IMG/VR virus record: IMGVR_UViG_3300042359_000853 | Location: 124,001-188,000 of that record | Direction: 5' to 3' (one strand) | Length of the DNA: 64,000 bases | Part shown: in pieces, positions 1-64,000 of the stretch | How positions within the stretch are numbered: the stretch's first letter is position 1 | How the letters are laid out: each line of letters opens with the position of its first letter | Program-made: the position numbers and the translations under genes | Notes under the pieces: model-generated | Told to the model about the DNA's origin: nothing | The model's database searches: none | What the model saw: only the letters and a program-made list of their open reading frames with translations

Positions 1-1030
1 CTGATTTATCTAAGTGACGAACAAACCATCGGTGACCACCAGGTTTAAAAGTGATCTCACCAGTCGATTTATCTACTTCTTCTTTTCCTTGCGCAATACC
101 AATCTCTTGATAAAACTCTGGTCTACAGAAGGCATCTAGTCCTGTATAGGGATTCATACCGTGAATAAATGAGATCTCAAACTTGATTTTCTTAGGTTTA
201 GCTAGTCTGTTTTTAGCAGTTTTGAATGTTACAACTATACCAGATGCACCTAGGTCCATCTCGTCTTCTTCTTGAGTTTTCAGCTTTGCTTTACTCATCA
301 TGCCGATAACAGAACTTGAATAAACGAGTGCCTTTCCACCTTTCAAGATTTCTTGTGGATACATAGAACCCTGCTCTAAATAGACGTGATTGCACACAAC
401 CATCGGGATACCCAAGTATCCTAGATCAATATTGATGGATCTGAACATTGCAGCAAGTGCTTTAGCCCTGGTCATATCAACTTTGATGTTTCCAGAAATA
501 AGGTCTTCTTTTTCTTTGTTTGAGCTCATTTGCCCAACTGAATCGAGAACTATTAAGAAAGGCTCGATTTCACCACGCTTCATCTTTTCTTCTTTAAGAG
601 AATCAAGTAGCTGTGTGAGTAAGATGTTAATCTCTTCAACTTTATTACCGTTGATAAGTTTGAACTTCTCTGGTGAGTTATCGACACCATATTTTGGTAG
701 ATCGGCAAGTTCAATAGAATATTCAGTATCGATGTAGATAACACCCATACCTGATTTTTGTGCGTGACGAGCAATCGACAGTGCGATAAAAGATTTGCCG
801 GTTCCAGAATCACCAGCTACGGTGAAAATCTTTCCGTGCTGAATACCACCACCAAGCATATCTGCTGATAGAGCGGCGTTTAGTAAATAGACACCGGTTG
901 AGATAAACTTTTTTTCACGAATTTCACTCTGAATAATAACAGGAACGCTTTTTGTAATGTTTGATAAAATATCACCGATCTTGGTGAATGAAAATGAATT
1001 TTTTTCTTCTTTTTTTGTAGTTTTAGCCAT
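1..1030 (-). CDS. uvsX: UvsX/RecA-like recombinase (3' end runs off window; absent from ORF track)
   Basis: Manual translation from ATG at 1030: MAKTTKKEEK...ISTGVYLLNAALS...AGDSGTGKSF (Walker A)...IYIDTE...IVLDSVG (Walker B)...VCNHVY...KGGKALVYSSS...KNRL. Confidence 0.93.
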   Translation of the reverse strand, partial: MAKTTKKEEKNSFSFTKIGDILSNITKSVPVIIQSEIREKKFISTGVYLLNAALSADMLGGGIQHGKIFTVAGDSGTGKSFIALSIARHAQKSGMGVIYIDTEYSIELADLPKYGVDNSPEKFKLINGNKVEEINILLTQLLDSLKEEKMKRGEIEPFLIVLDSVGQMSSNKEKEDLISGNIKVDMTRAKALAAMFRSINIDLGYLGIPMVVCNHVYLEQGSMYPQEILKGGKALVYSSSVIGMMSKAKLKTQEEDEMDLGASGIVVTFKTAKNRLAKPKKIKFEISFIHGMNPYTGLDAFCRPEFYQEIGIAQGKEEVDKSTGEITFKPGGHRWFVRHLDKS

Positions 1031-1072
1031 GAAACTTTTTTTTGATATTATATCAAAAAAAAGGCTAAAAGA

Positions 1073-1486
1073 TTAAAATGTAAAGTGCCAATGAAAGTGA
1101 TTCATTACAATCAAAAACTGAGTAGTTGTAACAAATCCAGATCTTAGAAGATCAACAATAAGATTGTAAATACCACCTCTTTTAGTAGATCTCTCTAAGA
1201 AGGTTAGTAGTGCTAGACCAACTAAAGTTGATAAAAAGAACACCCATTGACTAGAGAGAAGACCAACGGTCAAGAAAATAAAATTAAGTGTATTTATTAG
1301 AGTCCAAAAACCAAGTAGATAAAAATCTTGAGGCTCTCTAAAACTTGAAATCTCTGGAAGTTTTTTAGTGACCGTAAAAAATCCTCTGAACCAATCTTTT
1401 ATTTTATAAATTTTTACAAAATGAAAGAGCAGAAAAAAATTAGCCTGTGATAAGAAAAATAGGATAAGATAGAATATACTGGTCAT
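1073..1486 (-). CDS. Hypothetical membrane protein
   Basis: 137 aa with several hydrophobic segments. Confidence 0.6.
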   Translation of the reverse strand: MTSIFYLILFFLSQANFFLLFHFVKIYKIKDWFRGFFTVTKKLPEISSFREPQDFYLLGFWTLINTLNFIFLTVGLLSSQWVFFLSTLVGLALLTFLERSTKRGGIYNLIVDLLRSGFVTTTQFLIVMNHFHWHFTF

Positions 1487-1584
1487 AAAATTTTTAGATT
1501 ATATCTAAAAGTGTTTTTTTGTTCTAAAAATCTATATCTGCCGAGGAGAATAATTTTAATATATAACCTTGATTTTCTAAAAAT

Positions 1585-4269
1585 ATGGCCCATACACCAC
1601 TCTACAAAAGACTTAAAAATCGGGGAACATCATTTTATGCTTTCCCTGGCGCTGCTGAAGATATTTCAGCTTCTTATCAGAATGAAAATTTTAGAATGTA
1701 TTTTTCTAATTATGTTCTATTAAATTTTCCTAAACAAAATCTCTCAGCTGATGGTGCTACTAACAGTATTTATTTCGATTTTGGAACTTTTTCAAAATCA
1801 GAACTTTCTTCACCAGCTGATGATTATAGTGATGGGCTTATAGAATCGTTACGAAACTACGTAGCTAATTTTGAGGTTGTTATGAAGTCTTCGAAGCTTA
1901 ATAATACTGAATTTTATTACGATCATAATGATACAACAACACCCACTGAGAAAATATTCTGGAAATGGTGTAAGAAACTCAATCTATTCGATCTTGAGAT
2001 AGCAAACGATGGAGACGAGTATTTTGGGAATCTTCAAGAGTTTGCAAGAAATAATCTTACTAACGATGAATACTTTAAGGAATATCTTTGGAGAGAAAGA
2101 GAAATTTTTGATTTTGAAACGGTAACCTTCTACCAGACCACCAACCCATCACACACTGGAAAACTTGAAATCGAGATAAAAGGTGCTACAAATCTAAAAG
2201 TAGGAGATATTATAGAATTTATCGAACCATCTAGTTACAGCTCGGGTGATTTAGCTCGTGATTCTGGATTAACTAATCTTCTTACTACACTTTCTAGTGC
2301 AAGATCTAAAGTAGTTTATAAGACTAGTTCGTCTGGTAATGATATTATTATTGTTGATCTATATGTTGCCGCAGCTTTAAATCCGAATCTTTCTTCTACT
2401 ATAAATTTGGTTTATCATCGATTAGTTCAGTATATAGGTAACGTCAATGGTGTAAATAATGTTCAAGAATCTGATAGATCTTATACTGAAGTTTGGGCAC
2501 ATATACCCGATAATACAGGTCAAACACCAGATGTTCTTTTTAGAACCCGTATTGATAAAAATTATAAACCTGGAGTGGGTTTTCCTATTTTACCAGCACA
2601 AATACAAAGTGAAATCGCTGGTGCCGAGAATTTCAAAAATCCTATTGTGAATTCTCCACAAGATTATCCAGGTAGTTATTTCGGTCAATTTGATAATAGT
2701 TTTTATACTTATCAAATATCTACTGGTGATTCACAAAGAAGAAGAGGAGATTTTTTTGGTATATCAGGTGACGTAAATAATTTCTCAGTTAGCTCATCTA
2801 AACTAGATGGTTTATCAATTGACTTTGATAGAGATCACTATGTTAAAATGAATTCTCGTAATCAAGAGATTACAACTTTTGACGAGTTTAATATGCTCAA
2901 TGTCAATGGTAATCCACCAAAAGATTTTGAATTCAACGCCATACTTTGGTATTACGACGTGATAGATTCAAATGGTAATATCTCAAAAAATCTTTACGGT
3001 ATTACTTTTTTGGATAATCCAAATAATAATCCACTACCAAATGAAGTTGGATATCGACTGCCTAGTTTTTCAAAACTTTGTGCCAACTCCAATCAAGATG
3101 GTGTTTCTTATGCGTTCAATCTTATCTTAAACTTTGCCATAACAAATGATAATCCACAAGATGCCTATAATCCTGACGCCATAAATTCTCTTTTTAACTT
3201 TAACCTTTTTAATGAAGCTATGAGAAAGCTTTCTATGGCCAATAAGTCATTTCTACAAATACTTATCGATCAGGGAAAAATTCAAGATGAAATATTAAAT
3301 CTAAAGACCTTACTCTATTCACAAACACAGATAGAAGAGATTAATCAAAAAATTAATTTTTTAGAAAATCTTTTAAGACTTTATTCTTCTAACCAGATTG
3401 TTGGTAGTAACACTATAAGTGTAAGAAGTGTTATTCAGAATGGTAATTCCTATATAACACTTGATTCAATCGATGGTAAATACAACCCAGTTGAAGTAGT
3501 TAGAACTACAGATTTGTTTAATGTTTCAGGACCAGTTTCGTATCTTATCAAACCTTCGCAAAATAAAGATTTTTTATTAAAAGTCATTAACGATGATATT
3601 AATCCACAATTTTTAGGACAAAATATACGTTTGAATTTAACGATTGATAGAGATCTCGATTTTGGTCAAACACTGGATATTATTGTTGATGGCACAGACA
3701 ACGCCACACAAAATAAACAACTTGATATTTTTATAAGAACAGATTCTACACTTACACCTTTAATTCAAGGTCTGAACTTACCTATTTACTACAATATATC
3801 AACCAACACAACAAACACAGCTAAAAAATTCAAAAATTTCAATTTCAATACAAATTTTAATCAAAATGTTCTTCTTTTTTCTGATTATAGTCTTCTGGTT
3901 CCTTTTCAAGAACCAAATAAGTTGATCAAAAAAACGATGAAAGTTGGTGATTATGTTCTTTTTGAGGATTTTGTAGTTGGTTCTGCTTCTACGGTTGATT
4001 TTTCAGGACAATACAGATTATTAAATATTGATTCGAATGATTCGAAAATGTGGTTTGATCTTTCCACAAATCCGGTGGTAACAAATTATGTTTTTGGATC
4101 GGGCGTTAGTTTTCCTATTTGTTTAGACAATTATCTGTGTAATGCTTTTAGTTTAAAATATAATAAAGGATACAAGATTTCTATAACAAGAATAGTCTCT
4201 ACACTCACTGGTAACATTTCAACGGATTATCAGATAATTTCACAAAAGTTTTACGAAGATACAATTTAA
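1585..4269 (+). CDS. Large putative virion structural protein (baseplate/tail-associated)
   Basis: 894 aa, Asn/Ser/Phe-rich beta character, central coiled coil, TTTTAATATATA upstream; no catalytic motifs seen. Confidence 0.5.
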   Translation: MAHTPLYKRLKNRGTSFYAFPGAAEDISASYQNENFRMYFSNYVLLNFPKQNLSADGATNSIYFDFGTFSKSELSSPADDYSDGLIESLRNYVANFEVVMKSSKLNNTEFYYDHNDTTTPTEKIFWKWCKKLNLFDLEIANDGDEYFGNLQEFARNNLTNDEYFKEYLWREREIFDFETVTFYQTTNPSHTGKLEIEIKGATNLKVGDIIEFIEPSSYSSGDLARDSGLTNLLTTLSSARSKVVYKTSSSGNDIIIVDLYVAAALNPNLSSTINLVYHRLVQYIGNVNGVNNVQESDRSYTEVWAHIPDNTGQTPDVLFRTRIDKNYKPGVGFPILPAQIQSEIAGAENFKNPIVNSPQDYPGSYFGQFDNSFYTYQISTGDSQRRRGDFFGISGDVNNFSVSSSKLDGLSIDFDRDHYVKMNSRNQEITTFDEFNMLNVNGNPPKDFEFNAILWYYDVIDSNGNISKNLYGITFLDNPNNNPLPNEVGYRLPSFSKLCANSNQDGVSYAFNLILNFAITNDNPQDAYNPDAINSLFNFNLFNEAMRKLSMANKSFLQILIDQGKIQDEILNLKTLLYSQTQIEEINQKINFLENLLRLYSSNQIVGSNTISVRSVIQNGNSYITLDSIDGKYNPVEVVRTTDLFNVSGPVSYLIKPSQNKDFLLKVINDDINPQFLGQNIRLNLTIDRDLDFGQTLDIIVDGTDNATQNKQLDIFIRTDSTLTPLIQGLNLPIYYNISTNTTNTAKKFKNFNFNTNFNQNVLLFSDYSLLVPFQEPNKLIKKTMKVGDYVLFEDFVVGSASTVDFSGQYRLLNIDSNDSKMWFDLSTNPVVTNYVFGSGVSFPICLDNYLCNAFSLKYNKGYKISITRIVSTLTGNISTDYQIISQKFYEDTI

Positions 4270-4317
4270 ATTAAATAGGATTGAAGATTTAATATATAGA
4301 TTAAAATATATATTTAA

Positions 4318-4740
4318 ATGGCAGTTTGTGAAAATAGTTTATTTGGTGAAGGTAGTAAATATCTAAAATTTCAAGCCGGTGATCTGATCGCTGTTGATGG
4401 TCAAAATACAGTTGAAAGACTAGTATTAAATGATTTAAATTTACCATACAAACAACTTACTAAATTTAAGGTAACTCTAGAGGCAGGACAAGAAGATTAT
4501 CTAGTAGATCAGTTTGATGATAAAACTACTTTTTTTGCTATAGTAGCTAGGTATAATGCCAAATCAAAAGTTGAAGATAAAAACTACCTTCGTTGGAACT
4601 GGATAGATAATTCAAGATCTCAATATTTTTCTAAACTTCTGATGATGCATACAAATTCAGCAAATCCATTTACTGGTATCTATCTTCACAATCCAAATTT
4701 AGACTACGGAGTTAATATAGATATTCTCATAGCTACTTAA
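4318..4740 (+). CDS. Hypothetical, probably structural
   Basis: ORF with late-type motif at 4288-4298. Confidence 0.5.
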   Translation: MAVCENSLFGEGSKYLKFQAGDLIAVDGQNTVERLVLNDLNLPYKQLTKFKVTLEAGQEDYLVDQFDDKTTFFAIVARYNAKSKVEDKNYLRWNWIDNSRSQYFSKLLMMHTNSANPFTGIYLHNPNLDYGVNIDILIAT

Positions 4741-4754
4741 ATCATACAAAAATT

Positions 4755-5402
4755 ATGACCTACTCATCAAAAATCGGAACCTATTTAGAAGATATCTCGA
4801 TATATCAACTAGAAAATACTTCAAAGAGTTTCAAGATTCTAGACAATTCGGGATCTAAAGTTAGTGCTCAGTTTCCTATATCAACTATAACTAGTGTAGT
4901 GAAGGAGGAATCTTCAGTGTTGGTTTATTCAACTTCAGAAGATTTGAGATTCGATTTTAGTAGCCAGAGTGTTGCAAATCAAGTTTATAGTTTGATTGGT
5001 TGGATTAAGGATGATCCTACAAGAAAAATAACAGATCTAGGAGCGACCTCCTCAAGAGAAGATTCAGAGGCACCTGTAATCTATTTCAATCCGGTTGTAA
5101 AACTAAACAACGTTACAGGAACATGGTCTTCTACCTATTCTGGAACTTTTTCAGCAACTTGGGTATATTCAGATATAATGTCAAAAAGAGATTTAATTAC
5201 CGATCTTGTTAGACAAACTTCAGATAATAGAGATGGTGTATTGACCCTCACAGAATCGAATATTTTTATCTATACCAATTCGACCTATAGTAACTATATT
5301 TCAGGTGTTGGTGCCTATGTTATAACTTTCGATGTATCCGATAGAGCTGGAAATAGTGTTGGACAAGGTCTTACGATAAGTCTAACCGTTACTTCATCTT
5401 AA
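4755..5402 (+). CDS. Protein with C-terminal Ig-like (DUF5011/HYR-like) domain
   Basis: DSEAPVI...DNRDG...GAYVITFDVSDRAGNS pattern. Confidence 0.5.
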   Translation: MTYSSKIGTYLEDISIYQLENTSKSFKILDNSGSKVSAQFPISTITSVVKEESSVLVYSTSEDLRFDFSSQSVANQVYSLIGWIKDDPTRKITDLGATSSREDSEAPVIYFNPVVKLNNVTGTWSSTYSGTFSATWVYSDIMSKRDLITDLVRQTSDNRDGVLTLTESNIFIYTNSTYSNYISGVGAYVITFDVSDRAGNSVGQGLTISLTVTSS

Positions 5403-5406
5403 AAAT

Positions 5407-6330
5407 ATGAATACTATCTATAATTTTAAGAACTGGATTTCAGAATCAAAGTTGATAAACTTTTCACTTTGGGTATCAAACTTAACCGAGAAGGATCCTT
5501 CACTTTTGGATATTATTGATGAATATATCGAGGATAAAGATCCTACAATTGGATTAGAAAATCTTCTAGATACATTGAATAGCAGCCAAAAAGAAAATCT
5601 TCGTAAAAGAATAGAGGATAAACTATCCAAAGATTCACCTAAGCAGGTTACTGCGTCCATTCAGTCTATAGATCCTATTAGGCAAAAAACACTCTTCAAA
5701 CTTTTCGTAAAAACACTATCTTTTATTGATGGTATTGAGGTAGAAAAAAAACCAAAGAGGGATTGGCTTGTTTATTTTACAACAAAAAAGATCTGGAGAG
5801 AAAAGTTATTAAATCTCTCTACTAGAATAACTTCTATCAATCAAGAAGTTGAAAAAATACCAGGAGATCAAAAATGGGTAAAAGCTTTCTGGGGAGTAAA
5901 AAATGACGGACTTTTTTGCTATGGTTTTTATACAAAATCTGAATTTTACCCTATACAAGAGGTAAAATTTACAGGAAATTTTTCTAGGTATATATCTTCG
6001 TTGGGTGCTAAAATACTCTGGGAAATAAAAAGAGATTTTATGGAGGTCACTCCCCAAAACCTACTTCTTCTTGGAAAAATTAAAACTTCAGTTGATGGGT
6101 TTGATTTTCCAAGTAGTGATAAGTTTTCTCTATGGGAGAAGCACCTTTTACATTTCGGTTGGTATGGACTAGGTGTTTGGAGTAGTAGAGAAATCGACCC
6201 TTCTTCATTTGAGAAAATAAAGGAAGAAATAAAGGAAAAATTGAGAAGTTATAGGTGGTCGAATAAGGTAAAGATCTCACTTAGAGCCGAAGAGTTTTGG
6301 ATACATCTTTACATTCAGATTAAACAATAA
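5407..6330 (+). CDS. Hypothetical protein with N-terminal capsid-targeting-like motif
   Basis: Begins MNTIYNFKNWISES. Confidence 0.55.
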   Translation: MNTIYNFKNWISESKLINFSLWVSNLTEKDPSLLDIIDEYIEDKDPTIGLENLLDTLNSSQKENLRKRIEDKLSKDSPKQVTASIQSIDPIRQKTLFKLFVKTLSFIDGIEVEKKPKRDWLVYFTTKKIWREKLLNLSTRITSINQEVEKIPGDQKWVKAFWGVKNDGLFCYGFYTKSEFYPIQEVKFTGNFSRYISSLGAKILWEIKRDFMEVTPQNLLLLGKIKTSVDGFDFPSSDKFSLWEKHLLHFGWYGLGVWSSREIDPSSFEKIKEEIKEKLRSYRWSNKVKISLRAEEFWIHLYIQIKQ

Positions 6331-6348
6331 CTTATTTTCCCATACAAG

Positions 6349-7122
6349 ATGATTATGGAACTAGTTCGTCTTATCAAAAGTCTTGTAAGAGGTAATAAAG
6401 ATCTAGATTTAGGTCAATTACCCTCCCGTGGTTTGTTTTATCCTGAAGATTTCTCGATTAAAATCAAAAGAGCATCTTCAGAGCAGATCGTTCACTATGA
6501 AACCAATTTCGTAGAAAAAGATATGTTTTCTATTATTGAGTCTATTAAACGTGTAGTAGAAGCAAACGCTGTTTTTCCAGAAAATTATAATTTCAGATAC
6601 CTTAAAGTTATTGATCTTATCTGGGTATTTTTGGAAATTGTTAAATTTACACAGGATAAAAAAATAAACATCAACTATTTTGATAGTGATTCGTCACTTG
6701 TAAAGGAAGTTGAGATCTCTAATGAAAGTTTCAACTACTTTAATTTTTCAAAATTTGAGAGTTTTTACAACGCTGAAGAAAAAATCTTCGAGATGCAGGG
6801 TTACCGATTTTCGTTACCTTCTATTGGCGTTGAATCAGATTTACTTAAATATCTTAACTCGAAAAGTGCAAAAAAATCCGGAAGAGATCTAACAGATATG
6901 AACTACAACTTCATTTTCTTTCTGGGTATGAAAGATAGTATTACAAAAAAAGAAATAGAAAATCTAATTACTATTTTCAATGATGATTTAGATAAAAAAG
7001 AGATGGAAAAAATCGAAGCAATTATCGAAGAGTTTTCCAAGTCTATTAAATATACCTTGAAAATAGGTAAAAAAGTAATCGATCTTCAGTCAAAGATTCA
7101 ACTCAAAGAAATATTCAGATGA
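6349..7122 (+). CDS. Putative baseplate hub assembly protein (T4 gp26/gp51-like)
   Basis: LPSRGLFYP motif near N-terminus and later FSLPSIG; size fits. Confidence 0.45.
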   Translation: MIMELVRLIKSLVRGNKDLDLGQLPSRGLFYPEDFSIKIKRASSEQIVHYETNFVEKDMFSIIESIKRVVEANAVFPENYNFRYLKVIDLIWVFLEIVKFTQDKKININYFDSDSSLVKEVEISNESFNYFNFSKFESFYNAEEKIFEMQGYRFSLPSIGVESDLLKYLNSKSAKKSGRDLTDMNYNFIFFLGMKDSITKKEIENLITIFNDDLDKKEMEKIEAIIEEFSKSIKYTLKIGKKVIDLQSKIQLKEIFR

Positions 7123-7182
7123 ACTATATAAATAAAATTAGAAAAGGCGGTTGAAGTTTTTTCTAATTTTATATATATCTTA

Positions 7183-10100
7183 ATGAATTTTACGATTGAG
7201 TGGTTTCAGTACATGACCTCAGATCTGGGTAATCCCAGAGTTTTTTCGATAAATAGTTTTCCGACTGCTAAAATCGCGGTCTCGATAGAAAGTAGCATCT
7301 TTCGTCTGTGGATAAATTCAGGCATTCGGTTTCAAGAGCCTGTTTCTCTAATACTTAACAATTGGACACACTTCGCTATTGTTTATACAAACGGTTCAAT
7401 AAAAATCTATAAAAACGGTCAAAAAATAGGAAATACCATTGAATATTATTCTGGTATGATCACTGATTATGATGATAAACTTTACATCGGAACTGATCTC
7501 GAAGAAGATTCTTATTTTTCTGGAAGATTATCAAATTTTAGATGGACGCAAGATGAAGTGTATTCATCAAACTTCAATCCATTGGCACAAAATTACGATG
7601 TATTAGCTGATACGATTTTATTATTGAAATTTGATGATATCAATGATTTTGTTTATGATAGCTCAGATACTGGCAAAGACACTTATGGATTCACTCTTTC
7701 TTGGAGCTCTACGAGTCCTATTGGTGGAAGTGGTTCAGTTGTTTTCAACGGTATTGATGGATATCTATATGTAGAACCGGTTGATGATTTTGATTTTTCT
7801 GCCGCTAGTATAACACCAACACAGACACCAACTCAAACCTTGACACCGACACCATCTCTAAGTATAGTTGCAACAAGTTCTACAACAACTACAACAACCA
7901 CGACTACTTCAACTTCTACTACTTCAACAACTACTTTAGAGCCAAGAGTAAATTATACAAGTAGAGTAAAATTTTTGTATAATAAAATAACTAAAATAGC
8001 TAGACGTGGTAAAGATTACTACTTCGAATGGGAACTGTTAGTTGATGAATCCTTAAAGCAAAAAGAATTAGGACTACTATCAGATGTTATGTTGAAATAC
8101 TTTGGTATAAACTGGGACAGATATCCGACCTTGGAAGATTTCAAGAAAAAATCTTGGCCACATATAAGATCTGTTACCGAAGGAGTGCAGAATGTTGAGC
8201 TTAAAAAAATATCAGATGCAAAAGGTGTTTACCAAATAGGTTGGGATTTCTATCTCGTATCTAACAACTATAGTATTGGACAAATCAAGGAACTTTTTGA
8301 GGATGGTAAGGAGATATTGAGAGTTTCTACACTTCTACAAATAGAAGATTTAACTTCAGCTACCTCAAGTATTTACGAAAAATATACCACTGGCATAGAT
8401 CTACTGAAATCAGATTATTTACTTATTTCACCTACACCCACCCCTACACAAACACCTACACCAACCGTAACGGTCACTCCTACAAAAACACCAACTAGAA
8501 CTCCAACACCAACTAGAACTATGACACCGACGGTCACTCAAACTCCAACAGTGACCGCAACACCAACTGTAACACCAACTGTAACATCAACTCTGACACC
8601 CACAGTTACACCATCTGTAACTGAAACGCCCACACAAACCTCAACTGTAACACCAACACAAACCGTAACACCAACCGAAACTTCTACTCAAACACCTACT
8701 CAAACACCAACTATTACACCTTCTGTGACTTCAACTATCACACCTACCGTTACATCAACACCAACAGAAACACCCACTCAAACATCGAGTGAGACTCCTA
8801 CCTCTACCGTTACACCTACTTTAACTGTTACACCGACTAGGACCGTAACACCGACCAATACACAAACACCTACAACCACACCAACTTCAACAATAACAGA
8901 AGGGTCGATAGCTTCGGGTGCTTTCTTCTACTTTGATCCAGGTAATACATCTTCTTATAGTGGCTCAGGAACTACTCTAAATGACATTAGTGGTAATGGT
9001 AATAACGGCTCTATATTCGGAAGTCCAGTTCATACATCTGGTGCGGGTGGATACTTCACCTTTGATGGTGTTAATGATTACATTTTGAGTCCAGACATTT
9101 ATTTCGGAGCTACCGAAACACATACTATTGAAGTTTGGATACGTCCTACCGCTGTGGATGATTGTATATGGTCCGATCTTGGACAGCCTACAATAAATGA
9201 TGGATATCATTTTGCCGGGGCACAAATATTACAAACAGGACCATTCAATCAAATCATTACTTCTTTGTGGAATGGAACTGCTGTAACTAGAGTAGTCAAT
9301 GGTGCGGGTAGTTATCTTAATACCTGGAAGCAAGTAGTTAGAGTGTATAACGGTAGTGTATTAACATCATATCTCGATGGGGTCATCGGTGGAACAATTT
9401 CAATTGCATATGATTCTCCACACAATGATGGAATCACCGATTGGTATTTAGCTTTTGGTGCTATTGATACGACTACTTACTTGGGCTCGGTTGCTGGTTA
9501 TTTTGCTGGTGGATATGGTATTATTCGATATTATAGAAGAGCTCTCTCTGCTAGTGAGGTTCTACAAAATTATAACTCAACGGTCTATAGCTACAACACC
9601 ACTACAACAACTACAACAACTATTGCACCTTCTTCAACACCAACTCCTACTCAAACACCTACTCAAACACCCACTTCTAGTCAAACACCAACCACCACAC
9701 CAACATCAAGTATAACAAACACACCAACTCAAACTCCTACAAATACTCCTTCTGTTACAACAACATCGGCTCCTGTTACTCTAGGGTTGGTTATTGAGTT
9801 GGATGCCTATGATTCTTCCAGCTATCCAGGGTCAGGAACAACAGTTTCTAACTTGCGGTCACCTGGAACCTACGATCATACGCTTACGGGCTCATCATTT
9901 ACAACTTTAAATGGTATCAAATGTTTTGACTGTTCATCAGGAACAAAGAGAGTTGTTGTAAATGGAACTGGTCCTCTCCTACCTACTACTGGATATACCT
10001 ATATTACTTGGGGTAGATTGAAAAACGATACCAGTGGATTTAGAACTTTACTTTACACAAATTCTCCTAAATATACACCAATAACTATCCCCGATGGTTC

Positions 10101-11112
10101 AAACACACTTGCGTATTGGGACACAGCACTCAGAAGTTCTGGATATGATGCGTCATCATCGGTAGAAGTTTGGGTTCAGTTTGCTGTCGTAGGTGACAGC
10201 TCATCCCAAACATTCTACATAAACGGATCTCAAGTTGGTAGTACAATTTCTTTCGGTGCTGGTGGAACTACACACTGGGGTTGGGGTAATAATGATATAG
10301 TTCCGCAATCTTTTGGTCATGTTGCCAATCTATATTTTTACAATAGAAAGTTATCACTAGCAGAAATCACACAACAATATGATTTCCTCTCTCCTAGATT
10401 TGTACAAGTAACACCAACACCAACTTCTACAACAACACCGACACCTACACCAACTCCTACTGTAACACCAAATAGTGATATGTTACTTAAATTAGACGCT
10501 AATCTTTCAGAGAGTTATCCAGGCTCAGGCACTACTTGGTATGATCTAGCAGGCACACAACAAAACATGACTCTTGTTGGTAATCCTACTTTTGTTTCTG
10601 GAACTATATCTTATTTCGATTTCAACGGATCAGGTCAATATGCGCAAGGATCGGGTCTTACTGTTCCAACAACGGTTTATACTAAGTCCGTCTGGTTCTG
10701 GGTAGATGTATATACTGATAACAACATAGTAAGTGGATTTGATGGTGTTGGTGGTCACTTCATGTATATGGGTAGCTCACCAAAAATACAAGTTGGTCAC
10801 CACAATCAAGGGGTTGTATTCAATACCTATCAATCTACTGGAACAATATCACTTAATACATGGTACAATGTAGTTGTAACTTTCAATACTTCGAATGGAT
10901 TTAAAATTTATATAAATGGTCAGTTCGACAGTTCTCACAATATGACATTAGCACATCTTGGTAGTGGAACTACAAATTTAGCTAGTTACGCTAATACGGG
11001 GGGTAATTATCTAAATGGAAGAATATCAAAAGTCTATACTTGGCAAAAAGTTTTATCTGATCAAGAAGTTCTTGATATGTATAATCTTGATAAATCTTAC
11101 TTTGGTCACTAA
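7183..11112 (+). CDS. Multi-LamG/ConA-like lectin-domain fiber/adhesin with Thr/Pro-rich linkers
   Basis: N-terminal LamG (WTHFAIVY..IYKNG) plus three modules starting D(P/A)xxSxSYxGSGTT with Y(L/I)(D/N)G cores, separated by (TP)n/(T)n tracts. Confidence 0.8.
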   Translation: MNFTIEWFQYMTSDLGNPRVFSINSFPTAKIAVSIESSIFRLWINSGIRFQEPVSLILNNWTHFAIVYTNGSIKIYKNGQKIGNTIEYYSGMITDYDDKLYIGTDLEEDSYFSGRLSNFRWTQDEVYSSNFNPLAQNYDVLADTILLLKFDDINDFVYDSSDTGKDTYGFTLSWSSTSPIGGSGSVVFNGIDGYLYVEPVDDFDFSAASITPTQTPTQTLTPTPSLSIVATSSTTTTTTTTTSTSTTSTTTLEPRVNYTSRVKFLYNKITKIARRGKDYYFEWELLVDESLKQKELGLLSDVMLKYFGINWDRYPTLEDFKKKSWPHIRSVTEGVQNVELKKISDAKGVYQIGWDFYLVSNNYSIGQIKELFEDGKEILRVSTLLQIEDLTSATSSIYEKYTTGIDLLKSDYLLISPTPTPTQTPTPTVTVTPTKTPTRTPTPTRTMTPTVTQTPTVTATPTVTPTVTSTLTPTVTPSVTETPTQTSTVTPTQTVTPTETSTQTPTQTPTITPSVTSTITPTVTSTPTETPTQTSSETPTSTVTPTLTVTPTRTVTPTNTQTPTTTPTSTITEGSIASGAFFYFDPGNTSSYSGSGTTLNDISGNGNNGSIFGSPVHTSGAGGYFTFDGVNDYILSPDIYFGATETHTIEVWIRPTAVDDCIWSDLGQPTINDGYHFAGAQILQTGPFNQIITSLWNGTAVTRVVNGAGSYLNTWKQVVRVYNGSVLTSYLDGVIGGTISIAYDSPHNDGITDWYLAFGAIDTTTYLGSVAGYFAGGYGIIRYYRRALSASEVLQNYNSTVYSYNTTTTTTTTIAPSSTPTPTQTPTQTPTSSQTPTTTPTSSITNTPTQTPTNTPSVTTTSAPVTLGLVIELDAYDSSSYPGSGTTVSNLRSPGTYDHTLTGSSFTTLNGIKCFDCSSGTKRVVVNGTGPLLPTTGYTYITWGRLKNDTSGFRTLLYTNSPKYTPITIPDGSNTLAYWDTALRSSGYDASSSVEVWVQFAVVGDSSSQTFYINGSQVGSTISFGAGGTTHWGWGNNDIVPQSFGHVANLYFYNRKLSLAEITQQYDFLSPRFVQVTPTPTSTTTPTPTPTPTVTPNSDMLLKLDANLSESYPGSGTTWYDLAGTQQNMTLVGNPTFVSGTISYFDFNGSGQYAQGSGLTVPTTVYTKSVWFWVDVYTDNNIVSGFDGVGGHFMYMGSSPKIQVGHHNQGVVFNTYQSTGTISLNTWYNVVVTFNTSNGFKIYINGQFDSSHNMTLAHLGSGTTNLASYANTGGNYLNGRISKVYTWQKVLSDQEVLDMYNLDKSYFGH
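8428..8895 (+). repeat. Low-complexity Thr-Pro coding repeat (mucin-like linker); smaller tracts near 7810-7935, 9595-9770, 10410-10470
   Basis: Degenerate ACNCCN codon runs encoding TPTQTPTxTPT. Confidence 0.9.
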
Positions 11113-11879
11113 CCGAATAAATCATCACTTTTACCGTAGAAATGTTCCCTCAAAATTGGTAGATAATCATGACATTTGTATATCTTAGCTTCGTCGCCCT
11201 CTGGTCCTAAATGAACGAGATATCCCGATGGTATGATAATACCTTTACCCTCTAGGATAAGACGGTAGAGTGAAATCTGAATCGAATATTCATTGAGGTG
11301 AGTTTTACACCAATCTTGGAAAGGAGGTAGGAGTTTTTCCCAACATTTTTCAGATTCATCTACACCAGTGAACTTTTTATTGGATTTCCAATCAATAATA
11401 AATGGTATATCACCTTTTAGAAAAATAGAATCAATCGTTCCAGCAAGACCAAGCTCACCAGAGAAAACTTTAAGTTCAAACACGACTGGCTCAAAGTTTT
11501 TTAGATACTTAGCCCAGAAAAGATTGAATTTGTTGATTCTACGAACAGCTTCAATATCTGTAGGTAGTTCTTGATAAATGCCGTTGTAGTAGTTCTCGAC
11601 CCACTTATGAACTGAAGTTCCAAGATCGGTGGATATTTTGGCACCAGTTTTCCATTCTAATAAAATCTCTTCTACTGGAACTCCAGTTTTTTCGCTCCGT
11701 TTTTTTGCCCAAAAATCTTCGTCGAATTTTTTATGAAATCTCGAGATATATTTAGTAACTGAAGTAAGTTCAGTATCTCTATAATAATATCGGTGAGCTG
11801 CCTCGTTAAAGACAAACTCTTTATCCTTGAAAACTTCTAATCTATCCTTGAGATTCTGGGTTGCTATCTTGTTCGTCAT
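11109..11879 (-). CDS. PD-(D/E)XK exonuclease (Cas4/YqaJ-like)
   Basis: TSVT..GTSVH..E..LAGTIDSI..IIDWKSN..YSIQISLY. Confidence 0.85.
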   Translation of the reverse strand: MTNKIATQNLKDRLEVFKDKEFVFNEAAHRYYYRDTELTSVTKYISRFHKKFDEDFWAKKRSEKTGVPVEEILLEWKTGAKISTDLGTSVHKWVENYYNGIYQELPTDIEAVRRINKFNLFWAKYLKNFEPVVFELKVFSGELGLAGTIDSIFLKGDIPFIIDWKSNKKFTGVDESEKCWEKLLPPFQDWCKTHLNEYSIQISLYRLILEGKGIIIPSGYLVHLGPEGDEAKIYKCHDYLPILREHFYGKSDDLFG

Positions 11880-13395
11880 CTGGATTATAGTCTAGAAGAG
11901 ATGATGGTGTCTCAATAAAAGTTTCCTCTCTGTTTCTAATCATATTTATAGAAACTCTGAGTTGAGAAGCTAATTCTTGTCTGAGTAATTCAGAATTTCT
12001 GAGTAATTCAGAACGGTCCCGGTCTACGACTATATCGGATCGGAGTCTTCGTGTATCCAAGTGCCCTGTAATATCGCCCATAGATTCCTCATATACAACC
12101 TGTTCAGATGGGTCTTCTGATACATTTATATCTACCGCTGCATTATTTTCATTACCTAGTTCGGGTTCGGGTCGTTGAATCTCGATCGTTTGTTGATGTA
12201 GAAATCTTCTGTAAGGATTTCTTTCAGTTAATAACTCTCTGAATTTCTCTACTTTTTTCATTTTCAGATCTGCTACATCTGAATTTTCAATATCACCGTT
12301 GAGCTCTTCCCATTTTCCTGAGAAAAGATGATCTTCAATTTTATCAGAATATCTACAATCATCAACATGAATCCATCGATTAAGAATATCAGATGAAACA
12401 ACACGGTTTCTATGAACTCTGATATCACGATAATCTAGATAGATTACATCTGAACTATTGTAGTAGTTCAAGTCCTCTTGACTTTGCTCAAGTGAACTAC
12501 TGGGATTAAAAGATCCACTAGAAGAGGTCATTACTACGATTCTCTCACTATTTTTTGGATGATAGTTGTAGAAAGTTTTACTATCCAGGTCAAAAAACTT
12601 GAACGTATCTAAATAGGGAAATCTACTAATATCGGTAGTATCAAGTTTTACCGAAAGTTCAAGGTATTGACGCTTTCCATCTACCATAAACCATAAAGAA
12701 GAGTTCCAACTCTGTTCAGCGCGGCAGTAGTATCCGTTTTCTGTAGCAAAGTCTTTAAAGAGTCCACGATACACAGAATCGTTGGTTGTGTAGATTCTAT
12801 CCATGATTTTCAGACCACCATCGACTTCCCAAAGAAGAGCTCTTCCTAAGAGTGTTCCGAAAATTTTATCACGAAGAATAAGTAGATCGATAGTTCCACT
12901 ATTTTTCGTGTAGAGATCAAAGAACTCCTGACAAGATTTATGCTTCATACAAGACGAGTTCAAGCTACCGTGTGTTCGCTTATCGTAACTTTCTTCATCA
13001 TACCACCATGTGATTTCCTCACCAGTGGCGATGGAAAACTGGGTATGTAGTTTAGATCCGTGAGATTTGATACTATCGATGAATATTTCCATTTCTTGAT
13101 AGTCAATTTTTCTAAAAATCTTAGAAATAACACCAGATGGTTTTGTTTGATAACGCTTTGATGAAGACCAAATCTCATCTTGAGAAATCTTCTCAAACCT
13201 ATCGTGTGTAAGGTAGGAAAGTTTTGAAGGATCAGAAATCGAAATGCCTAAGTAGTTGACAGGATCTTCTACGATTTCATCAAGAGGTATTCTACCCTCA
13301 AGAAGAATCCTCGCGTAGTAAGATTTAGAAGATATAGCTTCAAGAAGATTGTGAAGCTCGGGTGAGATTTCTGGTTTGAAATAAGTTGGTTCCAT
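11842..13395 (-). CDS. Conserved phage protein, SCM-RALLW-MDRIY family, copy 1
   Basis: SLNSSCMKH..GRALLW..IMDRIY..FPYLDTFKF; paralog of 46286..47707. Confidence 0.7.
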   Translation of the reverse strand: MEPTYFKPEISPELHNLLEAISSKSYYARILLEGRIPLDEIVEDPVNYLGISISDPSKLSYLTHDRFEKISQDEIWSSSKRYQTKPSGVISKIFRKIDYQEMEIFIDSIKSHGSKLHTQFSIATGEEITWWYDEESYDKRTHGSLNSSCMKHKSCQEFFDLYTKNSGTIDLLILRDKIFGTLLGRALLWEVDGGLKIMDRIYTTNDSVYRGLFKDFATENGYYCRAEQSWNSSLWFMVDGKRQYLELSVKLDTTDISRFPYLDTFKFFDLDSKTFYNYHPKNSERIVVMTSSSGSFNPSSSLEQSQEDLNYYNSSDVIYLDYRDIRVHRNRVVSSDILNRWIHVDDCRYSDKIEDHLFSGKWEELNGDIENSDVADLKMKKVEKFRELLTERNPYRRFLHQQTIEIQRPEPELGNENNAAVDINVSEDPSEQVVYEESMGDITGHLDTRRLRSDIVVDRDRSELLRNSELLRQELASQLRVSINMIRNREETFIETPSSLLDYNPDDEQDSNPESQG

Positions 13396-13403
13396 TTTTT
13401 TTA

Positions 13404-14276
13404 TTAAGTGGTTTGAAGAAGAAAGTCGAGTTTTTCGTTACGAATAAAACAAGTTGTCATACGCATAATTTTTTGTGCTTCTTTTTTTATAACGTGAGAA
13501 TCTTCGTTAGAAAATATCTGTAAATATAGTGTAAAAACATCAAACGCGTCTAGGCTAAAATCATTTTCTCTAGTGAAAATAATATCTTTACTCTGTGTAT
13601 ATAAAACTTGTTTTTGCGAAGGTGTTAAATCCTTTAGTATCCTACGACCAAAAATTAAAACTTTCTTAAAGGCATCAAACTTTTTGTGATCTGATTTATT
13701 ATCCTTTTCACAAAGAATACGCCTGATATTTGAAATCATAACTCTTTGACCAACCAAACTGTTGATAGCTGAGATTTGTTCTAAAAAAGTTTCACTTACT
13801 AGATTTGATGAAACTTTATCAGCCGCTCTTGTTACACCAGTCAAATGTTTCTTATAGAGGGAAAAGTTTCTATCTGAAAAAACGATTTGTTTATTGCTGT
13901 CTTGTGATTGTAGTCCGATATTCAGCTGGAGAGCTCTTGATTTATCAGAAGAAGACAGAATGTAAAAACTTTTGTTCCAAAAAGATCCAGCTACTTCAAC
14001 TTGATCTGAAAGTAGGGTTAAGGACTGAACACCACCACGAATTTGTAGTCGATAAAAACTAATAGTAAAATTTTGTTCGATTTCAAGAATCTTTTCTTTC
14101 ATGAAAGAAGTAATATCAAATATCTCGTATTTATCCGATACTTCCCTTGTTGAAATTACCCTGTCACCCCACTTGGTGACTACCGTATTTGAGACTTTAT
14201 GAATGGTGATTTTTTCGATTTGAGAAAAAAGTTTCTCTCTATCCCAGGCCTTAAAATTTGACATTATCCAATTCAT
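13404..14276 (-). CDS. DUF932-like protein
   Basis: ILSSSDKSRALQLNIGL and YKKHLTG resemble the DUF932 core. Confidence 0.4.
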   Translation of the reverse strand: MNWIMSNFKAWDREKLFSQIEKITIHKVSNTVVTKWGDRVISTREVSDKYEIFDITSFMKEKILEIEQNFTISFYRLQIRGGVQSLTLLSDQVEVAGSFWNKSFYILSSSDKSRALQLNIGLQSQDSNKQIVFSDRNFSLYKKHLTGVTRAADKVSSNLVSETFLEQISAINSLVGQRVMISNIRRILCEKDNKSDHKKFDAFKKVLIFGRRILKDLTPSQKQVLYTQSKDIIFTRENDFSLDAFDVFTLYLQIFSNEDSHVIKKEAQKIMRMTTCFIRNEKLDFLLQTT

Positions 14277-14298
14277 AAGTTTATTTTTATCTACTCAG

Positions 14299-14306
14299 CA
14301 AATATA
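14299..14306 (-). promoter_or_regulatory. Bacteroidota primary-sigma -7 element (TATATTTG)
   Basis: Matches TAnnTTTG, upstream of 13404..14276. Confidence 0.6.
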
Positions 14307-14336
14307 GAGAGGAATGAATGGAGTTGTATATTAAAT

Positions 14337-15203
14337 TTAGGTTAAGTTTGTGTAGTTCATCACCAAAACTTCGGTTGCTCGTGATTGTTTTTGTCCACTT
14401 TTAGCCATCGCTGCTTTTGCGAACTCTTGCTGAGTCCATCGGTAACTATCCTTAGGAAACCACTCTTCGAGCTCATTAAAGGGATAATAAGATAGTGAAA
14501 ATTTTCCCGAGATTGATTTTAGACAATTTGCTAGACGAAGATGGTCTCGAGAAGTAAAATCGTGATTGGAATAGTAGGATCCCTCACCGACTTTCCAATA
14601 GGGTGGATCGCAATAGAAATAAGTATCAGGTGAATCTAAGAGAGTAATGATCTGTTCAAAATCAAGCCGATAAACATCGGTTATTAGAGAAAACTTTTCG
14701 CACCATTTATCATTCTCTAGTTTATTGATAAAAGATTGAAACTTCGAGTGGTATTTACCCTTCAGATCAATATATCCTGAAGTCTTGGGATTTGCTCCTG
14801 AGAAGATATTAGAAAGAATCAGCGCGTGTTTGGCAGCTCTTTCGAGATTTGGGACTTCTTCTATTTTGGATTCATCACCATAGAGCTCTCGTTGAGATTG
14901 TAAAAAAAAGTTTTTAGTATCTAAAGATGAACCTACACCCTTTTTTTGATAGGGAAAACTTTTACATATTTCTAAAACACCTTTAGGATCTTGACGAAGA
15001 CTTAGAAAAAGATTGTAGTTCAAGGGGTTCAAATCGTTATAGACAATCCTTTCAAGGTGTGGGTAGTTATCCAAGTTCATTCCGAAATAAGTCCAGAACA
15101 TACCCGAGAAAGTTTCTACATAAGTTTTGATATTTTTTGGTATTTCGGGTATAATCAACTTTTTAGCTATTTGACTTTTACCACCGATATAGGGAAGGCA
15201 CAT
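14337..15203 (-). CDS. dam: DNA adenine methyltransferase (Dam/D12 class), copy 1
   Basis: PYIGGKS, ETFSG, YNDLN, CDPPY. Confidence 0.9.
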   Translation of the reverse strand: MCLPYIGGKSQIAKKLIIPEIPKNIKTYVETFSGMFWTYFGMNLDNYPHLERIVYNDLNPLNYNLFLSLRQDPKGVLEICKSFPYQKKGVGSSLDTKNFFLQSQRELYGDESKIEEVPNLERAAKHALILSNIFSGANPKTSGYIDLKGKYHSKFQSFINKLENDKWCEKFSLITDVYRLDFEQIITLLDSPDTYFYCDPPYWKVGEGSYYSNHDFTSRDHLRLANCLKSISGKFSLSYYPFNELEEWFPKDSYRWTQQEFAKAAMAKSGQKQSRATEVLVMNYTNLT

Positions 15204-15793
15204 TAATCTAGTTCTCCTTTCATTGCTTTTATTTTATCTCGGATCTGAGATGCGATCTCGTAGTCTTCTTCTTCGAGTGCTTTATCGAGCATTTTCTGAA
15301 GATTTTCTAAAGTTACTTTAGGAGAAGAGCCTTGTTTTTTTGGCTGTTGAGGTTCGGATGCCTCTTCATCTAGATCAGGGATCAACCCGTAGATTTCCAT
15401 TACTTCAGATGAAACATAAATAGGAAGTTCTAGTTTTGCTGCTAGACAAAGAGCATCTCCTACACCTACATTGATCTCAATTTCTCCTTCTTGTGAGTTT
15501 GTAATAACTTTAGTATAAAAAATTCCCTCGAAAACAGAGTGTAAATAAACCGCATCCATCGTAAAGTTGTGATTAGTTGAGAGCGATTCAAAAAGATCCC
15601 AAACAAAAACTTTTTGAGTTTCTATTTTTTCAAGTTGAAGTGCGATAAACTGAGCTTCTCTATCACGAACAATCACCGGTAGTTTTCTATCACCACTCTC
15701 TTCTTCAAGAACAACGATATAGTTATCACCCATCGATTGGGTCTGTGATAGACCGATTATATTACACTCTATTTTCTTTTGGAAATTTGACAT
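15203..15793 (-). CDS. Bifunctional nuclease (DUF151) with C-terminal UVR domain
   Basis: VLEEESGDRKLPVIV..EAQFIA..GDALCLA..PIYV; LDKALEEEDYEIASQIRDKI. Confidence 0.85.
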   Translation of the reverse strand: MSNFQKKIECNIIGLSQTQSMGDNYIVVLEEESGDRKLPVIVRDREAQFIALQLEKIETQKVFVWDLFESLSTNHNFTMDAVYLHSVFEGIFYTKVITNSQEGEIEINVGVGDALCLAAKLELPIYVSSEVMEIYGLIPDLDEEASEPQQPKKQGSSPKVTLENLQKMLDKALEEEDYEIASQIRDKIKAMKGELD

Positions 15794-15837
15794 TTGTTAT
15801 TTTATGATTTTATCTTAAAAGGTTGCGAACAAAAAAG

Positions 15838-15869
15838 AAAAAAAACCTGGACAGAATCCAGGTTTTTTT
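15838..15869. terminator. Intrinsic terminator hairpin (bidirectional geometry)
   Basis: AAAAAAAACCTGGA-CAGAA-TCCAGGTTTTTTT. Confidence 0.85.
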
Positions 15870-15870
15870 C

Positions 15871-17058
15871 TTACATTTTTACCTTACTCTCGGTAGTAGT
15901 TGGTGGTTTGTTGATCCGTTGAATGTTCAGTAGGACATCTTTGAAGGCGCTAAGGAATTTTTTCACCTTTGGGTTTGAGATTTGATCCGTTGGGTCGTCT
16001 AAAATCCATAGTAGATAAGCTGTGAGTTCATCATCACCAAGACGCTTTAGAAACTTTGTGAGGTTTGTTAGTTGCTTATCGGATAGATTACCAACAGCAA
16101 ATTCTGGTTCTTTTAAGGATTGAACAAGTTCAGAGTTCTTATCACGGTTGTATTTATCTAGTATTTCTGAAACCTCATCATACCTATTGAGAACGTCACG
16201 AATACTCACACTCATCATTTCTTCACAATATTGTAGAAAACGTTGAGCTCCATTTCCAACATACGAGTGGGAAACTTCTCGTAGATAATCAATGAACATA
16301 TTCACTGAAGATTCTTTACCGAAGTTCTGAACAATAAAATCACTCAAGAAAGTCCAAGAACGAGGTGTAGCGTATGCTTTTGTATTTTCGGTTGGATTCT
16401 GATACAGCTTATCAGGGTAAGCTTTAAGATAAGAGATAATCAAGGGGTGAACCCACTTTGACGCAAAGTCTGTTTGCCAATCGTTCGCAGAGAGTGAGTG
16501 AGACATATGAATAAGACGGTTGTTCAACGCATTGTCGAACTCTTCTACGTCTGTTCCATCTTCGTCACCAAGGTTACCAGAGGCCATCATTAAAACGTTA
16601 CTATTAAACTTGAAGTCACCAATCTCACGCTCAAGTAAGATCTGAAGAGCTGCGTTTCTTACAAATTGCGGAGCTCTGTTCAACTCTTCGAAGTGAATAA
16701 TGGTGGGTTGAGAGTTAGCTTTCAGAGCCCACTCTGGTGTAGAATATCCGTGACACTTCCTAGAGACACCATCGATATCTACTTCTTTAAGGTAGGGAAA
16801 CTTAAAGTCGGTTTCATCAGACATCGATAGACGTAAATCCATATACTGGAAATTCATCTTGTCTGCGATAGACCTGGCGATAGCTGATTTAGCGATACCA
16901 GGTTTTGAGGTAATATAAAGAACACCACTCTTAGGCCACATACACATAAAATATAAACGCTCTCTACGGGTGAGTTCCCGCATTCTTTGGGAGATCTCTT
17001 CGGGAAGAGCTGTGGTCACTGGAAGTGGATTTGGATTTTTTGGAGACATTTTAGCCAT
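15871..17058 (-). CDS. MoxR-like AAA+ ATPase
   Basis: SKPGIAKS (variant Walker A), IIHFEELNRA (Walker B), ASGN, DNALNNR, ATPRSW. Confidence 0.9.
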   Translation of the reverse strand: MAKMSPKNPNPLPVTTALPEEISQRMRELTRRERLYFMCMWPKSGVLYITSKPGIAKSAIARSIADKMNFQYMDLRLSMSDETDFKFPYLKEVDIDGVSRKCHGYSTPEWALKANSQPTIIHFEELNRAPQFVRNAALQILLEREIGDFKFNSNVLMMASGNLGDEDGTDVEEFDNALNNRLIHMSHSLSANDWQTDFASKWVHPLIISYLKAYPDKLYQNPTENTKAYATPRSWTFLSDFIVQNFGKESSVNMFIDYLREVSHSYVGNGAQRFLQYCEEMMSVSIRDVLNRYDEVSEILDKYNRDKNSELVQSLKEPEFAVGNLSDKQLTNLTKFLKRLGDDELTAYLLWILDDPTDQISNPKVKKFLSAFKDVLLNIQRINKPPTTTESKVKM

Positions 17059-17074
17059 AGTTCGTTTTTTTTTA

Positions 17075-17106
17075 CAAAGATAAGAAGATTTTTGGTAGAA
17101 AACAAA
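17075..17106 (-). promoter_or_regulatory. Bacteroidota primary-sigma promoter TTTG-N20-TATCTTTG
   Basis: Both elements with canonical spacing upstream of the MoxR gene. Confidence 0.75.
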
Positions 17107-17124
17107 TATTTAATGAAAATATTT

Positions 17125-17487
17125 TTAGAAAGGATATTGATTGGATTCTAACTTTACCGATCCAGAAATCAACTGGTCTAATACCCAGGCTAGATTATAG
17201 ACATCACAACTACCAAGATTGATATAATCCTCTTCTTGAGAGATAAGACAAACTTTATTATTGTGGTATCCTAAACTACAAATACTTAACGATTCAGTAT
17301 CATAGGCATCGTCGTATCCATTTACTAATCTATCTAAACGAAAAGAGGTTGGAAGATTAAGCCTGGAATCTTTGTCTTCGATTAAAAAACTTACCTTCTG
17401 TGCGATAAGGTTGATCATTTCTGATTGGAGATCTTGAATTTTTTGTCTAAACATCTTTTTTGTTTTTAGTCCAGCAAATATATCCAA
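17125..17487 (-). CDS. Hypothetical protein
   Basis: ORF in tight minus-strand operon. Confidence 0.55.
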   Translation of the reverse strand: MDIFAGLKTKKMFRQKIQDLQSEMINLIAQKVSFLIEDKDSRLNLPTSFRLDRLVNGYDDAYDTESLSICSLGYHNNKVCLISQEEDYINLGSCDVYNLAWVLDQLISGSVKLESNQYPF

Positions 17488-17493
17488 GATTTT

Positions 17494-18084
17494 CTAAATA
17501 TCCAAAGAATCTGAAAAGTTTTTTTCGACTTGTATGTTTTTTAGGGAGACAACAGGCTTGACACGCTCAAAAACCTTTTCAACCTGACCTAGATTGGATA
17601 GATTATCAATAGTTCCGGGTTTTATGGAATATTTGATAGTTTCTGTAAGTATTTTGGATTTGTCTTCTGGTGATATTTCATCTGACATTCCGATCATCTC
17701 TTGTAGTATAGGTAGATACTTCTCTACCATTTCAGAGGATATAGACCATTCGTGTGTTTCTTGAATAGCATCTCTACCAAGTTCAGATTCGACCAAAGAT
17801 TTAGTGGTCTCATTTAGAGAGATATACCTATCACTCGGAACGAAAAGAACACTTGAAACTTCACTTTCTCTTTGTGAATAAACTTTCAGAGAACCTGGAT
17901 TCATACGAGAATTTTCATACATCCGGCACCACTCGACTTTAGCTACTTCTTTGACTTGGTCGGTCAGAGTAGATACGATGTTCTCTCTTTCTTTGATCTC
18001 AAGATTGAGTTTATGTATTTGTGAAACCCTCGAAAAAAATAGTGGATCTTTAGTTTCTACGGATATTTGTAACTTTTTAGGCAT
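17494..18084 (-). CDS. Hypothetical protein
   Basis: ORF in operon, overlapping start/stop. Confidence 0.6.
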   Translation of the reverse strand: MPKKLQISVETKDPLFFSRVSQIHKLNLEIKERENIVSTLTDQVKEVAKVEWCRMYENSRMNPGSLKVYSQRESEVSSVLFVPSDRYISLNETTKSLVESELGRDAIQETHEWSISSEMVEKYLPILQEMIGMSDEISPEDKSKILTETIKYSIKPGTIDNLSNLGQVEKVFERVKPVVSLKNIQVEKNFSDSLDI

Positions 18085-18490
18085 ATTGTAACTCTTTGTA
18101 TTTTAATGATTTTACACTCTTTAGATTAGAGCAAAGATACGCTCTAAAAAAACGATTACCAAAATTAGTTCCTTGAATCTCAACTAGATAACTTTGGTCT
18201 GAAACTTTTTTAACTGAAATTTTAGTCTCGTTTGTATGCCAGTAAGGATACCTTACTACACCGGTGCTTCTTGTGTTTCGAAGTGTATTCTCAAATTGTA
18301 ACCGATCGACCTCTCCTTTTCCAAATAAGTTCTCAAAATATTCATCTAGATGCCTAGCTTCTGATTCATCAAAGTTCCAGAGTTTTTTGTCAGTCAATAG
18401 ATGTTCAATCTCTGATGATGTTATTGGCAGAGTATCTGATGAAAAGGTAGTAGAGAGAGTTGTGTAGTAATCTGATTGTGTTGAAAACAT
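18077..18490 (-). CDS. Hypothetical protein
   Basis: ORF in operon. Confidence 0.55.
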   Translation of the reverse strand: MFSTQSDYYTTLSTTFSSDTLPITSSEIEHLLTDKKLWNFDESEARHLDEYFENLFGKGEVDRLQFENTLRNTRSTGVVRYPYWHTNETKISVKKVSDQSYLVEIQGTNFGNRFFRAYLCSNLKSVKSLKYKELQYA

Positions 18491-18507
18491 AAATATTTTT
18501 TACAAGG

Positions 18508-19554
18508 TTAGGCGATATTCATTGTAGCTCCAGCTTGACCGATGAAACTCTTTTCTGCTATTTCAAGAGCTTCAGATATTACTCTTACAATACGATAGGG
18601 ATCAGCGTTCGAAGCTGGTCTTCTATCTTCAACATACCCACGCCAGTCTTTGGCTGTTTGTAGTGGAACACGAAGTGATGCGCCTCTATCAGAGACACCC
18701 CAACTAAACGTATCAATAGACTGGGTTTCGTGTTTACCGGTAAGACGAAGTTCATTAGAAGAGCCGTAGTTTGAGATATGCTCTTTGTGTCGTGTCTCAA
18801 AGGTGTTAAATAGTATATCAAAATAATCCTTACCACCAACTTCACGCATCATGGTATTAGAGAAGTTGCAGTGAAGACCACTGCCATTCCAATCACCAAC
18901 AACTGGTTTCGGGTGAAACTCAATTGAAAATCCCCACTTTTCTGAAAGTCTTTGTAGAAAATGACGAGCTACCCAAAGATCATCACTAGCGCGTCTGGAC
19001 GAAGTATTGAAAATCTGAAACTCCCACTGACCTAGGAGAACTTCAGCGTTGGTTCCTGTGATTTTAAGACCGGCATCCAAACAATGCTCTAAATGTTCAG
19101 ATACAAATTTTCTCCCGTGAACTTGATCACTACCAACACCGCAGTAATACTTACCTTGTGGTTGAGGATATCCATTCTGTGGAAAACCAAGAGGTCTTCC
19201 ATCGAGCATAATAGTATATTCTTGTTCGAAACCATACCAAGTATCATCCTTCTCGGGAGTTAAGTGTCGAGTATTACTCTCATGTGGTGTTCCATCTGGA
19301 TTATAAACTTCACAAAGAACTAAATAAGAGGTATAGTATCCGTAATCTACCGTGTTCGGGTAGAGTGATACTGGTTTTAAGATCCTATCAGAGTAATGAC
19401 CCTCTGCTTGTTGAGTAGATGAACCGTCGAAAGACCATTCTGGACAATCTTCAATAGAGAAGTTTTCTTCATCAATCTCTAAAATTTTTACCTTACTTCG
19501 AAGGTTTGGCTCTGGTCGATATCCATCTAGCCATACATATTCAAGTTTTATCAT
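18508..19554 (-). CDS. glnII: Glutamine synthetase type II
   Basis: KLEYVWLDG, WSFDGSST, GFEQEY, YYCGVG, NAEV..GQWEFQ, HPKP..GDWNGSGLHCNFS, RLTGKHET, DRGAS, EDRRPASN. Confidence 0.96.
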   Translation of the reverse strand: MIKLEYVWLDGYRPEPNLRSKVKILEIDEENFSIEDCPEWSFDGSSTQQAEGHYSDRILKPVSLYPNTVDYGYYTSYLVLCEVYNPDGTPHESNTRHLTPEKDDTWYGFEQEYTIMLDGRPLGFPQNGYPQPQGKYYCGVGSDQVHGRKFVSEHLEHCLDAGLKITGTNAEVLLGQWEFQIFNTSSRRASDDLWVARHFLQRLSEKWGFSIEFHPKPVVGDWNGSGLHCNFSNTMMREVGGKDYFDILFNTFETRHKEHISNYGSSNELRLTGKHETQSIDTFSWGVSDRGASLRVPLQTAKDWRGYVEDRRPASNADPYRIVRVISEALEIAEKSFIGQAGATMNIA

Positions 19555-19562
19555 ATATTTAG

Positions 19563-19868
19563 TTATTTTTTTGTAACATAAAAATCCTCAGCGCCTTCGT
19601 ATCGTTCAACAAGATTATTATCCAAAAGAAACTTCACTAGATGTGTAGTTTGAGTATCTGAAATTTTAAGAGTTCTTGAAATAAGATCTTTGTGACAGGG
19701 CCTTCTAAGCTTAGCAAGTATTTTATCAATAGATTTTTGATCGGGAATTGTTGAAATCACCTTTTGGTAACTATCTCTAGCTAAGTTCATTTTTTGATTG
19801 ACTAGAAGATTAATATCTTCTGAAGATTTTCCTAAAATTTCCTCTTCGGTAAGTGTTATTGATATCAT
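19563..19868 (-). CDS. Small protein, possible winged-helix C-terminus
   Basis: ISRTLKISDTQTTHLVKFLLDNNLVE. Confidence 0.45.
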   Translation of the reverse strand: MISITLTEEEILGKSSEDINLLVNQKMNLARDSYQKVISTIPDQKSIDKILAKLRRPCHKDLISRTLKISDTQTTHLVKFLLDNNLVERYEGAEDFYVTKK

Positions 19869-19879
19869 AATTTTTTTAT

Positions 19880-20215
19880 TTAAACTTCGTCGTCGTAGTC
19901 TGATTCACTCCACTCGTCACCGGAATCCCAGCTATCAAGTTCATCATCATTATCTTCGTTGTATTCGTCGTAAGATGCTAGATCTTCCGAAGCGTATTCG
20001 TATTCGGCTACATCGTTTTTAGAAAAAAGTGTAAGTAAAGATTTCAACTCAACTTCAGTCAGGGAAATATCTTTAATTCTAAAGGCGTCGTAAGAGCTAT
20101 TTTCGAGCATTTCATACTCAATTTTTTCACTATCTTGAAGTTTGTTGAGAGCATCGTAAATATCATCGTAGTTCACACAATCGTAAAGTGTATAGTATTT
20201 TGCTAGTTTAGCCAT
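19880..20215 (-). CDS. Small, highly acidic protein
   Basis: D/E-rich tail DEYNEDNDDELDSWDSGDEWSESDYDDEV. Confidence 0.6.
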   Translation of the reverse strand: MAKLAKYYTLYDCVNYDDIYDALNKLQDSEKIEYEMLENSSYDAFRIKDISLTEVELKSLLTLFSKNDVAEYEYASEDLASYDEYNEDNDDELDSWDSGDEWSESDYDDEV

Positions 20216-20945
20216 TTGTATTTATATTTTTTAGTTTTTTTTCTATTAATGTTTGCGCTAGGTAGGGAAGTTTTTTATTATCGACCCACTGAGCAACAAC
20301 TCTGAACTTATCATCAATAAGTGAAATCGTGAAGTAGTTGAAGTTATCATCTCTAAATGTAGCGGTTGTAGATTCTATTTTTATAGGATAAATATAATCG
20401 AACCTATCAAGATGGTAGTTCTCCACTGACTTGATAAACTCGAAATTTCCCTCTTTATAATAATTTTGTGATAAAAGTTTCAAGAATTTATCTACTTTTT
20501 CGAGCTTTGTAGACTTAAGCTGACTACTAACATCACGAGGATAGAAACCAAGATTAGCAAAAAGAGGTCGTTGATCCAAACCAAGGTAAGTTCGTATAGA
20601 TCCAAGTGTTTTCGAGTTACAAATAGCATAATAAGAAGTGTTTTCTCTGTGTTGTGAAAGGCCTAGACCTTCGATAAAAATATCTGTGACCTCAAAATCA
20701 GTAACTCTCTTTAACTTTTCAACATCTCTAGGTGAAAAGGATCGAACCTCGATATCATCAGCTACGATTATTAGATAACCCGGTCCTTCACTTTTTATAC
20801 GATTATCGACATATTTTTTATAATCTTCTTGGGAGAGTGATTCTTTCATTTGTTCAATAACCTGGGAAAGAGAACCTTCTTCTATACGAACAGCTAGAAT
20901 ATTGGTTCCGAAGGTATCGCGTATCCATTCAATTTTTCTAATCAT
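20208..20945 (-). CDS. 2H-phosphoesterase-like protein lacking catalytic histidines
   Basis: Scaffold YVDNR..G.Y-LIIV..GLG..N.SYYAIC.S..L..IR..LGL..FANLGF; the HxT motifs are replaced. Confidence 0.5.
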   Translation of the reverse strand: MIRKIEWIRDTFGTNILAVRIEEGSLSQVIEQMKESLSQEDYKKYVDNRIKSEGPGYLIIVADDIEVRSFSPRDVEKLKRVTDFEVTDIFIEGLGLSQHRENTSYYAICNSKTLGSIRTYLGLDQRPLFANLGFYPRDVSSQLKSTKLEKVDKFLKLLSQNYYKEGNFEFIKSVENYHLDRFDYIYPIKIESTTATFRDDNFNYFTISLIDDKFRVVAQWVDNKKLPYLAQTLIEKKLKNINTNG

Positions 20946-20950
20946 TTAAC

Positions 20951-22231
20951 TTAGTCATTTTCTTTGCCTTCGATAATGATTTGCTTGAGCTTACCATTAC
21001 TTCGAGCTATTGGGCATTCCCTATTTACAGAAATAATCAAAACTTTACCTTTTACTCTTGAAAGATCTAAATGATCGGTTTCACCATCAGTAAGAATAAC
21101 CGAGTTACAATCGTTGTGATTTTTTACAATATGATCGATCATCGGTTGTAGGCAAGTTCCACCAAGACCTTTGATAGGAATACTCTGAAGTTTTTTAGCA
21201 TTTTTGATATTCTGAACCCATTTAACTTCGGTATCAGATTCCATAAAGTTCATTTCGATATCGTTACGATTAACATATGAAAGAACCCGCTCAAAAGTTC
21301 CCTGACCACCCATTGAACCACTGGTATCTAAACCGACATTGATTCGGTTTTTCATTTTACGAACACCTTTGACACCTTGAATACTTCTGCGGTTAGGTCT
21401 TACGATAGTTTTGTTCTTGATAGTTCCAAAGATCAAATTTGAAATAGCTCTTTTGATATAGGATAGGTAATCTTTTCTTTTCTTACGAAGTTTATTGAGT
21501 GTTTTTTCTACGTTAAAACTACTAAGACCACGACTATGTAACCTATCAATAGCGTCTTTTACCATTGACTCTCTTTGCTCTTCTGAGATTTCATCAGTGA
21601 TGTGAACATCAAGATACTGACCAGAGTTTTTTTCTAGATTATCTAAGATACTATCTAATGAGTGTGTGTCAATGGTTCCACCAGGTGATTTAGGATCTTT
21701 ACCAAAAGGTCCATAACTACCACTATTCTGATCTTTACCACCATTTTTTTGACGCTCTTCTTGTTTATCACGAAGCCACTCGTAGAGCTCTTCAAAAATA
21801 AGATTACCTTCGTATTCTTTCGGAACAAAAAGTGCCATATTCTTACCCTCTTCGTCTTTGGGGATCTCAATGAAATCTGGCAGAATATCCTCTACGATAA
21901 TATGGTTGATGATCATGTCCTGTGCGATATTGGATAGTTTAGGATCGTATTGGCCAGTAATCGTTCTACGAGGATGGTTTAGAAGCAGGTGAAAATCTTC
22001 GTGAAGTGTAATAAAGTTGATCTCTCTTTGAGTGAGACGATTTAGAAAAGAACTAGAATAAAAGAAGTTCATACCCTTTGCTGTCATATTCACCGCACAG
22101 GTTCCGATATTTTCATCTTCTTTAAAGTTAATAAAAAGATTGAAGTTACCGTAAAAGGGTAAATTGACACGGCTATCAATCAGCATACTTTGAACCGATT
22201 CGAGAAGTTTCTCGTGTATGTTTTTAATCAT
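20951..22231 (-). CDS. DUF2201-like metallopeptidase + VWA-like protein (MoxR partner)
   Basis: LHEDFH (HExxH), NIAQDMIIN, RPNRR, LDTSGSM (MIDAS), GLGGT, LTDG. Confidence 0.88.
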   Translation of the reverse strand: MIKNIHEKLLESVQSMLIDSRVNLPFYGNFNLFINFKEDENIGTCAVNMTAKGMNFFYSSSFLNRLTQREINFITLHEDFHLLLNHPRRTITGQYDPKLSNIAQDMIINHIIVEDILPDFIEIPKDEEGKNMALFVPKEYEGNLIFEELYEWLRDKQEERQKNGGKDQNSGSYGPFGKDPKSPGGTIDTHSLDSILDNLEKNSGQYLDVHITDEISEEQRESMVKDAIDRLHSRGLSSFNVEKTLNKLRKKRKDYLSYIKRAISNLIFGTIKNKTIVRPNRRSIQGVKGVRKMKNRINVGLDTSGSMGGQGTFERVLSYVNRNDIEMNFMESDTEVKWVQNIKNAKKLQSIPIKGLGGTCLQPMIDHIVKNHNDCNSVILTDGETDHLDLSRVKGKVLIISVNRECPIARSNGKLKQIIIEGKEND

Positions 22232-22246
22232 TTTCTATTTTTTTTA

Positions 22247-22254
22247 CAAAGATA
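22247..22254 (-). promoter_or_regulatory. Bacteroidota -7 element (TATCTTTG)
   Basis: TAnnTTTG upstream of the VWA gene. Confidence 0.65.
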
Positions 22255-22282
22255 TGAATAAAAATACAAAGGTTCAAGTTTT

Positions 22283-22957
22283 TTAGTCTAAATGAACCGA
22301 TATTTTTTTACCCGAGAATACGACATATTCTACTCCTTCGAGACTTTTCAGTTTATCTTCAAGCTCGAAAGCTTTAGAAAAAGGTATTTGTTCGTCTGTA
22401 TTAAAGTGTAGTGTGGTTTTTCTTACTAAAGATTCGTTCAAGGGAGATGATACAACCTCTCTTTGTGAGTCAATCGAAACAACTTCAATGGATTCATTTA
22501 CGATCGATCCAACCTTATCGAGTAGTGTAAGATCTTTCTGCGCTACCGAAGACTCGTTTATTGGTGCAAAAACCTCTTTCAGCGAACGAACATACGATTC
22601 GTCTAGTTTATTTTTATAGACTATATCTAAAAGATCTTCTGAAAAACTATCAATCGTTGAGGATCTTTCTATCCAGCCAGCTTTTTCATTATCTGGATTT
22701 GAGGCGTAGAGCCATTCAATATTACCTCGATTGATACTTTCTTTTAGTATTTTTGATTTGATTTGGTAAGTTTTTGACCCACCTTGAGCGGTTCTAACCG
22801 TTTTTTGACAAGTTACATCAAAATAGAAGTTCGATCGGTGAGCGTTTTCGTGTATCTCAACCTTCTCAAAAGATTCTTTGAGGATTCTATCAATTTTGTT
22901 GATGTTTTGAATCATTAAATCTAGATTATACATATTTTTTATTTTTTTTTCAACCAA
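22283..22957 (-). CDS. Hypothetical protein
   Basis: ORF with several (L/I/V)NES sites. Confidence 0.6.
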   Translation of the reverse strand: MVEKKIKNMYNLDLMIQNINKIDRILKESFEKVEIHENAHRSNFYFDVTCQKTVRTAQGGSKTYQIKSKILKESINRGNIEWLYASNPDNEKAGWIERSSTIDSFSEDLLDIVYKNKLDESYVRSLKEVFAPINESSVAQKDLTLLDKVGSIVNESIEVVSIDSQREVVSSPLNESLVRKTTLHFNTDEQIPFSKAFELEDKLKSLEGVEYVVFSGKKISVHLD

Positions 22958-23196
22958 TCCTCTACTGATTTGTAGAGCTCTGGATCAAGAGAATCACCAA
23001 CTTGAAGAAGTATATCTTGTGTGAGTTCCAATTTTATCGAAGGATCACTCTCATTTTTTAGCATCTCAAGTTGAGATTTAATGATATTTTTACTATCATC
23101 ATCCAGTTCTGGTCTATTCTCGATCATTTCAAGAAATGATTCATCGTCCATTTCTTGATTTGATTCATTGAATTTATTAAAATTCACAATTTTCAT
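22939..23196 (-). CDS. Small acidic protein with capsid-targeting-like N-terminus
   Basis: MKIVNFNKFNES; late-type motif at 23202-23213. Confidence 0.65.
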   Translation of the reverse strand: MKIVNFNKFNESNQEMDDESFLEMIENRPELDDDSKNIIKSQLEMLKNESDPSIKLELTQDILLQVGDSLDPELYKSVEDWLKKK

Positions 23197-23230
23197 AAGA
23201 GTATATATTAAAAAAAGAAATACATTTCTT

Positions 23231-23353
23231 TCACCTTAAGACAACATCTTCTCTGGTAGCTGCTAAACCTAAAAAATAAACGAATAGAATAAACAATCCA
23301 GTTAGAACAAACCCTAAAATAAATAAAAAATCTGGGAAACTAATCTTTTTCAT
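23231..23353 (-). CDS. 40-aa single-pass membrane peptide (not in ORF track)
   Basis: MKKISFPDFLFILGFVLTGLFILFVYFLGLAATREDVVLR; start overlaps the upstream gene end. Confidence 0.55.
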   Translation of the reverse strand: MKKISFPDFLFILGFVLTGLFILFVYFLGLAATREDVVLR

Positions 23354-23756
23354 TATTGATAAGTTTTTGATAGATAATCTCTAATGAGTGTTTTACGTTC
23401 GAGTTTATCTCTTCTTCCATAAGTGACCGACGGGTTTCGACTTGATGATCAAAAATCTCAACTAACTTTCTATAAGTATCAAGAGTAATATCGAGATCAT
23501 ATTTATAGGAGTGGTTGATGATCGATAGTTTAGAATCACAAAAAACAACAAAAAGTCCGAGAGCTTCGTTACGAATAAACCGCTTATTAGAAAGAGGTGA
23601 GATAAGTAGAATGGAATCTTTTCGACGAATAAGGTTTCTACAAATCTTGGCTTTTTCAGATGAAAACTCAGGATTTTTTGTTTTGCTCTTCATCTGTAGA
23701 AGACGATAAGCATCAATACCAATCTTTTGGAAAAATCGTTTAGTTTTGTGTATCAT
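23340..23756 (-). CDS. Hypothetical protein
   Basis: ORF in operon. Confidence 0.6.
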   Translation of the reverse strand: MIHKTKRFFQKIGIDAYRLLQMKSKTKNPEFSSEKAKICRNLIRRKDSILLISPLSNKRFIRNEALGLFVVFCDSKLSIINHSYKYDLDITLDTYRKLVEIFDHQVETRRSLMEEEINSNVKHSLEIIYQKLINNEKD

Positions 23757-24885
23757 TTTTATGGTTTTGGTCTAGTTGTTGGTTGAAAGTTGCTGATTGC
23801 TTGAATCCGAGTTTTACAAGATGACTACATAGAGATCCCCAAGGTCGATTTCCCAAAAAAAGAATCTTCTCGTGTCGGTGAATAGCATCGGGTATATGTG
23901 TGAGTAAATCTTGGGGCATTTCTTGATAAGATATCTCAACTACCGTGCCATCCGCGGATTCTTTACCGAATTTGACAATGTAGTATCCAGTTTTGAGAAG
24001 TTCTTTCATTTTGTCAAGGTTCTCTGTAACTGGAAACCATTTTGACAACTTGAGAAGAACTTCATCTACTGCTCTTTCGTAGATGTTGTTGTCTAATCCT
24101 TCTGACGAAAGTTCTTTGTCGGTTAAGGGGGATACCCAAAAATAATAATCTAGAGATCCTTCTTTGGTTTCAAGATCTTCGATACGGGATCTGAGAACCT
24201 CTCTTTTGCTATCAAGATGATGAAGAGAAACTTTATAGGAAGCTATTTGACTATTTATTTTGAGATGCTCCTTGTTGAGATCTGAGAGCTCTTGGCGAAG
24301 ATTTTTGAGTTTCTCCTGGCGAACTTCTTGAAACTTCTCTAAAAGAGTTTCTCCAAGTATAGGATAGATACCTTGAGTATCTGTCATTAATGTGGGCTCT
24401 GGTATATCCTGTGAAATTTCATCTTCAGATTGGTCTTCTTCACCAAAAAGATCGGAGATTTTATCTAGAAGTTTCTGACCTACTGATAAATCTTCCTCGA
24501 AGATTTGTGAAAGCTTATCGATAGGTTTTTGAGATTGTATAGAAAGATACACTTTAACTTCACTACCCTCGAACTCAGATACAAACGGTAGAGCAGTGAT
24601 TATTTTCTTGTTACGAAGATTAACAAAGGTTTGATCTTGATACTTAATAGTATTCAGAAGTTCCAGTCGCCTTTCTCTGGATAGACGAATACCTTTGTTT
24701 AAGCATCGAAAATCACAAGTGCCGTCATCGTAGAGTTGGAGCTCGAAAGTGCAGTTTTCTAGTTCAAGACCCGATAGATATTTACCTGAGATTTGAGCTT
24801 TTTTAGTTGAAAAAGAAATATGAGAGCCACCACCAATAAAATCTTCAATAGGTAGAGGTTGAAAAAATTCGCCAGATGTATTCAT
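23740..24885 (-). CDS. Hypothetical protein with central coiled coil
   Basis: 381-aa ORF with heptad segment. Confidence 0.6.
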   Translation of the reverse strand: MNTSGEFFQPLPIEDFIGGGSHISFSTKKAQISGKYLSGLELENCTFELQLYDDGTCDFRCLNKGIRLSRERRLELLNTIKYQDQTFVNLRNKKIITALPFVSEFEGSEVKVYLSIQSQKPIDKLSQIFEEDLSVGQKLLDKISDLFGEEDQSEDEISQDIPEPTLMTDTQGIYPILGETLLEKFQEVRQEKLKNLRQELSDLNKEHLKINSQIASYKVSLHHLDSKREVLRSRIEDLETKEGSLDYYFWVSPLTDKELSSEGLDNNIYERAVDEVLLKLSKWFPVTENLDKMKELLKTGYYIVKFGKESADGTVVEISYQEMPQDLLTHIPDAIHRHEKILFLGNRPWGSLCSHLVKLGFKQSATFNQQLDQNHKNDTQN

Positions 24886-24890
24886 AAGTG

Positions 24891-24922
24891 CAAATATACA
24901 AAAGATTTCTTAATCAACCAAA
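24891..24922 (-). promoter_or_regulatory. Bacteroidota promoter TTTG-N20-TATATTTG, near-leaderless
   Basis: -7 element ends 5 nt before the ATG at 24885. Confidence 0.65.
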
Positions 24923-25338
24923 ATTTTTTCAATATTTATATCTCTTTTCATAACCATTATTTCTCTTTCGTCTATTAGTGGTTTTGGAAGTTGTCTACCA
25001 CGACCATCTACTAGATTTTCGATACTAATATAATCAAAGTTTGTAGTAGAACAAAGATATAGAAAATCACTATCTCTGATTGAAGAGGGACCATCGGTAA
25101 GTAGTTGATGAGTGATATTCACTATTTCTGTATCAAGACTAAAGTTTCTAAGAGAGGTCTCGTTGAAATCTGGATGTCTATCAACAACTAGAATATAGAG
25201 TAGAATTTTCTCAGCTCTTGGAAGAAGTCGAAATAGTTCTTCAATAGAAACTACATTGAAAAGCCTGTAGGCTTTCACGAAATTGTCGGAAACTTTTATT
25301 TTTCCAGTTTTTTGGTCTTGATTAAGTAGTGATGTCAT
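24910..25338 (-). CDS. Hypothetical protein with C-terminal RDxxIxxIL motif
   Basis: Ends KRDINIEKILVD. Confidence 0.6.
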   Translation of the reverse strand: MTSLLNQDQKTGKIKVSDNFVKAYRLFNVVSIEELFRLLPRAEKILLYILVVDRHPDFNETSLRNFSLDTEIVNITHQLLTDGPSSIRDSDFLYLCSTTNFDYISIENLVDGRGRQLPKPLIDEREIMVMKRDINIEKILVD

Positions 25339-25385
25339 AGTAGGGGGTGTGGTTGTTTATATATATTTCTAAAAAAAGTTTAATC

Positions 25386-26483
25386 GTGATTATAAGACAT
25401 AAAATTTCAAAAGACTTTCAGTTACTTACCGGTGATAAAAAAATCGTTATCCTTAAAGCCGGTTCGCTTCTTGAGAACTACAAATATACAACAAAAAACG
25501 ATCAAGTCAAAGTAGATCGTGATATTGTTGATTCCAATCCAGATTTTTTCTTACTACTAGATTGGAAAGTAGAACTAGTCAATGTAATGAAACAAAATAA
25601 AATCCAAACACCAGCGGTGATTGCTAAGAAAATCATACCTTTCTTAGAAGAGATTATTATGAGTTCGTCTGGCTCGGGATCTTCTGATCCATCAGAGGAG
25701 ATCGAAGCTTTACAAGAAGAACTCAAGGAAAAAAATAGAAAACTTCGTGAAAGAGAAATCGAACTAGAAACTACACAGGACAGAGTTCTAAGAAGGGAAA
25801 AACAAATAGAACTCGATCTCGAAGAGGCGAAAACTAGACTTGATAGAAGAGAAAGAGAAATCACAGATCTTTCATCAAATCTTGATCTCCTTACCCAGGG
25901 TAAAGAAAGAGAACTTGAGCTCAAATACCAAAAACGTGAAAATGCCTTAGCATCAGAATGGCAAGATAAGTTTGATGAACTAACGAGAAAAGAATCCCTG
26001 AACTCACAAAAACTTATTGAAGTTGAAGCTAAAGAATCTGGTTTTCTAAAAAAACTGAAAGAACTTCAACAAAAAGAAGAAAGTATCCGAGAGCTTGAAC
26101 TAGGTATTAAATCAAAAGAAATGAATATTGAAACTCTTATTATGGACTCTCAAAAAGATCTAGATAAGAAACAAAAAGAAATGCTCGAAAAACTAAAAAA
26201 TGATATGAAGGATCTATCTCAAAGAGAAAAAGACTTCGACCAAAAAATGAACCTTTTAGAAGAAAGAGAAAAAACTCTACTTACAAATGAAGAGAACTTC
26301 TTAGAAAAAATAAAATCTCTTGAATCTCAAATCGAGCAAAAACAACTAGTTCTAGACGAAAAAATAGTAGAGATTGCTAAAAAAGAAGAGGAACTTTCCC
26401 AAAAGAACGTAGATTTTCTTATTGACCAGGCTCTCACTCAATTTGAGAAGAAGATTCCTTGGCAATACCATAGAAGAAAGTAG
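25386..26483 (+). CDS. Long coiled-coil protein (probable start GTG 25386; ORF track starts 25347)
   Basis: E/K/L-rich heptads over most of its length; late motif at 25356-25365 lies inside the longer ORF call. Confidence 0.7.
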   Translation: MIIRHKISKDFQLLTGDKKIVILKAGSLLENYKYTTKNDQVKVDRDIVDSNPDFFLLLDWKVELVNVMKQNKIQTPAVIAKKIIPFLEEIIMSSSGSGSSDPSEEIEALQEELKEKNRKLREREIELETTQDRVLRREKQIELDLEEAKTRLDRREREITDLSSNLDLLTQGKERELELKYQKRENALASEWQDKFDELTRKESLNSQKLIEVEAKESGFLKKLKELQQKEESIRELELGIKSKEMNIETLIMDSQKDLDKKQKEMLEKLKNDMKDLSQREKDFDQKMNLLEEREKTLLTNEENFLEKIKSLESQIEQKQLVLDEKIVEIAKKEEELSQKNVDFLIDQALTQFEKKIPWQYHRRK

Positions 26484-26509
26484 AAATCTAGGTTTTTATA
26501 TATACCCCT

Positions 26510-27250
26510 GTGTCAAAGAAACTTTACGATAAAACACTTGAGTATTTAGGTAAAAAAGAAAAAATTCTTTTTATAACTACATCAAATAGATGGACAGATG
26601 AACTCCCTAAATCTACTCAACTAGCTAAAGCTCTCAGAGAAGAAGTAGGACCATCTAAAGTAGAGATTATCGATGCCTTCAAGCTTAATATTGTTCCGTG
26701 TGAAGGAAACGTTTCTACTAAAGAAGGTGGCAATCATTGTGGTAGTAAAGGTTCCCAACTAAAAGATTCAAGAAAAAATCCAAGTGGTCATCATAGATGC
26801 TGGGCAAATATCAACTCTCCTGAAGATGAACTTTGGAAAATATCAAGAGAACTTCTAGAAAGTGATGCGGTTGTGTTTTTTGGATCTATTCGGTGGGGTA
26901 AGGTAAATGCTACCTACGCTAAGCTTATTGAAAGACTTACCTGGCTAGAAAATCGTCATACTGCTCTTGGTGAATCAAACTTGGTAAAAAATATTGACGC
27001 AGGGGTAATTGCTCTAGGTCATAACTTTAATGTAGAACAAGCTGTGAAACTAGAAAAAGAAAATCTTACTTTTTTTGGATTCAAGGTTCCGGATGAACTT
27101 TCTTGGGGATGGCAGTGGTCTAAAAACTCTTCTGATGAAGGTCTTCGTGGATACAAAGAGGACATTAAAGATTTCACAGAAGAGTTCTCACTGGACGAGC
27201 ACATAGAAGAATGTGTAAAAAGATTTGGAGATTTCATAAAAAAGGGGTAG
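26510..27250 (+). CDS. Flavodoxin-like / NAD(P)H-dependent FMN reductase family protein
   Basis: ILFITTSNR..STQLA..LNIVPCEG..ESDAVVFFGSIRWG..LIERL. Confidence 0.8.
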   Translation: MSKKLYDKTLEYLGKKEKILFITTSNRWTDELPKSTQLAKALREEVGPSKVEIIDAFKLNIVPCEGNVSTKEGGNHCGSKGSQLKDSRKNPSGHHRCWANINSPEDELWKISRELLESDAVVFFGSIRWGKVNATYAKLIERLTWLENRHTALGESNLVKNIDAGVIALGHNFNVEQAVKLEKENLTFFGFKVPDELSWGWQWSKNSSDEGLRGYKEDIKDFTEEFSLDEHIEECVKRFGDFIKKG

Positions 27251-27330
27251 AATCTCTACTGAAACTCTACCCCTCGGGCATTTGGTCCTTTAGCTCCACC
27301 ACTATATTTTTATCTAAAACATAGAAAACT
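27240..27330 (-). ncRNA. Candidate small non-coding RNA with intrinsic terminator
   Basis: Minus-strand TATCATATATA upstream, GC-richer core AGTGGTGGAGCTAAAGGACCAAATGCCCG, 9-bp hairpin AGGGGTAGA/TCTACCCCT followed by a U-run; no convincing ORF. Confidence 0.4.
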
Positions 27331-27360
27331 TATCTTATATATGATATTTTAGGAAATGGT

Positions 27361-27391
27361 TTTGATATCTAGAACTTTTTATCTATATTTG
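27361..27391 (+). promoter_or_regulatory. Bacteroidota promoter TTTG-N19-TATATTTG
   Basis: Both elements upstream of the ABC transporter. Confidence 0.7.
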
Positions 27392-27404
27392 CTAAAAAAA
27401 ATAT

Positions 27405-29216
27405 ATGATAACCTCTTCAGATAAACAGATATTCTCGAGTATCTGGAAATTTTCAAAGCCTTTTAAACGTGATCTTAGCTCGGTCTTTCTTCTTATTGTT
27501 TTAGTTTCGGTCTTGGATGCGGTAAATCACTACTGCTTGAGTAAGGTATTTGACACAGCTGGCGTAAAATCAGGTCTAGAAAATTCGGTCTGGTGGCTCT
27601 TTTTAGCTGGATTTGCTATGATATCAAAGATATTTTTCTCAAAATGGCGAGAAAAGATTGAGATCCAAAAACTAGATGTGAATGTTTCTAACTTTCTAAA
27701 TAGCTATTCTATATCGAAGTTTTTTACTTTTTCTAACGGCCAACACCTAAACGAGCACTCGGGTATCAAGCAGAATATTATACAAACTGGTTTTGGATCC
27801 TTGAGAAATCAGATGAATGTGTTTATCTACAACCTTGTTCCTACCCTATCGCAGTTTGTAGTTGCTATTTTTATATTTTATTGGATAAATATTTGGATGG
27901 GTATTGGATATACCCTATTTTCTCTATTTTTTGGCTTTATTCTTTTTAGATTTCATAAGTTTTTAACGCCACAGGTTGAGAAGGTAAGAGAAGTTGAAGT
28001 ATCAAACTCAAGGCTAATCTCTGAACTTTATCGGTATGTTGTTCTTATTAAAAATGAAGTAGCCGAAGATAAATCTCTCGGGGATCTCGATACAGCTCAA
28101 ACAAAATACAAAAGCTCTTATAGTCAAACCTGGCTCTCGGCTATTGATAGACTTCTGATTATTCGGCTTTCATCACAGGTGTTCAGATTTTTAAGTATTC
28201 TTTTTTGTGTATATCTTATTTATCAAGACCAAATCACGATGGGATCTATATTTTTAGTTTATCTGTGGTCTGGAAACTACATCAATGCTATTTGGTCTAT
28301 TACCGATCTACAAAAGGGTTATATTACTGATAAAATAAATATACAAAAGTATTTTGATCTGATTGGCACTGAAAGTGATGTGGTTCAAGATAAAAATCCT
28401 ATAACTGAAGGTCTTGTTGGTGATATTGAGTTCAAGAGTGTTCATTTTGCCTATCCTAAAAGAGTTGATAAATATGAAGGTGAAAAGATTTCACCGGATG
28501 AAAAAAACAGTTTTGTTTTAGATGGTATTTCTTTTGTGATACCTAAGGGAAAAAAAGTTGCTTTTGTAGGTGAGTCTGGCTCTGGTAAATCAACAATCGC
28601 AAATCTTATTCGTAGATCTTTCGATCCACAGATGGGAGAGATTTGTGTGAATGGTAACCCCTTGAAAAAGATTGACATCAAAAAGTTTCTCAAAAAGATT
28701 GGTTCAGTTGATCAGGATATTATTCTTTTTGATAGATCACTTCGTGATAATATTTCTTTTGGAACCGGTAAGCGTCTCACTGATGAGGAGCTCTCTAAAG
28801 TTGCTAAGCTATCGGGTATTGATAACTTTTTCACGAAGCTAGAGTTTGGTTGGGATACGATTATCGGTGAGAGAGGAGCTAAACTCTCTGGTGGGGAGCG
28901 TCAAAGAATAGGCATCGCAAGAGCACTTGCTAAAGAACCAGAGATCCTGATTTTTGATGAAGCGACCTCAGCACTTGACTCAAAAAATGAAAAACAAGTA
29001 TCTAAGGCTATTGAAAAATCCTCTTTTGGAAAAACCTCGATTATTATTACACACCGACTTTCAACTGCTCTTGCTTGTGATAAAATATTTGTAATGAGAC
29101 TTGGTAGAATTTTAGACTCTGGTTCTCACGCTGAACTTTTAGAACGGTGTGAATACTACCGAGAACTTGTTAAAAATCAACTCAATCCAAAAAGCGAAAC
29201 AAAAACTGAAGTCTAA
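27405..29216 (+). CDS. ABC exporter, fused TMD + ATPase (MsbA-like)
   Basis: TM N-half; GESGSGKS, LSGGERQR, ILIFDEATSALD, ITHRLST. Confidence 0.95.
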   Translation: MITSSDKQIFSSIWKFSKPFKRDLSSVFLLIVLVSVLDAVNHYCLSKVFDTAGVKSGLENSVWWLFLAGFAMISKIFFSKWREKIEIQKLDVNVSNFLNSYSISKFFTFSNGQHLNEHSGIKQNIIQTGFGSLRNQMNVFIYNLVPTLSQFVVAIFIFYWINIWMGIGYTLFSLFFGFILFRFHKFLTPQVEKVREVEVSNSRLISELYRYVVLIKNEVAEDKSLGDLDTAQTKYKSSYSQTWLSAIDRLLIIRLSSQVFRFLSILFCVYLIYQDQITMGSIFLVYLWSGNYINAIWSITDLQKGYITDKINIQKYFDLIGTESDVVQDKNPITEGLVGDIEFKSVHFAYPKRVDKYEGEKISPDEKNSFVLDGISFVIPKGKKVAFVGESGSGKSTIANLIRRSFDPQMGEICVNGNPLKKIDIKKFLKKIGSVDQDIILFDRSLRDNISFGTGKRLTDEELSKVAKLSGIDNFFTKLEFGWDTIIGERGAKLSGGERQRIGIARALAKEPEILIFDEATSALDSKNEKQVSKAIEKSSFGKTSIIITHRLSTALACDKIFVMRLGRILDSGSHAELLERCEYYRELVKNQLNPKSETKTEV

Positions 29217-29221
29217 AAATC

Positions 29222-29518
29222 ATGAGAGAAGAAGCCATCCACAAAAGTTGTCGTAGAACTATCCGCCAAAAATTTGAAGAGCTCAGAGTAGGTCAATTTA
29301 GTATTGATATACTAGCTCATTTTTTACAAAACAAATCTAAAAAACTTCGTGATATTGAACGGGAAACACCTTACAAAAAGATTTATTTAGAAGAAGCACA
29401 AAGAATGATTTCGCTTGTCCATAAAGCTAAACGAGTATCTAAAACATTTAATATTCGTAGTAATGACCATAAAAAGAGGTGGAAACTTCTAGATATTTTA
29501 GAAAGATTAGAAAAATAA
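29222..29518 (+). CDS. Small basic hypothetical protein
   Basis: ORF directly after the ABC gene. Confidence 0.5.
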   Translation: MREEAIHKSCRRTIRQKFEELRVGQFSIDILAHFLQNKSKKLRDIERETPYKKIYLEEAQRMISLVHKAKRVSKTFNIRSNDHKKRWKLLDILERLEK

Positions 29519-29566
29519 TATATAGTTAGACTACATGGCCAGTAGATATAAAAAAATTCAGTCATT

Positions 29567-29737
29567 ATGAATACAATCAACAAAGAGCAGTTTATGGGTC
29601 TAATCAGACACGCGCTCACATTCGTAGGTGGTGTCTTGGTTATGCGTGGAGATCTCGACGCAGTAGGTCAAGAGCAACTTATCGGTTCAGTGATGACCCT
29701 AGCCGGACTTGTCTGGTCTTACTGGGTGAAAAGATAA
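29567..29737 (+). CDS. Putative small holin, 56 aa, 2 TM (not in ORF track)
   Basis: MNTINKEQFMGLIRHALTFVGGVLVMRGDLDAVGQEQLIGSVMTLAGLVWSYWVKR; IRHxLTxxGG..G..WS pattern of small phage holin-like proteins. Confidence 0.7.
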   Translation: MNTINKEQFMGLIRHALTFVGGVLVMRGDLDAVGQEQLIGSVMTLAGLVWSYWVKR

Positions 29738-29757
29738 AGAAAATCTTTCAAGTTACT

Positions 29758-29790
29758 AAAGACCTACACAAAAAATGTAGGTCTTTTTTT
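29758..29790 (+). terminator. Intrinsic terminator
   Basis: AAAGACCTACA-loop-TGTAGGTCTTTTTTT. Confidence 0.85.
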
Positions 29791-29816
29791 ATACATACAA
29801 AAAAATAGAATATTTA

Positions 29817-31940
29817 ATGAGACCAAGATCTATTGACGAAGTATGGCGGCAAATGCAAGTAGAAAAGCAACTACAAGAGCAGAGAAGATTCGAACAAGAA
29901 AGAAAAATGTGGGAACAAAGAGAAAGGCAAAGACAAGAATATCTCTTATCCATAAAAATGAATGAGAAGCTAGCACCGACAGTTCCTACTTCAGCAGCTG
30001 CTTCTGCTGGAGGAACAGTTCAGACGATTCAAGATCAAGACTTTCCTACTCTTTTTGGTGAAACACACATGATCACTTGGGCTGATGTATCAACAGATAC
30101 TTGGAAATACATCGTTCATAACTTCAATACTGGTGAGCTTTCTGAAATATTTGATACAGAATTGATATACGATAGTGGCAACGAATGGTATCTTTATGAT
30201 GAATGGCTGGCGGTTTCTGAAAAGGGGCATTCTGTTGTTTTCAGAAAGTCAGGAACCAATTTATATAAGATTTATTTTTTCAACGTAAATGGAGAACTCG
30301 TTGGTCAAAAAGATCTAGAAAGTCGCAAAGATTTTCAATATACCGAAAACGCACAGATATATGTGGGAGATTTGAACGGTCTAGGCACTGTTTATCATTT
30401 TGATGGTGATAATGTAAGAACTCATACGTTTGAGGGTCTGAGTGCATCTTCTATCGAAGTTGATGATTTTGGTGAAGATGATGTAACAAAAGATGGTAGC
30501 GTCATAATTGAGGCGCCAGATAATAGTAAAACATTCATAGCCAGGCCTAGTGGTGAGTTAGTAGAGATAACCTCTGATATCCAAGGTGCAAATCAAGTTT
30601 TATTAGATTATAACACAGATTTTTTATTTGCAGTAGATCAAGATCTTTGGGTAAAGTCGATTTCACAAGGGGGAGAGCTAAAAAATACGATGGATTTATC
30701 ACCTTATAATATAGAGAATTGGAATGAGATTTCTCTGTATGGTGATAACTGTGCTTACGTGCTTCTCACTTCGTATGATAGCTACAGAATGCTTGTTTCT
30801 TATGATGGTGATTCTAATCAGTTTGTTTCTATTACTTTTTCTGATTCTCTGATATATGATATCAGCTATCACGAAAGAAGCTGGCAATCGCCAAGACCTT
30901 ACTTCGGTAAAACTTTGATACTGACTACCTATCAGAGTAGAGCAGATAACTATATAAGTGGATTTGAGGGTTCAGGAGTAGAAATCAGTTGGTTACTGAA
31001 AAGTGCAGATGAATTTCAATCCTATATGTTTAGTGGAACTGTTTCATTTTTTGAAAGTGGTGGCAACTGGGTTGGTGATCGAACTTTTGCTATAGGTGAA
31101 AATCCAATGGTTATGTTCGCATACACACAAAGTGTTATTCAGGCAGGGTTTCTTCTATCTTCTGGATTTTTCACACAATCAACAGGCGTTACCTTGTCTC
31201 TCTGCTCAAATATTTGGGGAAAACCGATTGGCGATCATTCGTTTGCTGTTTTTGATGTTTTGGATGATAGAGTTTGGCAGGTCTATGATCAAAACTCTAT
31301 TGTTTCACAAACATCTTCTAGTTCTGCTTGGTCGTGGGGAACTAGTAACTGGGATGTCAATCGTTATGGAACACTTTTAGTTTTAGGTGGTGGTGGTAAT
31401 AATTTTGCTTACACAACAGAAATTGGATTGACTTCGGCACCAAGTGATATAAATATTATTTATAATAATGTGAATTGGGGCGACAGAACTGGTATTTCTA
31501 CTGAATATCAAATAGGCGTTCGTTATATTCCAGGTCAAGAGGGAAATGCTTACGTAGCTGGATTTTATGTTTTATCTAGGTCTGGTTTTTCTTCTTATGA
31601 AGAGTTCCCCTTTACTGGTCTTTCTCCTAGTATCCCACACACAATTTCTGGGATTGAAATAGGAACCGAAATTGTTTCTTTTAATTTGATAAATCAGGAT
31701 AATTCGAACTTAAGATGTATTGTTTATGACCTTTCTACACTTGGATTAATTGATGATTATGATACCGAACAATCTACCGATGTTTATATCCAATCTTGGA
31801 AAAACAGAGTAGCTGTTATTAAACAAAATGCTAATGAAAGACAGATTAAATTCATAGGAAAACACGGAATACAAACAAAAAAGGTTGATGCGAATAGTTT
31901 TTCAGATGAATCCAACGATCCAAGAGACAATGATGATTAA
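29817..31940 (+). CDS. Beta-rich (propeller-like) putative virion protein with N-terminal charged helix
   Basis: R/Q/E helix, SAAASAGG linker, then aromatic-rich beta strands. Confidence 0.55.
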   Translation: MRPRSIDEVWRQMQVEKQLQEQRRFEQERKMWEQRERQRQEYLLSIKMNEKLAPTVPTSAAASAGGTVQTIQDQDFPTLFGETHMITWADVSTDTWKYIVHNFNTGELSEIFDTELIYDSGNEWYLYDEWLAVSEKGHSVVFRKSGTNLYKIYFFNVNGELVGQKDLESRKDFQYTENAQIYVGDLNGLGTVYHFDGDNVRTHTFEGLSASSIEVDDFGEDDVTKDGSVIIEAPDNSKTFIARPSGELVEITSDIQGANQVLLDYNTDFLFAVDQDLWVKSISQGGELKNTMDLSPYNIENWNEISLYGDNCAYVLLTSYDSYRMLVSYDGDSNQFVSITFSDSLIYDISYHERSWQSPRPYFGKTLILTTYQSRADNYISGFEGSGVEISWLLKSADEFQSYMFSGTVSFFESGGNWVGDRTFAIGENPMVMFAYTQSVIQAGFLLSSGFFTQSTGVTLSLCSNIWGKPIGDHSFAVFDVLDDRVWQVYDQNSIVSQTSSSSAWSWGTSNWDVNRYGTLLVLGGGGNNFAYTTEIGLTSAPSDINIIYNNVNWGDRTGISTEYQIGVRYIPGQEGNAYVAGFYVLSRSGFSSYEEFPFTGLSPSIPHTISGIEIGTEIVSFNLINQDNSNLRCIVYDLSTLGLIDDYDTEQSTDVYIQSWKNRVAVIKQNANERQIKFIGKHGIQTKKVDANSFSDESNDPRDNDD

Positions 31941-32665
31941 GGAGTCGCTACCCCTTTTTTAGAAACTACTAGAGCAGACATTTCGTTGGCAAATCCAATC
32001 GATGATATAACATCTCCTGTTTTTAGATATTCTATAGAAAAACTAGCTAAAAAAGTATCACCTGCGCCTGAAACATCGATAGTTTCTAGAGGGTTCTTTT
32101 GAGGAAATATAACACCTCTATACCTACTGCCACGAGAGCCTAGTGTTATAATCAGGTTATTATCATCTAGATGTTTGTTGATATCTCTTTCACTATCGTT
32201 TAGCTTAATAAAGGTGAATAGACTAGCTAGTTGCTGATCTAACTTTTTCTTTGTATCAAGTATAGATATCTTAGAACTTCTAGCTATAAGCTCTAGAATT
32301 TGGGAATTCAGAAATCCCTTATTGTAATCAGAAACTATCACTAGATCGAAAGTTGATAAATCTGGTAAGTTTTCAAGAGTCTTACAGGGATTATTTTCAC
32401 CTTCATCAATTCTCAAAAACATATGGTTTGATTTTTTATCAACATATCTTGTCTTAGTAATCAAATCTTCTTGATGTAGGGAAAAAATATCAACTTCTTT
32501 ACTCAATGCTTCTAAATTTTTAGCAACATTTCCGGCCATTCCTGGATTTTCTATGATCTCTACCGGTTTTACAACTGGAACAGGCGCCTCTGGTGATAAT
32601 CTTGATGATGAGCAGTAGATAAATCTATCCAAACAAATCTCACCAATCACTGCTATTTTCTTCAC
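31937..32665 (-). CDS. rfaE: D-glycero-D-manno-heptose-7-phosphate kinase (HldE/RfaE domain I, PfkB family)
   Basis: IGEICLD..RLSPEAPVPVV..GMAGNVA..VSDYNKG..DVSGAGDT. Confidence 0.9.
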   Translation of the reverse strand: MKKIAVIGEICLDRFIYCSSSRLSPEAPVPVVKPVEIIENPGMAGNVAKNLEALSKEVDIFSLHQEDLITKTRYVDKKSNHMFLRIDEGENNPCKTLENLPDLSTFDLVIVSDYNKGFLNSQILELIARSSKISILDTKKKLDQQLASLFTFIKLNDSERDINKHLDDNNLIITLGSRGSRYRGVIFPQKNPLETIDVSGAGDTFLASFSIEYLKTGDVISSIGFANEMSALVVSKKGVATP

Positions 32666-32921
32666 CTAAAATATAGTTTATTTTTTTATCTCTAAACTTC
32701 TTTTTACCATTTTTTATAGGTAGAATATAATGATTCCAACTTTGGAGAGATATCCAGTTAGATTTTGATACATCTATTTTTTCACCTTTACAAAATATCT
32801 GAAACTTATTATCATTGCTGCTACTTAAAATAATATCATGACCTTGAGGTAGAGTAACATCTCTATCACCATCTCTAAAGGTAACATCTCTCCAAACATG
32901 ATAGTAGCTGGTGTGATCCAT
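32640..32921 (-). CDS. Small hypothetical with C-terminal RDKKINYIL motif
   Basis: ORF in operon. Confidence 0.6.
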   Translation of the reverse strand: MDHTSYYHVWRDVTFRDGDRDVTLPQGHDIILSSSNDNKFQIFCKGEKIDVSKSNWISLQSWNHYILPIKNGKKKFRDKKINYILGEENSSDW

Positions 32922-32922
32922 A

Positions 32923-33216
32923 TTATTCTTCTATTATTTTAGAGATTTGTTTATCTCTTGTATAGCTCGTGAACCAATCTAAACGAATACATCTTTTATC
33001 ATTATCTAAACGAAAGATATGACCTTCTCTCGATCCAGTCTCGATGATTGATATTGTTTCTGGTTTTGCGTCTGAGAGTTTAATCCAATTCATCCAATCT
33101 AAATTAACAAAATCAAATTTTTGACCCTTTTTCAGAGGAATCTCTAGAAAAGCTCTTGGATCGATTGTTGGAAACGAAAGAGTAAAATCTTCAAGTGCTA
33201 TATAAGTAATCGTCAT
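32923..33216 (-). CDS. Small hypothetical with C-terminal RDKQISKII motif
   Basis: ORF in operon. Confidence 0.6.
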   Translation of the reverse strand: MTITYIALEDFTLSFPTIDPRAFLEIPLKKGQKFDFVNLDWMNWIKLSDAKPETISIIETGSREGHIFRLDNDKRCIRLDWFTSYTRDKQISKIIEE

Positions 33217-33217
33217 T

Positions 33218-34570
33218 CTAAATCTCTGATAAAAGTTTTTTTAGTTTTTGTAAATCTTGTAAATATAGAGATTTTATTTCTTTTTGAGATAAAGTTTTTA
33301 GCTCTTCTTTCTTATCTTCTAGGTCTTTCAATATCTTTTCGTAGATCTCTTTTACTAGAGATGAAATAGGCATACGAAGTAGATATTCGTAAGAAGAATC
33401 AACTTTTGTGAAATTTAGTTCTTGAAGTCTTTGTGTTAGGTCTTTTTTTGGAATATTCATCACTAAGATTTCTTTTTCAATAACACCTTTAATAAATCTA
33501 GCCCGGTTGGATAGAATTAAAATTTCCTGTTCAAGATTTTTTATCAATAAATCTTTTCTTTTTTGATAAAATTGAAGTCTGAAATTTGTAAAATAATCAA
33601 GAATCTGTGTATCTGACTCAAAGACTTTCAGTTTTCCGAACTCATCAAGAGTAGTAAAGATCTCTGTAGAGTATTCCTCAAGTTTTAGAAGTTTGATGAT
33701 TTGCTCATCATCAAGAGTTCCCATAACTGATTTATCCCACCTCACCGTATAGTTGATGTCTTCTTTGCAGTTATCATCCCAAGAAGAGATAATACCACGA
33801 GCTTGAAGATCATCCAAAACTTCTTCGTATTTTTCCCAGGTAAACGAGGGTGGTATTTCTAAAATTTGAGTTGAAATTTTATTGATGTTCTTGAAGACAC
33901 CACGAATAATCCATCTTTTATCGTTGGCTGCGTCAGGTATAAACTCACCACGAAAACCAGCAATTTGTGGTATGAGTTTTTTTGGACTCTTACCACCTAG
34001 TATATCAATAACAGAATTAACAACATCTAAAGGATTTCTATTTAAGATATTCGATGAGAATCCAACCGCAATACCTGAGCCACCGTTTATTAAAATAGTC
34101 GGAACTATAGGTAAGAAATATTTAGGCTCTATTTGTTGGCCTTCTTCCCAGAGGTATTCAAGTAGCTCTTCATCTTTATACAGATGAAAAAATATCGAAG
34201 AAAGTTTAGTAGCTATGTATCTTGGAGCAGAAGCCTCAGGAGCTCTAAGTGATCCAAACTGACCATGCTCTTCTAAAAGAGGTAGATTATTCTTAAACTT
34301 TTGAGCCATTTGAGTGATAGCTCCATCTAGTGATGATGAACCGTGATGATAGAAGCTTTCAGAGGAAACTTTTCCTGAAAGTTGAAAGATTTTGAGTGGT
34401 TTGGCAGATGGTGTTTTCCAAATGGAAGAAGCTGTGTGAATAATCTTTCTTGCTACCGGTTTAAATCCATCAACAACCGACGCGATAGCTCTATTTTCAA
34501 TAGAATATAGAGCGAAAGCTTTGTATTCATTATCTAGAAATTGAGAGATTGTTTTTTGTCCAGGTTTCAA
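33218..34570 (-). CDS. DNA topoisomerase II medium subunit (T4 gp52-like)
   Basis: RAI..VDGFKP, YHHGSSSL, GQFGS..SAPRYI (catalytic Tyr), GIAVGFS. Confidence 0.95.
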   Translation of the reverse strand: MKPGQKTISQFLDNEYKAFALYSIENRAIASVVDGFKPVARKIIHTASSIWKTPSAKPLKIFQLSGKVSSESFYHHGSSSLDGAITQMAQKFKNNLPLLEEHGQFGSLRAPEASAPRYIATKLSSIFFHLYKDEELLEYLWEEGQQIEPKYFLPIVPTILINGGSGIAVGFSSNILNRNPLDVVNSVIDILGGKSPKKLIPQIAGFRGEFIPDAANDKRWIIRGVFKNINKISTQILEIPPSFTWEKYEEVLDDLQARGIISSWDDNCKEDINYTVRWDKSVMGTLDDEQIIKLLKLEEYSTEIFTTLDEFGKLKVFESDTQILDYFTNFRLQFYQKRKDLLIKNLEQEILILSNRARFIKGVIEKEILVMNIPKKDLTQRLQELNFTKVDSSYEYLLRMPISSLVKEIYEKILKDLEDKKEELKTLSQKEIKSLYLQDLQKLKKLLSEI

Positions 34571-34619
34571 GAAGTTTTTTCTTTTGGTATGAGTAAGTTC
34601 GTAAAAAGTTGTAAATAGA

Positions 34620-34814
34620 TTAGATCTGCTCTAACCATTCACTGAATCTTAAAACCTTCCTCTCTGATACCTTTTGTGGAAGTTCTCTGTAATCTACGTC
34701 AGTCCATTCCTTATCGAAAACCCAGTGGTATTTCTTGGGAGCTTTCTTTTTAGAACCCCACTTATTTCTAAGAGCCCAGATAAGTTTATATTGTTTTTTT
34801 GATGTTGCTGGCAT
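34620..34814 (-). CDS. Small basic protein, probable internal/core protein
   Basis: MPATSKKQ..., C-terminal KVLRFSEWLE motif. Confidence 0.6.
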   Translation of the reverse strand: MPATSKKQYKLIWALRNKWGSKKKAPKKYHWVFDKEWTDVDYRELPQKVSERKVLRFSEWLEQI

Positions 34815-34844
34815 GACTTATTGTTTTTTTGGTATATATAAAAT

Positions 34845-36701
34845 ATGGCAAAAGAAAAAAAGATAGAAGAAAAGTATGTTGTCCTTGATCATATAGAGCA
34901 CATACTACTTAGACCACAAACCTACATCGGAGCAAATAAACCACATACTCAAAAAAGATGGATACCCCAGGGATCCAAGATGATACAAGAGGAACTCACT
35001 TATGTTCCGAGTTTTCTAAAAATATTTGATGAGATTATCTCAAACTCAGTTGATGAAAGTAAAAGAAATAAAAAACTTAACCGAATAGATGTAAATATTG
35101 ATAAAAAGACCGGCGAAATATCAGTTTCTGATAACGGTGGAATACCGGTGGTCATTCATAAAACTCATAATCAAATGGTTCCCGAGGTTATTTTTGGAAA
35201 TCTTATGTCTGGCTCAAACTACGATGATACAGAAGAAAGAGTAGTGATGGGTCTCAATGGATTAGGATCGAAACTCACCAACGTTTTTTCTAAAAAGTTT
35301 GTAGTTCAAACCTGTGATGGTAAAAATGGATTTCTTCAAGTTTTTTCCCAGAATATGAGAGAAAGAACACAACCCACTATAACAAAAGGAGGCACACCAG
35401 GAACGAAGATCACTTATCTTCCTGATCTAGATAGGTTTGGTCTAAAAAAACTCGATACAGCTCATTACAATCTATTACATAAACGAGTGGTTGATATTGC
35501 TGGATGTAATCCATCAGTCAAGATTTTTTTCTGTGGTAGTGAAATCAAATGTAAATCTTTCGAGGATTATGTAAGGTGGTATCGTCAAGATTATTACTAC
35601 GAAAAATCAACCGACGGTCTTTGGTCAGTGGCTGTTGCTCCTTCTAGTGAAGGTTTTTCCCAGGTAAGTTTTGTCAATGGATCAGACACTTATGATGGTG
35701 GATCACATGTTGATTATATAACAAGTGGTATTATTCAACCACTCAGAGATTACTTCATGAAAAAATTCAAAGTAGATGTAAAACCTTCAGAGATCAAAAA
35801 TCACTTTCAGATTTTTCTTTCTTCAACAATTGTGAATCCTAGTTTTTCCTCTCAAACAAAAGAAAAACTTATTACTGAACCTAAAGATTGGGGTTATACT
35901 TTTACTATTTCACCTAAAATGATAGGTTGGATACTAAGATCCGAAATTGTAAAATCTATATCTGATTGGATCATTCAGAAAAAAGCAGCTGATCAAAATA
36001 AAATGCAACGACAGCTCAATAAACAAGTTGATAATCTTAAAGTTGAAAAGTTAGTTGATGCCAAGGCTAAAGATAGATGGAGGTGTTCGCTCGGTATTTT
36101 TGAGGGAGATTCGGCTAGTAACTCGTTTAGAAAATACAGAGATCCACAAACACAAGGATCTTTTTCTCTCAAAGGTAAGTTTATAAATGTAAGCGATTTA
36201 GCTCTTCAGAAAATGACTGATAATAAAGAGCTTGTAAATCTTATGTCAGCTATTGGCCTAAAACTTGGGCAAAAAGCAACCTTGAAAACCTTGAGATGGG
36301 GTCGTATTATATTCTACGCCGATCAAGACCCCGATGGTAACTCTATTGTAGCTCTTCTTCTGAACTTTTTCTATAAGTTTTGGCCTGAACTTTTTGATAT
36401 GAACTTCGTTTTCAAAGCAGAGACACCTCTCATGGTTGTGAAATCATCGAAACTTACAGAAGATCTATGGTTCTATTCTATGCAAGAGTTTGATAAATGG
36501 TCTGGTGGCAAAAGCTTGAAAGATTATACGATTACCTATAAAAAAGGACTTGGTGCTCTCGAAGATGATGAATATAAGAAGATTATAAAAACACCCAACT
36601 TAGTTAAAATTTCAAGTGATGAACTTTCTACTAAAAAACTAGATATTTGGTTTGGAAAAAACTCAGCTCTTAGAAAAGAGGAGTTATTTGATGTGGTTTG
36701 A
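34845..36701 (+). CDS. DNA topoisomerase II large subunit (gp39+gp60 fused; GHKL + TOPRIM)
   Basis: EHILLRPQTYIG, EIISNSVDE, DNGGIP, GLNGLGSK, EGDSA, LKGK, DQDPDG, YKKGLG. Confidence 0.96.
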   Translation: MAKEKKIEEKYVVLDHIEHILLRPQTYIGANKPHTQKRWIPQGSKMIQEELTYVPSFLKIFDEIISNSVDESKRNKKLNRIDVNIDKKTGEISVSDNGGIPVVIHKTHNQMVPEVIFGNLMSGSNYDDTEERVVMGLNGLGSKLTNVFSKKFVVQTCDGKNGFLQVFSQNMRERTQPTITKGGTPGTKITYLPDLDRFGLKKLDTAHYNLLHKRVVDIAGCNPSVKIFFCGSEIKCKSFEDYVRWYRQDYYYEKSTDGLWSVAVAPSSEGFSQVSFVNGSDTYDGGSHVDYITSGIIQPLRDYFMKKFKVDVKPSEIKNHFQIFLSSTIVNPSFSSQTKEKLITEPKDWGYTFTISPKMIGWILRSEIVKSISDWIIQKKAADQNKMQRQLNKQVDNLKVEKLVDAKAKDRWRCSLGIFEGDSASNSFRKYRDPQTQGSFSLKGKFINVSDLALQKMTDNKELVNLMSAIGLKLGQKATLKTLRWGRIIFYADQDPDGNSIVALLLNFFYKFWPELFDMNFVFKAETPLMVVKSSKLTEDLWFYSMQEFDKWSGGKSLKDYTITYKKGLGALEDDEYKKIIKTPNLVKISSDELSTKKLDIWFGKNSALRKEELFDVV

Positions 36702-37592
36702 TCCAAGTAAGTAGTTACTAGAATCTCCGGCAAAGAGTGTAGTATAACCTAGTTTCTCTTCTAGGAATGTTTTAGTTTGACCGGTAAAATCTTCAATCCA
36801 AATGTGTGGTCTATGATTCACGATAGTATTTATAGATCCTCTAATAAGTTCTAACTCGTGACCTTCTACATCTATTTTCATAAAAGAAATATTATCAAAA
36901 CCAAAATCATCCAAAATTGAGCTCTGAACAAGCTCACCACTTTCGGATATAGCAGTTGAACCCCTATTCCATGATGCTGGATTTTCCATAAATAAAGTTC
37001 CTCTTTTAGAAGAGAGAGCGGTCTTGAATGTATGAATATTTTTTATTTTTTTCGTGTTTGTTAGAAGAAGTTCGTAATTTGCGCTACTTGGTTCAAAAGA
37101 ATAGATATTACTTTCTGGAAAATATTTATGAAACATCAAGCTATGATTTCCAATATTGGCACCACAATCTATAATGTTTTTAATATTATTCAGATATGGT
37201 AGAAATTGAAAGAAAAGATCAGATTCCCAAAATTTATTGAATTTTACGATATACTCAGAAATCAAATCGCCGGCATGTAACGTCAAATCGAATGATTCTA
37301 AACGAAAAGTTTTTTTATTTTTATCCTCTTCAAAATAAATTGCCTCTTCTAGTAGGATATTTCCCTCAGAAACAATACTGACAAAAACACCCTCTATTTT
37401 TGTATTTTCAAATATTTCTTTATTGAGATTAATTTCAACATTCCCGTTAGTAGGTATCCAGATCCATCCAGAATAAAATAGATCAATTTTATTCAGATTA
37501 AATACCGTAATATCTGAAGTAATAGGTTGGGTATTTATATTGTTAATTATAAGTTTGTGATTGATATAGTCTATTGTTGTTAGAAGTATCAT
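36684..37592 (-). CDS. FkbM-family methyltransferase
   Basis: IDCGANIGNHS, SFEP, FMKIDVEGHE. Confidence 0.9.
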   Translation of the reverse strand: MILLTTIDYINHKLIINNINTQPITSDITVFNLNKIDLFYSGWIWIPTNGNVEINLNKEIFENTKIEGVFVSIVSEGNILLEEAIYFEEDKNKKTFRLESFDLTLHAGDLISEYIVKFNKFWESDLFFQFLPYLNNIKNIIDCGANIGNHSLMFHKYFPESNIYSFEPSSANYELLLTNTKKIKNIHTFKTALSSKRGTLFMENPASWNRGSTAISESGELVQSSILDDFGFDNISFMKIDVEGHELELIRGSINTIVNHRPHIWIEDFTGQTKTFLEEKLGYTTLFAGDSSNYLLGSNHIK

Positions 37593-37661
37593 ATAAAAGG
37601 ATTGTTCGTAATTTAAGAATATTGGATTTAATATCTAGTTATTTTTATATATAGGATTTAT

Positions 37662-39773
37662 ATGTTTATTATAGAAAAGGTCTCTAAATTTCTAGAAAAT
37701 ATAGAATATTATTCACAGGATATGCTAAAAGATTTTTATTCTAAATCTTCTGATATTAATACAATTGGATCTTTTGAACTGTATAGAAAATATCTTTCTA
37801 CTATATTTGAAGATTTTCGTATTGAATATCGTGGAGATATCTCGGGACTAGAGGAATTTAGATATTCTAATTCTGTTATTGATAGAGATGGAAAATCAGA
37901 TGTTCGTCATAAAATGGGTTCAGGGGTTTATACCACACCCAATCTTTATCAAGCTCAACAATATGCAGATCAGGTTTTGGGTAAAATATATTTTGTTTTA
38001 ATCAATCAAACCGATGAACTTAGATATTCATCAAAACTTTATTTTTATAGAGATGTCGCTAGTTTTGTAGGGAACCCGAATAGACCACCAAATGGATTTG
38101 ATATAGATAGATTTACAAGACACATGCAAAAACTTGGTAGATCTATTCATGTGAAAAAAATATCAACACAAGATGAAACCGTTCACCCTGTAGAAAATAC
38201 CTGGATACTTGGATCTAAAAAAGATATTTTAGGATTTTCTAGGTTTCTCGATAGTCAAACTCAAAACTTGATTGAAAGAAATATTACTTTTAATGATCTT
38301 GATAAAACAAGCTCGGGTCAAAAAAGAGGTGACATTTTGCTCGGTAAAATAGTTCGAGGTGAAGAAATACCACTCAAACCCGAAGGTGAATCAGGAGTTG
38401 TAATCAAAAGAATTTCAGATATTATCAATAAGAACACCCAAGATATAACTTCAAGAAATTTAATAGCTCCTAAATATACACCCTATGATTCTGTAAAGAT
38501 GAGAGATGTGTTCCTAAAAAGACCAGATTATAAAAAATATACGAATAGTCTAAGGGCCGAAGATGGTGAAGAATATAAATTGAACGATATTGTAAAAACT
38601 TCGGATTTTGGATCTTCCGGTGGAAGTTCATTGGGAACAGAATCTACAATTAAAGTTGAAAGTATTTATTGTTTTTATTTTGCTATTCGACAATTTTTAA
38701 ATAGAGATATTTCAATAACTGATGATATTTCCTACTTTCTTACTTCACCTTCTGTTTTGGATTTTATCAAAACACCTATTCAAGTTACACAAGAAATGCT
38801 GGATAGATTTAGTCAATGGGAAAGTAGTTTTATAGAAACCGTGAATGGTATTAACAGAACAGATAAATACCTTGTTAAAGATAGAAAAAACAATAGTGTT
38901 CTTGATAGTAATAAAAAATATTCCTTTCATCAAATAAACTCTAGAGATGATCTTATTACTTCGTTATCAGACAAATACCGTAGTTTCAATTTAGGTATTC
39001 CAATATCTAAATGGACACCTTCCGATATTTGGTCAGTTGATGTAGAAAGAAAGGATCATATTATTGGTCTTATTAGGGCCTGTAGATCACTCCAAGATCT
39101 CAATAGAATTGTAAATAATTCATTTGATAGATCTGAACTTGTTGGAATTTCTATTAAAAAAATTAAAAGTGGCCAAAATAACTTTAAGATCATTATCAAT
39201 AATGAATCCCCTAAGCCACAATACACTTTCTCGAAAGTCATCATACTTGATAATCCTTTAGAAACACTTAACACTACAATTGTTGTAAATAGAAAATCCG
39301 AAGTATATGGTGATGGTGAAGAGAAAATTGATTTTAGAACCTACGACTCGAATATAAGAAATATAGTAGGAGAAGTTCAGGGTAGTGAAGCTAAATTTGG
39401 AAAAATATCACTAGGTCAAATCAATAAAATGTTGAAAGATTTAGAGATTGGAGAAGTTCCGAACTACGTCGAATTGATGAATCTCGATGAAAAAGATTTA
39501 AGGGAAAAAATTCTAGATATAAATAATAAAATTCTACAAAATTCATCACTCAGTGACTATATTAGGATAAGTAGAGTTCGTTCTGATTCAAAACCTCAGA
39601 CAAAAAGAAGACTTATATCTAAATATCAAGGTCTTTTCCTAGTTTCTACTCTATTAGACAAGTTGTTGGTTAGTAAAGAATCTGTGGATAATGTTCTTCA
39701 AAAAATATTCTATTACGCTCTTGCTATTGAAAATCAAGAATATGAATGCCCTAAATACATTCGTATTATATGA
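37662..39773 (+). CDS. Two-domain protein: N-terminal ADP-ribosyltransferase-like, C-terminal PD-(D/E)XK-like
   Basis: YRG..F..GSGVYTT..A..YA..GKIYFVLI; KWTPSDIW..LVGISIKK. Confidence 0.5.
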   Translation: MFIIEKVSKFLENIEYYSQDMLKDFYSKSSDINTIGSFELYRKYLSTIFEDFRIEYRGDISGLEEFRYSNSVIDRDGKSDVRHKMGSGVYTTPNLYQAQQYADQVLGKIYFVLINQTDELRYSSKLYFYRDVASFVGNPNRPPNGFDIDRFTRHMQKLGRSIHVKKISTQDETVHPVENTWILGSKKDILGFSRFLDSQTQNLIERNITFNDLDKTSSGQKRGDILLGKIVRGEEIPLKPEGESGVVIKRISDIINKNTQDITSRNLIAPKYTPYDSVKMRDVFLKRPDYKKYTNSLRAEDGEEYKLNDIVKTSDFGSSGGSSLGTESTIKVESIYCFYFAIRQFLNRDISITDDISYFLTSPSVLDFIKTPIQVTQEMLDRFSQWESSFIETVNGINRTDKYLVKDRKNNSVLDSNKKYSFHQINSRDDLITSLSDKYRSFNLGIPISKWTPSDIWSVDVERKDHIIGLIRACRSLQDLNRIVNNSFDRSELVGISIKKIKSGQNNFKIIINNESPKPQYTFSKVIILDNPLETLNTTIVVNRKSEVYGDGEEKIDFRTYDSNIRNIVGEVQGSEAKFGKISLGQINKMLKDLEIGEVPNYVELMNLDEKDLREKILDINNKILQNSSLSDYIRISRVRSDSKPQTKRRLISKYQGLFLVSTLLDKLLVSKESVDNVLQKIFYYALAIENQEYECPKYIRII

Positions 39774-39801
39774 AAAAACCCAGATTTCTCTGGGTTTTTT
39801 T
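39773..39801. terminator. Bidirectional intrinsic terminator between convergent genes
   Basis: AAAAAACCCAGA-TTTC-TCTGGGTTTTTTT. Confidence 0.9.
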
Positions 39802-39825
39802 GTGCTGAAAAATAAAAAAAAGTAA

Positions 39826-40452
39826 TTAAGAAACATAAACTTGTGGTGGTTGAATAGTAAATCCACCGTCAATATACTCATCAATGAAGTAATCCCAAAC
39901 AAAAGTAGCATCGATACTGTTGATGATACCTGGTGTTGCCCAATCAAAATCAGCATAAGTCAAAGTTTGAAGTTGGCAATTTTGGTAAGTTACTCTTCTA
40001 AGCACATATCCTTTTTTATCATGTTGATTAACAATTATTGTTCCGATAAGATCAGATTTATAATGAAGAGAACCGTTTTGAGAGTTCCAAGCTAGATCAT
40101 ACCAAGCTTTGAGTGTAGTGAAGGTTTCCATATTCAATTGCTCATTAACATTCACGTTGAATGGAATTGTGATTGTTCCAGAGGTTGTTTGTGGAGTATT
40201 CAAAAATTCACGAGTTGAGTATTTAAATCTTTGCGTTGAGTTTTGAAGGTTTCTAGTGAGCTGTGTTTGATTTATCGGAGCTTTAAGACCTTGTTGAAGA
40301 AGAAGAACTGGATCTCTTCCTTGTGCTTGTAAAATTACCGGTAGAAGAAAAGTAATCTCAAAGAGATTGGTATATACCGGTTCTTGTGGCTTGGTTCCAG
40401 GACCACCCGGAGAACCAGTCATATAAAGTTGTGTGAAATGTGGTAGAGGCAT
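39826..40452 (-). CDS. Tail tube protein (T4 gp19-like)
   Basis: PVYTNLFEITF, W..L..N..G..K.D..GTIIV.Q.DKKG..R..Y.NC, DW, F.WDY; late motif upstream. Confidence 0.75.
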   Translation of the reverse strand: MPLPHFTQLYMTGSPGGPGTKPQEPVYTNLFEITFLLPVILQAQGRDPVLLLQQGLKAPINQTQLTRNLQNSTQRFKYSTREFLNTPQTTSGTITIPFNVNVNEQLNMETFTTLKAWYDLAWNSQNGSLHYKSDLIGTIIVNQHDKKGYVLRRVTYQNCQLQTLTYADFDWATPGIINSIDATFVWDYFIDEYIDGGFTIQPPQVYVS

Positions 40453-40536
40453 ATTTCTAAAGTTTTTTTTAGTTATATATTAAAGTTTTTTTTTCTCTAT
40501 TCCTAACATTTTCATAAAAAATATTATAATTAGATT

Positions 40537-41661
40537 ATGAGTAAAATATTTTTAGTAGGTGATATACACCTAGGTATGGGTTGGCCTAATAGTTATACTA
40601 AATGGTCAAAGGTCCATCAAGATTATTTTTCCGATTTTCTATTTCCACTTCTTGAAAGTCAGTTAAGTAGCCAAGATATTATTGTATTACTTGGTGATTT
40701 TTTTGATAATCGTGAAGTGATACCTATAGATACCTTAAATTATGGAAAAAGTGTTATAGAAAGATTATCTCGGTTAGCTCCAACACACATCATCGTTGGA
40801 AATCACGATCTTTGGACTAGAAGTTCATCCGAGATCAATTCAGTCAATATTTTTGGATGGATACCGAATGTTTCTATTTATCAAAAAACTTCCCAAATCC
40901 AATATAGAGATAAGAAGATTTGTATGATGCCCTATATTCACCATAAAGAAGAACAAATCAAAGAAATCGAAAAATTTAGAGATAGTAACTATTTATTTTG
41001 TCATTCAGATCTGAATGGATGTAAAATGCACTTAACATCGACAGCGCATAGAAACTCGGATAAAATTGATCTAGATGAGTTCAGGTCTTTTGAAAAAGTA
41101 AGATCAGGTCATATTCACATTCGTCAAGAGACAGGTATATTCAAGTTTGTTGGTTCTATTTTTCAAATGGATAGAGCTGATATGGGAGACCAGAAAGGTA
41201 TTTGGATTATTGATACTGATGATGATTCCGAGGTTTTCATCCCCAACACGAAATCTCCTATTTTCGAAAAGGTTTATGTTAAAACTCCTGAAGATGTTGA
41301 AGATTTATCTAACCTAAAAGATTCTAAAAACTGGATAGATCTCTATATCTCAAACTCACTTCTTATCAACAACAGAAAACTCAGAAGAAAGTTGGAGATT
41401 CTTTTAGAAACAATTAACTTTTTATCGGTAAGTTATATTGATGATATTCAAGTTTTAGAAAAATTAGAAGGTCAAAATGAGTCAGGAGTCTTGGACGAAG
41501 AGGTCATAGCAAGAGCTATCAATCTTGAACTCGAATATACAGAAGTTATTAAAAACTATATAGAAGAACAAAAGTGGGAATCAAAAAAGATCAAATCTGG
41601 TATTCTTACTGAGTTTGACGAAATTAGTAGAATATATCAAGATGGATTTCAAAAAAATTAA
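40537..41661 (+). CDS. Recombination nuclease (T4 gp47 / Mre11-SbcD-like)
   Basis: GDIHLG, LGDFFDNR, VGNHD, FCH, SGHIH. Confidence 0.92.
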   Translation: MSKIFLVGDIHLGMGWPNSYTKWSKVHQDYFSDFLFPLLESQLSSQDIIVLLGDFFDNREVIPIDTLNYGKSVIERLSRLAPTHIIVGNHDLWTRSSSEINSVNIFGWIPNVSIYQKTSQIQYRDKKICMMPYIHHKEEQIKEIEKFRDSNYLFCHSDLNGCKMHLTSTAHRNSDKIDLDEFRSFEKVRSGHIHIRQETGIFKFVGSIFQMDRADMGDQKGIWIIDTDDDSEVFIPNTKSPIFEKVYVKTPEDVEDLSNLKDSKNWIDLYISNSLLINNRKLRRKLEILLETINFLSVSYIDDIQVLEKLEGQNESGVLDEEVIARAINLELEYTEVIKNYIEEQKWESKKIKSGILTEFDEISRIYQDGFQKN

Positions 41662-41664
41662 ACT

Positions 41665-42471
41665 ATGATACTTGTTACTGGATACAAAGGATTTATTGGT
41701 AAAAACCTATTTGATAAACTCATACAACTCAACTACTCCATCACAGGTTTAGATAGTGAATATTTTCTAGAAGAAGATTGGCAAGGTTGGCTAAAAAAGT
41801 ACTTGAATGATAAATCACCAAGTTTCGTATTTCATGTAGGTGCGTGCTCCGATACACTAGAGACTGATGTAAATTATATGCTTACTAGAAACTATGAATC
41901 TACTAGAATCATTTCTTCTTGGTGCGAAAGAAACGGTGTGGGTTTGGTTTATTCTTCCTCGGCTGCTAACTATGGATCGACTGGTCATCTTCCTACAAAT
42001 CTTTATGGATGGAGTAAAAAAATAGCTGAAGATTTTGTATTATTAAAAGGTGGGGTTGCTCTTCGATATTTCAATGCCTTCGGACCTGGTGAAGAAGGTA
42101 AAGGTAAAATGGCTTCTGTAGCCTATCAATCATGGATTAGAAATAAAGTGGGTGAGAAGATTAAACTCTTTCCAGGCCGTCCAACTCGAGATTTTATCTA
42201 TATAAGAGATATTGTAGAGGCGAATATATCTGCTATGAAAAACTACAGATCTATTTTTGGTAATTACTATGATATAGGAACTGGAGTTTCATCACCATTT
42301 GAAGATGTTTTAGAAAATTTAGATATACCTTTCACCTATACCGATAGTCTAGAAATACCAAAAGGATATCAATTTTTCACACAAGCTAATTCATCGAAAT
42401 TTCTAAGAGGTTGGGAACCCAGATGGACTCTCTCAACTGCTCTAGCCGATTATAGAAAATATTTAGATTAA
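41665..42471 (+). CDS. hldD: ADP-L-glycero-D-manno-heptose 6-epimerase-like
   Basis: TGYKGFIG, FHVGACSDT, YSSSAANYG, YGWSK, LRYFN, GKGKMASV, RDFIY. Confidence 0.85.
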   Translation: MILVTGYKGFIGKNLFDKLIQLNYSITGLDSEYFLEEDWQGWLKKYLNDKSPSFVFHVGACSDTLETDVNYMLTRNYESTRIISSWCERNGVGLVYSSSAANYGSTGHLPTNLYGWSKKIAEDFVLLKGGVALRYFNAFGPGEEGKGKMASVAYQSWIRNKVGEKIKLFPGRPTRDFIYIRDIVEANISAMKNYRSIFGNYYDIGTGVSSPFEDVLENLDIPFTYTDSLEIPKGYQFFTQANSSKFLRGWEPRWTLSTALADYRKYLD

Positions 42472-43409
42472 GCAAATATCTTATTCGCGTAGTTTCTGGT
42501 TTCTCTGCTCAATTGGTCCTGTATTTCTACAAAAGGAATTCCATCTTCTAGAGCTTTTTTATAAATATCTAGATTAGGACCACTGTTGTATCCAGCAACA
42601 GCTAGGTCAAGTCTTTTCGGAAACCTATTTAGATGATCATTCATCATTTTTATATAGATTCTTAAAGATTCTTCTGAATTAGTTCTTAGACCACGACCAC
42701 CATAGGAGTTCCAAGTTCCTATCAAAAACTGACACAGACCCACAGCTCCTGCACTAGATCTTGCCCTAGGATTAAAGTTAGATTCAGTGTAGATTTGTCT
42801 TAGCGCTATAATATAGGGAAGACCTATTGAATTACAATCCCCCTCGAATTTTTTTGCTACTTCTTGGCCTACCACTTCTACGAATTTATTCTTCAAGCTC
42901 TCATCATCAGGTAAAGGATCTCTAGAAGGGGCTTTAGCACCATCAAAAGTGGGAATACCCCCTTTCAGTGGAAGATCAAACTGTCTATTTAATACTGGTG
43001 ATTCAGACTCCTTGCGAACAGGTCCTTCTGGTGGCATTTCAGTTGAGGGTTTTTTTGTAGTAGTAGAAGTTGTTGTTGCTTCTTTGGTTGTAGTTGTTGG
43101 TGTAGTATCTTGTTCTTTTGGTGTTCCGGCTGGTGTTTTCCAGGCCTGAGCTCTAGTTATCACTTTTTTTGGTGAGCCATCTTCTCTTTCATCTGGAAAT
43201 TCAGTATCTAATATGTCGATTGATCTTTGATAAGAGTCTTTGAAATCTTTTCCAGTTATTTGATACCATTTCGTTGAACCCTTTCGTCTTGAGAGCCAAT
43301 GTCCACCTTCTACCTTGTACTCAAAAGGATCGCCAGATCGTGTTTTAATTTCACCTACAGATTCGGTCAGATAGCTATAAAATTGTTCCCAATTATGAAG
43401 TCTTCTCAT
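42468..43409 (-). CDS. Lytic transglycosylase (SLT domain) with T/P linker
   Basis: TESNFNPRARSSAGAVGLCQF, AGYNSGP, ETRNY. Confidence 0.9.
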   Translation of the reverse strand: MRRLHNWEQFYSYLTESVGEIKTRSGDPFEYKVEGGHWLSRRKGSTKWYQITGKDFKDSYQRSIDILDTEFPDEREDGSPKKVITRAQAWKTPAGTPKEQDTTPTTTTKEATTTSTTTKKPSTEMPPEGPVRKESESPVLNRQFDLPLKGGIPTFDGAKAPSRDPLPDDESLKNKFVEVVGQEVAKKFEGDCNSIGLPYIIALRQIYTESNFNPRARSSAGAVGLCQFLIGTWNSYGGRGLRTNSEESLRIYIKMMNDHLNRFPKRLDLAVAGYNSGPNLDIYKKALEDGIPFVEIQDQLSRETRNYANKIFA

Positions 43410-43423
43410 AGATTTGTTTTTTT

Positions 43424-43990
43424 TTATCTAGAATAGTTAGGTGTTCTAGGCCCCTTTTTGCCCTCTTTTTCAACCTTTCTTTTACGAGCAACAGATGCCT
43501 TTTTTTGTTTTTTTGTCATTTTAGCTGCTACTCTTACCTTACGACATTTTGGATATCCACCCCTCGACGCATCATCTCTACCACATGGTGGATGTGATCC
43601 ATCTGGATTTGTTTTAGAAATATCAACCCACTTTTCTTTAAACCACTTATCTAGACCACCGTGAGTATCTGAATAAGACCGTTTTTTTTCAAAGAACTGA
43701 GAATAGGATAGAATGTTATCTATAGATTCCTGTGTATTTTCTATTTGTTCTAGTTTATCGTAGTATTTCGGATCTTCCATCAGATGATCAGTAGCTATTT
43801 CTCTAGCAATACTCTGGTCATCGGTGTGCTCCATTTCAACAGAAATACCCCTTTCTAGTTGCTTGTCGATCGTCTGATCTTCAATAGGAAGATTGTGTTT
43901 CTTCTTGATATCTGCTAGAGTTTTACCATCGGATAGACCACCTGGTATTTTATCTTCTAAAAAAGATTGATATTTTAGAACGTCTTTCAT
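43424..43990 (-). CDS. DUF5661-like domain + basic C-terminal domain
   Basis: GISVEMEHT..AREIATDHLMEDPKYYDKL; GLDKWFKEKWVDI..PCGR..YPKCR. Confidence 0.7.
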   Translation of the reverse strand: MKDVLKYQSFLEDKIPGGLSDGKTLADIKKKHNLPIEDQTIDKQLERGISVEMEHTDDQSIAREIATDHLMEDPKYYDKLEQIENTQESIDNILSYSQFFEKKRSYSDTHGGLDKWFKEKWVDISKTNPDGSHPPCGRDDASRGGYPKCRKVRVAAKMTKKQKKASVARKRKVEKEGKKGPRTPNYSR

Positions 43991-44778
43991 TTTTTGGATC
44001 TTGATTTTTTCTTACCCTTTTTCCAGCGACCACCCTTTTCTTTGTATCTTTTAGCTGCTGCTCCTACAGCATAGGCTGAAGGCCAAACTTCGTATCTTGA
44101 TTTGGCCCAACTCTTACAAGAAGCCCAAAGAGATGGATTGAGAGGTATGTTTTTCTCTAATAAAAAACTATATCCAACACTTTCATTATGTTGTATGTAA
44201 AGTTTCAGCTCATCTTGAATAAACCCAACCGCCTCTTCTATTCCAGAAAAGTATAACTCTTCAAATTCATCGTCTAAGTCTTCGAGATTAGTAGAGAATA
44301 GTTTATGTATTCTCACTAGACCTTCTTCACGATTTTCATCTATGTTGATAACCCACTCATAATAATAATCAAGATCGAGTTCATCGCTAGTATATCTAAC
44401 TTTCACAACAATATCATCATCTTGCATTTCCCAATCGAATTTAGATTCAAGCCCTGAAAAAAGTTCAGAAAATTCAATCATTTTTTCTTTTAGATAATTA
44501 ATATCTTGAGATATATCTTCATTTATTTGATAAAATTGAGAAAATTTGTAAACAATACCCTCTTCTATCTGTGATTGAACTTGGGTATCTAAAATTTCAT
44601 ATTCATCTATATCGGGAAGAAGAGCTAATTTACTACCAGAATCCCAATCTACAAAAATACTTCCCATATCATCAATATAACTTATTTTTCCCTCATCACC
44701 ACTTCTAAGTTTAGTATAGGGATCTTCCAGTCGTATAATTCTTACTCTTTTTCCTATTAAATTGTCTTTTTCTTTCAT
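43987..44778 (-). CDS. DUF4314-like N-terminus + acidic middle + basic WPSAYA domain
   Basis: LEDPY..GDEG..IDDMGSIFVDWDSGSKLAL; AKSRYEVWPSAYA..YKEKGG. Confidence 0.7.
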   Translation of the reverse strand: MKEKDNLIGKRVRIIRLEDPYTKLRSGDEGKISYIDDMGSIFVDWDSGSKLALLPDIDEYEILDTQVQSQIEEGIVYKFSQFYQINEDISQDINYLKEKMIEFSELFSGLESKFDWEMQDDDIVVKVRYTSDELDLDYYYEWVINIDENREEGLVRIHKLFSTNLEDLDDEFEELYFSGIEEAVGFIQDELKLYIQHNESVGYSFLLEKNIPLNPSLWASCKSWAKSRYEVWPSAYAVGAAAKRYKEKGGRWKKGKKKSRSKK

Positions 44779-44831
44779 ATCTGTATGTATATATATATTT
44801 TTTGAAAAATAGTAATTTTATATATAAACAA

Positions 44832-45518
44832 ATGATTACTACAAAAGATTTAGAAACAACATTCAAGGAAATATTCGAAACTGAAAAGGGGTTAGTTCAA
44901 TCCATAGAAACTGTATTCGAATTATCAAGGGATAAAAGTTTTTACAAACTCGTAATTTCTATACATGGACTTTCTATCGAAGATACACTTATTATTCATA
45001 CTAAATTTATCTTCAAAACAAATTTAGAAAAAAACAAATTAATCGAAAACTCGTTTATCTATCTCTACGATATAAATTGTGAATATCACAAAGTAGATTT
45101 TAGAAATATTATTGATCTTAGAAAAAAGATAGAAGATATTATTGAATCAAATGAGTTCGGAACAGATCTTCAAATACTCTCTGATTTTATCGAGGCACCA
45201 TCGATGTTCTTGAACTATTATCTTAAAAGAGCTAGAATAACAAACTACTCAATTTATGATGTTAAATATGATCCGAAATTTAAGACACTACCTTGTAGTC
45301 AAATAACATTTGATTTCAAGATAAATGTTAATAACGCTTATGATATTTCAGTTTCTATTCAGAAAAAAGAAAAAGAAGAGGTTGATGATATAGTGAGGTA
45401 TAAATTCAGATTTCAATTTTTAGATAAAATCTTTAATAGAGAAACCGACACACTAACAAACATTCACTTTTTTATTGGATCAAATATAGCAAAAACGCTC
45501 GATAAAATGATTAAATAA
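44832..45518 (+). CDS. Conserved hypothetical (probable start ATG 44832)
   Basis: Late motif at 44816-44826 directly upstream. Confidence 0.6.
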   Translation: MITTKDLETTFKEIFETEKGLVQSIETVFELSRDKSFYKLVISIHGLSIEDTLIIHTKFIFKTNLEKNKLIENSFIYLYDINCEYHKVDFRNIIDLRKKIEDIIESNEFGTDLQILSDFIEAPSMFLNYYLKRARITNYSIYDVKYDPKFKTLPCSQITFDFKINVNNAYDISVSIQKKEKEEVDDIVRYKFRFQFLDKIFNRETDTLTNIHFFIGSNIAKTLDKMIK

Positions 45519-45550
45519 TTTATATATACATAAAAATAAAAACTTCTACT

Positions 45551-46282
45551 ATGTTCAAACCAAATACCAATAACTATAGAACAAAATATTCTAAAATATC
45601 TCAATTTCATGATTTTACTGATAACATCTCATCTGAAAAAGATGATTTAGAAAGTGTAAAAAGAAGTTATGATCAAGATCATGATTCAGATTATGAGCTA
45701 CCTAATCTCTTCAAGTATAAATACAACCGTGTAACTCGAAAGATAGATGATAAAACGAAAGCTGAAGTTTTAGATGAGTTAGAAGAGATGCCAAATCCAA
45801 AAAAAGAAAAAGAATATACATTAGAACTTGAAAATTTAACTTCATTTGAGGATTTCGCAGATACACCGTCAAATGAAGTGAATGAAGGACCAACTTCCTA
45901 TATGTTTTTCAATAATCTTAAACTTATTCATAAACTTGTTAACGAAATGCTTACTTACGACCAAGAAGTAGTAAACTCTATTTTAGATCACGGTCACAAC
46001 TGGGCCGAAGATCATATGTCAGTAGCAAAAGAAGCTATTTCTCATGTAAGAAACTATTTTGTTGGTGAAGTTGATGCTATCTCCGAATCTTACGAAGGTA
46101 ACTATATGTTTTTCGGAAATCTAGTTTGTATTTCTGATATGATTGAAGAGATTATGGATAGAGATCCAAATAAAATTGACGTAGAGCTTAAAGAAAAACA
46201 CGACTGGGCTGAAGATCATGTCTCAGCCGCTAAAGAAAATGTTACACAAGTTTATGATTTTCTAAAAAATGAAATTAAATAA
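45551..46282 (+). CDS. Protein with tandem HxWAEDH helical repeat
   Basis: Two copies of YMFFxNL...HxWAEDHxSxAKE. Confidence 0.7.
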   Translation: MFKPNTNNYRTKYSKISQFHDFTDNISSEKDDLESVKRSYDQDHDSDYELPNLFKYKYNRVTRKIDDKTKAEVLDELEEMPNPKKEKEYTLELENLTSFEDFADTPSNEVNEGPTSYMFFNNLKLIHKLVNEMLTYDQEVVNSILDHGHNWAEDHMSVAKEAISHVRNYFVGEVDAISESYEGNYMFFGNLVCISDMIEEIMDRDPNKIDVELKEKHDWAEDHVSAAKENVTQVYDFLKNEIK

Positions 46283-46285
46283 GAT

Positions 46286-47707
46286 ATGATTGATAAATAT
46301 TCCCAGTTTTTAGCACAAAAACTCTTATTAGAATCTGAAATCAAATATTCTGATGGTTTTAGAAAGATATTATCTGATATTGGTGACCCAGTAAGTAAAA
46401 CACTATCTTCTCTGGAAAATCAAGATATTAAAACGAATGTTAATTTTATTGATATTCTCAAAGATGATAAAGAGCAATTATCGTTTATTCAAGATAAAAA
46501 AGCTTCAACTCTTTTAAGTAAACTCAAAAATGAAATAGATGTAACTTGGAATGGACAGGGTGGAATACTCAAGAACAACGCGGATAATGAAGATGTTTTT
46601 TCAGCTCTTGGATATGTTAGACCTGAATCCGGTAATCTTCCAAGACCAGCTTCTACACAAACCAGAGGAAAATTATTGAGAGATACGATTTCACCTAAAA
46701 GTGGTAAAATCTATGTTCTTGTAAAGTTTGGTGATATGGAAACAGTTCTCAATAAAGAGTTCTTAAATTTTGTTGATAGATCCGATGAGATCTGGACCCA
46801 ATCAGTTAGACAACCCATGCGTGTAGGAAGAGCAGTGACTGCTCTATTACAAAATGCACCTGTGAAACACACTTCGGTTGAAATTGCTGATTTTGTAAAT
46901 AGATATAAAACAAAAGTTGATGAACTAAATGACGTATTTAGATTTATAGAAGTTGTAAGTGGTGATGATATAGCTAAGTGGTATCATGTAGAAAACTATG
47001 AAGAAAAATCGGGTGGTTCAGAACTTCACCGATCATGTATGGCAAGAAAATCAGCAGGTGTCTTTGAAATCTATACCAAGAATCCAGAAGTTTGTCAGTT
47101 AATTATTCAAAAAAGTGAGAGTGATCCCGACAAAATATCCGCTAGAGCTCTTCTGTGGACTTTGAATAGTGGAAAAAAGTTTATGGATAGAGTTTATTTT
47201 AATGATCCTCAGTCTATTGAGTTATTTAGAAGTTATTGTAAAGAAAATAATATATGGGCTAAATATAATAATAATAGCGGAGCTTTTTCATCTGCTATTA
47301 ATCCCGAAAATGGATCTAGAGAAGAGATCGAAATAGAAGTGGTTCTTGAATCGAGGAAGTACCGTCAGTTTCCCTATATGGATACACTGAAGTTTTTTCA
47401 TCCGAAAAAAGCAATTCTAGACAACTCACATGAGGATGATCCGAACTGGTATAAATTAGAAGACACCGCTGGTGATTATATAAGTCAAGAAGATCAGGGG
47501 TGTGATAGGTGCTACGGTGAAGATTATGTTGATTGTTGGGAATGTGATGGAACGGCTTATTCTAGTTGTGATAATTGTGACGGAGACGGTAAAGTTGAAG
47601 ATGAAGATGGAACAAAAGTTGAATGTGATGTATGCAATGGTAGTGGCAGAATCAATTGTGATACTTGTGATGGGGATGGAAGACTTACTTGTCCTGAATG
47701 TGGTTAA
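46286..47707 (+). CDS. SCM-RALLW-MDRVY family protein, copy 2, with C-terminal DnaJ-type zinc finger
   Basis: RSCMARK..ARALLW..FMDRVY..FPYMDTLKF; five CxxCxG repeats plus a terminal CPEC. Confidence 0.75.
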   Translation: MIDKYSQFLAQKLLLESEIKYSDGFRKILSDIGDPVSKTLSSLENQDIKTNVNFIDILKDDKEQLSFIQDKKASTLLSKLKNEIDVTWNGQGGILKNNADNEDVFSALGYVRPESGNLPRPASTQTRGKLLRDTISPKSGKIYVLVKFGDMETVLNKEFLNFVDRSDEIWTQSVRQPMRVGRAVTALLQNAPVKHTSVEIADFVNRYKTKVDELNDVFRFIEVVSGDDIAKWYHVENYEEKSGGSELHRSCMARKSAGVFEIYTKNPEVCQLIIQKSESDPDKISARALLWTLNSGKKFMDRVYFNDPQSIELFRSYCKENNIWAKYNNNSGAFSSAINPENGSREEIEIEVVLESRKYRQFPYMDTLKFFHPKKAILDNSHEDDPNWYKLEDTAGDYISQEDQGCDRCYGEDYVDCWECDGTAYSSCDNCDGDGKVEDEDGTKVECDVCNGSGRINCDTCDGDGRLTCPECG

Positions 47708-47709
47708 GA

Positions 47710-48651
47710 TTAAATCTTGATTCCTGTCACTGGATCGTAGTTTAAAATAAGAATCTCACGACCTTTTTCTTGTGGTTTTTTTGTTGATGCGTTATTTCCA
47801 CCTGAGGCAGAGGATCGATTAACTTCTTTTTCATACCACACATATTTATCTTTCGGAAGAAGCTCTTCAAGTAATGGAAAGTAATAATAAGATAGAGACC
47901 ACCTTGAAGATGTAGTTTTAAGAAGTTCTAATAACCTTCTATGTGAAGCGGGACCGAATACACCTTCAGAATCTGCACCATACCAAAATAATCTTTTAGC
48001 ATCATCTTCACCCTTTTCATTTGGTCTAAAATAAGGTGGATCTAGATATAGATAAGTTGTTGGGCTATCCCATTTTCTAATCAGAACCTCGAAATCTAGA
48101 TTATTAAATTCAGTGATTGAATTTAACTTCTGCTCATATTTGCCCTCTTTAAGTTTTTTTAGAAGTGTAAGAAGTTTTAGTCGGTCTTTATCTTTTTTGT
48201 AACCATTAAACCCAGCTCCTCTTGGATAAACCGAATTGTGAGAAGATGTGATTAAAAACGCGTAGATTGCTGCTCTCTTTAGGTCAGGAATCTCGAAATC
48301 TGTAATATCCAAGAAATCATTCTTGGTATATTTGTGGTAGATAGATTTGTAAAAATCCCATTTTTTTAAGGGGTCAGTTTCTGTCGTTCTTAGAGGACCA
48401 GATAAGAACTTTTCTAGAACATCTACGAATGCATCTTTTTGAGAAGCACATTTGAAGAGATTGACTTGGTGTCTGTTTTTATCATTGAAGATGACTTTGT
48501 CAAAGACCAACTCTGGATCATCCATGTAAGTGGCAAAGCTACCACTGAATGGTTCAATATAACAATCTATACCGGTTTTGGGAATTTTTTTATTGATAAA
48601 TTCCATAAAAACATTCGAACTCTTGCCGCCAAAAAAACTGATAATTGACAT
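47710..48651 (-). CDS. dam: DNA adenine methyltransferase (Dam/D12 class), copy 2
   Basis: SFFGGKS, EPFSGS, FNDKN, LDPPY. Confidence 0.9.
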   Translation of the reverse strand: MSIISFFGGKSSNVFMEFINKKIPKTGIDCYIEPFSGSFATYMDDPELVFDKVIFNDKNRHQVNLFKCASQKDAFVDVLEKFLSGPLRTTETDPLKKWDFYKSIYHKYTKNDFLDITDFEIPDLKRAAIYAFLITSSHNSVYPRGAGFNGYKKDKDRLKLLTLLKKLKEGKYEQKLNSITEFNNLDFEVLIRKWDSPTTYLYLDPPYFRPNEKGEDDAKRLFWYGADSEGVFGPASHRRLLELLKTTSSRWSLSYYYFPLLEELLPKDKYVWYEKEVNRSSASGGNNASTKKPQEKGREILILNYDPVTGIKI

Positions 48652-48720
48652 TTTACTTTCTATATTTAATTTTTGTCTTAGTTATAGATACTACTCCATC
48701 GAAAGTTTCACTACTTTCAT

Positions 48721-48750
48721 AAAAAAACCCAACTCTTCTGGAGTTGGGTT
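48721..48750 (-). terminator. Intrinsic terminator after tmRNA
   Basis: Minus strand AACCCAACTC-CAGAA-GAGTTGGGTTTTTTT. Confidence 0.9.
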
Positions 48751-48753
48751 ACT

Positions 48754-49103
48754 TGGTGGAGGTGCTGGGATTCGAACCCAGGTTTCTACATTTACCTAAA
48801 TAATCAATCATTCACAAGCTTAGAACTCTTTTCTAAGAGAACCAACTATCGGATTTTATCGAAGAACCTTCCGAAAAAACTTTTGAGGCTATTTATAGAG
48901 TTACCTCATTCTCGGAAACGTCTAGGCTACGGCCAATCTGTTTGCCTTTAGGATGTTGTTGCGTAGGGCGAATACTAAGTCTTCAACGCTTCCTACTTCA
49001 TTCGTGTTGCCACTTAAAGTTTTCATACAACTTATGAATCGGTGAGTATGATCCGATGCTTGCTTGATTACCCGAATAAATGAGTCAAAAGCCATTCACC
49101 CCC
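48754..49103 (-). ncRNA. ssrA: tmRNA
   Basis: 5' GGGGGTGAATGGCTTTTGAC, 3' GGGTTCGAATCCCAGCACCTCCACCA; 7-bp acceptor stem with G3.U wobble and encoded CCA; internal tag ORF 48922-49011 ending LAVA*. Confidence 0.93.
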
Positions 49104-49110
49104 GAGTGTT

Positions 49111-49123
49111 GATATATATAAAA
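49111..49123 (-). promoter_or_regulatory. Representative phage late-type promoter motif TTT(T/A)ATATATA
   Basis: Sits about 8 nt upstream of the tmRNA 5' end; about 20 further copies upstream of genes in the window. Confidence 0.65.
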
Positions 49124-49138
49124 TCGAAAAGATAAGTT

Positions 49139-49435
49139 TTAATCAAAATTGAAAAAAACTTGAATGAATGGTTCACCAACTCCATCCTCAAGACACATTT
49201 CTAAAACCCCATCGTATTTAGGAAAAAATCTCATCTCAATTTCATCTAGAAAATCTGTGATTTCAATAAGACGACTTATATCCTTTAATCCTGGATCATC
49301 CAAGAAGCACTGCATATAGAAACCCTCGTCTTCCCACCATACTGAATAGTTGCATATAGCGAACTCTTCAAGATAGGCTTCGAGCTCTGATAAGATCGCT
49401 TCTCTTTCAACTTCTTCCTTTTCACTCAAGGCCAT
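49139..49435 (-). CDS. Small acidic protein
   Basis: 98 aa, E/D-rich. Confidence 0.6.
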   Translation of the reverse strand: MALSEKEEVEREAILSELEAYLEEFAICNYSVWWEDEGFYMQCFLDDPGLKDISRLIEITDFLDEIEMRFFPKYDGVLEMCLEDGVGEPFIQVFFNFD

Positions 49436-49440
49436 ATTGT

Positions 49441-51099
49441 TTAGTCAAATTTGAATTTTATAGTGCCGGTCTCAAATACAATAGTAGGTTTGAAACCCGT
49501 ATCGTCAAAAAGTTTTTTGTAGGTTTCAAGCTCTCTTTTCACCGTTAGGATAGGAGTTTCATCTACTGGAAGCAATAGATAGAAGTTTTCATCATCGGTA
49601 TAAACCTTTTTTGAGTTGAATAACCTTTGTCTTTTCATCTTCATAATCAGTGAGCCATATTTAGCTGAGATAGATGGATCTAGACCTACTTTTCTAGCTA
49701 TACGAAGATTATTCCAATTTACACCGAGAGTTGCTCTTGCTAATCTTTCGAGAAAAGAAATGTTTTGCATTTCAGTATGTGTATGCTCTGAGAAATATCC
49801 AACAGAGATGTTTGTACATTCTGGTATAAGATCCATAAATGATGCTGAATCGGTGAACACACCGGTGTTATCTAACCTCATCTGCATACCATTCGCGTTA
49901 AGTTCATCACATAGACTTTGAGCAAAGACGTTTGAGCAACAAGTTTGAGAAAGTTGAGAAGTGATTACTGAGAAATAGTTTCTTCTATCAAAAGAAATAC
50001 ATTTTTTCATACCTCTAAGATGTTGTATAGTATCAAAGTTTTCAGCTACTTTACTAGATCCAATAGCCCCGCGCTCTTCACCAATAAAGAAGTAATACAC
50101 ACCAGGTATTCTGTTAGCAATCATATAAAGAAGTATAGTAACACCAGCCTTATCATCAGCTCCAAGTATAGATGTTCCATCAGTTACAAAAATTTCATCT
50201 CCGTTCTCGGTATAGGAAAGAACTCTAACTGCACTTTTAGTTCTTGATGCTGTGTCAGTGTGACAAGTAAACATGGTATCAGAATTTCCGATGACTAAGT
50301 AGTAGTTTCCCCACTGGTCCTTTTGTAGACCAGGAACAGGTAGATATTCCATGACTTCTTCTTCGTGTCCATGTGGATAAGTCTCAGTTGTAAGAGATAA
50401 GAAAGTAGATCGAACGTCTTTTGGATCATATTGAAATGGACGAACCGTTACTGGATCCCCTTTAGCTACTGAATAATATTTACTACCATAACTAGATCCG
50501 TAACCATAAGATGTTCCGGTTCCCCAACTTTTGTTGCCACTTTTAGATGACCACGAACCCGAACCACCATACAATTCAACATCTGAACCATCGTAATAAT
50601 CATAATCATCATCACGAGCACCTTTAGAAGTAGAAGTTGATCCAGAAGTTTTGCTCAAACTAGGAATAAGAGGTTTTTTCTGAACCCAACGATTATAATA
50701 GATCAAAAAGTTCTGAACAAGGGAGTCTAATTGTTTTTTGGTGTATTTAGAAGAAAAATCCGGATTTTTACCCATGAAATATTTTAGAAGAGCACTCACA
50801 CCAATCACACCGGTCTTTTCTCCAAGTACGACATCAAAATAATCAGGTGAAGTAGAGCAGTCTAAAGTTTTCAGATTTATCTTGTTTTCATACTTATCAT
50901 TTTGGTGTAGATCGAAGAAAAACTCACAAACAACAATTGTTTCATCCAACGACTTTGATGTTTTATCATTAACTTTGGCTTTATCATAGGATAAATCTGA
51001 TAGATCGCCGAGCATCACCCAAAATCCATCTGTGAAATTAATTAGTGGCCCGGATTCTCCACCTTCTAACATTTCTATTTTTTCTTTTTCTTTTTGCAT
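49441..51099 (-). CDS. M28/M20-like zinc hydrolase, copy 1, with extra N-terminal domain
   Basis: YPHGHE, FTCHTDT, LGADDKAG, GEERG, SFDRR, FTDS, PECTNISVGY..EH. Confidence 0.85.
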   Translation of the reverse strand: MQKEKEKIEMLEGGESGPLINFTDGFWVMLGDLSDLSYDKAKVNDKTSKSLDETIVVCEFFFDLHQNDKYENKINLKTLDCSTSPDYFDVVLGEKTGVIGVSALLKYFMGKNPDFSSKYTKKQLDSLVQNFLIYYNRWVQKKPLIPSLSKTSGSTSTSKGARDDDYDYYDGSDVELYGGSGSWSSKSGNKSWGTGTSYGYGSSYGSKYYSVAKGDPVTVRPFQYDPKDVRSTFLSLTTETYPHGHEEEVMEYLPVPGLQKDQWGNYYLVIGNSDTMFTCHTDTASRTKSAVRVLSYTENGDEIFVTDGTSILGADDKAGVTILLYMIANRIPGVYYFFIGEERGAIGSSKVAENFDTIQHLRGMKKCISFDRRNYFSVITSQLSQTCCSNVFAQSLCDELNANGMQMRLDNTGVFTDSASFMDLIPECTNISVGYFSEHTHTEMQNISFLERLARATLGVNWNNLRIARKVGLDPSISAKYGSLIMKMKRQRLFNSKKVYTDDENFYLLLPVDETPILTVKRELETYKKLFDDTGFKPTIVFETGTIKFKFD

Positions 51100-51107
51100 G
51101 GTTTTAT

Positions 51108-51605
51108 TTATTTTTGATTGGTATAGTTTTTAAAACTTAATATTTTTGATTCGTTTTTGGGTGTCTCTTCAACTGATATTTTAATAATACTTGGAAGATT
51201 TTTATACATATCGCAAAATTGATCTAGGCTATCAAAGTAGCAAAATATATATTTATGGATATCAATCTCGTCGAGAATGTATCTCACACCACCATGAAGA
51301 AGGTAACCACCCACATTCCTTCTTTTCAATAGATAACCTTTGAAATAAATTCTCTCCTTACCAAAACCACCATATCCACGTGAAAAATCATAGTGGGTAA
51401 AAGTTTTAGAAGGTTCTCCAAACTCAATACCTTTAAGATCTCCAGTAAGTAGATTTAGTTTATTTATTTCATCTTTTTCAAAGTGAGCCCTATATCTTGA
51501 TTGATTAAGAAAATCAGTTATCTCAATCTCGTTGGGAAGTTCTAAAATTGTTGCATTTTTAGAGTCTTTTATCGACAAACGTTCTAAAGTAGAAATATTT
51601 TTCAT
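51108..51605 (-). CDS. Hypothetical protein
   Basis: ORF; C-terminal NESKILSFKNY motif. Confidence 0.6.
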   Translation of the reverse strand: MKNISTLERLSIKDSKNATILELPNEIEITDFLNQSRYRAHFEKDEINKLNLLTGDLKGIEFGEPSKTFTHYDFSRGYGGFGKERIYFKGYLLKRRNVGGYLLHGGVRYILDEIDIHKYIFCYFDSLDQFCDMYKNLPSIIKISVEETPKNESKILSFKNYTNQK

Positions 51606-51630
51606 ACAGGGTATATATTATTTTCAAAAC

Positions 51631-51960
51631 TTATAAAAGTCTATTTAGTTGAGATAAACCCTGATAAATATCAATAACTCGTAGTTTTAGAACAGATTGA
51701 GTTGATGGTGATGTCATCGATTGACCTTCTCTACGAATAAAGGCAGTTATATAAACAACATCCCCTCTTTTTACTTCTTTGTTAGCTAAATCTGTATTTA
51801 CTGCTATTAAGTTTTCATTGGCACCAGAAGTAGATTCTTTTTCAGGTTCTACGAAAATATCAACAATAGATTCTATTTCGATTTTACCAGAAATCTCGTC
51901 AGAATCGAGATTTAATTTTTTATCTTCTACGTCAGAAGAGAGATTTGTAAATTTCTTCAT
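51631..51960 (-). CDS. Hypothetical protein
   Basis: ORF with late motif upstream. Confidence 0.6.
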   Translation of the reverse strand: MKKFTNLSSDVEDKKLNLDSDEISGKIEIESIVDIFVEPEKESTSGANENLIAVNTDLANKEVKRGDVVYITAFIRREGQSMTSPSTQSVLKLRVIDIYQGLSQLNRLL

Positions 51961-52005
51961 TAAACAATCGGTTTTTAATATATATATAAAATTTAAAGGA
52001 ATAAA

Positions 52006-53322
52006 ATGTCAAAATTAGTAAACTTGAACACAATCAGTGATTCAGACCAAATCGATAAGATCTTGGATTCTGATCTGATGATATTTGAAGATGTTCAAGG
52101 ATCAAAAATATTAGTTCAATGGGATGGTGAAAAATTCACGATAAAACCAAAATCTTTATCTTCAGAACCTATCAACCTAGTTGATTTAGCTATGCAGAAC
52201 TATTATAACGCGGCTTTTGACTACCTTAATTCGTTAGATAAAAGAGTGAAAACATTACTCAATAAAAAGTGGTGGTATGTTTTTGAGTATTTCTCTGATA
52301 ATCAACCTGCTAATATAGCTTACACAAGAACCCCAAAAAACGGATTAGTTCTAACATCCATCATTAAAGGTCGTGATTATAACTATACTATCGAGGAGCT
52401 TGATGAATATTCCAGACTTTTCAATGTTGATCCTCTGCCGATTATTTTTCGGGGAAGACTTTCACAAAAAACAAGAGAAGCTATTAAATATTTTCTCAAC
52501 ACCTCTGAGAAAGATTTAGAATATGTTTTTGGTGAAAAATCTTTTGCTTTTTTCTTTTACAAAATACTTAACCCTAACACACAAAACTCTTTTCTGATGG
52601 AAGATGAGTTTCAAAATAATCTAGAAAAACTGATTATTAAAACACCAGATACCGAAACAACATTTGCTATCTTAAATCCACTCTATAAAAAAATATCTGA
52701 TAATGGATCTACTGAATTTGTTGAAGTATATACTCTTATTTTAGTTAACTTTTTGAGTTTTTGTCAATCCGTGGATCTGAAACGTATAAAGTTGGATGCC
52801 ACCAATCGTGAAGAAGCCTATATTAGCCTAATATGTAAACTATTTAATGTGTATATGACCGAGGTTAAATCTGATGTTTTAGATTTTGAGTTTACGATAC
52901 CTCATTTTTTCAATAAAGATAAGTTTAAAATAAATCGTGAGCTTATTTCTGATGTAGCTACAAAGAATATTATCTCACAAGATCCGAAAATAGAATATAT
53001 CTTCAAAGTGGTCCTGGGATCATTCAACAGAAAAAAGAAAAAACCGATTGGTGTTTTTAATAATAATACCTTAAATCTTTTCAATAATTTTGTAGATACT
53101 TTAGAAGCTCGTGTTGATGAGTATCTTAACAAAAAATCAGAAATAGAACTCACCAAAAAGGGTCTTCTAGATTTTAGTGATTATTTTGATATTAAATATG
53201 ATACTGATTCACAAGGTCAAGTTTATCCAGATGTCTATAAAGAGTTTGAGAAGGGAGCTGATGAGAAATCTAAAAAAGATAAATCACCAAAAGGATTCTC
53301 AATTCCAGAAAAAAAACCTTGA
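52006..53322 (+). CDS. RNA-ligase (Rnl2-like) fold protein lacking catalytic lysines
   Basis: IFEDVQGS at motif I position, VFEYF (III), PIIFRG, EKLIIK (IV), FAILNP (V). Confidence 0.5.
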   Translation: MSKLVNLNTISDSDQIDKILDSDLMIFEDVQGSKILVQWDGEKFTIKPKSLSSEPINLVDLAMQNYYNAAFDYLNSLDKRVKTLLNKKWWYVFEYFSDNQPANIAYTRTPKNGLVLTSIIKGRDYNYTIEELDEYSRLFNVDPLPIIFRGRLSQKTREAIKYFLNTSEKDLEYVFGEKSFAFFFYKILNPNTQNSFLMEDEFQNNLEKLIIKTPDTETTFAILNPLYKKISDNGSTEFVEVYTLILVNFLSFCQSVDLKRIKLDATNREEAYISLICKLFNVYMTEVKSDVLDFEFTIPHFFNKDKFKINRELISDVATKNIISQDPKIEYIFKVVLGSFNRKKKKPIGVFNNNTLNLFNNFVDTLEARVDEYLNKKSEIELTKKGLLDFSDYFDIKYDTDSQGQVYPDVYKEFEKGADEKSKKDKSPKGFSIPEKKP

Positions 53323-53345
53323 ACTTTTAATCTATAATATCATAC
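53322..53345 (+). promoter_or_regulatory. Representative putative middle promoter AACTTTT-N12-CATAC
   Basis: Same 19-nt AAC-to-CATA offset as the motifs at 55182-55204 and upstream of gp52 (34587-34610, minus). Confidence 0.5.
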
Positions 53346-53444
53346 CTATTAGGTATTATAAATAATTATATTTTTTATAGTAAAATATAGAAAAAAAGTT
53401 GAAAAAATACTACTTTACAGATTTATATTTTAATATATAGATCT

Positions 53445-54014
53445 ATGAAATATAAAGTAAGTGAATATGCTAAATTGAAAAACGTTACCTACCGAACCGT
53501 TTGGAACTGGATAAAATCAAATAAGATAGACTATCAAACTACAAACACCGGTGGTCTGGTTATAGTTGAAGAAGATCCCAATTCAAATAAAGAGGTAGCA
53601 GTTTATGCTCGTGTTTCTTCATCAGAGAATAAAGATAATCTAGAAAGACAGAAAAATAGATTATTGGACTATTGTGCTTCTAGAGGATATAAAGTTTCTA
53701 GTATAGTAACAGAGATTGGATCTGGATTGAACGATAAAAGACCAAAATTAGAAAAAATTCTAACAAATAGATCTATAAGTATAATTGTAGTTGAACATCG
53801 GGATAGATTATCAAGATTTGGATTTAATTATATAGAAAAACTATTAAATTCAAATGATAGAAGGATAGAGGTAATAAATGAGCCTCTTAATGAAAAAGAA
53901 GATTTAATACAAGACTTTGTATCTATAATTACTAGTTTTACCGCTAGATTGTATGGACAAAGAAGAAGTAAAAGAAGAACCGAATTTCTTATAAAAAATC
54001 TACAAAGTGAATGA
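53445..54014 (+). CDS. tnpA: IS607 transposase (MerR-like HTH + serine recombinase)
   Basis: VTYRTVWNW; VYARVSS..LERQ; EIGSGLN; EHRDRLSRFG; ARLYG. Confidence 0.95.
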   Translation: MKYKVSEYAKLKNVTYRTVWNWIKSNKIDYQTTNTGGLVIVEEDPNSNKEVAVYARVSSSENKDNLERQKNRLLDYCASRGYKVSSIVTEIGSGLNDKRPKLEKILTNRSISIIVVEHRDRLSRFGFNYIEKLLNSNDRRIEVINEPLNEKEDLIQDFVSIITSFTARLYGQRRSKRRTEFLIKNLQSE

Positions 54015-55180
54015 TCCTAGTTGAAAAGCACATAATTAGATCAGGTAAATATTTCAATCAACTAATGGAAGTTACTAGATTGAGTAAAAATCTTTATAAT
54101 TCTGGTTTGTATGCTGTGAGGCAGCACTATTTTGAATACAAGAAGTTCTTAAATTATGTAAATCTTAATAATATGTTTGTTGAACAGAAACAACAAGATT
54201 ATTACAAACTACCAGCAAAGGTTAGCCAACAAACACTGAAAATGGTGGAACAAAATTTCAAATCATTTTTTGGATTACTAAAATCTGAAAAAACTAAAAA
54301 GGTAAAAATACCTAAATATCTGGATAAAAATTCCAGTTTTTTAACAATTTGGACAAATCAAGCAGTTTCTCTCAAAAAGAAGGGTTACTTAAAGCTATCA
54401 GGAACTGATGTCTATATCAAAACAGATATTGATCATATCAATCAAGTTAGAGTTGTTCCTAGAAATAATGAGTTAGTAGTAGAGATATTATATGAAGTCC
54501 GGGAAAATGATTTAAAGAAAGATAACGGAAAATATTCATCTATAGATCTTGGCATCAATAATCTCATGACTTTATCGGGAAACACAACAAAACCTATTAT
54601 AGTCAATGGGAAACCACTAAAATCTATTAATCAGTATTACAACAAGAAAAAATCCGAAATTCAGGGTAAATTAGAAACAATCAACAAAACAAAAAAGAGC
54701 AAAAAATTAAATAAACTAACAAACAAAAGAAACAACAAAATAAATGATTATCTACACAAATCAAGTAAAATAATTATCAATCATTTAGTTTCCAAAGATA
54801 TATGTACTTTAATAGTTGGATACAATCAATACTGGAAACAAGAGATAAATATTGGAAAAAAGAATAATCAGAATTTTGTTTCAATTCCCTATCTAAAATT
54901 ATTAAATATGTTAGAATACAAATGTAAAAAAGAAGGCATTAACTTTGTCAAAAACGAGGAGAGTTATACATCCAAGTGCTCGTTTATAGATGGTGAGGAA
55001 ATTAAAAAACATACAAAATATTTAGGTAAAAGAATAAAAAGAGGATTATTCGAGAGCGCGTCTGGTAAATTGATAAATGCGGATTTGAATGGATCTCTAA
55101 ATATTCTCAAAAAAGTAGTTGGGGAATTTCAGTACCCAATAGAGGTGTGTAGCACGCCAAAAGTTATTAATTTAGCTTAG
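54011..55180 (+). CDS. tnpB: TnpB RNA-guided endonuclease
   Basis: SKNLYN, SIDLGINN (RuvC-I), DYLHKSS, EESYTSKC, NADLNGSLNI (RuvC-III). Confidence 0.95.
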   Translation: MILVEKHIIRSGKYFNQLMEVTRLSKNLYNSGLYAVRQHYFEYKKFLNYVNLNNMFVEQKQQDYYKLPAKVSQQTLKMVEQNFKSFFGLLKSEKTKKVKIPKYLDKNSSFLTIWTNQAVSLKKKGYLKLSGTDVYIKTDIDHINQVRVVPRNNELVVEILYEVRENDLKKDNGKYSSIDLGINNLMTLSGNTTKPIIVNGKPLKSINQYYNKKKSEIQGKLETINKTKKSKKLNKLTNKRNNKINDYLHKSSKIIINHLVSKDICTLIVGYNQYWKQEINIGKKNNQNFVSIPYLKLLNMLEYKCKKEGINFVKNEESYTSKCSFIDGEEIKKHTKYLGKRIKRGLFESASGKLINADLNGSLNILKKVVGEFQYPIEVCSTPKVINLA

Positions 55181-55216
55181 AAACTTTTTCTATGGATTTC
55201 CATAAAATTAGTAGCT

Positions 55217-56374
55217 ATGAACAAGGATTATTTACTTCACCATTATCCAACCTATTTAGATAGATATTTTTCTGGGAAAACTATAAAATTTCGAGATCAA
55301 ATTTTGAAGCGTGATTATTTTGTTCATCTGATCTCTTCGCTACTTACTAAATATTATTACACTAAAGAGAACGAGTTCAAGTTGAATGCTACTATCTTAA
55401 GAGAAACTTATGGTAAGTGGTATAACTATTATATGGAATATTTAGTTCATAACGGTATTCTTATTGTTTATAAAAATCATCAAAGGGGTAGGCGGTCAAG
55501 AATCTACCAGCTCTCTATCTCTATCTTAACGAGTCCTGTAAGTAGATATCTGAATGGTGATGAGATTTTGTTGAAAAAAAGAAAAAAATGGACAGATTAT
55601 AATCTCAAATCAAGTGAATCACCTATTTGTATGGAGATAAGACAAAGGTTGATAGAAGATTTATATAGCGTTCAAATACAATATGATAAGGCTTGTTTTG
55701 AACTCTTATCAAAAGAACACCTCTCTCGAGTTGAACTTGAAAGAAATAACTTCGCGGTGGAATGTATTCGTGAAGGCGAAATCTATTTTCACTTTGATGA
55801 TTATGGAAGATTTCACACACCTTTCACTATACTTCCCAAAAACGTTAGAAATAACTGCCTTACTATTCAAAATAGTGATATCACAGAGATTGATATACCA
55901 AACTCACAGCCACTATTCCTTCTAAAACTCATTCAGATGAATAGGCACATTCCGATAGAAGAGGTAGAGTATGAACTATTCTCAGAATTAGTTAGAGATG
56001 GAGTTTTCTATAAACATCTTTCTAAAATCTCTGGAAATAAAAATGTTAAAGAAGTGAAAAAAAATGTTTTTGAGATCTTTTTCGGACATAATAATCAAAA
56101 CTCTACATCTAGATTATTTTCTGGTTTTTTTCCAAGTATCTTTAATTTTCTAAGGGTCATTAAAAGGGAACGTGGTGATTACCGATGGGTTTCCCATCAA
56201 CTACAAAGATTAGAATCAGATTTTATTTTCAATAAAGTTATTAAAAAAATCTATAGTAGAGATCCCAATATCAAACTATTCACGGTTCATGATAGTATTT
56301 TTTGTAGAAAAGATAGGGTTGGGTTTGTAGATAACATCTTTATTTCAGAAATAAAAAAAGAGTTTGATTTCTAA
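55217..56374 (+). CDS. Compact family-A polymerase-palm-like protein
   Basis: GRFHT, EIDIPNSQP (motif A), KEVKKNVFEIFFG (motif B-like), LQRLES, TVHDSI (motif C). Confidence 0.6.
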   Translation: MNKDYLLHHYPTYLDRYFSGKTIKFRDQILKRDYFVHLISSLLTKYYYTKENEFKLNATILRETYGKWYNYYMEYLVHNGILIVYKNHQRGRRSRIYQLSISILTSPVSRYLNGDEILLKKRKKWTDYNLKSSESPICMEIRQRLIEDLYSVQIQYDKACFELLSKEHLSRVELERNNFAVECIREGEIYFHFDDYGRFHTPFTILPKNVRNNCLTIQNSDITEIDIPNSQPLFLLKLIQMNRHIPIEEVEYELFSELVRDGVFYKHLSKISGNKNVKEVKKNVFEIFFGHNNQNSTSRLFSGFFPSIFNFLRVIKRERGDYRWVSHQLQRLESDFIFNKVIKKIYSRDPNIKLFTVHDSIFCRKDRVGFVDNIFISEIKKEFDF

Positions 56375-56398
56375 TCTTCTTTTTTAATATATACCTTC

Positions 56399-56938
56399 AT
56401 GTTTGATTCTCTACATCAGTCAAGTTTTATTATCTTTTTCGATTATGATCACGCTCAAAAATCTATTATAGAATCCATTCTTTATTCAAGAAATTGGTTT
56501 ATTCGTAATATATCTAAAGTGGACGATACACTTACAAGTGAAGCTCTTTTTTGCTACACACTTGATGATGTAAACTTGAAATCTGAAGCTCTGTATCTTT
56601 TACAAAAAACAGGCCTTCGTCACTGCGTTGTTTCTATTGAAAACTCTCTATTCATACTGACTCGTTCGAATGAATCTATAAAAATTTCTAGAGTAGTAGA
56701 TGAGAACGATATCGAGCCGGTGATATTATACTTTATCATTCAAAATATGCCCTATAGATTTGTAAGAGAAAAAACTTATAATCTGGTTTCTATGAAAGAA
56801 GATTTAGAAAATGGAACCCAAGTTCAAGTTTTAGACGGTAAGGTGTGGATTGACATGGTTGTAGAAGATTTAGATAGTGAATGGAAAAACCTCTACGGAA
56901 TCCTATCTAAATACGGCAGGGTTCGTATTCAAAGATAA
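56399..56938 (+). CDS. Hypothetical protein
   Basis: ORF with late motif upstream. Confidence 0.6.
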   Translation: MFDSLHQSSFIIFFDYDHAQKSIIESILYSRNWFIRNISKVDDTLTSEALFCYTLDDVNLKSEALYLLQKTGLRHCVVSIENSLFILTRSNESIKISRVVDENDIEPVILYFIIQNMPYRFVREKTYNLVSMKEDLENGTQVQVLDGKVWIDMVVEDLDSEWKNLYGILSKYGRVRIQR

Positions 56939-56945
56939 AAAATAT

Positions 56946-57692
56946 TTAGGCCAATCGATTAGAAAGGCCTATTTTAGGTCTCGAGTTGTTGATATAAGCC
57001 TCTAAGTTCTTATCATCGATCATCCTGAATTGATTGAATAGTTGAAGATTTTTCTGGTAGAGTTCCATATCGGGTTGGCCTCTGTGGTGCCAAAAATGAA
57101 ATGCTCGATAGGGCATTTGGTGGTTAGATAGAAGACGAGATACTTTAACACTCTGCGCATCGTCTTCGGCTCCCCAACCGATATATTCTTCAGGCCATCC
57201 GGCAATTCTTTCGATAGCAGGTCTTCTAAAAATAGTAATACCTCCACAGAAAGGAACTTTTTGATGATCGTTTTCACCTCTACCTGGACGGTTGATTCCT
57301 AAAATTTGATTGAAATCAAGATTATTCTCCCACTCCTCTAGATCAACTACTGATTTGTAGGGATTCACTACATCGTAGAACTGCGTTTGATTGAGTGAAT
57401 CAATTAGTTCATTTGGATTCATAATCACATCGGCATCTCCAAAGACCACAACCTGACTAGTTGAGTGTTTAAGACCTACGTTATAGGCTAAAGATTTAAT
57501 GAAAGGCCCGTCGTTATACATAAAAATATGTTTACCTGGTAGGTTTAGATGATCGATTTTGGTGTTTCTATCTTGTTCTACTACAATAATTTCAACACCC
57601 TGAAAACCGGACACCCATTCAAGGACTTTTCTTAGGTTCATAATCCTATCTTGTGAAAATCTGAAAGCTATAATAAATGAGAATGGAGGCAC
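56946..57692 (-). CDS. GT-A glycosyltransferase (GT2/GT7 galactosyltransferase-like)
   Basis: IVVEQD, YNVG, FGDADV (DxD), GG, GWGAEDD, HFWH. Confidence 0.88.
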   Translation of the reverse strand: MPPFSFIIAFRFSQDRIMNLRKVLEWVSGFQGVEIIVVEQDRNTKIDHLNLPGKHIFMYNDGPFIKSLAYNVGLKHSTSQVVVFGDADVIMNPNELIDSLNQTQFYDVVNPYKSVVDLEEWENNLDFNQILGINRPGRGENDHQKVPFCGGITIFRRPAIERIAGWPEEYIGWGAEDDAQSVKVSRLLSNHQMPYRAFHFWHHRGQPDMELYQKNLQLFNQFRMIDDKNLEAYINNSRPKIGLSNRLA

Positions 57693-57778
57693 TTTATGTT
57701 ATTTTTTCTTTTTATAGTTTTTTTTAGACTATAAGTTTTTTTTTCATAGAATATAGCTGGAAATTAAAAAATATTCCG

Positions 57779-57786
57779 TAACTTTG
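57779..57786 (+). promoter_or_regulatory. Bacteroidota -7 element TAACTTTG, near-leaderless
   Basis: Ends 5 nt before the ATG at 57792. Confidence 0.55.
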
Positions 57787-57791
57787 CTATT

Positions 57792-58883
57792 ATGAAAATT
57801 ATAGACACTTTTTTAGAGCTGACCTCTCAAACTTATCCACACGGTCACGAACGGGAACTTGAACGATTTTTACCGAAAGGTATTTGTATCGATGAGTTTG
57901 GAAACTATTTTATGTATGTTGGAGATAAAACAACTACGACAATGTTTACTTGTCACTTAGATACCGCATCGTATGAAAAATCAAGAGTAACACATGTTAT
58001 TCGTGATGATAAAATTTTTACCGATGGTCGAACCATTCTCGGAGCTGACGATAAATCTGGTATGACTATCCTTCTTTGGATGATTCATAAAGGTGTTCAA
58101 GGTCTTTATTATTTTTTTCTAGGTGAAGAAAGAGGTTGTGTTGGTTCGGGAAAACTTAAAAGAGTATTTACCGAAATGTATCCACTGATTACGAAAATAA
58201 TTTCTTTCGATAGACGAGGCACACACTCGGTGATTACACACCAATCTTACGGAAGAACAGCCTCAGACGAGTTCGCTAGAGATCTATCAAGGCGACTAAA
58301 CGAAACCGGTTATGGTTTTAGGTATGAGCCGGATCCCACGGGTATTTACACCGATTCCAATCAGTTTGCCTCGATAGTTCCAGAATGCACAAATATTTCA
58401 GTAGGTTACCGAGACGAGCACTCAACTTATGAATCTCAAATTATTTCACACCTTGAAAATCTTTGCTACGCAGTTACTCAAATTGATTGGGAATCAGTAG
58501 TAGTAGCTAGAGACCCTAAGGTAAAAGATAGTGGTTGGGGATACGACTATGGATATTGGGGGAGGAGCCAAAGCTATACTGAACGAGATGAATGGTTCGA
58601 TGATTACTTTAGTCAATCGGATAGTTCTACCTATTCTCACGGGAAAACTTACTATGACGGAATAACGATAGACGAATTCGGTGATCCCGTTGATAGTAAT
58701 GACGAAATTTCACTTGAAGATATTAAGATGGTCCTCGATAAAATGGAAGTCGAATACCAAAAAATCCACTGGAATGGTGAAGAATGTTATGTTGAAATTG
58801 ATGGTTCTATGCAGTATTTTGCCGATAGAGAAAACTTAGTTGATTTTATCGATTATTATCAACACTTCTCTAACCAAGAATAA
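57792..58883 (+). CDS. M28/M20-like zinc hydrolase, copy 2
   Basis: YPHGHE, FTCHLDT, LGADDKSG, GEERG, SFDRR, YTDS, PECTNISVGY..EH. Confidence 0.85.
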   Translation: MKIIDTFLELTSQTYPHGHERELERFLPKGICIDEFGNYFMYVGDKTTTTMFTCHLDTASYEKSRVTHVIRDDKIFTDGRTILGADDKSGMTILLWMIHKGVQGLYYFFLGEERGCVGSGKLKRVFTEMYPLITKIISFDRRGTHSVITHQSYGRTASDEFARDLSRRLNETGYGFRYEPDPTGIYTDSNQFASIVPECTNISVGYRDEHSTYESQIISHLENLCYAVTQIDWESVVVARDPKVKDSGWGYDYGYWGRSQSYTERDEWFDDYFSQSDSSTYSHGKTYYDGITIDEFGDPVDSNDEISLEDIKMVLDKMEVEYQKIHWNGEECYVEIDGSMQYFADRENLVDFIDYYQHFSNQE

Positions 58884-59055
58884 GTCCTGGGTTCTTGTAT
58901 TCTCTGTTTTGAGAAATCTCTAAAAGTTGCTCGGTAGATAAATTTTCGGGGTTCCAACCTTTGTCTCTACAATACTGGTGAATAAATCTTTCTCTTAGTA
59001 GAGAGATTTCTTCTTTTTTGAGTCCTGTTTCTGATTTGATTAGTTGGTCTTTCAT
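58870..59055 (-). CDS. Small conserved hypothetical protein
   Basis: RERFIHQYCRDKGWNPENLSTEQLLEI. Confidence 0.6.
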   Translation of the reverse strand: MKDQLIKSETGLKKEEISLLRERFIHQYCRDKGWNPENLSTEQLLEISQNREYKNPGLILG

Positions 59056-59107
59056 AGTGGTTTTTTATTTTTTCTGGGAATAATCCTTTTCATATATATA
59101 AAAATAT

Positions 59108-59479
59108 ATGATCATCACAAAAGAAATACGGGTAAAAATTACCGAGCAAAATATAAATCACTTTGAGAATCTCGGATATGAAACAGCACTGGGAGAAGAA
59201 ATATCCATACCGGTTGAACTACTTACTTCGGGAAGTCATCATAGAATTCGTTGTAAGTGTGATAGTTGTGGTATAGAAAAAGATGTTATTTACAAGAACT
59301 ATATCAAATACGATAATAACTGGGGAGAATATAAGTGTAGAAAGTGCTCTGAGTCAAAAAGAAAAGAATCACTAAAGAAATCTTTAGGTGTTGAATATCC
59401 AATACAAAACATTGAGATAAAAAAAAGAATATTATCTCGTTCAAGTGGCACGAAAGTCACTTCTAAACAACTAGATTAA
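59108..59479 (+). CDS. Zinc-ribbon protein resembling a homing-endonuclease DNA-binding N-terminus
   Basis: CDSC, CRKC, GVEYPIQNIEIKKRI. Confidence 0.65.
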   Translation: MIITKEIRVKITEQNINHFENLGYETALGEEISIPVELLTSGSHHRIRCKCDSCGIEKDVIYKNYIKYDNNWGEYKCRKCSESKRKESLKKSLGVEYPIQNIEIKKRILSRSSGTKVTSKQLD

Positions 59480-61182
59480 AACTCAAACTCTGTTCCGGGC
59501 TCTGGTGGAGTCTCAGTTCCACCTTGTGCTGGTGGTCCTTGTGCTGGTGGTCCTTGTGCTGGTGGCTCCTCTGTACCTGGTTCTGCTGGTGGCGTCTCTG
59601 CACCGGGTTCAGTAGCTCCACCCTCGGGAACACCACCCATATCCGGTGTTGCTTCTGATGAACCTTCTACTTTTTTATTTAACCAATATCTTTCATTTTC
59701 ATTTCTTTCTTCTTGAGAAAGACCATAGATATGTTCCATAAGATAATCAATATGGAAATAAGTTCTATCGTCTTTCATAAGAGAAAGAAGATTAGTAACA
59801 ATAGATACTTTTTTATCCATATTTGACAGCTTTCTCCAATTCTCAAAAATTTGATTTACATTAAAAACAATATCACACTCATTTAAGAAAACTTCATCAT
59901 CTTTGAGCTCGGGAAACTCCATACACATCTGAAGTCTTATGGGCTTAACGATGAGTTCTTTATAGATTGCACGAAGACGACCGATAAAATTTCCAAATAC
60001 AACTTCATCACGAGTCATCGAAGATATTTCTTCATAAATAGTTCCACCACCAGAGGTTTCATCAAATCTCTGAAAAGGAATTTTAGAAGCTGATTGAAGA
60101 GCTTTCTTAAAGTATCCAAGAATAACATCCTCGTTTAAGTTGTGACCTTGGGGTTGTTTAATTTCCATGGTAGGAGTTCCAGCATCACTATCAGGAAACC
60201 AATATTGTTTGTTGTAGGGTAGATGTTTCGATCCACTAATCTGAAGAGTTCCTAGTGTATCATCCCATTCAACTTCTTCAGAGTAGTCAGAAATAAGTTG
60301 ACCGATTTGCTCCTCTGCTCTTTGACGAGGAAGACCTTTCACAGGAATCGTAAATTGTTGATAAAGTGTAGCATTGATAACATTGAACATTATTCTTGCT
60401 TGTTCAATAACTTTCAACTGGTTGTAAGGCTTGATAAGACCCTCAAGATAAGAAATCTCTGTGTAGTCGTTTTGTGTTGAATAAGAGATGAAGATTATCT
60501 GTGAATCAAGAAAAATTCTTCTTAGTTGTGGATCTTCGGGAAATTGAATCCAAAGATTTCCAATATTTGGTTCATAAGCTGGAACTAATGTTTCCGGCTT
60601 TAATCTGTTGAAATGAACAACGTTTTGTTTTTTATCATCCCAAACAATTTCCATGGCTATGTAACCATCTATCAAAAAATCTTTCATTAGATTGAAAGCT
60701 GTTATGCCATCATTAAATCCGTATTTGTTATATATTTTCTCGAAAAACTCTTGATATTTATCTCTAATTTCTTGTGAATACGAGGCGGATATGTTTTTTG
60801 GTGTACAAAAATCTTTCTCACTATAAATAATTGCCTCTTCGGCTACTCTTGAAACATAATCTCTCAGGTAATCTTTGATCGAATATTCACGAAGTATTCT
60901 TCTTTTATCAATATAAGCTCTATCAAGATAAGGTATTGATTTTTTGTTTAATACACTAGCAACTGCTCTTTGTGAGAAAAAATCATAATACGATCCATCT
61001 TTTTGAGAATATGGATCCTCATTCATATTTACACCCACGGTGTTTCTTAAGATCATATCGTCGTATTTCATACCCCATGAACTCAAATTTCTTAAAAGTC
61101 GTGAGAAAAGACCACGATTTTCGACTGATGAACTCATTATCAGTCCAGAGCCTTCTCTATTTTGAGGATTGTATGATGCCAT
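59476..61182 (-). CDS. Portal protein (T4 gp20-like)
   Basis: FLIDG, SYLE..IKPYNQL..IE, YWFP, YFKKALQSASKIPFQRF, TRDEVVF..FI.RLR. Confidence 0.9.
   Translation of the reverse strand: MASYNPQNREGSGLIMSSSVENRGLFSRLLRNLSSWGMKYDDMILRNTVGVNMNEDPYSQKDGSYYDFFSQRAVASVLNKKSIPYLDRAYIDKRRILREYSIKDYLRDYVSRVAEEAIIYSEKDFCTPKNISASYSQEIRDKYQEFFEKIYNKYGFNDGITAFNLMKDFLIDGYIAMEIVWDDKKQNVVHFNRLKPETLVPAYEPNIGNLWIQFPEDPQLRRIFLDSQIIFISYSTQNDYTEISYLEGLIKPYNQLKVIEQARIMFNVINATLYQQFTIPVKGLPRQRAEEQIGQLISDYSEEVEWDDTLGTLQISGSKHLPYNKQYWFPDSDAGTPTMEIKQPQGHNLNEDVILGYFKKALQSASKIPFQRFDETSGGGTIYEEISSMTRDEVVFGNFIGRLRAIYKELIVKPIRLQMCMEFPELKDDEVFLNECDIVFNVNQIFENWRKLSNMDKKVSIVTNLLSLMKDDRTYFHIDYLMEHIYGLSQEERNENERYWLNKKVEGSSEATPDMGGVPEGGATEPGAETPPAEPGTEEPPAQGPPAQGPPAQGGTETPPEPGTEFEF
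59522..59565. repeat. 15-bp tandem repeat x3 (PPAQG) in portal C-terminal tail
   Basis: CCTTGTGCTGGTGGT repeated. Confidence 0.9.
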
Positions 61183-61222
61183 TAAAACTTTTAATCTTTA
61201 TTTTTATATATTAAAATTTTGG

Positions 61223-61915
61223 TTATTGGTTGAACTTTTCTAAGTTTCTCTGGATTCTATCGTATCTTTCTTTTAACTCAACTGGAGTAAAGTTCTTACC
61301 CTCGGCTTCTTTATAGAGCTGCTCAAGAGATAACCTTTTCATTTCTGCGTCTCTTTGTTGTTGTTTATCTTTCTTGGCGAGCATAATCTCGTATAATTTT
61401 TTTGGATCATATTTATTGATAGGGTGACCAGCGTATAGAAATCTTGGAACTAGATTGGTATTGATTCTGTGAGATTGAGTGAGCTGTGCCATATTATACT
61501 CCATGAGGCTATATTCAAATCCTATTTGTAAAAGTTTATTGTAGATGCCTTGAAAATCGACCGGTAGATCACGATTTTTTGTAAAATCATCCTCTATCAT
61601 ATAATCATCAAATATTCTCGCACGAAACTCTAGTGGTATAAAATTCAAGTTCAGAGCTAGTATAACAATTTTATTCTCAAATTTCTTGAACTCTACCGTA
61701 AATACCGGTGAATAACTCATCCAATTAGATTCATCTCGATAATGAAAAAAATAAAAACCACCGAAACTAATCTCACGAAAGGGAATGTTCTGGACCTCTT
61801 TATCACTACCTCGATATTTATTATAAAAAAATACAGAATTATTTTTATAGGCATCTGCGGTAGATACCTTTTTTAGATTATTATCTGATTGAACTTTATC
61901 TAGAAGAATTCCCAT
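61223..61915 (-). CDS. DNA end protector-like protein (T4 gp2-like); probable start ATG 61915
   Basis: GGFYFFHY..YSPVF..ALNLNFIP..R; divergent from gp4-like gene. Confidence 0.6.
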   Translation of the reverse strand: MGILLDKVQSDNNLKKVSTADAYKNNSVFFYNKYRGSDKEVQNIPFREISFGGFYFFHYRDESNWMSYSPVFTVEFKKFENKIVILALNLNFIPLEFRARIFDDYMIEDDFTKNRDLPVDFQGIYNKLLQIGFEYSLMEYNMAQLTQSHRINTNLVPRFLYAGHPINKYDPKKLYEIMLAKKDKQQQRDAEMKRLSLEQLYKEAEGKNFTPVELKERYDRIQRNLEKFNQ

Positions 61916-61934
61916 TTCTTCTATATATAAAGAT

Positions 61935-62441
61935 ATGTTAAACCAAAAACCTACTAACACACAGAAATACCATCAAGGATTGTATATTCCACAGAATCGT
62001 GATAAACTCATTAAAGCTAACAACGAAGGTGGCGTCTATTATAGAAGTGGTCTTGAGAAAAAAATGATGATCTATCTAGATCTTAATGATAAAATTTCAA
62101 GGTGGTGCTCAGAATATATTAAAATACCTTATGAGAAAACCGAATGGAGTTCTGTAAGAAAAGATTTTGAGACAACCCAACATACTTATTATCCTGATTT
62201 TTACTATGAACTTTATAAATCAGACGGTAGTCTTTCTAAAGTTGTAGCAGAGGTTAAACCACGCTCAGAAACAATTGAGCCAGTAATCAAGGAAAACATG
62301 ACCTCGAAACAGATAAGAAATCTCGAATACAGCTTAAAAACATATAATAAAAACCTACAAAAGTGGAAGTATATGATAGAATATTGTCAGAGAAAAGGGT
62401 TCGAGTTCATTATTATCACCGAAGAACATTTAGGAAATTGA
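61935..62441 (+). CDS. Head completion nuclease (T4 gp4 / TnsA-like)
   Basis: YRSGLE, W.SE..IPY, HTYYPDF, EVKP, KW, F.IITE. Confidence 0.9.
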   Translation: MLNQKPTNTQKYHQGLYIPQNRDKLIKANNEGGVYYRSGLEKKMMIYLDLNDKISRWCSEYIKIPYEKTEWSSVRKDFETTQHTYYPDFYYELYKSDGSLSKVVAEVKPRSETIEPVIKENMTSKQIRNLEYSLKTYNKNLQKWKYMIEYCQRKGFEFIIITEEHLGN

Positions 62442-63947
62442 GGGTCTTTTCCAGATCCATTTATCTTGACCACATCCCCAAATTCTATAATAATTTTGTG
62501 AATGCATGATTTGAACTTCAGTAAGTGTTGAATCATGGCCTAGACTAACTAATTTTCTTTTATTGTAACCAAACCGATGTTTTCTCAAACCATCGACCAC
62601 CCACCAGTAGTTCAATCCACTATTCTTATCAAAAATGAATCCGAGTCTAGAATATACTTCACCAGAATATAGGGAAAGATCTGCGTAGGTTTTGATCTCT
62701 TCAATATTTGTGTTATTTCTGATAAAATATTCGAACAATCTAGATGCCGAACCAGTGACCTGATAATCAATACCGTTACAAAATCTTAGAAGTTCATATT
62801 CTTTTTTTCCATTGATCCAACGAAAGCCAAAAGTCATTAAGCTTACTAATCTATCTTCATAAAAAAGACCCAACGCTGTTGAATAGTTGGAATAACCTTG
62901 TATATGATTATCATTTAAAAACTTAGAAACTATTTCTCTTTGAGTTACCCCTTTAATTTGGCATTTTCTAGCAAATATTCTATTTTTAGATTTTTTACAT
63001 CTATTTAATAAAATAGATTTAAGAACTTCTTTTCTATTTTTCCAGTCATCCTCCCAGATATGTATAAGTTGAACGCCTCTTTCTTTACATAAGTTTGTTT
63101 TCGTGAGATGATAGTTTTTATCTTTTTTAAATTCACTATGCCAATAAAGTCTGTTGAACTCAATAGCGAGATTGTGATCTGGTATATAAATATCAAGAAG
63201 TAGAGGTGAAATAAGATCTCTTTCACTAATTTTATGGTTGATTTCTTTTTCGTTTAGAAAAGAAGAAATTTCATCTTCAAATTTACTTCTATTGTATGAT
63301 TTTATATTATCTCTTGAATGTTTTGTGTTCAAGTATGTTTCAACTCCGTATTTTATGAGGCAAGTTTGTTTTATTTTTTCTTTGACCTGGTCGAGTTCTA
63401 GCTGGTGATTGACGCCCCATCTTTCTAAGTAATATTTTTTTGTTTTCAATTTAAATTCTTCAGTCTTAAAGTAATGATCTGTTCCCCATTTTTCAAGTGC
63501 CGTTTTCTTGTATTTTTCTTGTATTTCTGGGTTTTGAAAACTAGATTTATGACCCCATCTCTCTAGGTTAGTTTCTTCCTGTCTTTTTTTGATGGTATCT
63601 GACTTAGAAACGTTATCCACACCCCACTTTTCTATCGAGGTATTCATTCTCTTCTCTTTTGTAGATTGATCTGTGGCTGAACATTTTGCTGAACAAAAGT
63701 CCCTATATCCATCTCTCCAGTTACGGTGAAAAGAGGTTTTACTCCCACACTTACAAGTATAATACTTCGGTTGGTTCGATACCCAATGCCAAATTTTCTG
63801 GATAAAGGGTAAGTCTTCAATATTTTTACAAAAACTTACGATCTCTTTGTATAGATCAGAGAAATTATTTCTGAGGAAATTTTCTCGTAATCTAACAGAG
63901 TGACCTTGTGTGACTTCATTTATCTTATTTAATCTTAGTTCATCCAT
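62430..63947 (-). CDS. Homing endonuclease (Hef/Vsr-like EDxHD type) with N-terminal repeats
   Basis: CKC, FCSAKC, repeated (K/R)WGxD/(K)YGVE units, LDIYIP..AIEFNRLYWHS, IHIWEDDW, RIFARKC..NHIQG..ELLRFC. Confidence 0.8.
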   Translation of the reverse strand: MDELRLNKINEVTQGHSVRLRENFLRNNFSDLYKEIVSFCKNIEDLPFIQKIWHWVSNQPKYYTCKCGSKTSFHRNWRDGYRDFCSAKCSATDQSTKEKRMNTSIEKWGVDNVSKSDTIKKRQEETNLERWGHKSSFQNPEIQEKYKKTALEKWGTDHYFKTEEFKLKTKKYYLERWGVNHQLELDQVKEKIKQTCLIKYGVETYLNTKHSRDNIKSYNRSKFEDEISSFLNEKEINHKISERDLISPLLLDIYIPDHNLAIEFNRLYWHSEFKKDKNYHLTKTNLCKERGVQLIHIWEDDWKNRKEVLKSILLNRCKKSKNRIFARKCQIKGVTQREIVSKFLNDNHIQGYSNYSTALGLFYEDRLVSLMTFGFRWINGKKEYELLRFCNGIDYQVTGSASRLFEYFIRNNTNIEEIKTYADLSLYSGEVYSRLGFIFDKNSGLNYWWVVDGLRKHRFGYNKRKLVSLGHDSTLTEVQIMHSQNYYRIWGCGQDKWIWKRPSIS

Positions 63948-64000
63948 AGACGAGGAGCGAATGTTTCATATTATATATATAGAAATAAAAAAAGTCCCTC

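What the first reader, a model, noticed from the sequence alone, without database searches (positions are those of the whole stretch)
1049..57737. Third promoter class AAC(T/A)4-5...(C/T)ATA(A/C) upstream of replication/recombination genes
AAC followed 18-21 nt later by YATA occurs upstream of 1486, 6349, the DUF151 gene, gp52, gp47, dam copy 2, the GT gene and the PolA-like gene, with an AATC variant upstream of uvsX. Three copies share an identical 19-nt offset (34610-, 53322+, 55182+). AAC is the typical -35 core of ECF sigma factors, which suggests a middle phase driven by a phage or host ECF-like sigma rather than by MotA/AsiA.
Basis: partly seen in the sequence, partly recalled or inferred. 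Interest (0 to 1): 0.6.

Follow-up and report, generated by a model that had tools for sequence, protein, structure and literature searches.

The report
Phage sigma-factor promoter class, AAAC-N17-TATAA
This fragment of a huge Bacteroidota phage carries a real third class of promoter-like sites (AAAC, 17-18 bases, TATAA) in front of DNA-replication genes. The phage encodes an ECF-type sigma factor that most likely reads these sites, taking the role that MotA/AsiA play in phage T4.

Summary
The window is part of a 227.6-kb IMG/VR phage record, estimated 39% complete, related to the 634-735 kb "Mahaphage" genomes with predicted Bacteroidetes hosts. In intergenic DNA, AAC lies 19-21 nt upstream of YATAA 3.6 times more often than at other offsets (P=2e-8). 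The peak recurs in three relatives (P=1e-16, 3e-17, 2e-8) and is absent from 50 kb of T4. The refined consensus is tAAAAC-N17/18-TATAA.

The sites precede genes for gp32, gp44, gp46, gp47, UvsX, Dam, thioredoxin, the gp55-like late sigma and a tmRNA. A separate TTTATATATA class precedes portal, prohead protease, endolysin and virion genes. Orthologues in the closest relative keep the motif (odds ratio 8.5, P=4e-4).

The phage encodes a 206-aa ECF-type sigma, outside the window. It sits behind host-type TAnnTTTG promoters, and 12 of 13 relatives carry the AAC-N17-TATAA site upstream of this gene. No MotA or AsiA was found.

Two of them flank an IS607-like insertion, and the N15 sites do not fit. 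No expression data could be obtained.

The parts
57712..57737 (-). Class C site AAC-N18-TATAA upstream of the glycosyltransferase gene 56946-57692. A second, weak AAC-N18-CATAA lies at 57694-57719.
   Evidence: 16.4 bits with the PWM trained on relatives. The W01 orthologue also carries a class C site.
51963..51987 (+). Class C/A hybrid: TTAAAC-N17-TATATATAAA upstream of gene 52006-53322 (function unknown).
   Evidence: Top PWM hit in the record, 16.9 bits. It also matches the class A core.
49114..49138 (-). AAAC-N17-TATATAT box, 10 nt upstream of the 5' end of the tmRNA match.
   Evidence: 14.9 bits. The tmRNA is confirmed by Rfam. Because this gene is not translated, the site shows that the signal acts on transcription rather than translation.
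48754..49103 (-). Phage-encoded tmRNA gene served by the site above.
   Evidence: ARAGORN. Rfam RF00023, 65.3 bits, E=3.4e-23, full-length match.
48682..48707 (-). Class C site GAAAC-N18-TATAA upstream of the second Dam-like methyltransferase, 47710-48651.
   Evidence: 14.4 bits. Pfam MethyltransfD12.
27318..27342 (+). Class C site AAAAC-N17-TATAT, 63 nt upstream of the gp46/Rad50-like ATPase 27405-29216. A host-type TATATTTG box lies between the site and the gene.
   Evidence: 14.6 bits. Pfam ABC_tran and SMC_N. The class B box at 27384 is.
1048..1074 (-). The 'AATC variant': TTAATC-N18-TATAAT upstream of the uvsX/RecA-like gene 2-1030. It also reads as an extended -10, TGATATAAT.
   Evidence: 13.1 bits despite the A-to-T mismatch. 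Pfam RecA. Sequence.
55182..55205 (+). AAC-N16-CATAA (or AAC-N18-TAAAA), 11 nt upstream of gene 55217-56374 (function unknown). One of the three strict copies.
Evidence: The site lies outside the IS right end, which maps to about 55165. The W01 orthologue has no class C site.
1499..1523 (-). Class C site AAC-N17-TATAAT upstream of gene 1073-1486 (function unknown).
   Evidence: 10.7 bits. Sequence.
25357..25380 (-). TTAAAC followed by TATAA after N16, or a TAAAC box in the N18 register, upstream of gene 24910-25338 (function unknown).
   Evidence: 10.9 bits in the N18 register and 10.2 in the N16 register.
40505..40529 (+). Class C site AAC-N17-TATAAT, 7 nt upstream of the gp47/Mre11-like phosphoesterase 40537-41661.
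   Evidence: 8.7 bits, with a weak -35 flank. The W01 orthologue also carries AAC-N17/18-TATAA. Pfam Metallophos.
34587..34610 (-). Strict copy AACTTTT-N12-CATAC, 16 nt upstream of the TTG start of the gp52-like topoisomerase subunit 33218-34570. Doubtful member.
   Evidence: -8.8 bits with the clade PWM. The W01 and W02 orthologues instead have AAC-N16-TATATATAAA directly before the ATG. Pfam DNA_topoisoIV.
53322..53345 (+). Strict copy AACTTTT-N12-CATAC, immediately after the stop codon of gene 52006-53322 and about 100 nt upstream of the IS607-like tnpA. Doubtful member.
   Evidence: -11.1 bits. It lies at or near the unmapped left end of the insertion.
53445..55180 (+). IS607-like insertion: serine recombinase 53445-54014 and TnpB 54011-55180. 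It separates two genes that are adjacent in the relative W01, and two of the three strict copies flank it.
   Evidence: Pfam Resolvase, OrfB_IS605 and Cas12f1-like_TNB. Synteny with W01. Related TnpB 3' regions diverge after about 55165.
6323..6345 (+). AAC-N15-CATAC upstream of gene 6349-7122.
   Evidence: N15 spacing has zero weight in the trained model and the box is CATAC, giving -8.3 bits.
15802..15824 (-). AAC-N15-CATAA upstream of the BFN/DUF151+UVR nuclease gene 15203-15793.
   Evidence: -12.8 bits. Pfam BFN_dom and UVR.

Best explanation
The sites form a genuine, clade-conserved, two-block promoter class, which I call class C: -35 element tAAAAC, a 17-18 nt spacer, and -10 element TATAA.

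The most likely reader is host RNA polymerase core carrying a phage-encoded ECF-type sigma factor. This is a 206-aa protein encoded at record coordinates 85972-86592, about 37 kb upstream of the window.

The proposed cascade has three steps.
1. Host sigma-A reads TAnnTTTG promoters, which include the two in front of the ECF sigma operon.
2. The ECF sigma reads class C promoters. These serve the genes for SSB (gp32), clamp loader (gp44), Rad50/Mre11 (gp46/47), UvsX, Dam, thioredoxin, glycosyltransferases, the tmRNA and the gp55-like late sigma. In most relatives they also serve the ECF sigma gene itself.
3. The gp55-like sigma reads the -10-only TTTATATATA(A) promoters of the portal, prohead protease, endolysin and virion genes.

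Many class C boxes lie only 5-8 nt from the ATG, so those mRNAs would be leaderless or nearly so.

Shown: the motif, its spacing, its conservation, the gene sets behind it, and the presence, conservation and self-association of the sigma. Inferred: which sigma reads which class, and the temporal order.
For: - Offset peak in the record itself: 28 against 7.8 expected, P=1.9e-8. It was also found without bias among all 3- and 4-mers.
- Replication in relatives: LR745206 79 against 26.6, LR756504 70 against 21.0, LR756501 24 against 5.9. T4 (50 kb) has none.
- EM model from two relatives: tAAAAC, N17/18, TATAA. Scanning the record's own upstream regions at 13 bits or more gives 17 sense hits, 8 antisense and 2.4 shuffled.
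- The class is kept at orthologues while the spacers differ: own against W01, 9 of 16 versus 12 of 91, odds ratio 8.5, P=4e-4.
- A site sits in front of a non-coding tmRNA gene.
- The sigma has Pfam r2 and r4_2 domains, passes TIGR02937 (82.6 against 42.9), is nearest to SigW structure 5WUQ at E=7e-16, and has more than 1600 homologues, some on contigs up to 594 kb.
- The sigma gene lies behind TAATTTTG and TACATTTG boxes.
- 12 of 13 relatives have the class C site upstream of the sigma gene.
- Functions of class A genes are.
- The class A core has no fixed AAC.
- A gp55-like sigma is present. It has a class C-like site in the record (14.5 bits) and a clear one in W01.
- No MotA or AsiA was found.
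Against: - There are no transcript data.
- The -10 element TATAA is unlike the CGT-type -10 of characterised ECF sigmas, and it overlaps in sequence with the class A box. Some sites are A/C hybrids, for example 51963 and 49138, so the two classes may not be cleanly separate.
- In this record the sigma gene itself has no class C site.
- Conservation of the class at orthologues is not significant for the two more distant relatives, where numbers are small.
- The antisense control is about half the sense count.
- The record is only 39% complete, so the absence of MotA/AsiA is weak evidence.
- My gene calls are crude: longest ATG-started ORFs chosen greedily.
- The relatives share ancestry, so the replicates are not fully independent.
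Confidence: 0.6

Rival explanations
1. Class C is not a separate class. It is the gp55-type (class A, -10-only) promoter with a degenerate TATAA box, and the upstream AAAC is an auxiliary element or an activator site. All of these genes would then be read by the gp55-like sigma.
For: The TATAA and TATATATA boxes overlap in sequence and sit at the same short distance from the ATG. Hybrid sites exist at 51963 and 49138. In this record AAC also shows small peaks at 16/18/20 before TATAT. The W01 and W02 topoisomerase genes have AAC-N16-TATATATAAA.
Against: Properly anchored class A cores show no fixed AAC position. In W01 the peak is specific to TATAA and absent for TATAT. The gene sets differ: DNA metabolism against virion and lysis genes. 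The gp55-like protein has only a region-2-like part and no region 4 to read a -35 element.
Confidence: 0.15
2. AAAC is the binding site of a MotA-like phage activator or sigma appropriator that redirects the host sigma, and no dedicated phage sigma reads the -35 element.
For: T4 middle promoters have a comparable geometry, with an activator box near -30 plus a -10 element (PMC2988021). About 61% of the genome is missing from the record.
Against: Pfam finds no MotA_activ or AsiA match. Bacteroidota sigma-A uses TAnnTTTG, which class C lacks. A conserved two-domain sigma with a class C site upstream of its own gene is a simpler account.
Confidence: 0.1
3. A host alternative or ECF sigma, not the phage one, reads the sites.
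For: Bacteroidota encode many ECF sigmas, and the phage sigma resembles the Bacteroidetes subfamily model TIGR02985 (87 bits, below its cut-off).
Against: The motif travels with the phage sigma across genomes that share only 37-64% sigma identity, and it sits upstream of the phage sigma gene in 12 of 13 relatives. The preferred spacing shifts to N18 in the most divergent genome, which suggests co-evolution with the phage protein.
Confidence: 0.08
4. This rival concerns only the three 'identical 19-nt offset' CATA copies. They are a coincidence helped by the IS607-like insertion, being junction, target or end sequences, and they are not members of the promoter class.
For: Two of the three flank the insertion. 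They score -8.8, -11.1 and -2.3 bits with the clade model. The CATA variant shows no peak in W01, W03 or W04. MAFFT finds no homology among the three beyond the 11 shared positions. About 0.7 copies are expected genome-wide by composition (my estimate).
Against: All three are intergenic, and two are correctly placed before start codons. Intergenic AAC...CATA peaks at offset 19 in this record, 7 against about 1.4. The IS right end maps upstream of the 55182 site, so that copy is phage DNA.
Confidence: 0.45

Closest known systems
Bacillus subtilis ECF sigma W and its promoters (TGAAAC-N16-CGTA; promoter consensus from my own knowledge, structure 5WUQ)
   Same: A two-domain sigma of about 190-200 aa. 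It is the best solved-structure match to the phage sigma (E=6.6e-16 over residues 30-189). The -35 element ends in AAAC, the spacer is 16-18 nt, and the sigma gene is positively autoregulated.
   Different: The -10 element here is TATAA, not CGTA. The sigma is phage-encoded and appears to run a developmental stage rather than a stress response. No anti-sigma factor was identified.
Phage phiEco32 gp36 sigma, assisted by gp79 (PMC12276001)
   Same: A phage-encoded two-domain sigma (sigma2-like N-terminal and sigma4-like C-terminal domains) that replaces the host sigma after the early phase. Its C-terminal domain contacts the -35 region.
   Different: gp36 reads AATGTA centred at -11.5 and drives both middle and late genes. 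Here a second, gp55-like sigma is also present, and the motif is AAAC-N17/18-TATAA. No homologue of the gp79 helper was looked for.
T4 middle transcription by MotA/AsiA sigma appropriation (PMC2988021, PMC6024815)
   Same: The same gene set is served (replication and recombination genes, and gene 55). It holds the same place in a cascade that ends with gp55-dependent, -10-only late promoters.
   Different: No MotA or AsiA was found. The -35-region element is AAAC rather than the MotA box. A dedicated sigma is proposed in place of a remodelled host sigma.
Bacillus phage SPO1 sigma cascade (host sigma A, then gp28, then gp33/34; PMC13401047 abstract)
   Same: Successive phage-encoded sigmas replace the host sigma for middle and then late genes.
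   Different: The sigmas and promoter sequences are unrelated, and the host is a Firmicute. Here the late sigma is of the T4 gp55 type.

Membership tests
ECF (group 4) sigma-70 family: the phage sigma at record 85972-86592 | Only regions 2 and 4, about 200 aa | tested here: met
   PF04542, 59.9 bits (cut-off 24). PF08281, 42.9 bits (cut-off 25.7). ORF of 206 aa.
ECF (group 4) sigma-70 family: the phage sigma at record 85972-86592 | Passes a curated ECF model | tested here: met
   TIGR02937 sigma70-ECF, 82.6 bits against a cut-off of 42.9. The narrower equivalog and subfamily models (SigW, Sig70_bacteroi1) fall below their cut-offs.
ECF (group 4) sigma-70 family: the phage sigma at record 85972-86592 | Cognate promoters with AAC in the -35 element and a 16-18 nt spacer | tested here: met
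   tAAAAC with N17/18 in four genomes. The pairing of sigma and motif is inferred, not measured.
ECF (group 4) sigma-70 family: the phage sigma at record 85972-86592 | A CGT-type -10 element | tested here: not met
   The -10 block is (a)TATAA(t). AAC-N16-CGTA and AAC-N16-CGTC have 0 and 1 intergenic hits.
ECF (group 4) sigma-70 family: the phage sigma at record 85972-86592 | Positive autoregulation, meaning its own promoter class upstream of its own gene | tested here: inconclusive
   Present in 12 of 13 non-identical relatives. Absent in this record, where only TAnnTTTG boxes precede the operon.
ECF (group 4) sigma-70 family: the phage sigma at record 85972-86592 | A co-transcribed anti-sigma factor | not tested
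   A 95-aa ORF overlaps the sigma start on its upstream side. Its function was not examined.
T4 MotA/AsiA middle-promoter system | Presence of MotA and AsiA | tested here: not met
   PF09114 and PF09010 have no match at E<=1 in the 227-kb record. The record is only 39% complete.
T4-type late promoter (read by gp55) | A -10-only A/T-rich octamer with no -35 element, and a gp55 homologue present | tested here: not met
   This describes class A (TTTATATATA with no fixed upstream element), and a gp55-like protein is present (phrog_234 at E=1e-7; 27% identity to T4 gp55). Class C differs because it has a positioned AAAC.
Bacteroidota sigma-A promoter | A TAnnTTTG element at -7 | tested here: not met
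   There are 38 intergenic TAnnTTTG sites, and they form a separate set that includes the ones in front of the sigma operon. Class C boxes lack the TTTG.
IS607-family transposon ends (for copies 53322 and 55182) | The site lies inside the element's terminal sequence | tested here: inconclusive
   Two diverged TnpB loci share the 3' scaffold up to about window 55165 and then diverge, which places 55182 in the flank. The left end could not be mapped.

The most novel reading that the evidence does not exclude
Across the whole clade of huge (Mahaphage-type) Bacteroidota phages, a self-amplifying phage ECF sigma has taken the place of MotA/AsiA. This gives a three-sigma cascade: host sigma-A (TAnnTTTG), then the phage ECF sigma (AAAC-N17/18-TATAA, often producing leaderless mRNAs), then the gp55-like sigma (TATATATA). 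If so, the temporal programme of uncultivated megaphages could be read directly from sequence.
Probability: 0.45. Interest if true: 0.7.

Novelty: new variant of a known kind. Interest (0 to 1): 0.6.

Why it matters
Nothing is known experimentally about how the largest known phages (600-735 kb, uncultivated, with Bacteroidota hosts) schedule their genes. The two papers I read on huge-phage and jumbo-phage genomes mention sigma factors only in passing (PMC7162821, PMC7824862), and my literature searches turned up no promoter analysis for this clade.

A sequence-readable three-class promoter code, together with a small and probably portable ECF sigma, would have three uses:
- It would allow temporal annotation of hundreds of metagenomic megaphage genomes.
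- It would show an alternative to sigma appropriation in T4-like phages.
- It would offer an orthogonal sigma/promoter pair for Bacteroidota genetics.

Tried and rejected
- **Strict motif as the definition of the class.** AACTTTT-N12-CATA has only 3 copies, all in the window, and about 0.7 are expected by composition. MAFFT finds no wider homology among them. They score poorly with the clade model.
- **Dinucleotide shuffles as a null model for the loose regex.** These are uninformative, because shuffling destroys the abundant TATATATA boxes. I replaced them with offset histograms and control trimers.
- **Anchoring on all intergenic AAC.** The signal is too dilute.
- **A fixed AAC upstream of the class A core.** None was found.
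- **IS-end explanation for 53322 and 55182.** Ends of related IS607-like elements (L117/L118, L130/L134) contain ACT(n)TT-like words. However, the conserved TnpB 3' scaffold ends near 55165, which puts 55182 outside the element. The question is left open for 53322.
- **Empty-site comparison.** The W01 intergenic region between the two orthologous genes shows no evident similarity by eye, and a second contig carries the identical insertion.
- **RNA evidence.** I therefore did not use read laying and did not try another route.
- **Near-identical phage records.** Megablast of 20 kb found none.
- **The 'PolA-like' label.** PF00476 is absent from the record.
- **Other notes.** No alternative genetic code was used or needed: coding density is 93% under table 11.

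Full report
**What the window is.** The 64-kb window is bases 124001-188000 of a single 227,583-bp IMG/VR virus record. It has 33% G+C, and CheckV estimates it to be 39% complete. Megablast finds no near-identical phage record. The gp52-like topoisomerase subunit is closest (50-56% identity) to the uncultured 634-642 kb phage genomes LR745206, LR756502 and LR756504, and 36% identical to the 735-kb LR756501. These are the 'Mahaphage' genomes with predicted Bacteroidetes hosts (PMC7162821). Three observations in this record fit a Bacteroidota host:
- a protein with a T9SS C-terminal sorting domain;
- 38 intergenic TAnnTTTG boxes, typically TATCTTTGtaaaaaa;
- the absence of Shine-Dalgarno-like leaders, judged by eye.

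The window encodes T4-like replication and recombination genes: UvsX, gp46/47-like, gp52/gp39-like topoisomerase subunits and two Dam-like methyltransferases. It also encodes a T4-type portal, a tmRNA and several metabolic genes.

**Two other promoter-like classes.** K-mer enrichment and an anchored PWM give class A, with core TTT(A/T)ATATATA(n)A. It has 60-86 copies and usually ends 2-20 nt before the ATG. It has no conserved upstream element. Class A precedes the genes for the portal, a virion structural protein, the prohead protease, the endolysin and a RuvC-like resolvase. This is a typical late set, analogous to the T4 -10-only late promoters. A gp55-like minimal sigma is encoded at record 220946-221311. 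Class B is the host-type TAnnTTTG box.

**Checking the observation.** All listed sites exist. The strict form AACTTTT-N12-CATA occurs three times in the record, all in the window and all intergenic. On its own this is only weakly beyond composition. The decisive test was positional. In intergenic DNA, AAC is followed by [CT]ATAA at offsets 19/20/21 in 7/12/9 cases, against about 2.6 per offset elsewhere. That is 28 observed against 7.8 expected (P=1.9e-8). Five control trimers are flat. Scanning every 3- and 4-mer at every offset upstream of intergenic TATA puts AAC at 20, AAAC at 21 and ACTT at 19 at the top, apart from T-runs.

**Replication in relatives.**

| Genome | Bases scanned | Offsets | Observed | Expected | P |
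|---|---|---|---|---|---|
| This record | 227,583 | 19-21 | 28 | 7.8 | 1.9e-8 |
| LR745206 (W01) | 634,780 (complete) | 20-21 | 79 | 26.6 | 1.6e-16 |
| LR756504 (W03) | 400,000 | 20-21 | 70 | 21.0 | 3.2e-17 |
| LR756501 (W04) | 400,000 | 21 | 24 | 5.9 | 2.1e-8 |
| T4 early/middle region | 50,000 | 19-21 | 0 | 3.2 | 1.0 |

In W01 the peak is specific to TATAA and is absent for TATAT and CATA. A two-block EM trained only on W01 and W03 converges on tAAAAC(t), a spacer of N17 (60%) or N18 (39%), and (a)TATAA(t). Applied to this record's upstream regions at 13 bits or more, it gives 17 sense hits, 8 antisense and 2.4 in shuffles. Among 107 reciprocal-best orthologue pairs between this record and W01, the class is retained although the spacers differ. 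Nine of 16 class C genes have a class C orthologue, against 12 of 91 other genes (odds ratio 8.5, P=4e-4). For W03 and W04 the numbers are too small to be significant.

Scores below are from the clade model.

| Site | Score (bits) | Verdict |
|---|---|---|
| GT, 57737- | 16.4 | supported |
| dam-2, 48707- | 14.4 | supported |
| uvsX AATC variant, 1074- | 13.1 | supported |
| 55182+ read as N18-TAAAA | 12.2 | supported in this register only |
| 1523- | 10.7 | supported |
| gp47, 40505+ | 8.7 | supported, and conserved in W01 |
| 6323+ (N15) | -8.3 | not supported |
| gp52, 34610- (CATAC) | -8.8 | not supported |
| 53322+ (CATAC) | -11.1 | not supported |
| DUF151, 15824- (N15) | -12.8 | not supported |

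The 'three copies with identical 19-nt offset' are therefore the least typical members.

**The IS607-like insertion.** Two of the three strict copies flank an insertion made of a serine recombinase and TnpB. The insertion separates genes that are adjacent in W01. Two diverged TnpB loci share the 3' scaffold up to about 55165 and then diverge. This places the 55182 copy in phage flank DNA. The left end could not be mapped. A CATA variant may exist in this phage, because intergenic AAC...CATA peaks at offset 19 with 7 cases against about 1.4. It is not seen in the relatives.

**Evidence that the signal is transcriptional.** One site sits upstream of a non-coding gene. Its TATATAT box ends 10 nt before the 5' end of an Rfam-confirmed tmRNA (RF00023, 65.3 bits). 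In protein-coding cases the box is often very close to the ATG: exactly 5 nt in 12 of 77 W01 sites (against 2% of controls), 5-7 nt in 20 of 69 W03 sites, and 5-8 nt in 8 of 19 sites here. This implies leaderless or near-leaderless mRNAs.

**Genes served.** Class C genes in this record encode the following:
- gp32-like SSB, gp44-like clamp loader, gp46-like and gp47-like nuclease subunits, and UvsX;
- Dam, a thioredoxin-domain protein, a homing-endonuclease-like protein and a ClpB-like ATPase;
- two glycosyltransferases, an rRNA-adenine-dimethylase-like methyltransferase, a T9SS-CTD protein and the tmRNA;
- the gp55-like late sigma, at 14.5 bits here and with a clear site in W01.

No recognisable virion gene is in the set. 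This matches the content of T4 middle transcription units (PMC2988021).

**The reader of the motif.** Pfam Sigma70_r2 and Sigma70_r4_2 both hit one 206-aa ORF at record 85972-86592. It passes the ECF superfamily model TIGR02937 (82.6 against 42.9 bits). Its closest solved structure is B. subtilis SigW (5WUQ, E=6.6e-16). It has more than 1600 homologues of about 200 aa, and several lie on contigs of 400-594 kb. It is conserved in W01, W02, W03 and W04 at 64, 63, 45 and 37% identity. In this record the operon is preceded by two host-type boxes, TAATTTTG and TACATTTG, so it should be expressed early. In 12 of 13 non-identical relatives (ten IMG/VR loci plus W01 and W02), an AAC-N16-18-TATAA site lies 70-110 nt upstream of the sigma gene, often just downstream of a TAnnTTTG box. 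Only 12-17% of genes have such a site within 300 nt (P about 6e-7, or about 4e-4 if the relatives are collapsed to eight groups). A promoter class that sits in front of the sigma gene is the classical signature of ECF autoregulation, and it links this sigma to this motif. MotA_activ and AsiA models find nothing in the record.

**Proposed mechanism and its limits.** The cascade is: host sigma-A (TAnnTTTG), then the phage ECF sigma, then class C genes including the gp55-like sigma, then class A late genes. The following are established here:
- the motif, its spacing and its conservation;
- the gene sets behind each class;
- the sigma family, its conservation and its self-association.

The following are inferred:
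- the pairing of each sigma with a promoter class;
- the temporal order;
- leaderless initiation.

The weak points are these:
- No RNA data could be obtained.
- The -10 element is not ECF-like, and it overlaps the class A box, with some hybrid sites.
- There is no autoregulatory site in this particular record.
- Gene calling was crude.
- The relatives are not phylogenetically independent.

**Comparison with known systems.** In function this resembles phage sigma cascades: SPO1 gp28 followed by gp33/34, and phiEco32 gp36 (PMC12276001). It fills the slot of T4 MotA/AsiA. In family terms the sigma is an ECF-type (group 4) sigma with a SigW-like -35 word but an atypical -10 element. The jumbo-phage comparative paper notes that T4-like jumbo phages carry a minimal sigma and a 'more complete' sigma, and the passages I read give no promoters (PMC7824862). 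My searches found no promoter analysis for the Mahaphage clade. I therefore rate this a new variant of a known kind, of moderate to good interest, resting entirely on computation.

Noticed in passing
window 48754-49103 (-): The phage encodes a full-length tmRNA (Rfam RF00023, 65.3 bits; ARAGORN predicts a tag peptide ending in ...ANRLAVA). It has its own AAAC-N17-TATATAT promoter-like site.
   Followed up: partly
window 53445-55180 (+): An IS607-like element (serine recombinase plus TnpB) is inserted between two genes that are adjacent in LR745206. Its tnpA has a phage class A box, TTAATATATAGAT, 2 nt before the ATG. The conserved TnpB 3' (omega-RNA-like) scaffold ends near 55165. More than 100 related TnpB genes lie on large IMG/VR phage contigs.
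   Followed up: partly
record 50343 (gp32-like gene; outside the window), and loci L023, L024, L208, L210, L212, L213: A conserved (A)ACGGCAAT / GGCAAT word sits 0-2 nt before the ATG of the gp32-like gene (this record, W01, W03). It is repeated in the leader and at the ATG of the ECF sigma gene in many relatives. It may be a translational operator or a substitute for a ribosome-binding signal.
   Followed up: no
window 34815-34844, 51961-52005, 39957-40536 and other divergent intergenic regions: The palindromic TATATATA class A core sits between divergently transcribed genes, for example between 34620-34814(-) and the gp39-like gene 34845(+). One box could therefore serve both directions.
   Followed up: no
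window 18508-19554 (-), 31937-32665 (-), 41665-42471 (+), 36684-37592 (-): Auxiliary metabolic genes: a glutamine-synthetase-like protein, a PfkB-family sugar kinase, an NAD-dependent epimerase/dehydratase and an FkbM-type methyltransferase.
   Followed up: no
window 14337-15203 (-) and 47710-48651 (-): There are two D12-class (Dam-like) adenine methyltransferases. Only the second has a class C site, and it is 72% identical to its W01 orthologue.
   Followed up: no
record 5740-7314 (outside the window): A phage protein carries a type IX secretion C-terminal sorting domain (Por_Secre_tail, E=1.4e-5, just under the Pfam cut-off). It sits behind a class C-like site and points to a Bacteroidota host.
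   Followed up: no
window 1047-1054 (-): The uvsX upstream region also reads as a perfect extended -10 element of the E. coli type (TGATATAAT). This is unexpected for a Bacteroidota phage.
   Followed up: no
whole record: No family-A DNA polymerase (PF00476) is detectable in the 227 kb, so the 'PolA-like' label in the finding is unconfirmed. The record is about 39% of a genome that is probably near 600 kb.
   Followed up: partly
LR756501 (W04), 300-700 kb: In the most divergent relative (sigma 37% identical) the AAC-TATA peak shifts to offsets 19 and 21, which corresponds to AAC-N16-TATATAA or N18-TATAA. This hints that the spacer and -10 element co-evolve with the sigma.
   Followed up: no

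What the first reader, a model, noticed from the sequence alone, without database searches (positions are those of the whole stretch)
1554..61932. Recurrent TTT(T/A)ATATATA late-promoter motif, a variant of T4 TATAAATA
The motif lies about 5-35 nt upstream of starts at 1554, 4288, 7167, 23202(-), 25356, 26493, 34833, 37642, 40474(-), 44788/44816, 45519, 49111(-), 51612(-), 51972, 53428, 56381, 59092, 61205(-) and 61922. These include the tail tube, portal, fiber, gp2/gp4 and tmRNA genes. The TATATA core is palindromic and often sits between divergent genes, so one element may fire both ways. By inference it is recognised by a gp55-like sigma with altered specificity.
Basis: partly seen in the sequence, partly recalled or inferred. 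Interest (0 to 1): 0.6.

Follow-up and report, generated by a model that had tools for sequence, protein, structure and literature searches.

The report
Variant T4-type promoter, huge phage
A short TATATATA-type sequence just ahead of about a third of the genes of this giant freshwater phage is very probably the promoter read by the phage's own T4-gp55-like sigma factor; it differs from the classic T4 late promoter by one base and often seems to start the message right at the start codon.

Summary
TTTWATATATA occurs 16 times in the window (0.48 expected) and 38 times in the 227.6-kb contig, 37 of them in the 4.5% that is intergenic. The informative core is WATATATA. It points at the downstream gene (27 sense versus 2 antisense in tandem spacers), is nearly absent from convergent spacers, has no -35 partner, and also precedes a tmRNA gene. 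The contig is a fragment of a Mahaphage-like huge phage. No RNA polymerase gene was found in it or in its complete relatives, but it encodes a 121-aa homologue of T4 gp55. Across gp55-encoding phages the start-proximal motif is ATA-N-ATA: N is A in T4, Xoo-sp13 and RsoM2USA, C in PAU and PTm1, and T in this clade. N falls at T4 promoter position -9, a base that gp55 flips into a pocket. Motif-to-ATG spacing is bimodal (4-5 nt, or 16 nt and more, almost nothing between). This places the start site about 5-6 nt downstream, as in T4, and implies many leaderless mRNAs. All seven identifiable virion genes carry the motif. The clamp loader, SSB and both sigma genes do not. Late timing, start sites and sigma assignment remain inferred. 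Verdict: a new variant of a known kind.

The parts
1555..1565 (+). exact 11-mer, 19 nt before ATG 1585 (894-aa ORF, no family match)
4288..4312 (+). exact 11-mer (4288-4298) plus a second core (4305-4312) 5 nt before ATG 4318
7167..7177 (+). exact 11-mer, 5 nt before ATG 7183 (1309-aa virion structural protein, phrog_8510)
23202..23212 (-). exact 11-mer, 5 nt before ATG 23196; heads the long minus-strand gene run 23196 to 11109
25355..25365 (+). GTTTATATATA variant with palindromic core 25358-25365; 19 nt from ATG 25338 (-) and 20 nt from an in-frame GTG at 25386 (+)
26494..26504 (+). exact 11-mer, 5 nt before GTG 26510
34833..34843 (-). exact 11-mer 18 nt before ATG 34814 (-); its palindromic core 34833-34840 also lies 4 nt before ATG 34845 (+, topoisomerase II large subunit)
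37643..37653 (+). exact 11-mer, 8 nt before ATG 37662
40474..40484 (-). exact 11-mer, 21 nt before ATG 40452
44788..44795 (-). core only (AATATATATATA context), 9 nt before ATG 44778
44816..44826 (+). exact 11-mer, 5 nt before ATG 44832
45518..45528 (+). ATTTATATATA variant, 22 nt before ATG 45551
49113..49123 (-). exact 11-mer, 9 nt before the mature 5' end of the tmRNA
48754..49103 (-). tmRNA gene: a non-coding unit driven by the motif
48726..48750 (-). intrinsic-terminator-like hairpin (10-bp stem plus T run) closing the tmRNA unit
51612..51619 (-). core AATATATA (AATAATATATA context), 6 nt before ATG 51605
51974..51991 (.). two overlapping opposed 11-mers (51974-51984 +, 51981-51991 -) between divergent genes 51631-51960 (-) and 52006-53322 (+)
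53429..53439 (+). exact 11-mer, 5 nt before ATG 53445 (IS607-like serine recombinase TnpA)
56383..56393 (+). exact 11-mer, 5 nt before ATG 56399
59093..59103 (-). exact 11-mer 37 nt before ATG 59055 (-); its palindromic core lies 7 nt before ATG 59108 (+)
61205..61215 (-). exact 11-mer, 22 nt before ATG 61182 (portal protein)
61922..61929 (.). single palindromic core in a 19-nt divergent spacer: 5 nt before ATG 61935 (+, gp4-like head closure) and 6 nt before ATG 61915 (-)

Best explanation
WATATATA, usually preceded by one to three T, is the -10-like promoter element of this huge phage. I infer that host RNA polymerase core carrying the phage's 121-aa gp55-like sigma recognises it; this sigma has a region-2 domain only. 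By analogy with T4 the element occupies -13 to -6, and transcription starts at an A 5-6 nt downstream. It differs from the T4 late promoter TATAAATA only at -9 (T instead of A). That change makes the TATATATA form of the core (45 of the contig's 103 sites) a perfect palindrome. About a quarter of promoter-proximal genes in this clade have the ATG exactly at the predicted start site, giving leaderless mRNAs. The rest have leaders of about 10 nt or more that are A-rich and lack a Shine-Dalgarno sequence. Shown here: enrichment, orientation, absence of a -35 element, conservation across relatives, presence of a gp55 homologue, no RNA polymerase gene detected, and the spacing distribution. Inferred: which sigma reads the motif, the exact start site, late timing, and leaderless translation.
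For: Enrichment and orientation. No conserved base upstream of the short T run, hence no -35 element; sigma-70-type sites are not enriched (82 found versus 89.9 +/- 10.5 in shuffles). Conservation: in 80 IMG/VR loci whose gp55-like protein is 79-99% identical, WATATATA lies within 60 nt upstream, in sense, of 711 of 1469 genes, against 45 for TATAAATA. It is not a translation signal: it precedes the tmRNA gene here and in 6 diverged relatives at 9-23 nt. The tmRNA unit ends in a terminator and sits at about 311x depth in a metatranscriptome, against about 4x for the gene upstream. gp55 homologue. No RNAP beta or T7-type RNAP in the contig, and no RNAP beta in complete relatives LR756502, LR756504, LR756501, LR756500 and PAU. 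This agrees with Iyer et al. 2021, PMC7824862. Cross-lineage pattern ATA-N-ATA: the same pipeline recovers ATAAATA for T4 (15 of 28 occurrences lie near a start, others 0.2 or less), ATAAATA for Xoo-sp13 (12/13), ATACATA for PAU (15/21) and PTm1 (17/36), and ATATATA for this contig (111/177, against 27/160 for ATAAATA) and for LR756502 and LR756504. N maps to T4 -9, one of three bases that gp55 flips into pockets (Shi et al. 2021, PMC7892883). Spacing: of 871 sites in 75 relatives, 221 lie 4-5 nt before the ATG, 22 at 9-15 nt and 481 at 16-37 nt. Control AT-rich 8-mers show neither the peak nor the gap. Positions 5-7 after the core are 65-72% A in leadered sites, against 41% background. Gene classes: major capsid protein, prohead protease, two neck proteins, portal, head closure and a virion protein all carry the core within 25 nt (7 of 7, against 83 of 247 overall). 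The clamp loader, SSB-like, gp55-like and second-sigma genes lack it. Seven genes without the core carry a Bacteroidota-type TTTG-N17-21-TAnnTTTG instead, against 1.5 expected.
Against: There is no start-site mapping. The only RNA data are assembled contigs without end resolution. Timing is unknown because the phage is uncultured. The motif also heads units with topoisomerase II, DNA methyltransferase, exonuclease and an IS607-like transposase, so it may not be strictly late. No gp33 (phrog_254), gp45 (phrog_223, PF02916) or beta-clamp (PF00712) homologue was detected in the contig or in complete relatives. The gp55-like protein lacks the T4 C-terminal helix-loop-helix and clamp-binding tail, so the T4 activation mechanism is not established. 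A second phage sigma factor exists. The T4 pocket residues N13, Y97 and T99 are conserved, and H95 is F in both A-type and T-type phages, so no residue yet explains the -9 change. Some 5-nt sites precede GTG starts (26510), which are poor for leaderless translation.
Confidence: 0.75

Rival explanations
1. It is a promoter read by the gp55-like sigma, but it is not late-specific. It would be the general phage promoter for everything after the host-sigma-dependent early genes (middle plus late).
For: The core precedes about a third of all genes (83 of 247). These include operons with topoisomerase II, methyltransferases, an exonuclease, a transposase and the tmRNA. No third promoter class was found.
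Against: All 7 recognisable virion genes have it, while the clamp loader, SSB-like gene and both sigma genes do not. In T4, too, some non-structural genes lie behind late promoters (established knowledge of T4, not tested here).
Confidence: 0.3
2. The motif is a promoter, but it is read by another sigma: the second phage-encoded sigma (206 aa, with a Sigma70_r2 match; region 4 was not tested) or the host housekeeping sigma used as an extended -10.
For: A second sigma gene exists at contig 85972-86592 (Sigma70_r2 E 4e-17, phrog_1740). TATATA resembles TATAAT.
Against: There is no -35 element and no TG extension at the motif. Sigma-70-type two-hexamer sites are not enriched. The likely host phylum uses TAnnTTTG, which appears upstream of a different gene set. 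The one factor shared by all phages with an ATA-N-ATA start-proximal motif examined here is the gp55 homologue.
Confidence: 0.1
3. It is not a promoter but an AT-rich translation-initiation or spacer element that accumulates before start codons in a genome without Shine-Dalgarno sequences.
For: At 4-5 nt spacing it sits where a ribosome-binding site would be. The leaders are A-rich and lack Shine-Dalgarno sequences.
Against: It precedes a non-coding tmRNA gene in seven lineages. The spacing is bimodal with an empty 9-15 nt zone, and the second mode extends to 37 nt. Other AT-rich 8-mers do not behave this way. Internal genes of tight operons lack it. It often follows terminator-like hairpins directly.
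Confidence: 0.04

Closest known systems
Bacteriophage T4 late promoter TATAAATA with gp55 / gp33 / gp45
   Same: An 8-bp -10-like element with no -35 element. A region-2-only sigma of the gp55 family is encoded by the phage. Host RNA polymerase is used. The inferred start lies 5-6 nt after the element. It precedes head, neck and portal genes.
   Different: Position -9 is T, not A, and the first base is A or T, which makes the TATATATA form of the core palindromic. The sigma is 121 aa against 185 aa and lacks the helix-loop-helix and clamp-binding tail of gp55. No gp33 or gp45 homologue was found. Many sites are spaced for leaderless mRNAs, whereas the T4 control region has none closer than 12 nt.
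ATAAATA-type predicted late motifs of other gp55-encoding jumbo phages (CBB/GAP32 in PMC5259590; Xoo-sp13 and RsoM2USA here)
   Same: They were found the same way, upstream of structural genes in jumbo phages with a gp55-like sigma and no detectable gp33 or gp45.
   Different: Those phages keep the T4 base (A) at -9. This clade has T, and PAU and PTm1 have C.
Leaderless 'TA-led' genes: a -10-like signal about 10-12 nt before the start codon (Zheng et al. 2011, PMC3160421)
   Same: The same logic and geometry apply: a -10-like element at a fixed short distance from the ATG implies a missing 5' UTR.
   Different: Here the signal belongs to a phage sigma, not the host housekeeping sigma. It also coexists with a leadered class that uses the same element.
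Bidirectional bacterial promoters that arise from symmetry of the -10 element
   Same: One symmetric AT-rich -10 element could open in either direction. There are 13 divergent spacers with a single shared core.
   Different: The element here is a perfect 8-bp palindrome read by a gp55-type sigma. In two cases both divergent ATGs lie 5-7 nt from it.

Membership tests
T4-type late transcription (gp55-dependent promoters) | Phage encodes a gp55-family sigma (region-2 homology domain only) | tested here: met
   Contig 220946-221311 matches phrog_234 at E 5.9e-8 / 1.1e-7. A family profile hits PDB 7d7c_F gp55 at E 1.7e-9. The AF2 model has pLDDT 82 and its best fold hit is 7d7c_F at TMq 0.75.
T4-type late transcription (gp55-dependent promoters) | Promoter is a single -10-like octamer with no conserved -35 element | tested here: met
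   Position-specific counts over 108 own sites and 597 sites in relatives show information only in the octamer, a short T run before it and A at +5 to +7 after it.
T4-type late transcription (gp55-dependent promoters) | Consensus TATAAATA | tested here: not met
   Consensus is WATATATA. ATAAATA is at background near starts (27/160 against 111/177 for ATATATA).
T4-type late transcription (gp55-dependent promoters) | Co-activator gp33 | tested here: inconclusive
   phrog_254 gives no match in the contig, LR756502, LR756504, LR756501 or PAU. gp33 is small and fast-evolving, and Iyer et al. 2021 report gp33 orthologues in this phage group.
T4-type late transcription (gp55-dependent promoters) | Sliding clamp gp45 as mobile activator, with a clamp-binding tail on the sigma | tested here: inconclusive
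   phrog_223, PF02916 and PF00712 give no match, although a clamp-loader homologue is present. The T4 C-terminal tail is absent and is replaced by a different conserved, disordered tail. No other ORF of the contig shares that tail.
T4-type late transcription (gp55-dependent promoters) | Transcription starts about 6 nt after the octamer | not testable with these tools
   Only indirect support exists: the 4-5 nt spacing peak, the empty 9-15 nt zone and the A preference at +5 to +7. The RNA contigs lack end resolution.
T4-type late transcription (gp55-dependent promoters) | Active late, after replication starts, on virion genes | not testable with these tools
   Gene-class association only: 7 of 7 virion genes with the core and 4 of 4 replication or sigma genes without it, but several DNA-metabolism genes lie behind it.
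Leaderless mRNAs | Transcript 5' end coincides with the start codon | not testable with these tools
   Inferred from promoter-to-ATG geometry, following the approach of PMC3160421. In relatives 221 of 871 sites lie at 4-5 nt.

The most novel reading that the evidence does not exclude
gp55-type sigmas have been retuned at a single promoter base (-9): A in T4-like and Xanthomonas/Ralstonia jumbo phages, C in PAU and PTm1, T in the Mahaphage-like huge phages. The T version creates a perfect 8-bp palindrome. These phages would exploit it for truly bidirectional promoters and for mass production of leaderless mRNAs (about a quarter of promoter-proximal genes) in hosts that lack Shine-Dalgarno-based initiation.
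Probability: 0.4. Interest if true: 0.65.

Novelty: new variant of a known kind. Interest (0 to 1): 0.5.

Why it matters
Huge phages of 0.5-0.7 Mb are known only from metagenomes, and their gene regulation is essentially unannotated. A validated promoter motif would let transcription units be drawn directly on hundreds of such contigs. It would separate a host-sigma 'early' gene set from a phage-sigma set and improve start-codon calling, since many true starts lie exactly 4-5 nt after the core. The A/T/C variation at one flipped base offers a natural series for working out how a minimal sigma reads the non-template strand. The spacing pattern suggests that leaderless translation is a major expression mode for a phage clade, which has not, to my knowledge, been described. 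Papers matching the searched terms did not describe this motif.

Tried and rejected
- **Nucleotide search:** a megablast of 20 kb against GenBank phages gave nothing. Relatives were reached only through proteins.
- **T4 gp55 as a single query:** it found nothing in the contig. Only the family profile did.
- **phrog_12791:** this other late-sigma family gave no match.
- **Start-site mapping:** the one RNA run that holds the locus is kept as assembled contigs.
- **Tail tube, sheath and fibre names:** PHROGs and Pfam found nothing for 1585-4269, 4318-4740, 4755-7122 or 52006-53322. ORF 4318-4740 has only two relatives, both identical to it, in IMG/VR, so it was not folded.
- **A residue code for the -9 base:** T4 H95 is F in A-, T- and C-type phages alike, and N13 is mostly kept. 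The only covarying position is the neighbour of H95: P in A-type phages, A or L in T- and C-type phages. That rests on 13 sequences and has exceptions (pT24 unclear), so it is a lead and not a result.
- **Widening the sample:** PAU and PTm1 sigmas found only themselves in IMG/VR. A mixed alignment was too diverse to seed a scan.
- **Lak-B4, pT24 and MA9V-2:** none gave a clear preferred base. For ORF calling in the Lak-B4 locus only, TAG was read as sense, because standard-code coding density was 0.66 against 0.85. No alternative code was applied to the window.
- **A shared C-terminal tail as a clue to a gp33-like partner:** no other ORF in the contig ends like the gp55-like protein.
- **Not used:** the large protein searches, as the question did not need them.


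Full report
**What the window is**

The 64-kb window is bases 124001-188000 of a 227,583-bp linear IMG/VR contig with 33.5% GC. CheckV rates the contig 39% complete. A simple longest-ORF call gives about 247 genes covering 95.5% of the DNA under the standard code.

The portal protein (59476-61182, minus strand) is 67-70% identical to that of two 'uncultured phage' genomes of 635-642 kb, LR745206 and LR756502. It is 47-48% identical to those of LR756504 and the 735-kb LR756501/3. More distant relatives are the Prevotella Lak megaphages, Sphingomonas phage PAU and Tenacibaculum phage PTm1. The contig is therefore a fragment of a Mahaphage-like huge phage.

Its DNA is found in lake-water metagenomes of 20 studies. 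The host is not known. Three things point to Bacteroidota as an inference: the relatives with known hosts, the A-rich leaders without Shine-Dalgarno sequences, and a TTTG-N17-21-TAnnTTTG motif (below).

Yes.
- TTTWATATATA has 16 exact matches in the window, against 0.48 expected.
- In the whole contig 37 of 38 exact matches fall in the 4.5% of sequence that is intergenic (24% GC).
- Markov models of order 1-3 trained on that same intergenic DNA give 0.45, 3.1 and 4.8 matches on average and never more than 13.
- An unbiased 8-mer count in the 60 nt upstream of all genes puts AATATATA (46 genes, 58 occurrences in the contig) and TATATATA (48 genes) at the top by enrichment.
- The octamer occupies 103 positions in the contig, 88 of them intergenic (p about 1e-101).

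**It behaves as a directional, start-associated signal**

- In spacers between same-strand genes the asymmetric form AATATATA is 27 times in sense and 2 times in antisense (p 1.6e-6). The 11-mer is 14 to 1.
- The core is present in 26 of 33 divergent spacers but only 1 of 9 convergent spacers.
- Aligned sites carry information only in three places: the octamer, a short T run before it (T at -1 in 60%) and an A preference 5-7 nt after it. There is no -35-like block.
- A sigma-70-type two-hexamer scan finds fewer sites than in shuffles (82 against 89.9).
- Genes that lack the motif are mostly internal members of tightly packed runs. For example, the 12-kb minus-strand run from 23196 to 11109 is headed by the site at 23202-23212.

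**It is a transcription signal, not a translation signal**

The motif lies 9 nt upstream of the mature 5' end of a tmRNA gene (48754-49103, minus strand). A strong terminator-like hairpin (48726-48750) follows the gene.

In a freshwater metatranscriptome the tmRNA sits at about 311x word depth. The protein gene immediately upstream sits at about 4x, and the high-depth contigs do not extend past 49099. This fits a separate unit starting between 49103 and 49139, although RNA stability and RNase P processing could contribute.

In six diverged relatives found through the neighbouring peptidase gene, a tmRNA gene is again preceded by one or two copies of the motif, at 9-23 nt.

**Conservation**

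In 80 IMG/VR loci (1.14 Mb) whose gp55-like protein is 79-99% identical to this one, WATATATA lies within 60 nt upstream, in sense, of 711 of 1469 genes. TATAAATA does so for 45.

**Which polymerase and sigma?**

- No RNAP beta subunit (PF00562) and no T7-type RNAP (PF00940) were found in the contig.
- No beta subunit was found in the complete genomes LR756502, LR756504, LR756501, LR756500 and PAU.
- This agrees with the 'group 2' jumbo phages of Iyer et al. 2021, which lack RNAP and carry a minimal and a fuller sigma (PMC7824862).

The contig encodes both sigmas.
- **The gp55-like sigma.** A 121-aa ORF at contig 220946-221311 matches the T4 gp55 family (phrog_234, E 5.9e-8 and 1.1e-7).
  - A profile built from it and 12 relatives hits T4 gp55 in PDB 7d7c as its best match (E 1.7e-9).
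  - An AlphaFold model (pLDDT 82, four helices, disordered last 14 residues) has 7d7c_F as its top fold match (TMq 0.75), followed by sigma region-2 domains.
  - Homologues are present in all the relatives named above, and the Xoo-sp13 homologue is annotated as a late sigma.
- **The second sigma.** A 206-aa ORF at contig 85972-86592 has a clear Sigma70_r2 match.

**The cross-lineage pattern**

For each genome I counted how many oriented occurrences of ATA-N-ATA are followed within 45 nt by an ATG that opens an ORF of 60 aa or more.

| Genome | Preferred motif | Near a start / total | Comparison |
|---|---|---|---|
| T4 structural region (control) | ATAAATA | 15/28 | other three bases 0.2 or less |
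| Xoo-sp13 | ATAAATA | 12/13 | |
| RsoM2USA | ATAAATA | 7/14 | |
| PAU | ATACATA | 15/21 | 3/19 for A |
| PTm1 | ATACATA | 17/36 | 13/81 for A |
| This contig | ATATATA | 111/177 | A 27/160, C 6/52, G 8/94 |
| LR756502 | ATATATA | 34/61 | |
| LR756504 | ATATATA | 15/21 | |
| LR756501 | ATATATA | 12/40 | weaker |
| LR756500 | ATATATA | 11/32 | weaker |
| 12 LR756501-like IMG/VR loci | ATATATA | 66/231 | |

An independent 7-mer enrichment ranking gives the same top motifs. Lak-B4, pT24 and MA9V-2 were not decisive.

In the T4 open complex TATAAATA spans -13 to -6. gp55 flips the non-template bases at -12, -9 and -8 into pockets (Y97; N13 and H95; T99) (Shi et al. 2021, PMC7892883). The variable N is exactly position -9, which sits in the shallow pocket.

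In the alignment Y97 and T99 are kept, N13 is mostly kept, and H95 is F in all non-T4 proteins whatever their motif. Residue 94 is P in A-type phages and A or L in T- and C-type phages. With 13 sequences this is only a lead.

The gp55 homologue is the only factor shared by all phages that show an ATA-N-ATA motif. For that reason I assign the motif to it rather than to the 206-aa sigma.

**Geometry and leaderless mRNAs**

The distance from the end of the octamer to the start codon is sharply bimodal.
- In the contig there are 17 sites at 5 nt and 4 at 4 nt, against a broad group at 16-30 nt.
- In 75 relatives (871 sites) 221 lie at 4-5 nt, 22 at 9-15 nt and 481 at 16-37 nt.
- Six control AT-rich 8-mers show neither the peak nor the gap.

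If the octamer occupies -13 to -6 as in T4, position +1 is the sixth base after it. With a 5-nt spacer that base is the A of the ATG. In leadered sites the 5th to 7th bases are 65-72% A, against 41% background.

The empty zone corresponds to 5' UTRs of about 3-9 nt. Such leaders are too long for leaderless initiation and too short for leadered initiation. This is the reasoning used for 'TA-led' leaderless genes by Zheng et al. 2011 (PMC3160421).

The T4 control has no site closer than 12 nt. Xoo-sp13, RsoM2USA, PAU and PTm1 have almost none, so the leaderless class is a feature of this subclade. It remains an inference, and a few 5-nt sites precede GTG codons.

**Is it 'late'?**

Every recognisable virion gene has the core 4-25 nt upstream:
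- the major capsid protein (contig 188039-189697),
- the prohead protease/scaffold protein,
- two neck proteins,
- the portal,
- the gp4-like head closure protein,
- a 1309-aa virion protein.

That is 7 of 7, against 83 of 247 genes overall (chance about 5e-4). The capsid and protease promoters follow terminator-like hairpins directly.

The clamp loader, an SSB-like gene, the gp55-like gene and the 206-aa sigma gene lack the core.

Seven genes carry the Bacteroidota housekeeping pattern TTTG-N17-21-TAnnTTTG within 120 nt upstream (1.5 expected, p 5e-4), and none of them has the core. They include the clamp loader and the gene heading the 206-aa sigma operon. This looks like an early (host sigma) versus later (phage sigma) split.

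However, motif-headed units also contain both topoisomerase II subunits, DNA methyltransferases, an exonuclease, peptidases and an IS607-like transposase. 'Late' is therefore plausible but not shown. 'Post-early' is the safer word.

**Bidirectionality**

TATATATA is its own reverse complement; 45 of the 103 core positions have this form. In 13 of 33 divergent spacers a single palindromic core is the nearest core to both genes. In 5 more there are two separate or overlapping cores.

The clearest cases:
- window 61916-61934, a 19-nt spacer with the core 5 nt from ATG 61935 (head closure) and 6 nt from ATG 61915;
- contig 27174-27193, a 20-nt spacer with distances of 7 and 5 nt;
- window 34815-34844, with distances of 4 and 18 nt.

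At 51974-51991 the two opposed 11-mers overlap but use cores offset by 2 nt.

**What does not fit the T4 model**

- No gp33 (phrog_254), gp45 (phrog_223, PF02916) or beta clamp (PF00712) was detected in the contig or in complete relatives. A clamp-loader homologue is present.
- The gp55-like proteins of this clade are short (121-134 aa) and lack the C-terminal helix-loop-helix and clamp-binding tail of T4 gp55.
- They end instead in their own conserved tail, which is predicted to be disordered. No other ORF of the contig shares that tail.
- Whether transcription is coupled to replication through a clamp is therefore open.

**Literature and novelty**

- Full-text searches found no paper that combines TATATATA with late promoter and phage.
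- Searches on megaphages or huge phages with promoter terms returned three papers. Only Iyer et al. was read, and none was seen to describe this motif.
- ATAAATA-type late motifs have been predicted for other gp55-encoding jumbo phages such as CBB and GAP32, which also lack detectable gp33 and gp45 (PMC5259590).
- The finding is thus a new variant of a known kind: the same class of promoter and sigma, one changed base, and two consequences (palindromy and leaderless spacing) that I did not find described.

**Limits of this work**

Gene calls are my own longest-ORF calls with a simple start correction. Distances depend on them, although the ATG-based analysis does not use the calls. All evidence for function is comparative and statistical.

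Noticed in passing
window 48726-49123 (-): A complete stand-alone tmRNA unit: motif, 350-nt tmRNA with a 29-aa tag ending in LAVA, then a 10-bp-stem terminator. It is the only part of the 6-kb stretch examined that is deep in a freshwater metatranscriptome (about 311x against about 4x). Relatives keep a tmRNA next to the same peptidase gene.
   Followed up: partly
window 53429-55180 (+): An IS607-like pair: serine-recombinase TnpA at 53445-54014 and a TnpB-like gene at 54011-55180. The phage motif sits exactly 5 nt before the TnpA ATG, so a mobile element appears to be wired into the phage's own promoter system. Chryseobacterium phage MA9V-2 also carries a TnpB inside its split DNA polymerase region.
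   Followed up: no
window 15871-18084 (-), 23740-24885 (-), 27405-29216 (+); contig 85742, 217693: A Bacteroidota-type housekeeping promoter pattern, TTTG-N17-21-TAnnTTTG, lies upstream of 7 genes (1.5 expected). None of them has the WATATATA core. They include the clamp loader and the gene heading the second-sigma operon. These are candidate early promoters and a clue to the host phylum.
   Followed up: partly
contig 85972-86592 (outside the window): A second phage-encoded sigma factor (206 aa, Sigma70_r2 E 4e-17, phrog_1740). Its promoter class, perhaps a middle class, was not identified.
   Followed up: no
contig 220946-221311 and relatives (L006-L009, L013-L092): The gp55-like proteins of this clade end in a conserved tail of about 10 residues that is predicted to be disordered (S-N-D/E-G-x-G-hydrophobic-H/Y-S/N-hydrophobic). 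PAU, PTm1 and pT24 have a different conserved tail. Either could be a docking peptide for an unidentified clamp or co-activator. A conserved ~430-aa ORF of unknown function always lies directly upstream of the sigma gene.
   Followed up: partly
contig 189698-189780 and 191902-191990 (just past the window end): The major capsid and prohead protease genes are each preceded by a terminator-like hairpin with a T run that abuts the AATATATA core. The averaged upstream profile of 597 sites shows the same A-rich / G-rich / T-rich footprint.
   Followed up: partly
window 62430-63947 (-), 20951-22231 (-); contig 44856-46622, 191980-193686: Several homing or HNH endonuclease genes. Three are paralogues 41-48% identical to PTm1 ORF-303, which also sits next to the capsid gene in PTm1. 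Two of them have the motif upstream.
   Followed up: no
window 49441-51099 (-) and 57792-58883 (+): Two paralogous peptidase genes (phrog_4191). The family is widespread in IMG/VR huge-phage contigs (188 relatives found).
   Followed up: no
window 25347, 26510, 44802, 61960: The longest-ORF starts (GTG or TTG) run over or abut the motif. The likely true starts lie downstream of it: 25386 GTG, 44832 ATG, 61915 ATG. The motif can therefore serve as a start-codon corrector in this clade.
   Followed up: partly

What the first reader, a model, noticed from the sequence alone, without database searches (positions are those of the whole stretch)
5407..51605. Capsid-targeting-like motif tags a large set of candidate injected enzymes
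A motif (I/V/L)xx(F/Y/W)xx(F/W)...(L/N/S/T)E recurs, resembling the T4 internal-protein signal MKTYQEFIAE, which gp21 cleaves after Glu. N-terminal copies: MNTIYNFKNWISES (5407), MKIVNFNKFNES (22939), MFIIEKVSKFLE (37662), MRRLHNWEQFYSYLTES (SLT), MKDVLKYQSFLE (43424), MIDKYSQFLAQKLLLES (46286). C-terminal copies: VKRFGDF (flavodoxin), VLRFSEWLE (34620), ILSFKNY (51108). Nearly all are in TATATA-driven units. Predicted cargo includes a transglycosylase, a flavodoxin-like protein, an ART/nuclease and a zinc-finger protein. C-terminal and internal use of the signal is unusual.
Basis: partly seen in the sequence, partly recalled or inferred. Interest (0 to 1): 0.8.

Follow-up and report, generated by a model that had tools for sequence, protein, structure and literature searches.

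The report
T4-like capsid-targeting tag on phage proteins
An uncultured freshwater jumbo phage with a T4-type head puts a short tag, very like the peptide T4 uses to load proteins into its capsid, on many unrelated proteins, and the same pattern is repeated about 11 times in the phage's own protease-scaffold protein, which suggests how such tags are recognised.

Summary
The motif is real. Related phages carry it on 7-12% of their proteins; control phages on 0.7%.

It is a portable 11-17 residue leader: hydrophobic-x-x-aromatic-x-x-aromatic-(hydrophobic)-x-Glu. These are the four positions shown experimentally to drive targeting (4, 7) and cleavage (8, 10) in the T4 IPIII tag MKTYQEFIAE.

The phage has a T4-type head:
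- a Portal_T4 portal inside the window;
- a Gp23-family capsid gene 39 bases past the window end;
- a gp21-type protease fused to a scaffold that holds 11 tandem YSEY[LI]AE repeats, the same pattern.

The leaders are conserved in orthologues, sit in front of unrelated domains, are absent from the same domains in other phage lineages, and fall only in units driven by the TATATA promoter that also precedes the capsid, portal, protease and sheath genes.

Two of the three C-terminal copies (g38, g55) are supported by conservation; the "flavodoxin" copy is not. Only the transglycosylase is a recognisable enzyme, and nothing supports an ART or nuclease. Packaging, cleavage and injection are inferred, not shown.

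The parts
5407..5445 (+). Leader of g6 (gene 5407-6330, 307 aa, function unknown): MNTIYNFKNWISE|S. It matches Ar-x-x-Ar-I-x-E exactly.
   Evidence: The orthologue in megaphage LR756502 sits in the same gene order after the g3 and g4 homologues and starts MKIKNYIQFIKES. g6 lies in the late operon g4-g7.
23164..23196 (-). Leader of g24 (gene 22939-23196, 85 aa; predicted mature part acidic, pI 4.2): MKIVNFNKFNE|S.
   Evidence: It has its own AATATATA promoter 13 nt upstream. Leader-plus-acidic small proteins lie next to the capsid gene in relatives. No homologues were recovered for g24 itself.
37662..37697 (+). Weakest candidate: the N-terminus of g41 (gene 37662-39773, 703 aa, phrog_1462), MFIIEKVSKFLE|N. 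The first aromatic is replaced by Val.
   Evidence: The L003 homologue lacks the first 200 residues, so conservation could not be tested. TTTATATA promoter upstream.
43362..43409 (-). Leader of g45 (gene 42468-43409, 313 aa; SLT lytic transglycosylase domain at residues 193-313): MRRLHNWEQFYSYLTE|S.
   Evidence: Pfam SLT 3.9e-13; PHROG matches to endolysin and to internal virion protein with endolysin domain. In 14 orthologues at 48-98% identity the leader keeps W7, F10 and [LIV]-x-E16-[AS]. Relatives carry other leader subtypes in front of the same GDPFEYKV domain.
43955..43990 (-). Leader of g46 (gene 43424-43990, 188 aa; DUF5661 plus a basic DUF5872-like domain): MKDVLKYQSFLE|D.
   Evidence: The DUF5872 domain begins directly at LDKWFKEKW in other phage lineages and carries a 13-20 aa leader only in this clade. 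The immuto homologue has a different N-terminus in front of IPGGL.
46286..46333 (+). Leader of g50 (gene 46286-47707, 473 aa; weakly GNAT-like core plus a C-terminal DnaJ-type zinc finger): MIDKYSQFLAQKLLLE|S.
   Evidence: 115 of 120 homologues keep the aromatic pair. In a 59-sequence alignment: position 5 aromatic 100%, position 8 Phe 97%, position 9 I/L 86%, position 11 Glu 83%, Glu16 97%, S/A17 95%. In the AF2 model the leader is helix 5-12 at pLDDT 64-69 against 87 overall. 8-15 paralogues per megaphage genome.
34623..34661 (-). C-terminal tag of g38 (gene 34620-34814, 64 aa, pI 9.9): ...KVSE|RKVLRFSEWLEQI.
   Evidence: All 12 homologues keep the aromatic pair at the C-terminus, and 8 of them the full Ar-x-x-Ar-hydrophobic-x-E form (SYVDFLNE, SYIDFINE, NYFDFINE). 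11 of the 12 keep a [VIL]-x-E site just before it. Own TTTATATA promoter.
51111..51167 (-). C-terminal extension of g55 (gene 51108-51605, 165 aa): ...ETPKNE|SKILSFKNYTNQK. It has the aromatic pair but no following Glu.
   Evidence: The 52%-identical homologue P0158 keeps ESKILSFKDFT. The two 31%-identical homologues lack this tail and instead start MIKNFYEFITE and MKYIKSYNE, so the tag has moved between termini within one family.
44518..44553 (-). Internal leader-like segment VYKFSQFYQINE, residues 76-87 of g47 (gene 43987-44778, 263 aa), at the junction between the DUF4314 domain and the rest.
   Evidence: In L012 the part homologous to g47 residues 79-250 is a separate gene that starts MKYLKLFENFIND. 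The internal copy is therefore best read as a leader made internal by gene fusion.
45596..45637 (+). Possible displaced leader ISQFHDFTDNISSE, residues 16-29 of g49 (gene 45551-46282). Uncertain.
   Evidence: The L003 orthologue keeps YRT.YS.IS.F.DF. Not tested further.
44779..44801 (.). Divergent TATATATA promoter region between the g47-g46-g45 operon (- strand) and g48 (+ strand). Together with the g49 promoter at 45519-45528 it drives the 42.4-47.7 kb cluster of tagged genes.
   Evidence: Short metatranscriptome contigs cover g45, g46, g47, g49 and g50 at low depth.
59476..61182 (-). g66, a T4-type portal protein (PF07230 Portal_T4; phrog_213), with an AATATATA promoter at about 61205.
61935..62441 (+). 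g68, a head-closure or head-completion protein (phrog_218).
63948..64000 (-). Right edge of the window. Just beyond it on the same contig lie the Gp23-family major capsid gene (window-equivalent 64039-65697, - strand) and the 709-aa gp21-type protease-scaffold fusion (65772-67901, - strand) with 11 tandem 14-residue repeats Y[SA][EK]Y[LI]AEN.
   Evidence: Locus L090. Protease domain: BLASTP to the immuto prohead protease 1e-15 and to T4 gp21 6e-4; tblastn matches lie under annotated prohead proteases among 722 matching phage records. Repeats. 48 unique orthologues carry 9-13 copies each.

Best explanation
The window comes from an uncultured freshwater jumbo phage (contig of at least 227 kb) with T4-type head genes. 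Many of its late proteins carry an 11-17 residue leader of the form M-x(1-3)-hydrophobic-x-x-aromatic-x-x-aromatic-(hydrophobic)-x-Glu, usually followed by Ser, Ala, Asn, Gly or Asp.

The most likely function is that of the T4 capsid targeting sequence. The aromatic pair binds the tagged protein to the scaffolding core of the assembling prohead. The capsid shell then closes around the core. Finally the gp21-type protease, here fused to the scaffold, cuts after the Glu (hydrophobic residue at P3, Glu at P1) and frees the mature protein inside the head. From there it may be ejected with the DNA, or in some cases degraded.

The scaffold part of the protease-scaffold protein consists of about 11 tandem copies of the same pattern (YSEY[LI]AE|N). 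I therefore infer that the leader works by imitating one scaffold repeat: it would co-assemble with the repeats and be cut at the same kind of site.

The tag is portable. It sits in front of unrelated domains. In g38 and g55 it is at the C-terminus, and in g47 it is internal after a gene fusion.

Shown here: the motif, its enrichment, its conservation, its modularity, the T4-type head genes, the scaffold repeats and the promoter class. Inferred: binding to the core, cleavage, packaging and ejection.
For: 1. Match to experimentally defined determinants. In the T4 IPIII CTS (MKTYQEFIAE), residues 4 and 7 matter for targeting and residues 8 and 10 for processing (PMC9026906). The g50 family has an aromatic at position 5 (100%), Phe at 8 (97%), I/L at 9 (86%) and Glu at 11 (83%), which is the same spacing. 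One homologue starts MKTFTQFIAE. The T4 gp23 maturation site FGSFLTE65|A fits the same pattern.
2. T4-type head machinery. Portal_T4 lies in the window. A Gp23-family capsid gene and a gp21-type protease lie 39 bases and 1.8 kb past its end.
3. Scaffold repeats. There are 11 Ar-x-x-Ar-hydrophobic-x-E units in 709 residues, against 0.0003-0.0004 per internal position elsewhere. They are conserved in 48 unique orthologues and in megaphage LR756504.
4. N-terminal enrichment.
5. Modularity. The DUF5872 domain carries a leader only in this clade. The GDPFEYKV domain of the g45 family appears behind three leader subtypes. The g55 family has the tag at either end.
6. Selection acts on the protein. 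Codons vary synonymously, and the motif is kept in a more GC-rich relative, L023.
7. In relatives, small leader-bearing genes sit directly after the capsid gene.
8. All six window leaders are in units driven by the TATATA promoter, which also precedes the capsid, portal, protease and sheath genes. None is among the 19 genes in host-type TAnnTTTG units.
9. The predicted cargo resembles known packaged proteins: a lytic transglycosylase and small very basic proteins like the T4 internal proteins.
Against: - There is no direct evidence that any of these proteins is in virions or is cleaved.
- Within the window alone, the loose definition gives only 5 against 1.6 expected, and one of those hits (g11, MNWIMSNFKAWDRE) lies in an early-type unit.
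- The late-unit association is only marginal (6 of 6, with 42 of 69 genes in such units; p about 0.04).
- A matrix built from relatives' consensus leaders scores the window's leaders poorly. A matrix built from the scaffold repeats gives only a modest N-terminal excess (15 against 4.7 at score 4 or more). The mimicry therefore holds for the residue pattern, not for sequence identity.
- Spacing before the Glu varies (F-L-E, F-N-E, F-I-x-E, or a later L-x-E), so the cleavage register is uncertain.
- 7-12% of the proteome is a large share to package.
- C-terminal copies are not enriched overall.
- The protease domain scores below the Pfam S77 threshold (17.3 against 27 bits), and its AF2 model was too poor to test the fold.
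Confidence: 0.65

Rival explanations
1. The tagged proteins are prohead-core or scaffold accessory proteins, like T4 gp67 and gp68, or ordinary head components. They assemble with the scaffold and are degraded or retained, but they are not cargo injected into the host. The tag works the same way; the fate of the proteins differs.
For: g24 and the relatives' leader-plus-acidic proteins next to the capsid gene resemble the acidic core protein gp67 of T4. The tag pattern equals the scaffold repeat.
Against: Several tagged proteins have folded domains unlikely to be mere scaffold: an SLT transglycosylase and a confidently folded 450-residue protein with a zinc finger. The small basic proteins resemble injected T4 internal proteins.
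Confidence: 0.15
2. The leader is a general N-terminal amphipathic helix with a function unrelated to the capsid. It could be a recognition element for another phage peptidase (the M16 peptidase just upstream of the window, or the two M20-like peptidases g54 and g63), a chaperone or degradation signal, an oligomerisation element or a localisation element.
For: M16 enzymes such as the mitochondrial processing peptidase remove N-terminal amphipathic presequences (general knowledge). An M16 gene lies 8 kb upstream of g6. Tags occur on up to 12% of proteins. A homologue of g54 sits beside the capsid gene in relatives.
Against: This does not explain why the pattern coincides with the T4 CTS determinants, why it is the scaffold's repeat unit, or why tagged genes cluster next to the capsid gene and under the late promoter. 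The leader is acidic, unlike membrane-binding helices or mitochondrial presequences.
Confidence: 0.12
3. The motif reflects a nucleotide-level or translation-level signal at gene starts, for example an A/T-rich unstructured initiation region in a host that does not use Shine-Dalgarno sequences, or a recombination cassette boundary. On this view it is not a protein signal.
For: The codons for K, Y, I, L, F and N are A/T-rich. The host-type promoters suggest a Bacteroidota host.
Against: Codons differ synonymously between copies (TTT/TTC, AAA/AAG, TAT/TAC, CTA/TTA). The motif survives in a more GC-rich relative with different codons. The fixed 3-residue spacing, the C-terminal and internal copies and the near-absence from A/T-rich control phages all argue against it.
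Confidence: 0.03
4. Chance or compositional artefact of a loosely defined motif.
For: The pattern was defined after the fact. Loose versions occur at about 0.2% of internal positions.
Against: Independent sequences show 6- to 15-fold N-terminal excess. The key positions are 83-100% conserved across 59 homologues at 28-79% identity.
Confidence: 0.02

Closest known systems
Capsid targeting sequence (CTS) of the phage T4 internal proteins IPI, IPII, IPIII and Alt (Mullaney and Black 1996; reviewed in PMC9026906 and PMC3012670)
   Same: A short terminal propeptide placed on otherwise unrelated proteins. Aromatic residues three apart, followed by hydrophobic-x-Glu. T4 IPII and IPIII start MKTYQEFIAE|A. 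Found together with a gp21-type protease, a gp23-type capsid protein and a gp20-type portal. The cargo genes are variable and partly clustered.
   Different: The host lineage differs (probably Bacteroidota, freshwater) and the head genes are only 26-30% identical to cultured T4-like phages. The protease is fused to the scaffold. The tag is far more widespread (7-12% of proteins, against the handful of CTS-bearing head proteins listed for T4). Spacing to the Glu is variable and there are several leader subtypes. There are conserved C-terminal and internal copies. Function has not been tested.
Scaffold protein gp22 and the gp21 cleavage sites of T4
   Same: T4 gp22 starts MLKEQLIAE and contains EWLAEN and several I/L-A-E sites. 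gp23 is cut after FGSFLTE65. The window phage's scaffold repeats read YSEY[LI]AEN.
   Different: Here the sites form a regular 14-residue tandem array (a 42-nt DNA repeat, 9.6 copies), and the scaffold is one polypeptide with the protease.
Propeptides of head and ejection proteins in the giant phages phiKZ, 201phi2-1 and SPN3US (PMC5694885)
   Same: Many internal head proteins, paralogue families, N-terminal conservation that exceeds the rest of the protein, and cleavage after Glu by a gp21-related protease.
   Different: Those propeptides are mostly longer than 100 residues, with a small residue at P3 (A/S/G-x-E). Here the leaders are 11-17 residues with a hydrophobic P3 and an aromatic pair.
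Phage P1 Dar anti-restriction proteins, and encapsulin cargo-loading peptides
   Same: Short terminal sequences direct cargo into an HK97-fold shell. Encapsulin tags are C-terminal, as in g38 and g55 (general knowledge; P1 paper PMC9024508 was listed but not read in detail).
   Different: No sequence similarity, a different docking partner (shell or other Dar proteins), and no tag removal by a gp21-type protease.

Membership tests
T4-type capsid targeting sequences (CTS) | A short (10-19 residue) terminal propeptide in front of unrelated mature domains | tested here: met
   Leaders of 11-17 residues precede SLT, DUF5661/DUF5872, a GNAT-like domain with zinc finger, and unknown domains. The same domains occur without a leader in other lineages.
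T4-type capsid targeting sequences (CTS) | Targeting determinants equivalent to IPIII residues 4 and 7 (Tyr and Phe, three apart) | tested here: met
   Definition from PMC9026906. Aromatic pair present in g6, g24, g45, g46 and g50. 100% and 97% conserved in the g50 family. g41 lacks the first aromatic.
T4-type capsid targeting sequences (CTS) | Processing determinants equivalent to IPIII residues 8 and 10 (hydrophobic P3, Glu P1) | tested here: met
   I-S-E in g6, L-T-E in g45, L-L-E in g50. g24, g41 and g46 use a shorter register, F-N-E or F-L-E, with the aromatic itself at P3. Glu is 83-97% conserved. Whether cleavage occurs was not tested.
T4-type capsid targeting sequences (CTS) | The phage encodes a gp21-family prohead protease with a scaffold core, a gp23-family capsid protein and a gp20-family portal | tested here: met
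   PF07230 and PF07068 hits. Protease domain matches: 1e-15 to the immuto prohead protease, 6e-4 to T4 gp21, and annotated proteases under the tblastn matches (722 matching records).
T4-type capsid targeting sequences (CTS) | Late expression together with the head genes | tested here: met
   By promoter class only. All leader genes lie in [AT][AT]TATATA units, and the same element precedes the capsid, portal, protease-scaffold and sheath genes. Timing was not measured.
T4-type capsid targeting sequences (CTS) | The protein is incorporated into proheads through the tag, and the tag is removed by the prohead protease | not testable with these tools
   Needs virion proteomics with N-terminomics, or fusion-packaging assays.
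T4-type capsid targeting sequences (CTS) | Common descent of the leader with the T4 CTS | tested here: inconclusive
   The peptides are too short for a homology test. P0113 (MKTFTQFIAE) shares 7 of 10 residues with T4. The T4 CTS scores 9.1 with the scaffold-repeat matrix.
phiKZ/SPN3US-type long propeptides | Propeptides mostly over 100 residues, with a cleavage motif having Ala, Ser or Gly at P3 | tested here: not met
   Definition from PMC5694885. Here the leaders are 11-17 residues with a hydrophobic P3.
Sec, Tat or lipoprotein signal peptides | A basic n-region followed by an uninterrupted hydrophobic h-region of about 10 or more residues | tested here: not met
   The leaders have no hydrophobic stretch and are rich in Glu, Asp and Asn (sequence lists).
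Peptidase S77 (T4 gp21 prohead protease), for the 709-aa protein | Sequence membership with the conserved GE-x-x-HP and SSR blocks | tested here: met
   The GEFDHP and VSSRAAG blocks align with the immuto protease. Pfam PF03420 scores only 17.3 bits against a cut-off of 27. tblastn matches fall under annotated prohead proteases in T4-like cyanophages, Campylobacter phages and E. coli jumbo phages.
Peptidase S77 (T4 gp21 prohead protease), for the 709-aa protein | Herpesvirus/gp21 protease fold | tested here: inconclusive
   The AF2 model of residues 1-200 reached only pLDDT 48, so no fold search was run on it.

The most novel reading that the evidence does not exclude
The capsid-targeting tag is a single copy of the scaffold's own repeat unit. 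Cargo would enter the prohead by co-assembling with the tandem YSEY[LI]AE repeats of a protease-scaffold fusion and would be released by the same cut that dismantles the scaffold. If so, this also explains the T4 CTS, whose partner in the core the T4 reviews read here do not identify. The tag would work at either terminus or internally, and one phage clade would use it to load tens of different proteins, up to a tenth of its proteome, into the head.
Probability: 0.3. Interest if true: 0.8.

Novelty: new variant of a known kind. Interest (0 to 1): 0.68.

Why it matters
The T4 capsid targeting sequence is the textbook example of how a virus loads chosen proteins into its capsid, and it is used as an engineering tool. 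The reviews read here say only that it binds the scaffolding core. They do not name a binding partner, and they describe related tags only in close relatives of T4.

This window shows the same four-position pattern in a distant, uncultured and apparently abundant clade. More than 150 IMG/VR contigs carry the protease-scaffold gene, and the clade includes 460-735 kb megaphages.

Three consequences follow:
- A scaffold built of repeats of the same pattern gives a concrete, testable model for tag recognition.
- A sequence rule becomes available to predict the packaged, and possibly injected, proteins of uncultured jumbo phages. These may include counter-defence factors.
- A tag that tolerates N-terminal, C-terminal and internal positions would be useful for protein packaging.

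No paper describing such tags in these phages was found in four full-text searches. That is not proof that none exists.

Tried and rejected
- Megablast of 20 kb against cultured and deposited phages found almost nothing.
- g54 as the prohead protease: rejected. It is an M20, peptidase-T-like metallopeptidase also found in the early regions of small Klebsiella phages.
- tblastn of the immuto head proteins against the window gave no hits. The head genes were found only through the Pfam annotations of the source contig.
- A matrix trained on relatives' consensus leaders (MKYIKLFENF type) scores the window's own leaders poorly, at most 6.8 bits. The window's leaders are divergent variants.
- A matrix built from the scaffold repeats gives only a modest N-terminal excess.
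- A census for C-terminal enrichment was negative.
- The g29 'flavodoxin' C-terminal copy: rejected.
- Protein Atlas searches gave no function for g6 or g41 and only viral-only families.
- The fold search for g50 gave only weak GNAT-like matches (best E 4e-3, TM 0.33-0.37). An ART fold is not supported.
- The AF2 model of the protease domain was too poor to use.
- The PDB sequence search for the protease domain found nothing.
- PAU and MaF61, cultured distant relatives through g3, show no such leaders.
- The metatranscriptome runs are kept only as contigs, so they give no transcription start sites or timing.
- Only 10 kb on each side of the window was read from the 227-kb contig, so there is no genome-wide census for this phage.

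Full report
**What the window is.** The 64-kb window has about 33% G+C. It is identical to positions 124,001-188,000 of the 227,583-bp contig IMGVR_UViG_3300042359_000853 (JGI Ga0453949_0000001). It also occurs in a 110-kb contig and in many other freshwater assemblies. Megablast against deposited phages finds almost nothing. At protein level the nearest genomes are the 460-735 kb uncultured megaphages LR745206 and LR756500-LR756504. More distant are the Prevotella Lak phages, Sphingomonas phage PAU and Flavobacterium phage MaF61.

I called 69 genes. Most are not structural:
- topoisomerase II subunits;
- two Dam-type methyltransferases and one FkbM-type;
- a glutamine-synthetase-like protein;
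- a MoxR-like ATPase with a VWA/metallopeptidase partner;
- an SbcD-like phosphoesterase, an epimerase and an ABC-type ATPase;
- two M20-like peptidases;
- an IS607-type resolvase with TnpB, and homing endonucleases.

All quoted peptides are present. Five of those matches begin at residues 2-4, where 0.16 would be expected.

The pattern was defined after the fact, so I tested it on independent sequence:
- Loci around homologues of g46 gave 48 N-terminal matches against 2.3 expected (this includes duplicates and the window's own copies).
- In 347 unique proteins of relatives, the stricter pattern aromatic-x-x-aromatic-hydrophobic-x-Glu occurs 20 times within the first dozen residues against 1.3 expected.
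- In 1,445 unique clade proteins, the core pattern starts within the first 8 residues 208 times against 34 expected.
- By a loose definition, 7-12% of clade proteins carry it. The figure is 0.7% for 423 proteins of immuto-like control phages, and none were seen in the PAU and MaF61 samples. The same definition picks out T4 IPII and IPIII.

Relatives show clearer consensus forms than the window does, such as MKYIKLFENF..., MEHLLLFEDFI.EE and MIKKY..FI.ES. The window's copies are divergent variants, and a matrix trained on the relatives scores them poorly.

**The signal acts on the protein.** Copies differ by synonymous codons. A more GC-rich relative, L023, keeps the motif with different codons. 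Gene starts are pinned by tightly packed upstream genes.

**The leader is a portable module.**
- The DUF5872 domain begins directly at LDKWFKEKW in dozens of other phages. Only in this clade is it preceded by a 13-20 residue leader.
- The g46 homologue in Flavobacterium phage immuto has a different N-terminus in front of the same IPGGL domain.
- In the g45 (SLT) family, orthologues at 48-98% identity keep M[RK][RK]L..W.QFY.Y[LIV].E[AS]. Paralogous relatives place other leader subtypes (MKHLKIFEDYEILNE, MEHLLSFGNYESINE) before the same GDPFEYKV domain.
- In the g50 family, 115 of 120 homologues keep the aromatic pair. In 59 aligned sequences at 28-79% identity: position 5 is aromatic in 100%, position 8 is Phe in 97%, position 9 is I/L in 86%, position 11 is Glu in 83%, Glu16 is kept in 97% and S/A17 in 95%.
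- The AlphaFold model of g50 (mean pLDDT 87) shows the leader as a short helix, residues 5-12, with lower confidence than the body.
- The g6 orthologue in megaphage LR756502 lies in the same gene order and starts MKIKNYIQFIKES.

**Comparison with T4.** I read T4 IPII and IPIII from the genome record. Both start MKTYQEFIAE followed by Ala. According to the review PMC9026906, suppressor-substitution experiments place capsid targeting mainly at residues 4 and 7 and processing at residues 8 and 10. Asp at position 10 blocks processing but not targeting. That is exactly aromatic-x-x-aromatic-hydrophobic-x-Glu. The T4 capsid protein's maturation site, FGSFLTE65|A, fits the same pattern. The T4 scaffold gp22 starts MLKEQLIAE and contains EWLAEN.

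**The phage has a T4-type head.**
- g66 (59476-61182, - strand) is a Portal_T4 protein, and g68 is a head-closure protein.
- Thirty-nine bases beyond the window end lies a Gp23-family capsid gene.
- Next to it is a 709-residue protein. Its first 170 residues align with the annotated prohead protease of phage immuto (30% identity, E = 1e-15, including the GEFDHP and SSR blocks) and with T4 gp21 (E = 6e-4). tblastn matches 722 phage records, and in annotated hits the match lies under a prohead-protease gene. The Pfam S77 score is below threshold.
- Residues 258-432 of this protein contain 11 matches to the pattern, ten of them (residues 300-432) in a regular 14-residue tandem array reading Y[SA][EK]Y[LI]AEN. 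This array is encoded by a 42-nt DNA repeat.
- The fusion and its 9-13 repeats are conserved in 48 unique orthologues from at least 150 IMG/VR contigs and in megaphage LR756504. The repeats are more degenerate in LR756500.
- The capsid protein's N-terminus is alignable with the T4 propeptide (L.KW.P.LE). It has a candidate maturation site, YAEYHSINE44|N.

So the tag pattern, the scaffold repeat and the likely cleavage sites coincide. This is the basis for the scaffold-mimicry model. The resemblance is at the level of residue classes. A position matrix built from the repeats gives only a threefold N-terminal excess, although it scores the T4 CTS highly.

**Context.** The element [AT][AT]TATATA is strongly intergenic: 49 of 75 sites lie in 4.6% of the sequence. 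It precedes the capsid, protease-scaffold, portal and sheath genes, so it is best read as the late promoter.

A second class of upstream element, TAnnTTTG, matches the -7 box of Bacteroidota promoters as I recall it; this was not checked against a source here. It precedes the g9-g22 block and a few other genes. That points to early transcription by a Bacteroidota host polymerase. One close g50 homologue is filed under a Flavobacteriaceae MAG.

All six leader genes lie in late-type units, which hold 42 of the 69 genes (p about 0.04). None lies among the 19 genes in early-type units. The one loose-definition hit in an early unit, g11, is within the chance expectation.

In relatives, the genes directly after the capsid gene are small leader-bearing proteins and a homologue of the M20-like peptidase g54. 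In the window, g45-g47 and g48-g50 form a divergent late cluster of tagged genes. Short freshwater metatranscriptome contigs cover this cluster at low depth.

**C-terminal and internal copies.** Across the clade, C-terminal copies are not enriched.
- g38 is a 64-residue protein with pI 9.9. All 12 of its homologues keep the aromatic pair at the C-terminus, and 8 of them the full pattern (SYVDFLNE, SYIDFINE, NYFDFINE). It is preceded by a [VIL]-x-E site, kept in 11 of the 12, that could release a mature peptide of about 50 basic residues.
- g55 and its 52%-identical homologue carry an 18-19 residue C-terminal extension, ESKILSFK[ND][YF]T. Two 31%-identical homologues lack it and instead start MIKNFYEFITE and MKYIKSYNE.
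- The C-terminus of g29 is not conserved in its homologue.
- g47 has an internal copy at residues 76-87, at a domain junction. In L012 the downstream part is a separate gene with an N-terminal leader, so the internal position results from gene fusion.

**Cargo.** Only g45 has a recognisable enzyme domain, the SLT lytic transglycosylase. It also matches the PHROG family 'internal virion protein with endolysin domain'. g46 and g38 are small and basic, like T4 internal proteins. g24 is small and acidic, like the T4 core protein gp67. g50 belongs to a virus-only family with 8-15 paralogues per megaphage. It has a weakly GNAT-like core and a DnaJ-type zinc finger. g6 and g41 remain unknown. Nothing supports an ART or a nuclease.

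**Verdict.** The motif is real, and it is best explained as a T4-type capsid-targeting and processing tag, in a lineage where it is unusually widespread and where it equals the repeat unit of a protease-scaffold fusion. Packaging, cleavage and ejection are inferred. The rivals are: core components rather than injected cargo; another peptidase or another function; a nucleotide-level signal; and chance. They are ranked in the dedicated field.

I found no description of such tags in these phages in four full-text searches. I class the finding as a new variant of a known kind.

Noticed in passing
L090:6047-8176 (window-equivalent 65772-67901, - strand, just outside the window): The prohead protease is fused to a scaffold-like region that carries a 42-nt tandem DNA repeat (9.6 copies), followed by an acidic stretch. 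The fusion is conserved in at least 150 IMG/VR contigs and in the 460-735 kb megaphages.
   Followed up: yes
window 49441-51099 (-) and 57792-58883 (+): Two paralogous M20, peptidase-T-like metallopeptidases (phrog_4191). In relatives, the g54 homologue lies two genes downstream of the capsid gene, after the 129-aa leader-bearing gene. They might clear scaffold or propeptide fragments; this is speculative.
   Followed up: partly
L084:7134-8234 (about 1.4 kb upstream of the window start): A 366-aa M16 (insulinase/pitrilysin-type) peptidase next to a RecA/UvsX-like gene. M16 enzymes process N-terminal presequences elsewhere, so it is a possible alternative leader peptidase.
   Followed up: no
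window 11109-22231 and the upstream regions of g26, g30 and g63: The upstream elements TAnnTTTG look like the Bacteroidota -7 promoter box. They mark an early-type block that contains no tagged genes and suggest a Bacteroidota (Flavobacteriaceae?) host.
   Followed up: partly
window 53445-55180 (+): An IS607-type pair inside the phage genome: a serine resolvase (PF00239) plus TnpB (OrfB_IS605 / Cas12f-like TNB). A TATATA element lies upstream of it.
   Followed up: no
window 62430-63947 (-), 59108-59479 (+); L090:4262-5968: Homing-endonuclease genes (HNH/DUF7487 type and a small one) interrupt the head module between the capsid, head-closure, portal and sheath genes.
   Followed up: no
window 46286-47707 (+): The g50 family is virus-only and has 8-15 copies per megaphage genome. 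It has invariant S-C-M, R287, W291, D301-R302 and P-Y-x-D motifs and a variable number of CxxCxGxG zinc-finger repeats. The model is confident (pLDDT 87), but the fold is only weakly GNAT-like.
   Followed up: partly
L143:13973-14362 and equivalents in other relatives: A 129-aa leader-bearing protein directly after the capsid gene. Its sequence (GVPGSHVVI...) looked to me like an NFACT-R/DUF814 RNA-binding domain. No homologue is present in the window.
   Followed up: no
L009:12480-13427, L010:13300-14238, L012:13141-14091, L015:13148-14092: A family of about 314 residues in relatives ends exactly with AFEQFI[KE]E, a perfect copy of the tag pattern at the extreme C-terminus.
   Followed up: no
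L083 (Flavobacterium phage immuto, NC_055915 93215-133460): This cultured T4-like phage has its own recurring N-termini (MKKSQL..II.E.L and ME.NFDLKKFLVENKL), including on small genes between the portal, protease and capsid genes. Lineage-specific tags may be common in T4-like phages.
   Followed up: partly
window 7183-11112 (+): A 1309-aa protein with four Laminin_G_3 (ConA-like lectin) stretches and a match to a PHROG family annotated as virion structural protein, probably a fibre or receptor-binding protein. The sub-threshold Pfam hit to a clostridial toxin receptor-binding domain probably reflects only the shared lectin-like fold.
   Followed up: no
window 42400-47800: Two freshwater metatranscriptome runs hold short contigs, some 100% identical, over g45, g46, g47, g49 and g50. 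This is compatible with transcription in nature, but DNA carry-over cannot be excluded.
   Followed up: partly
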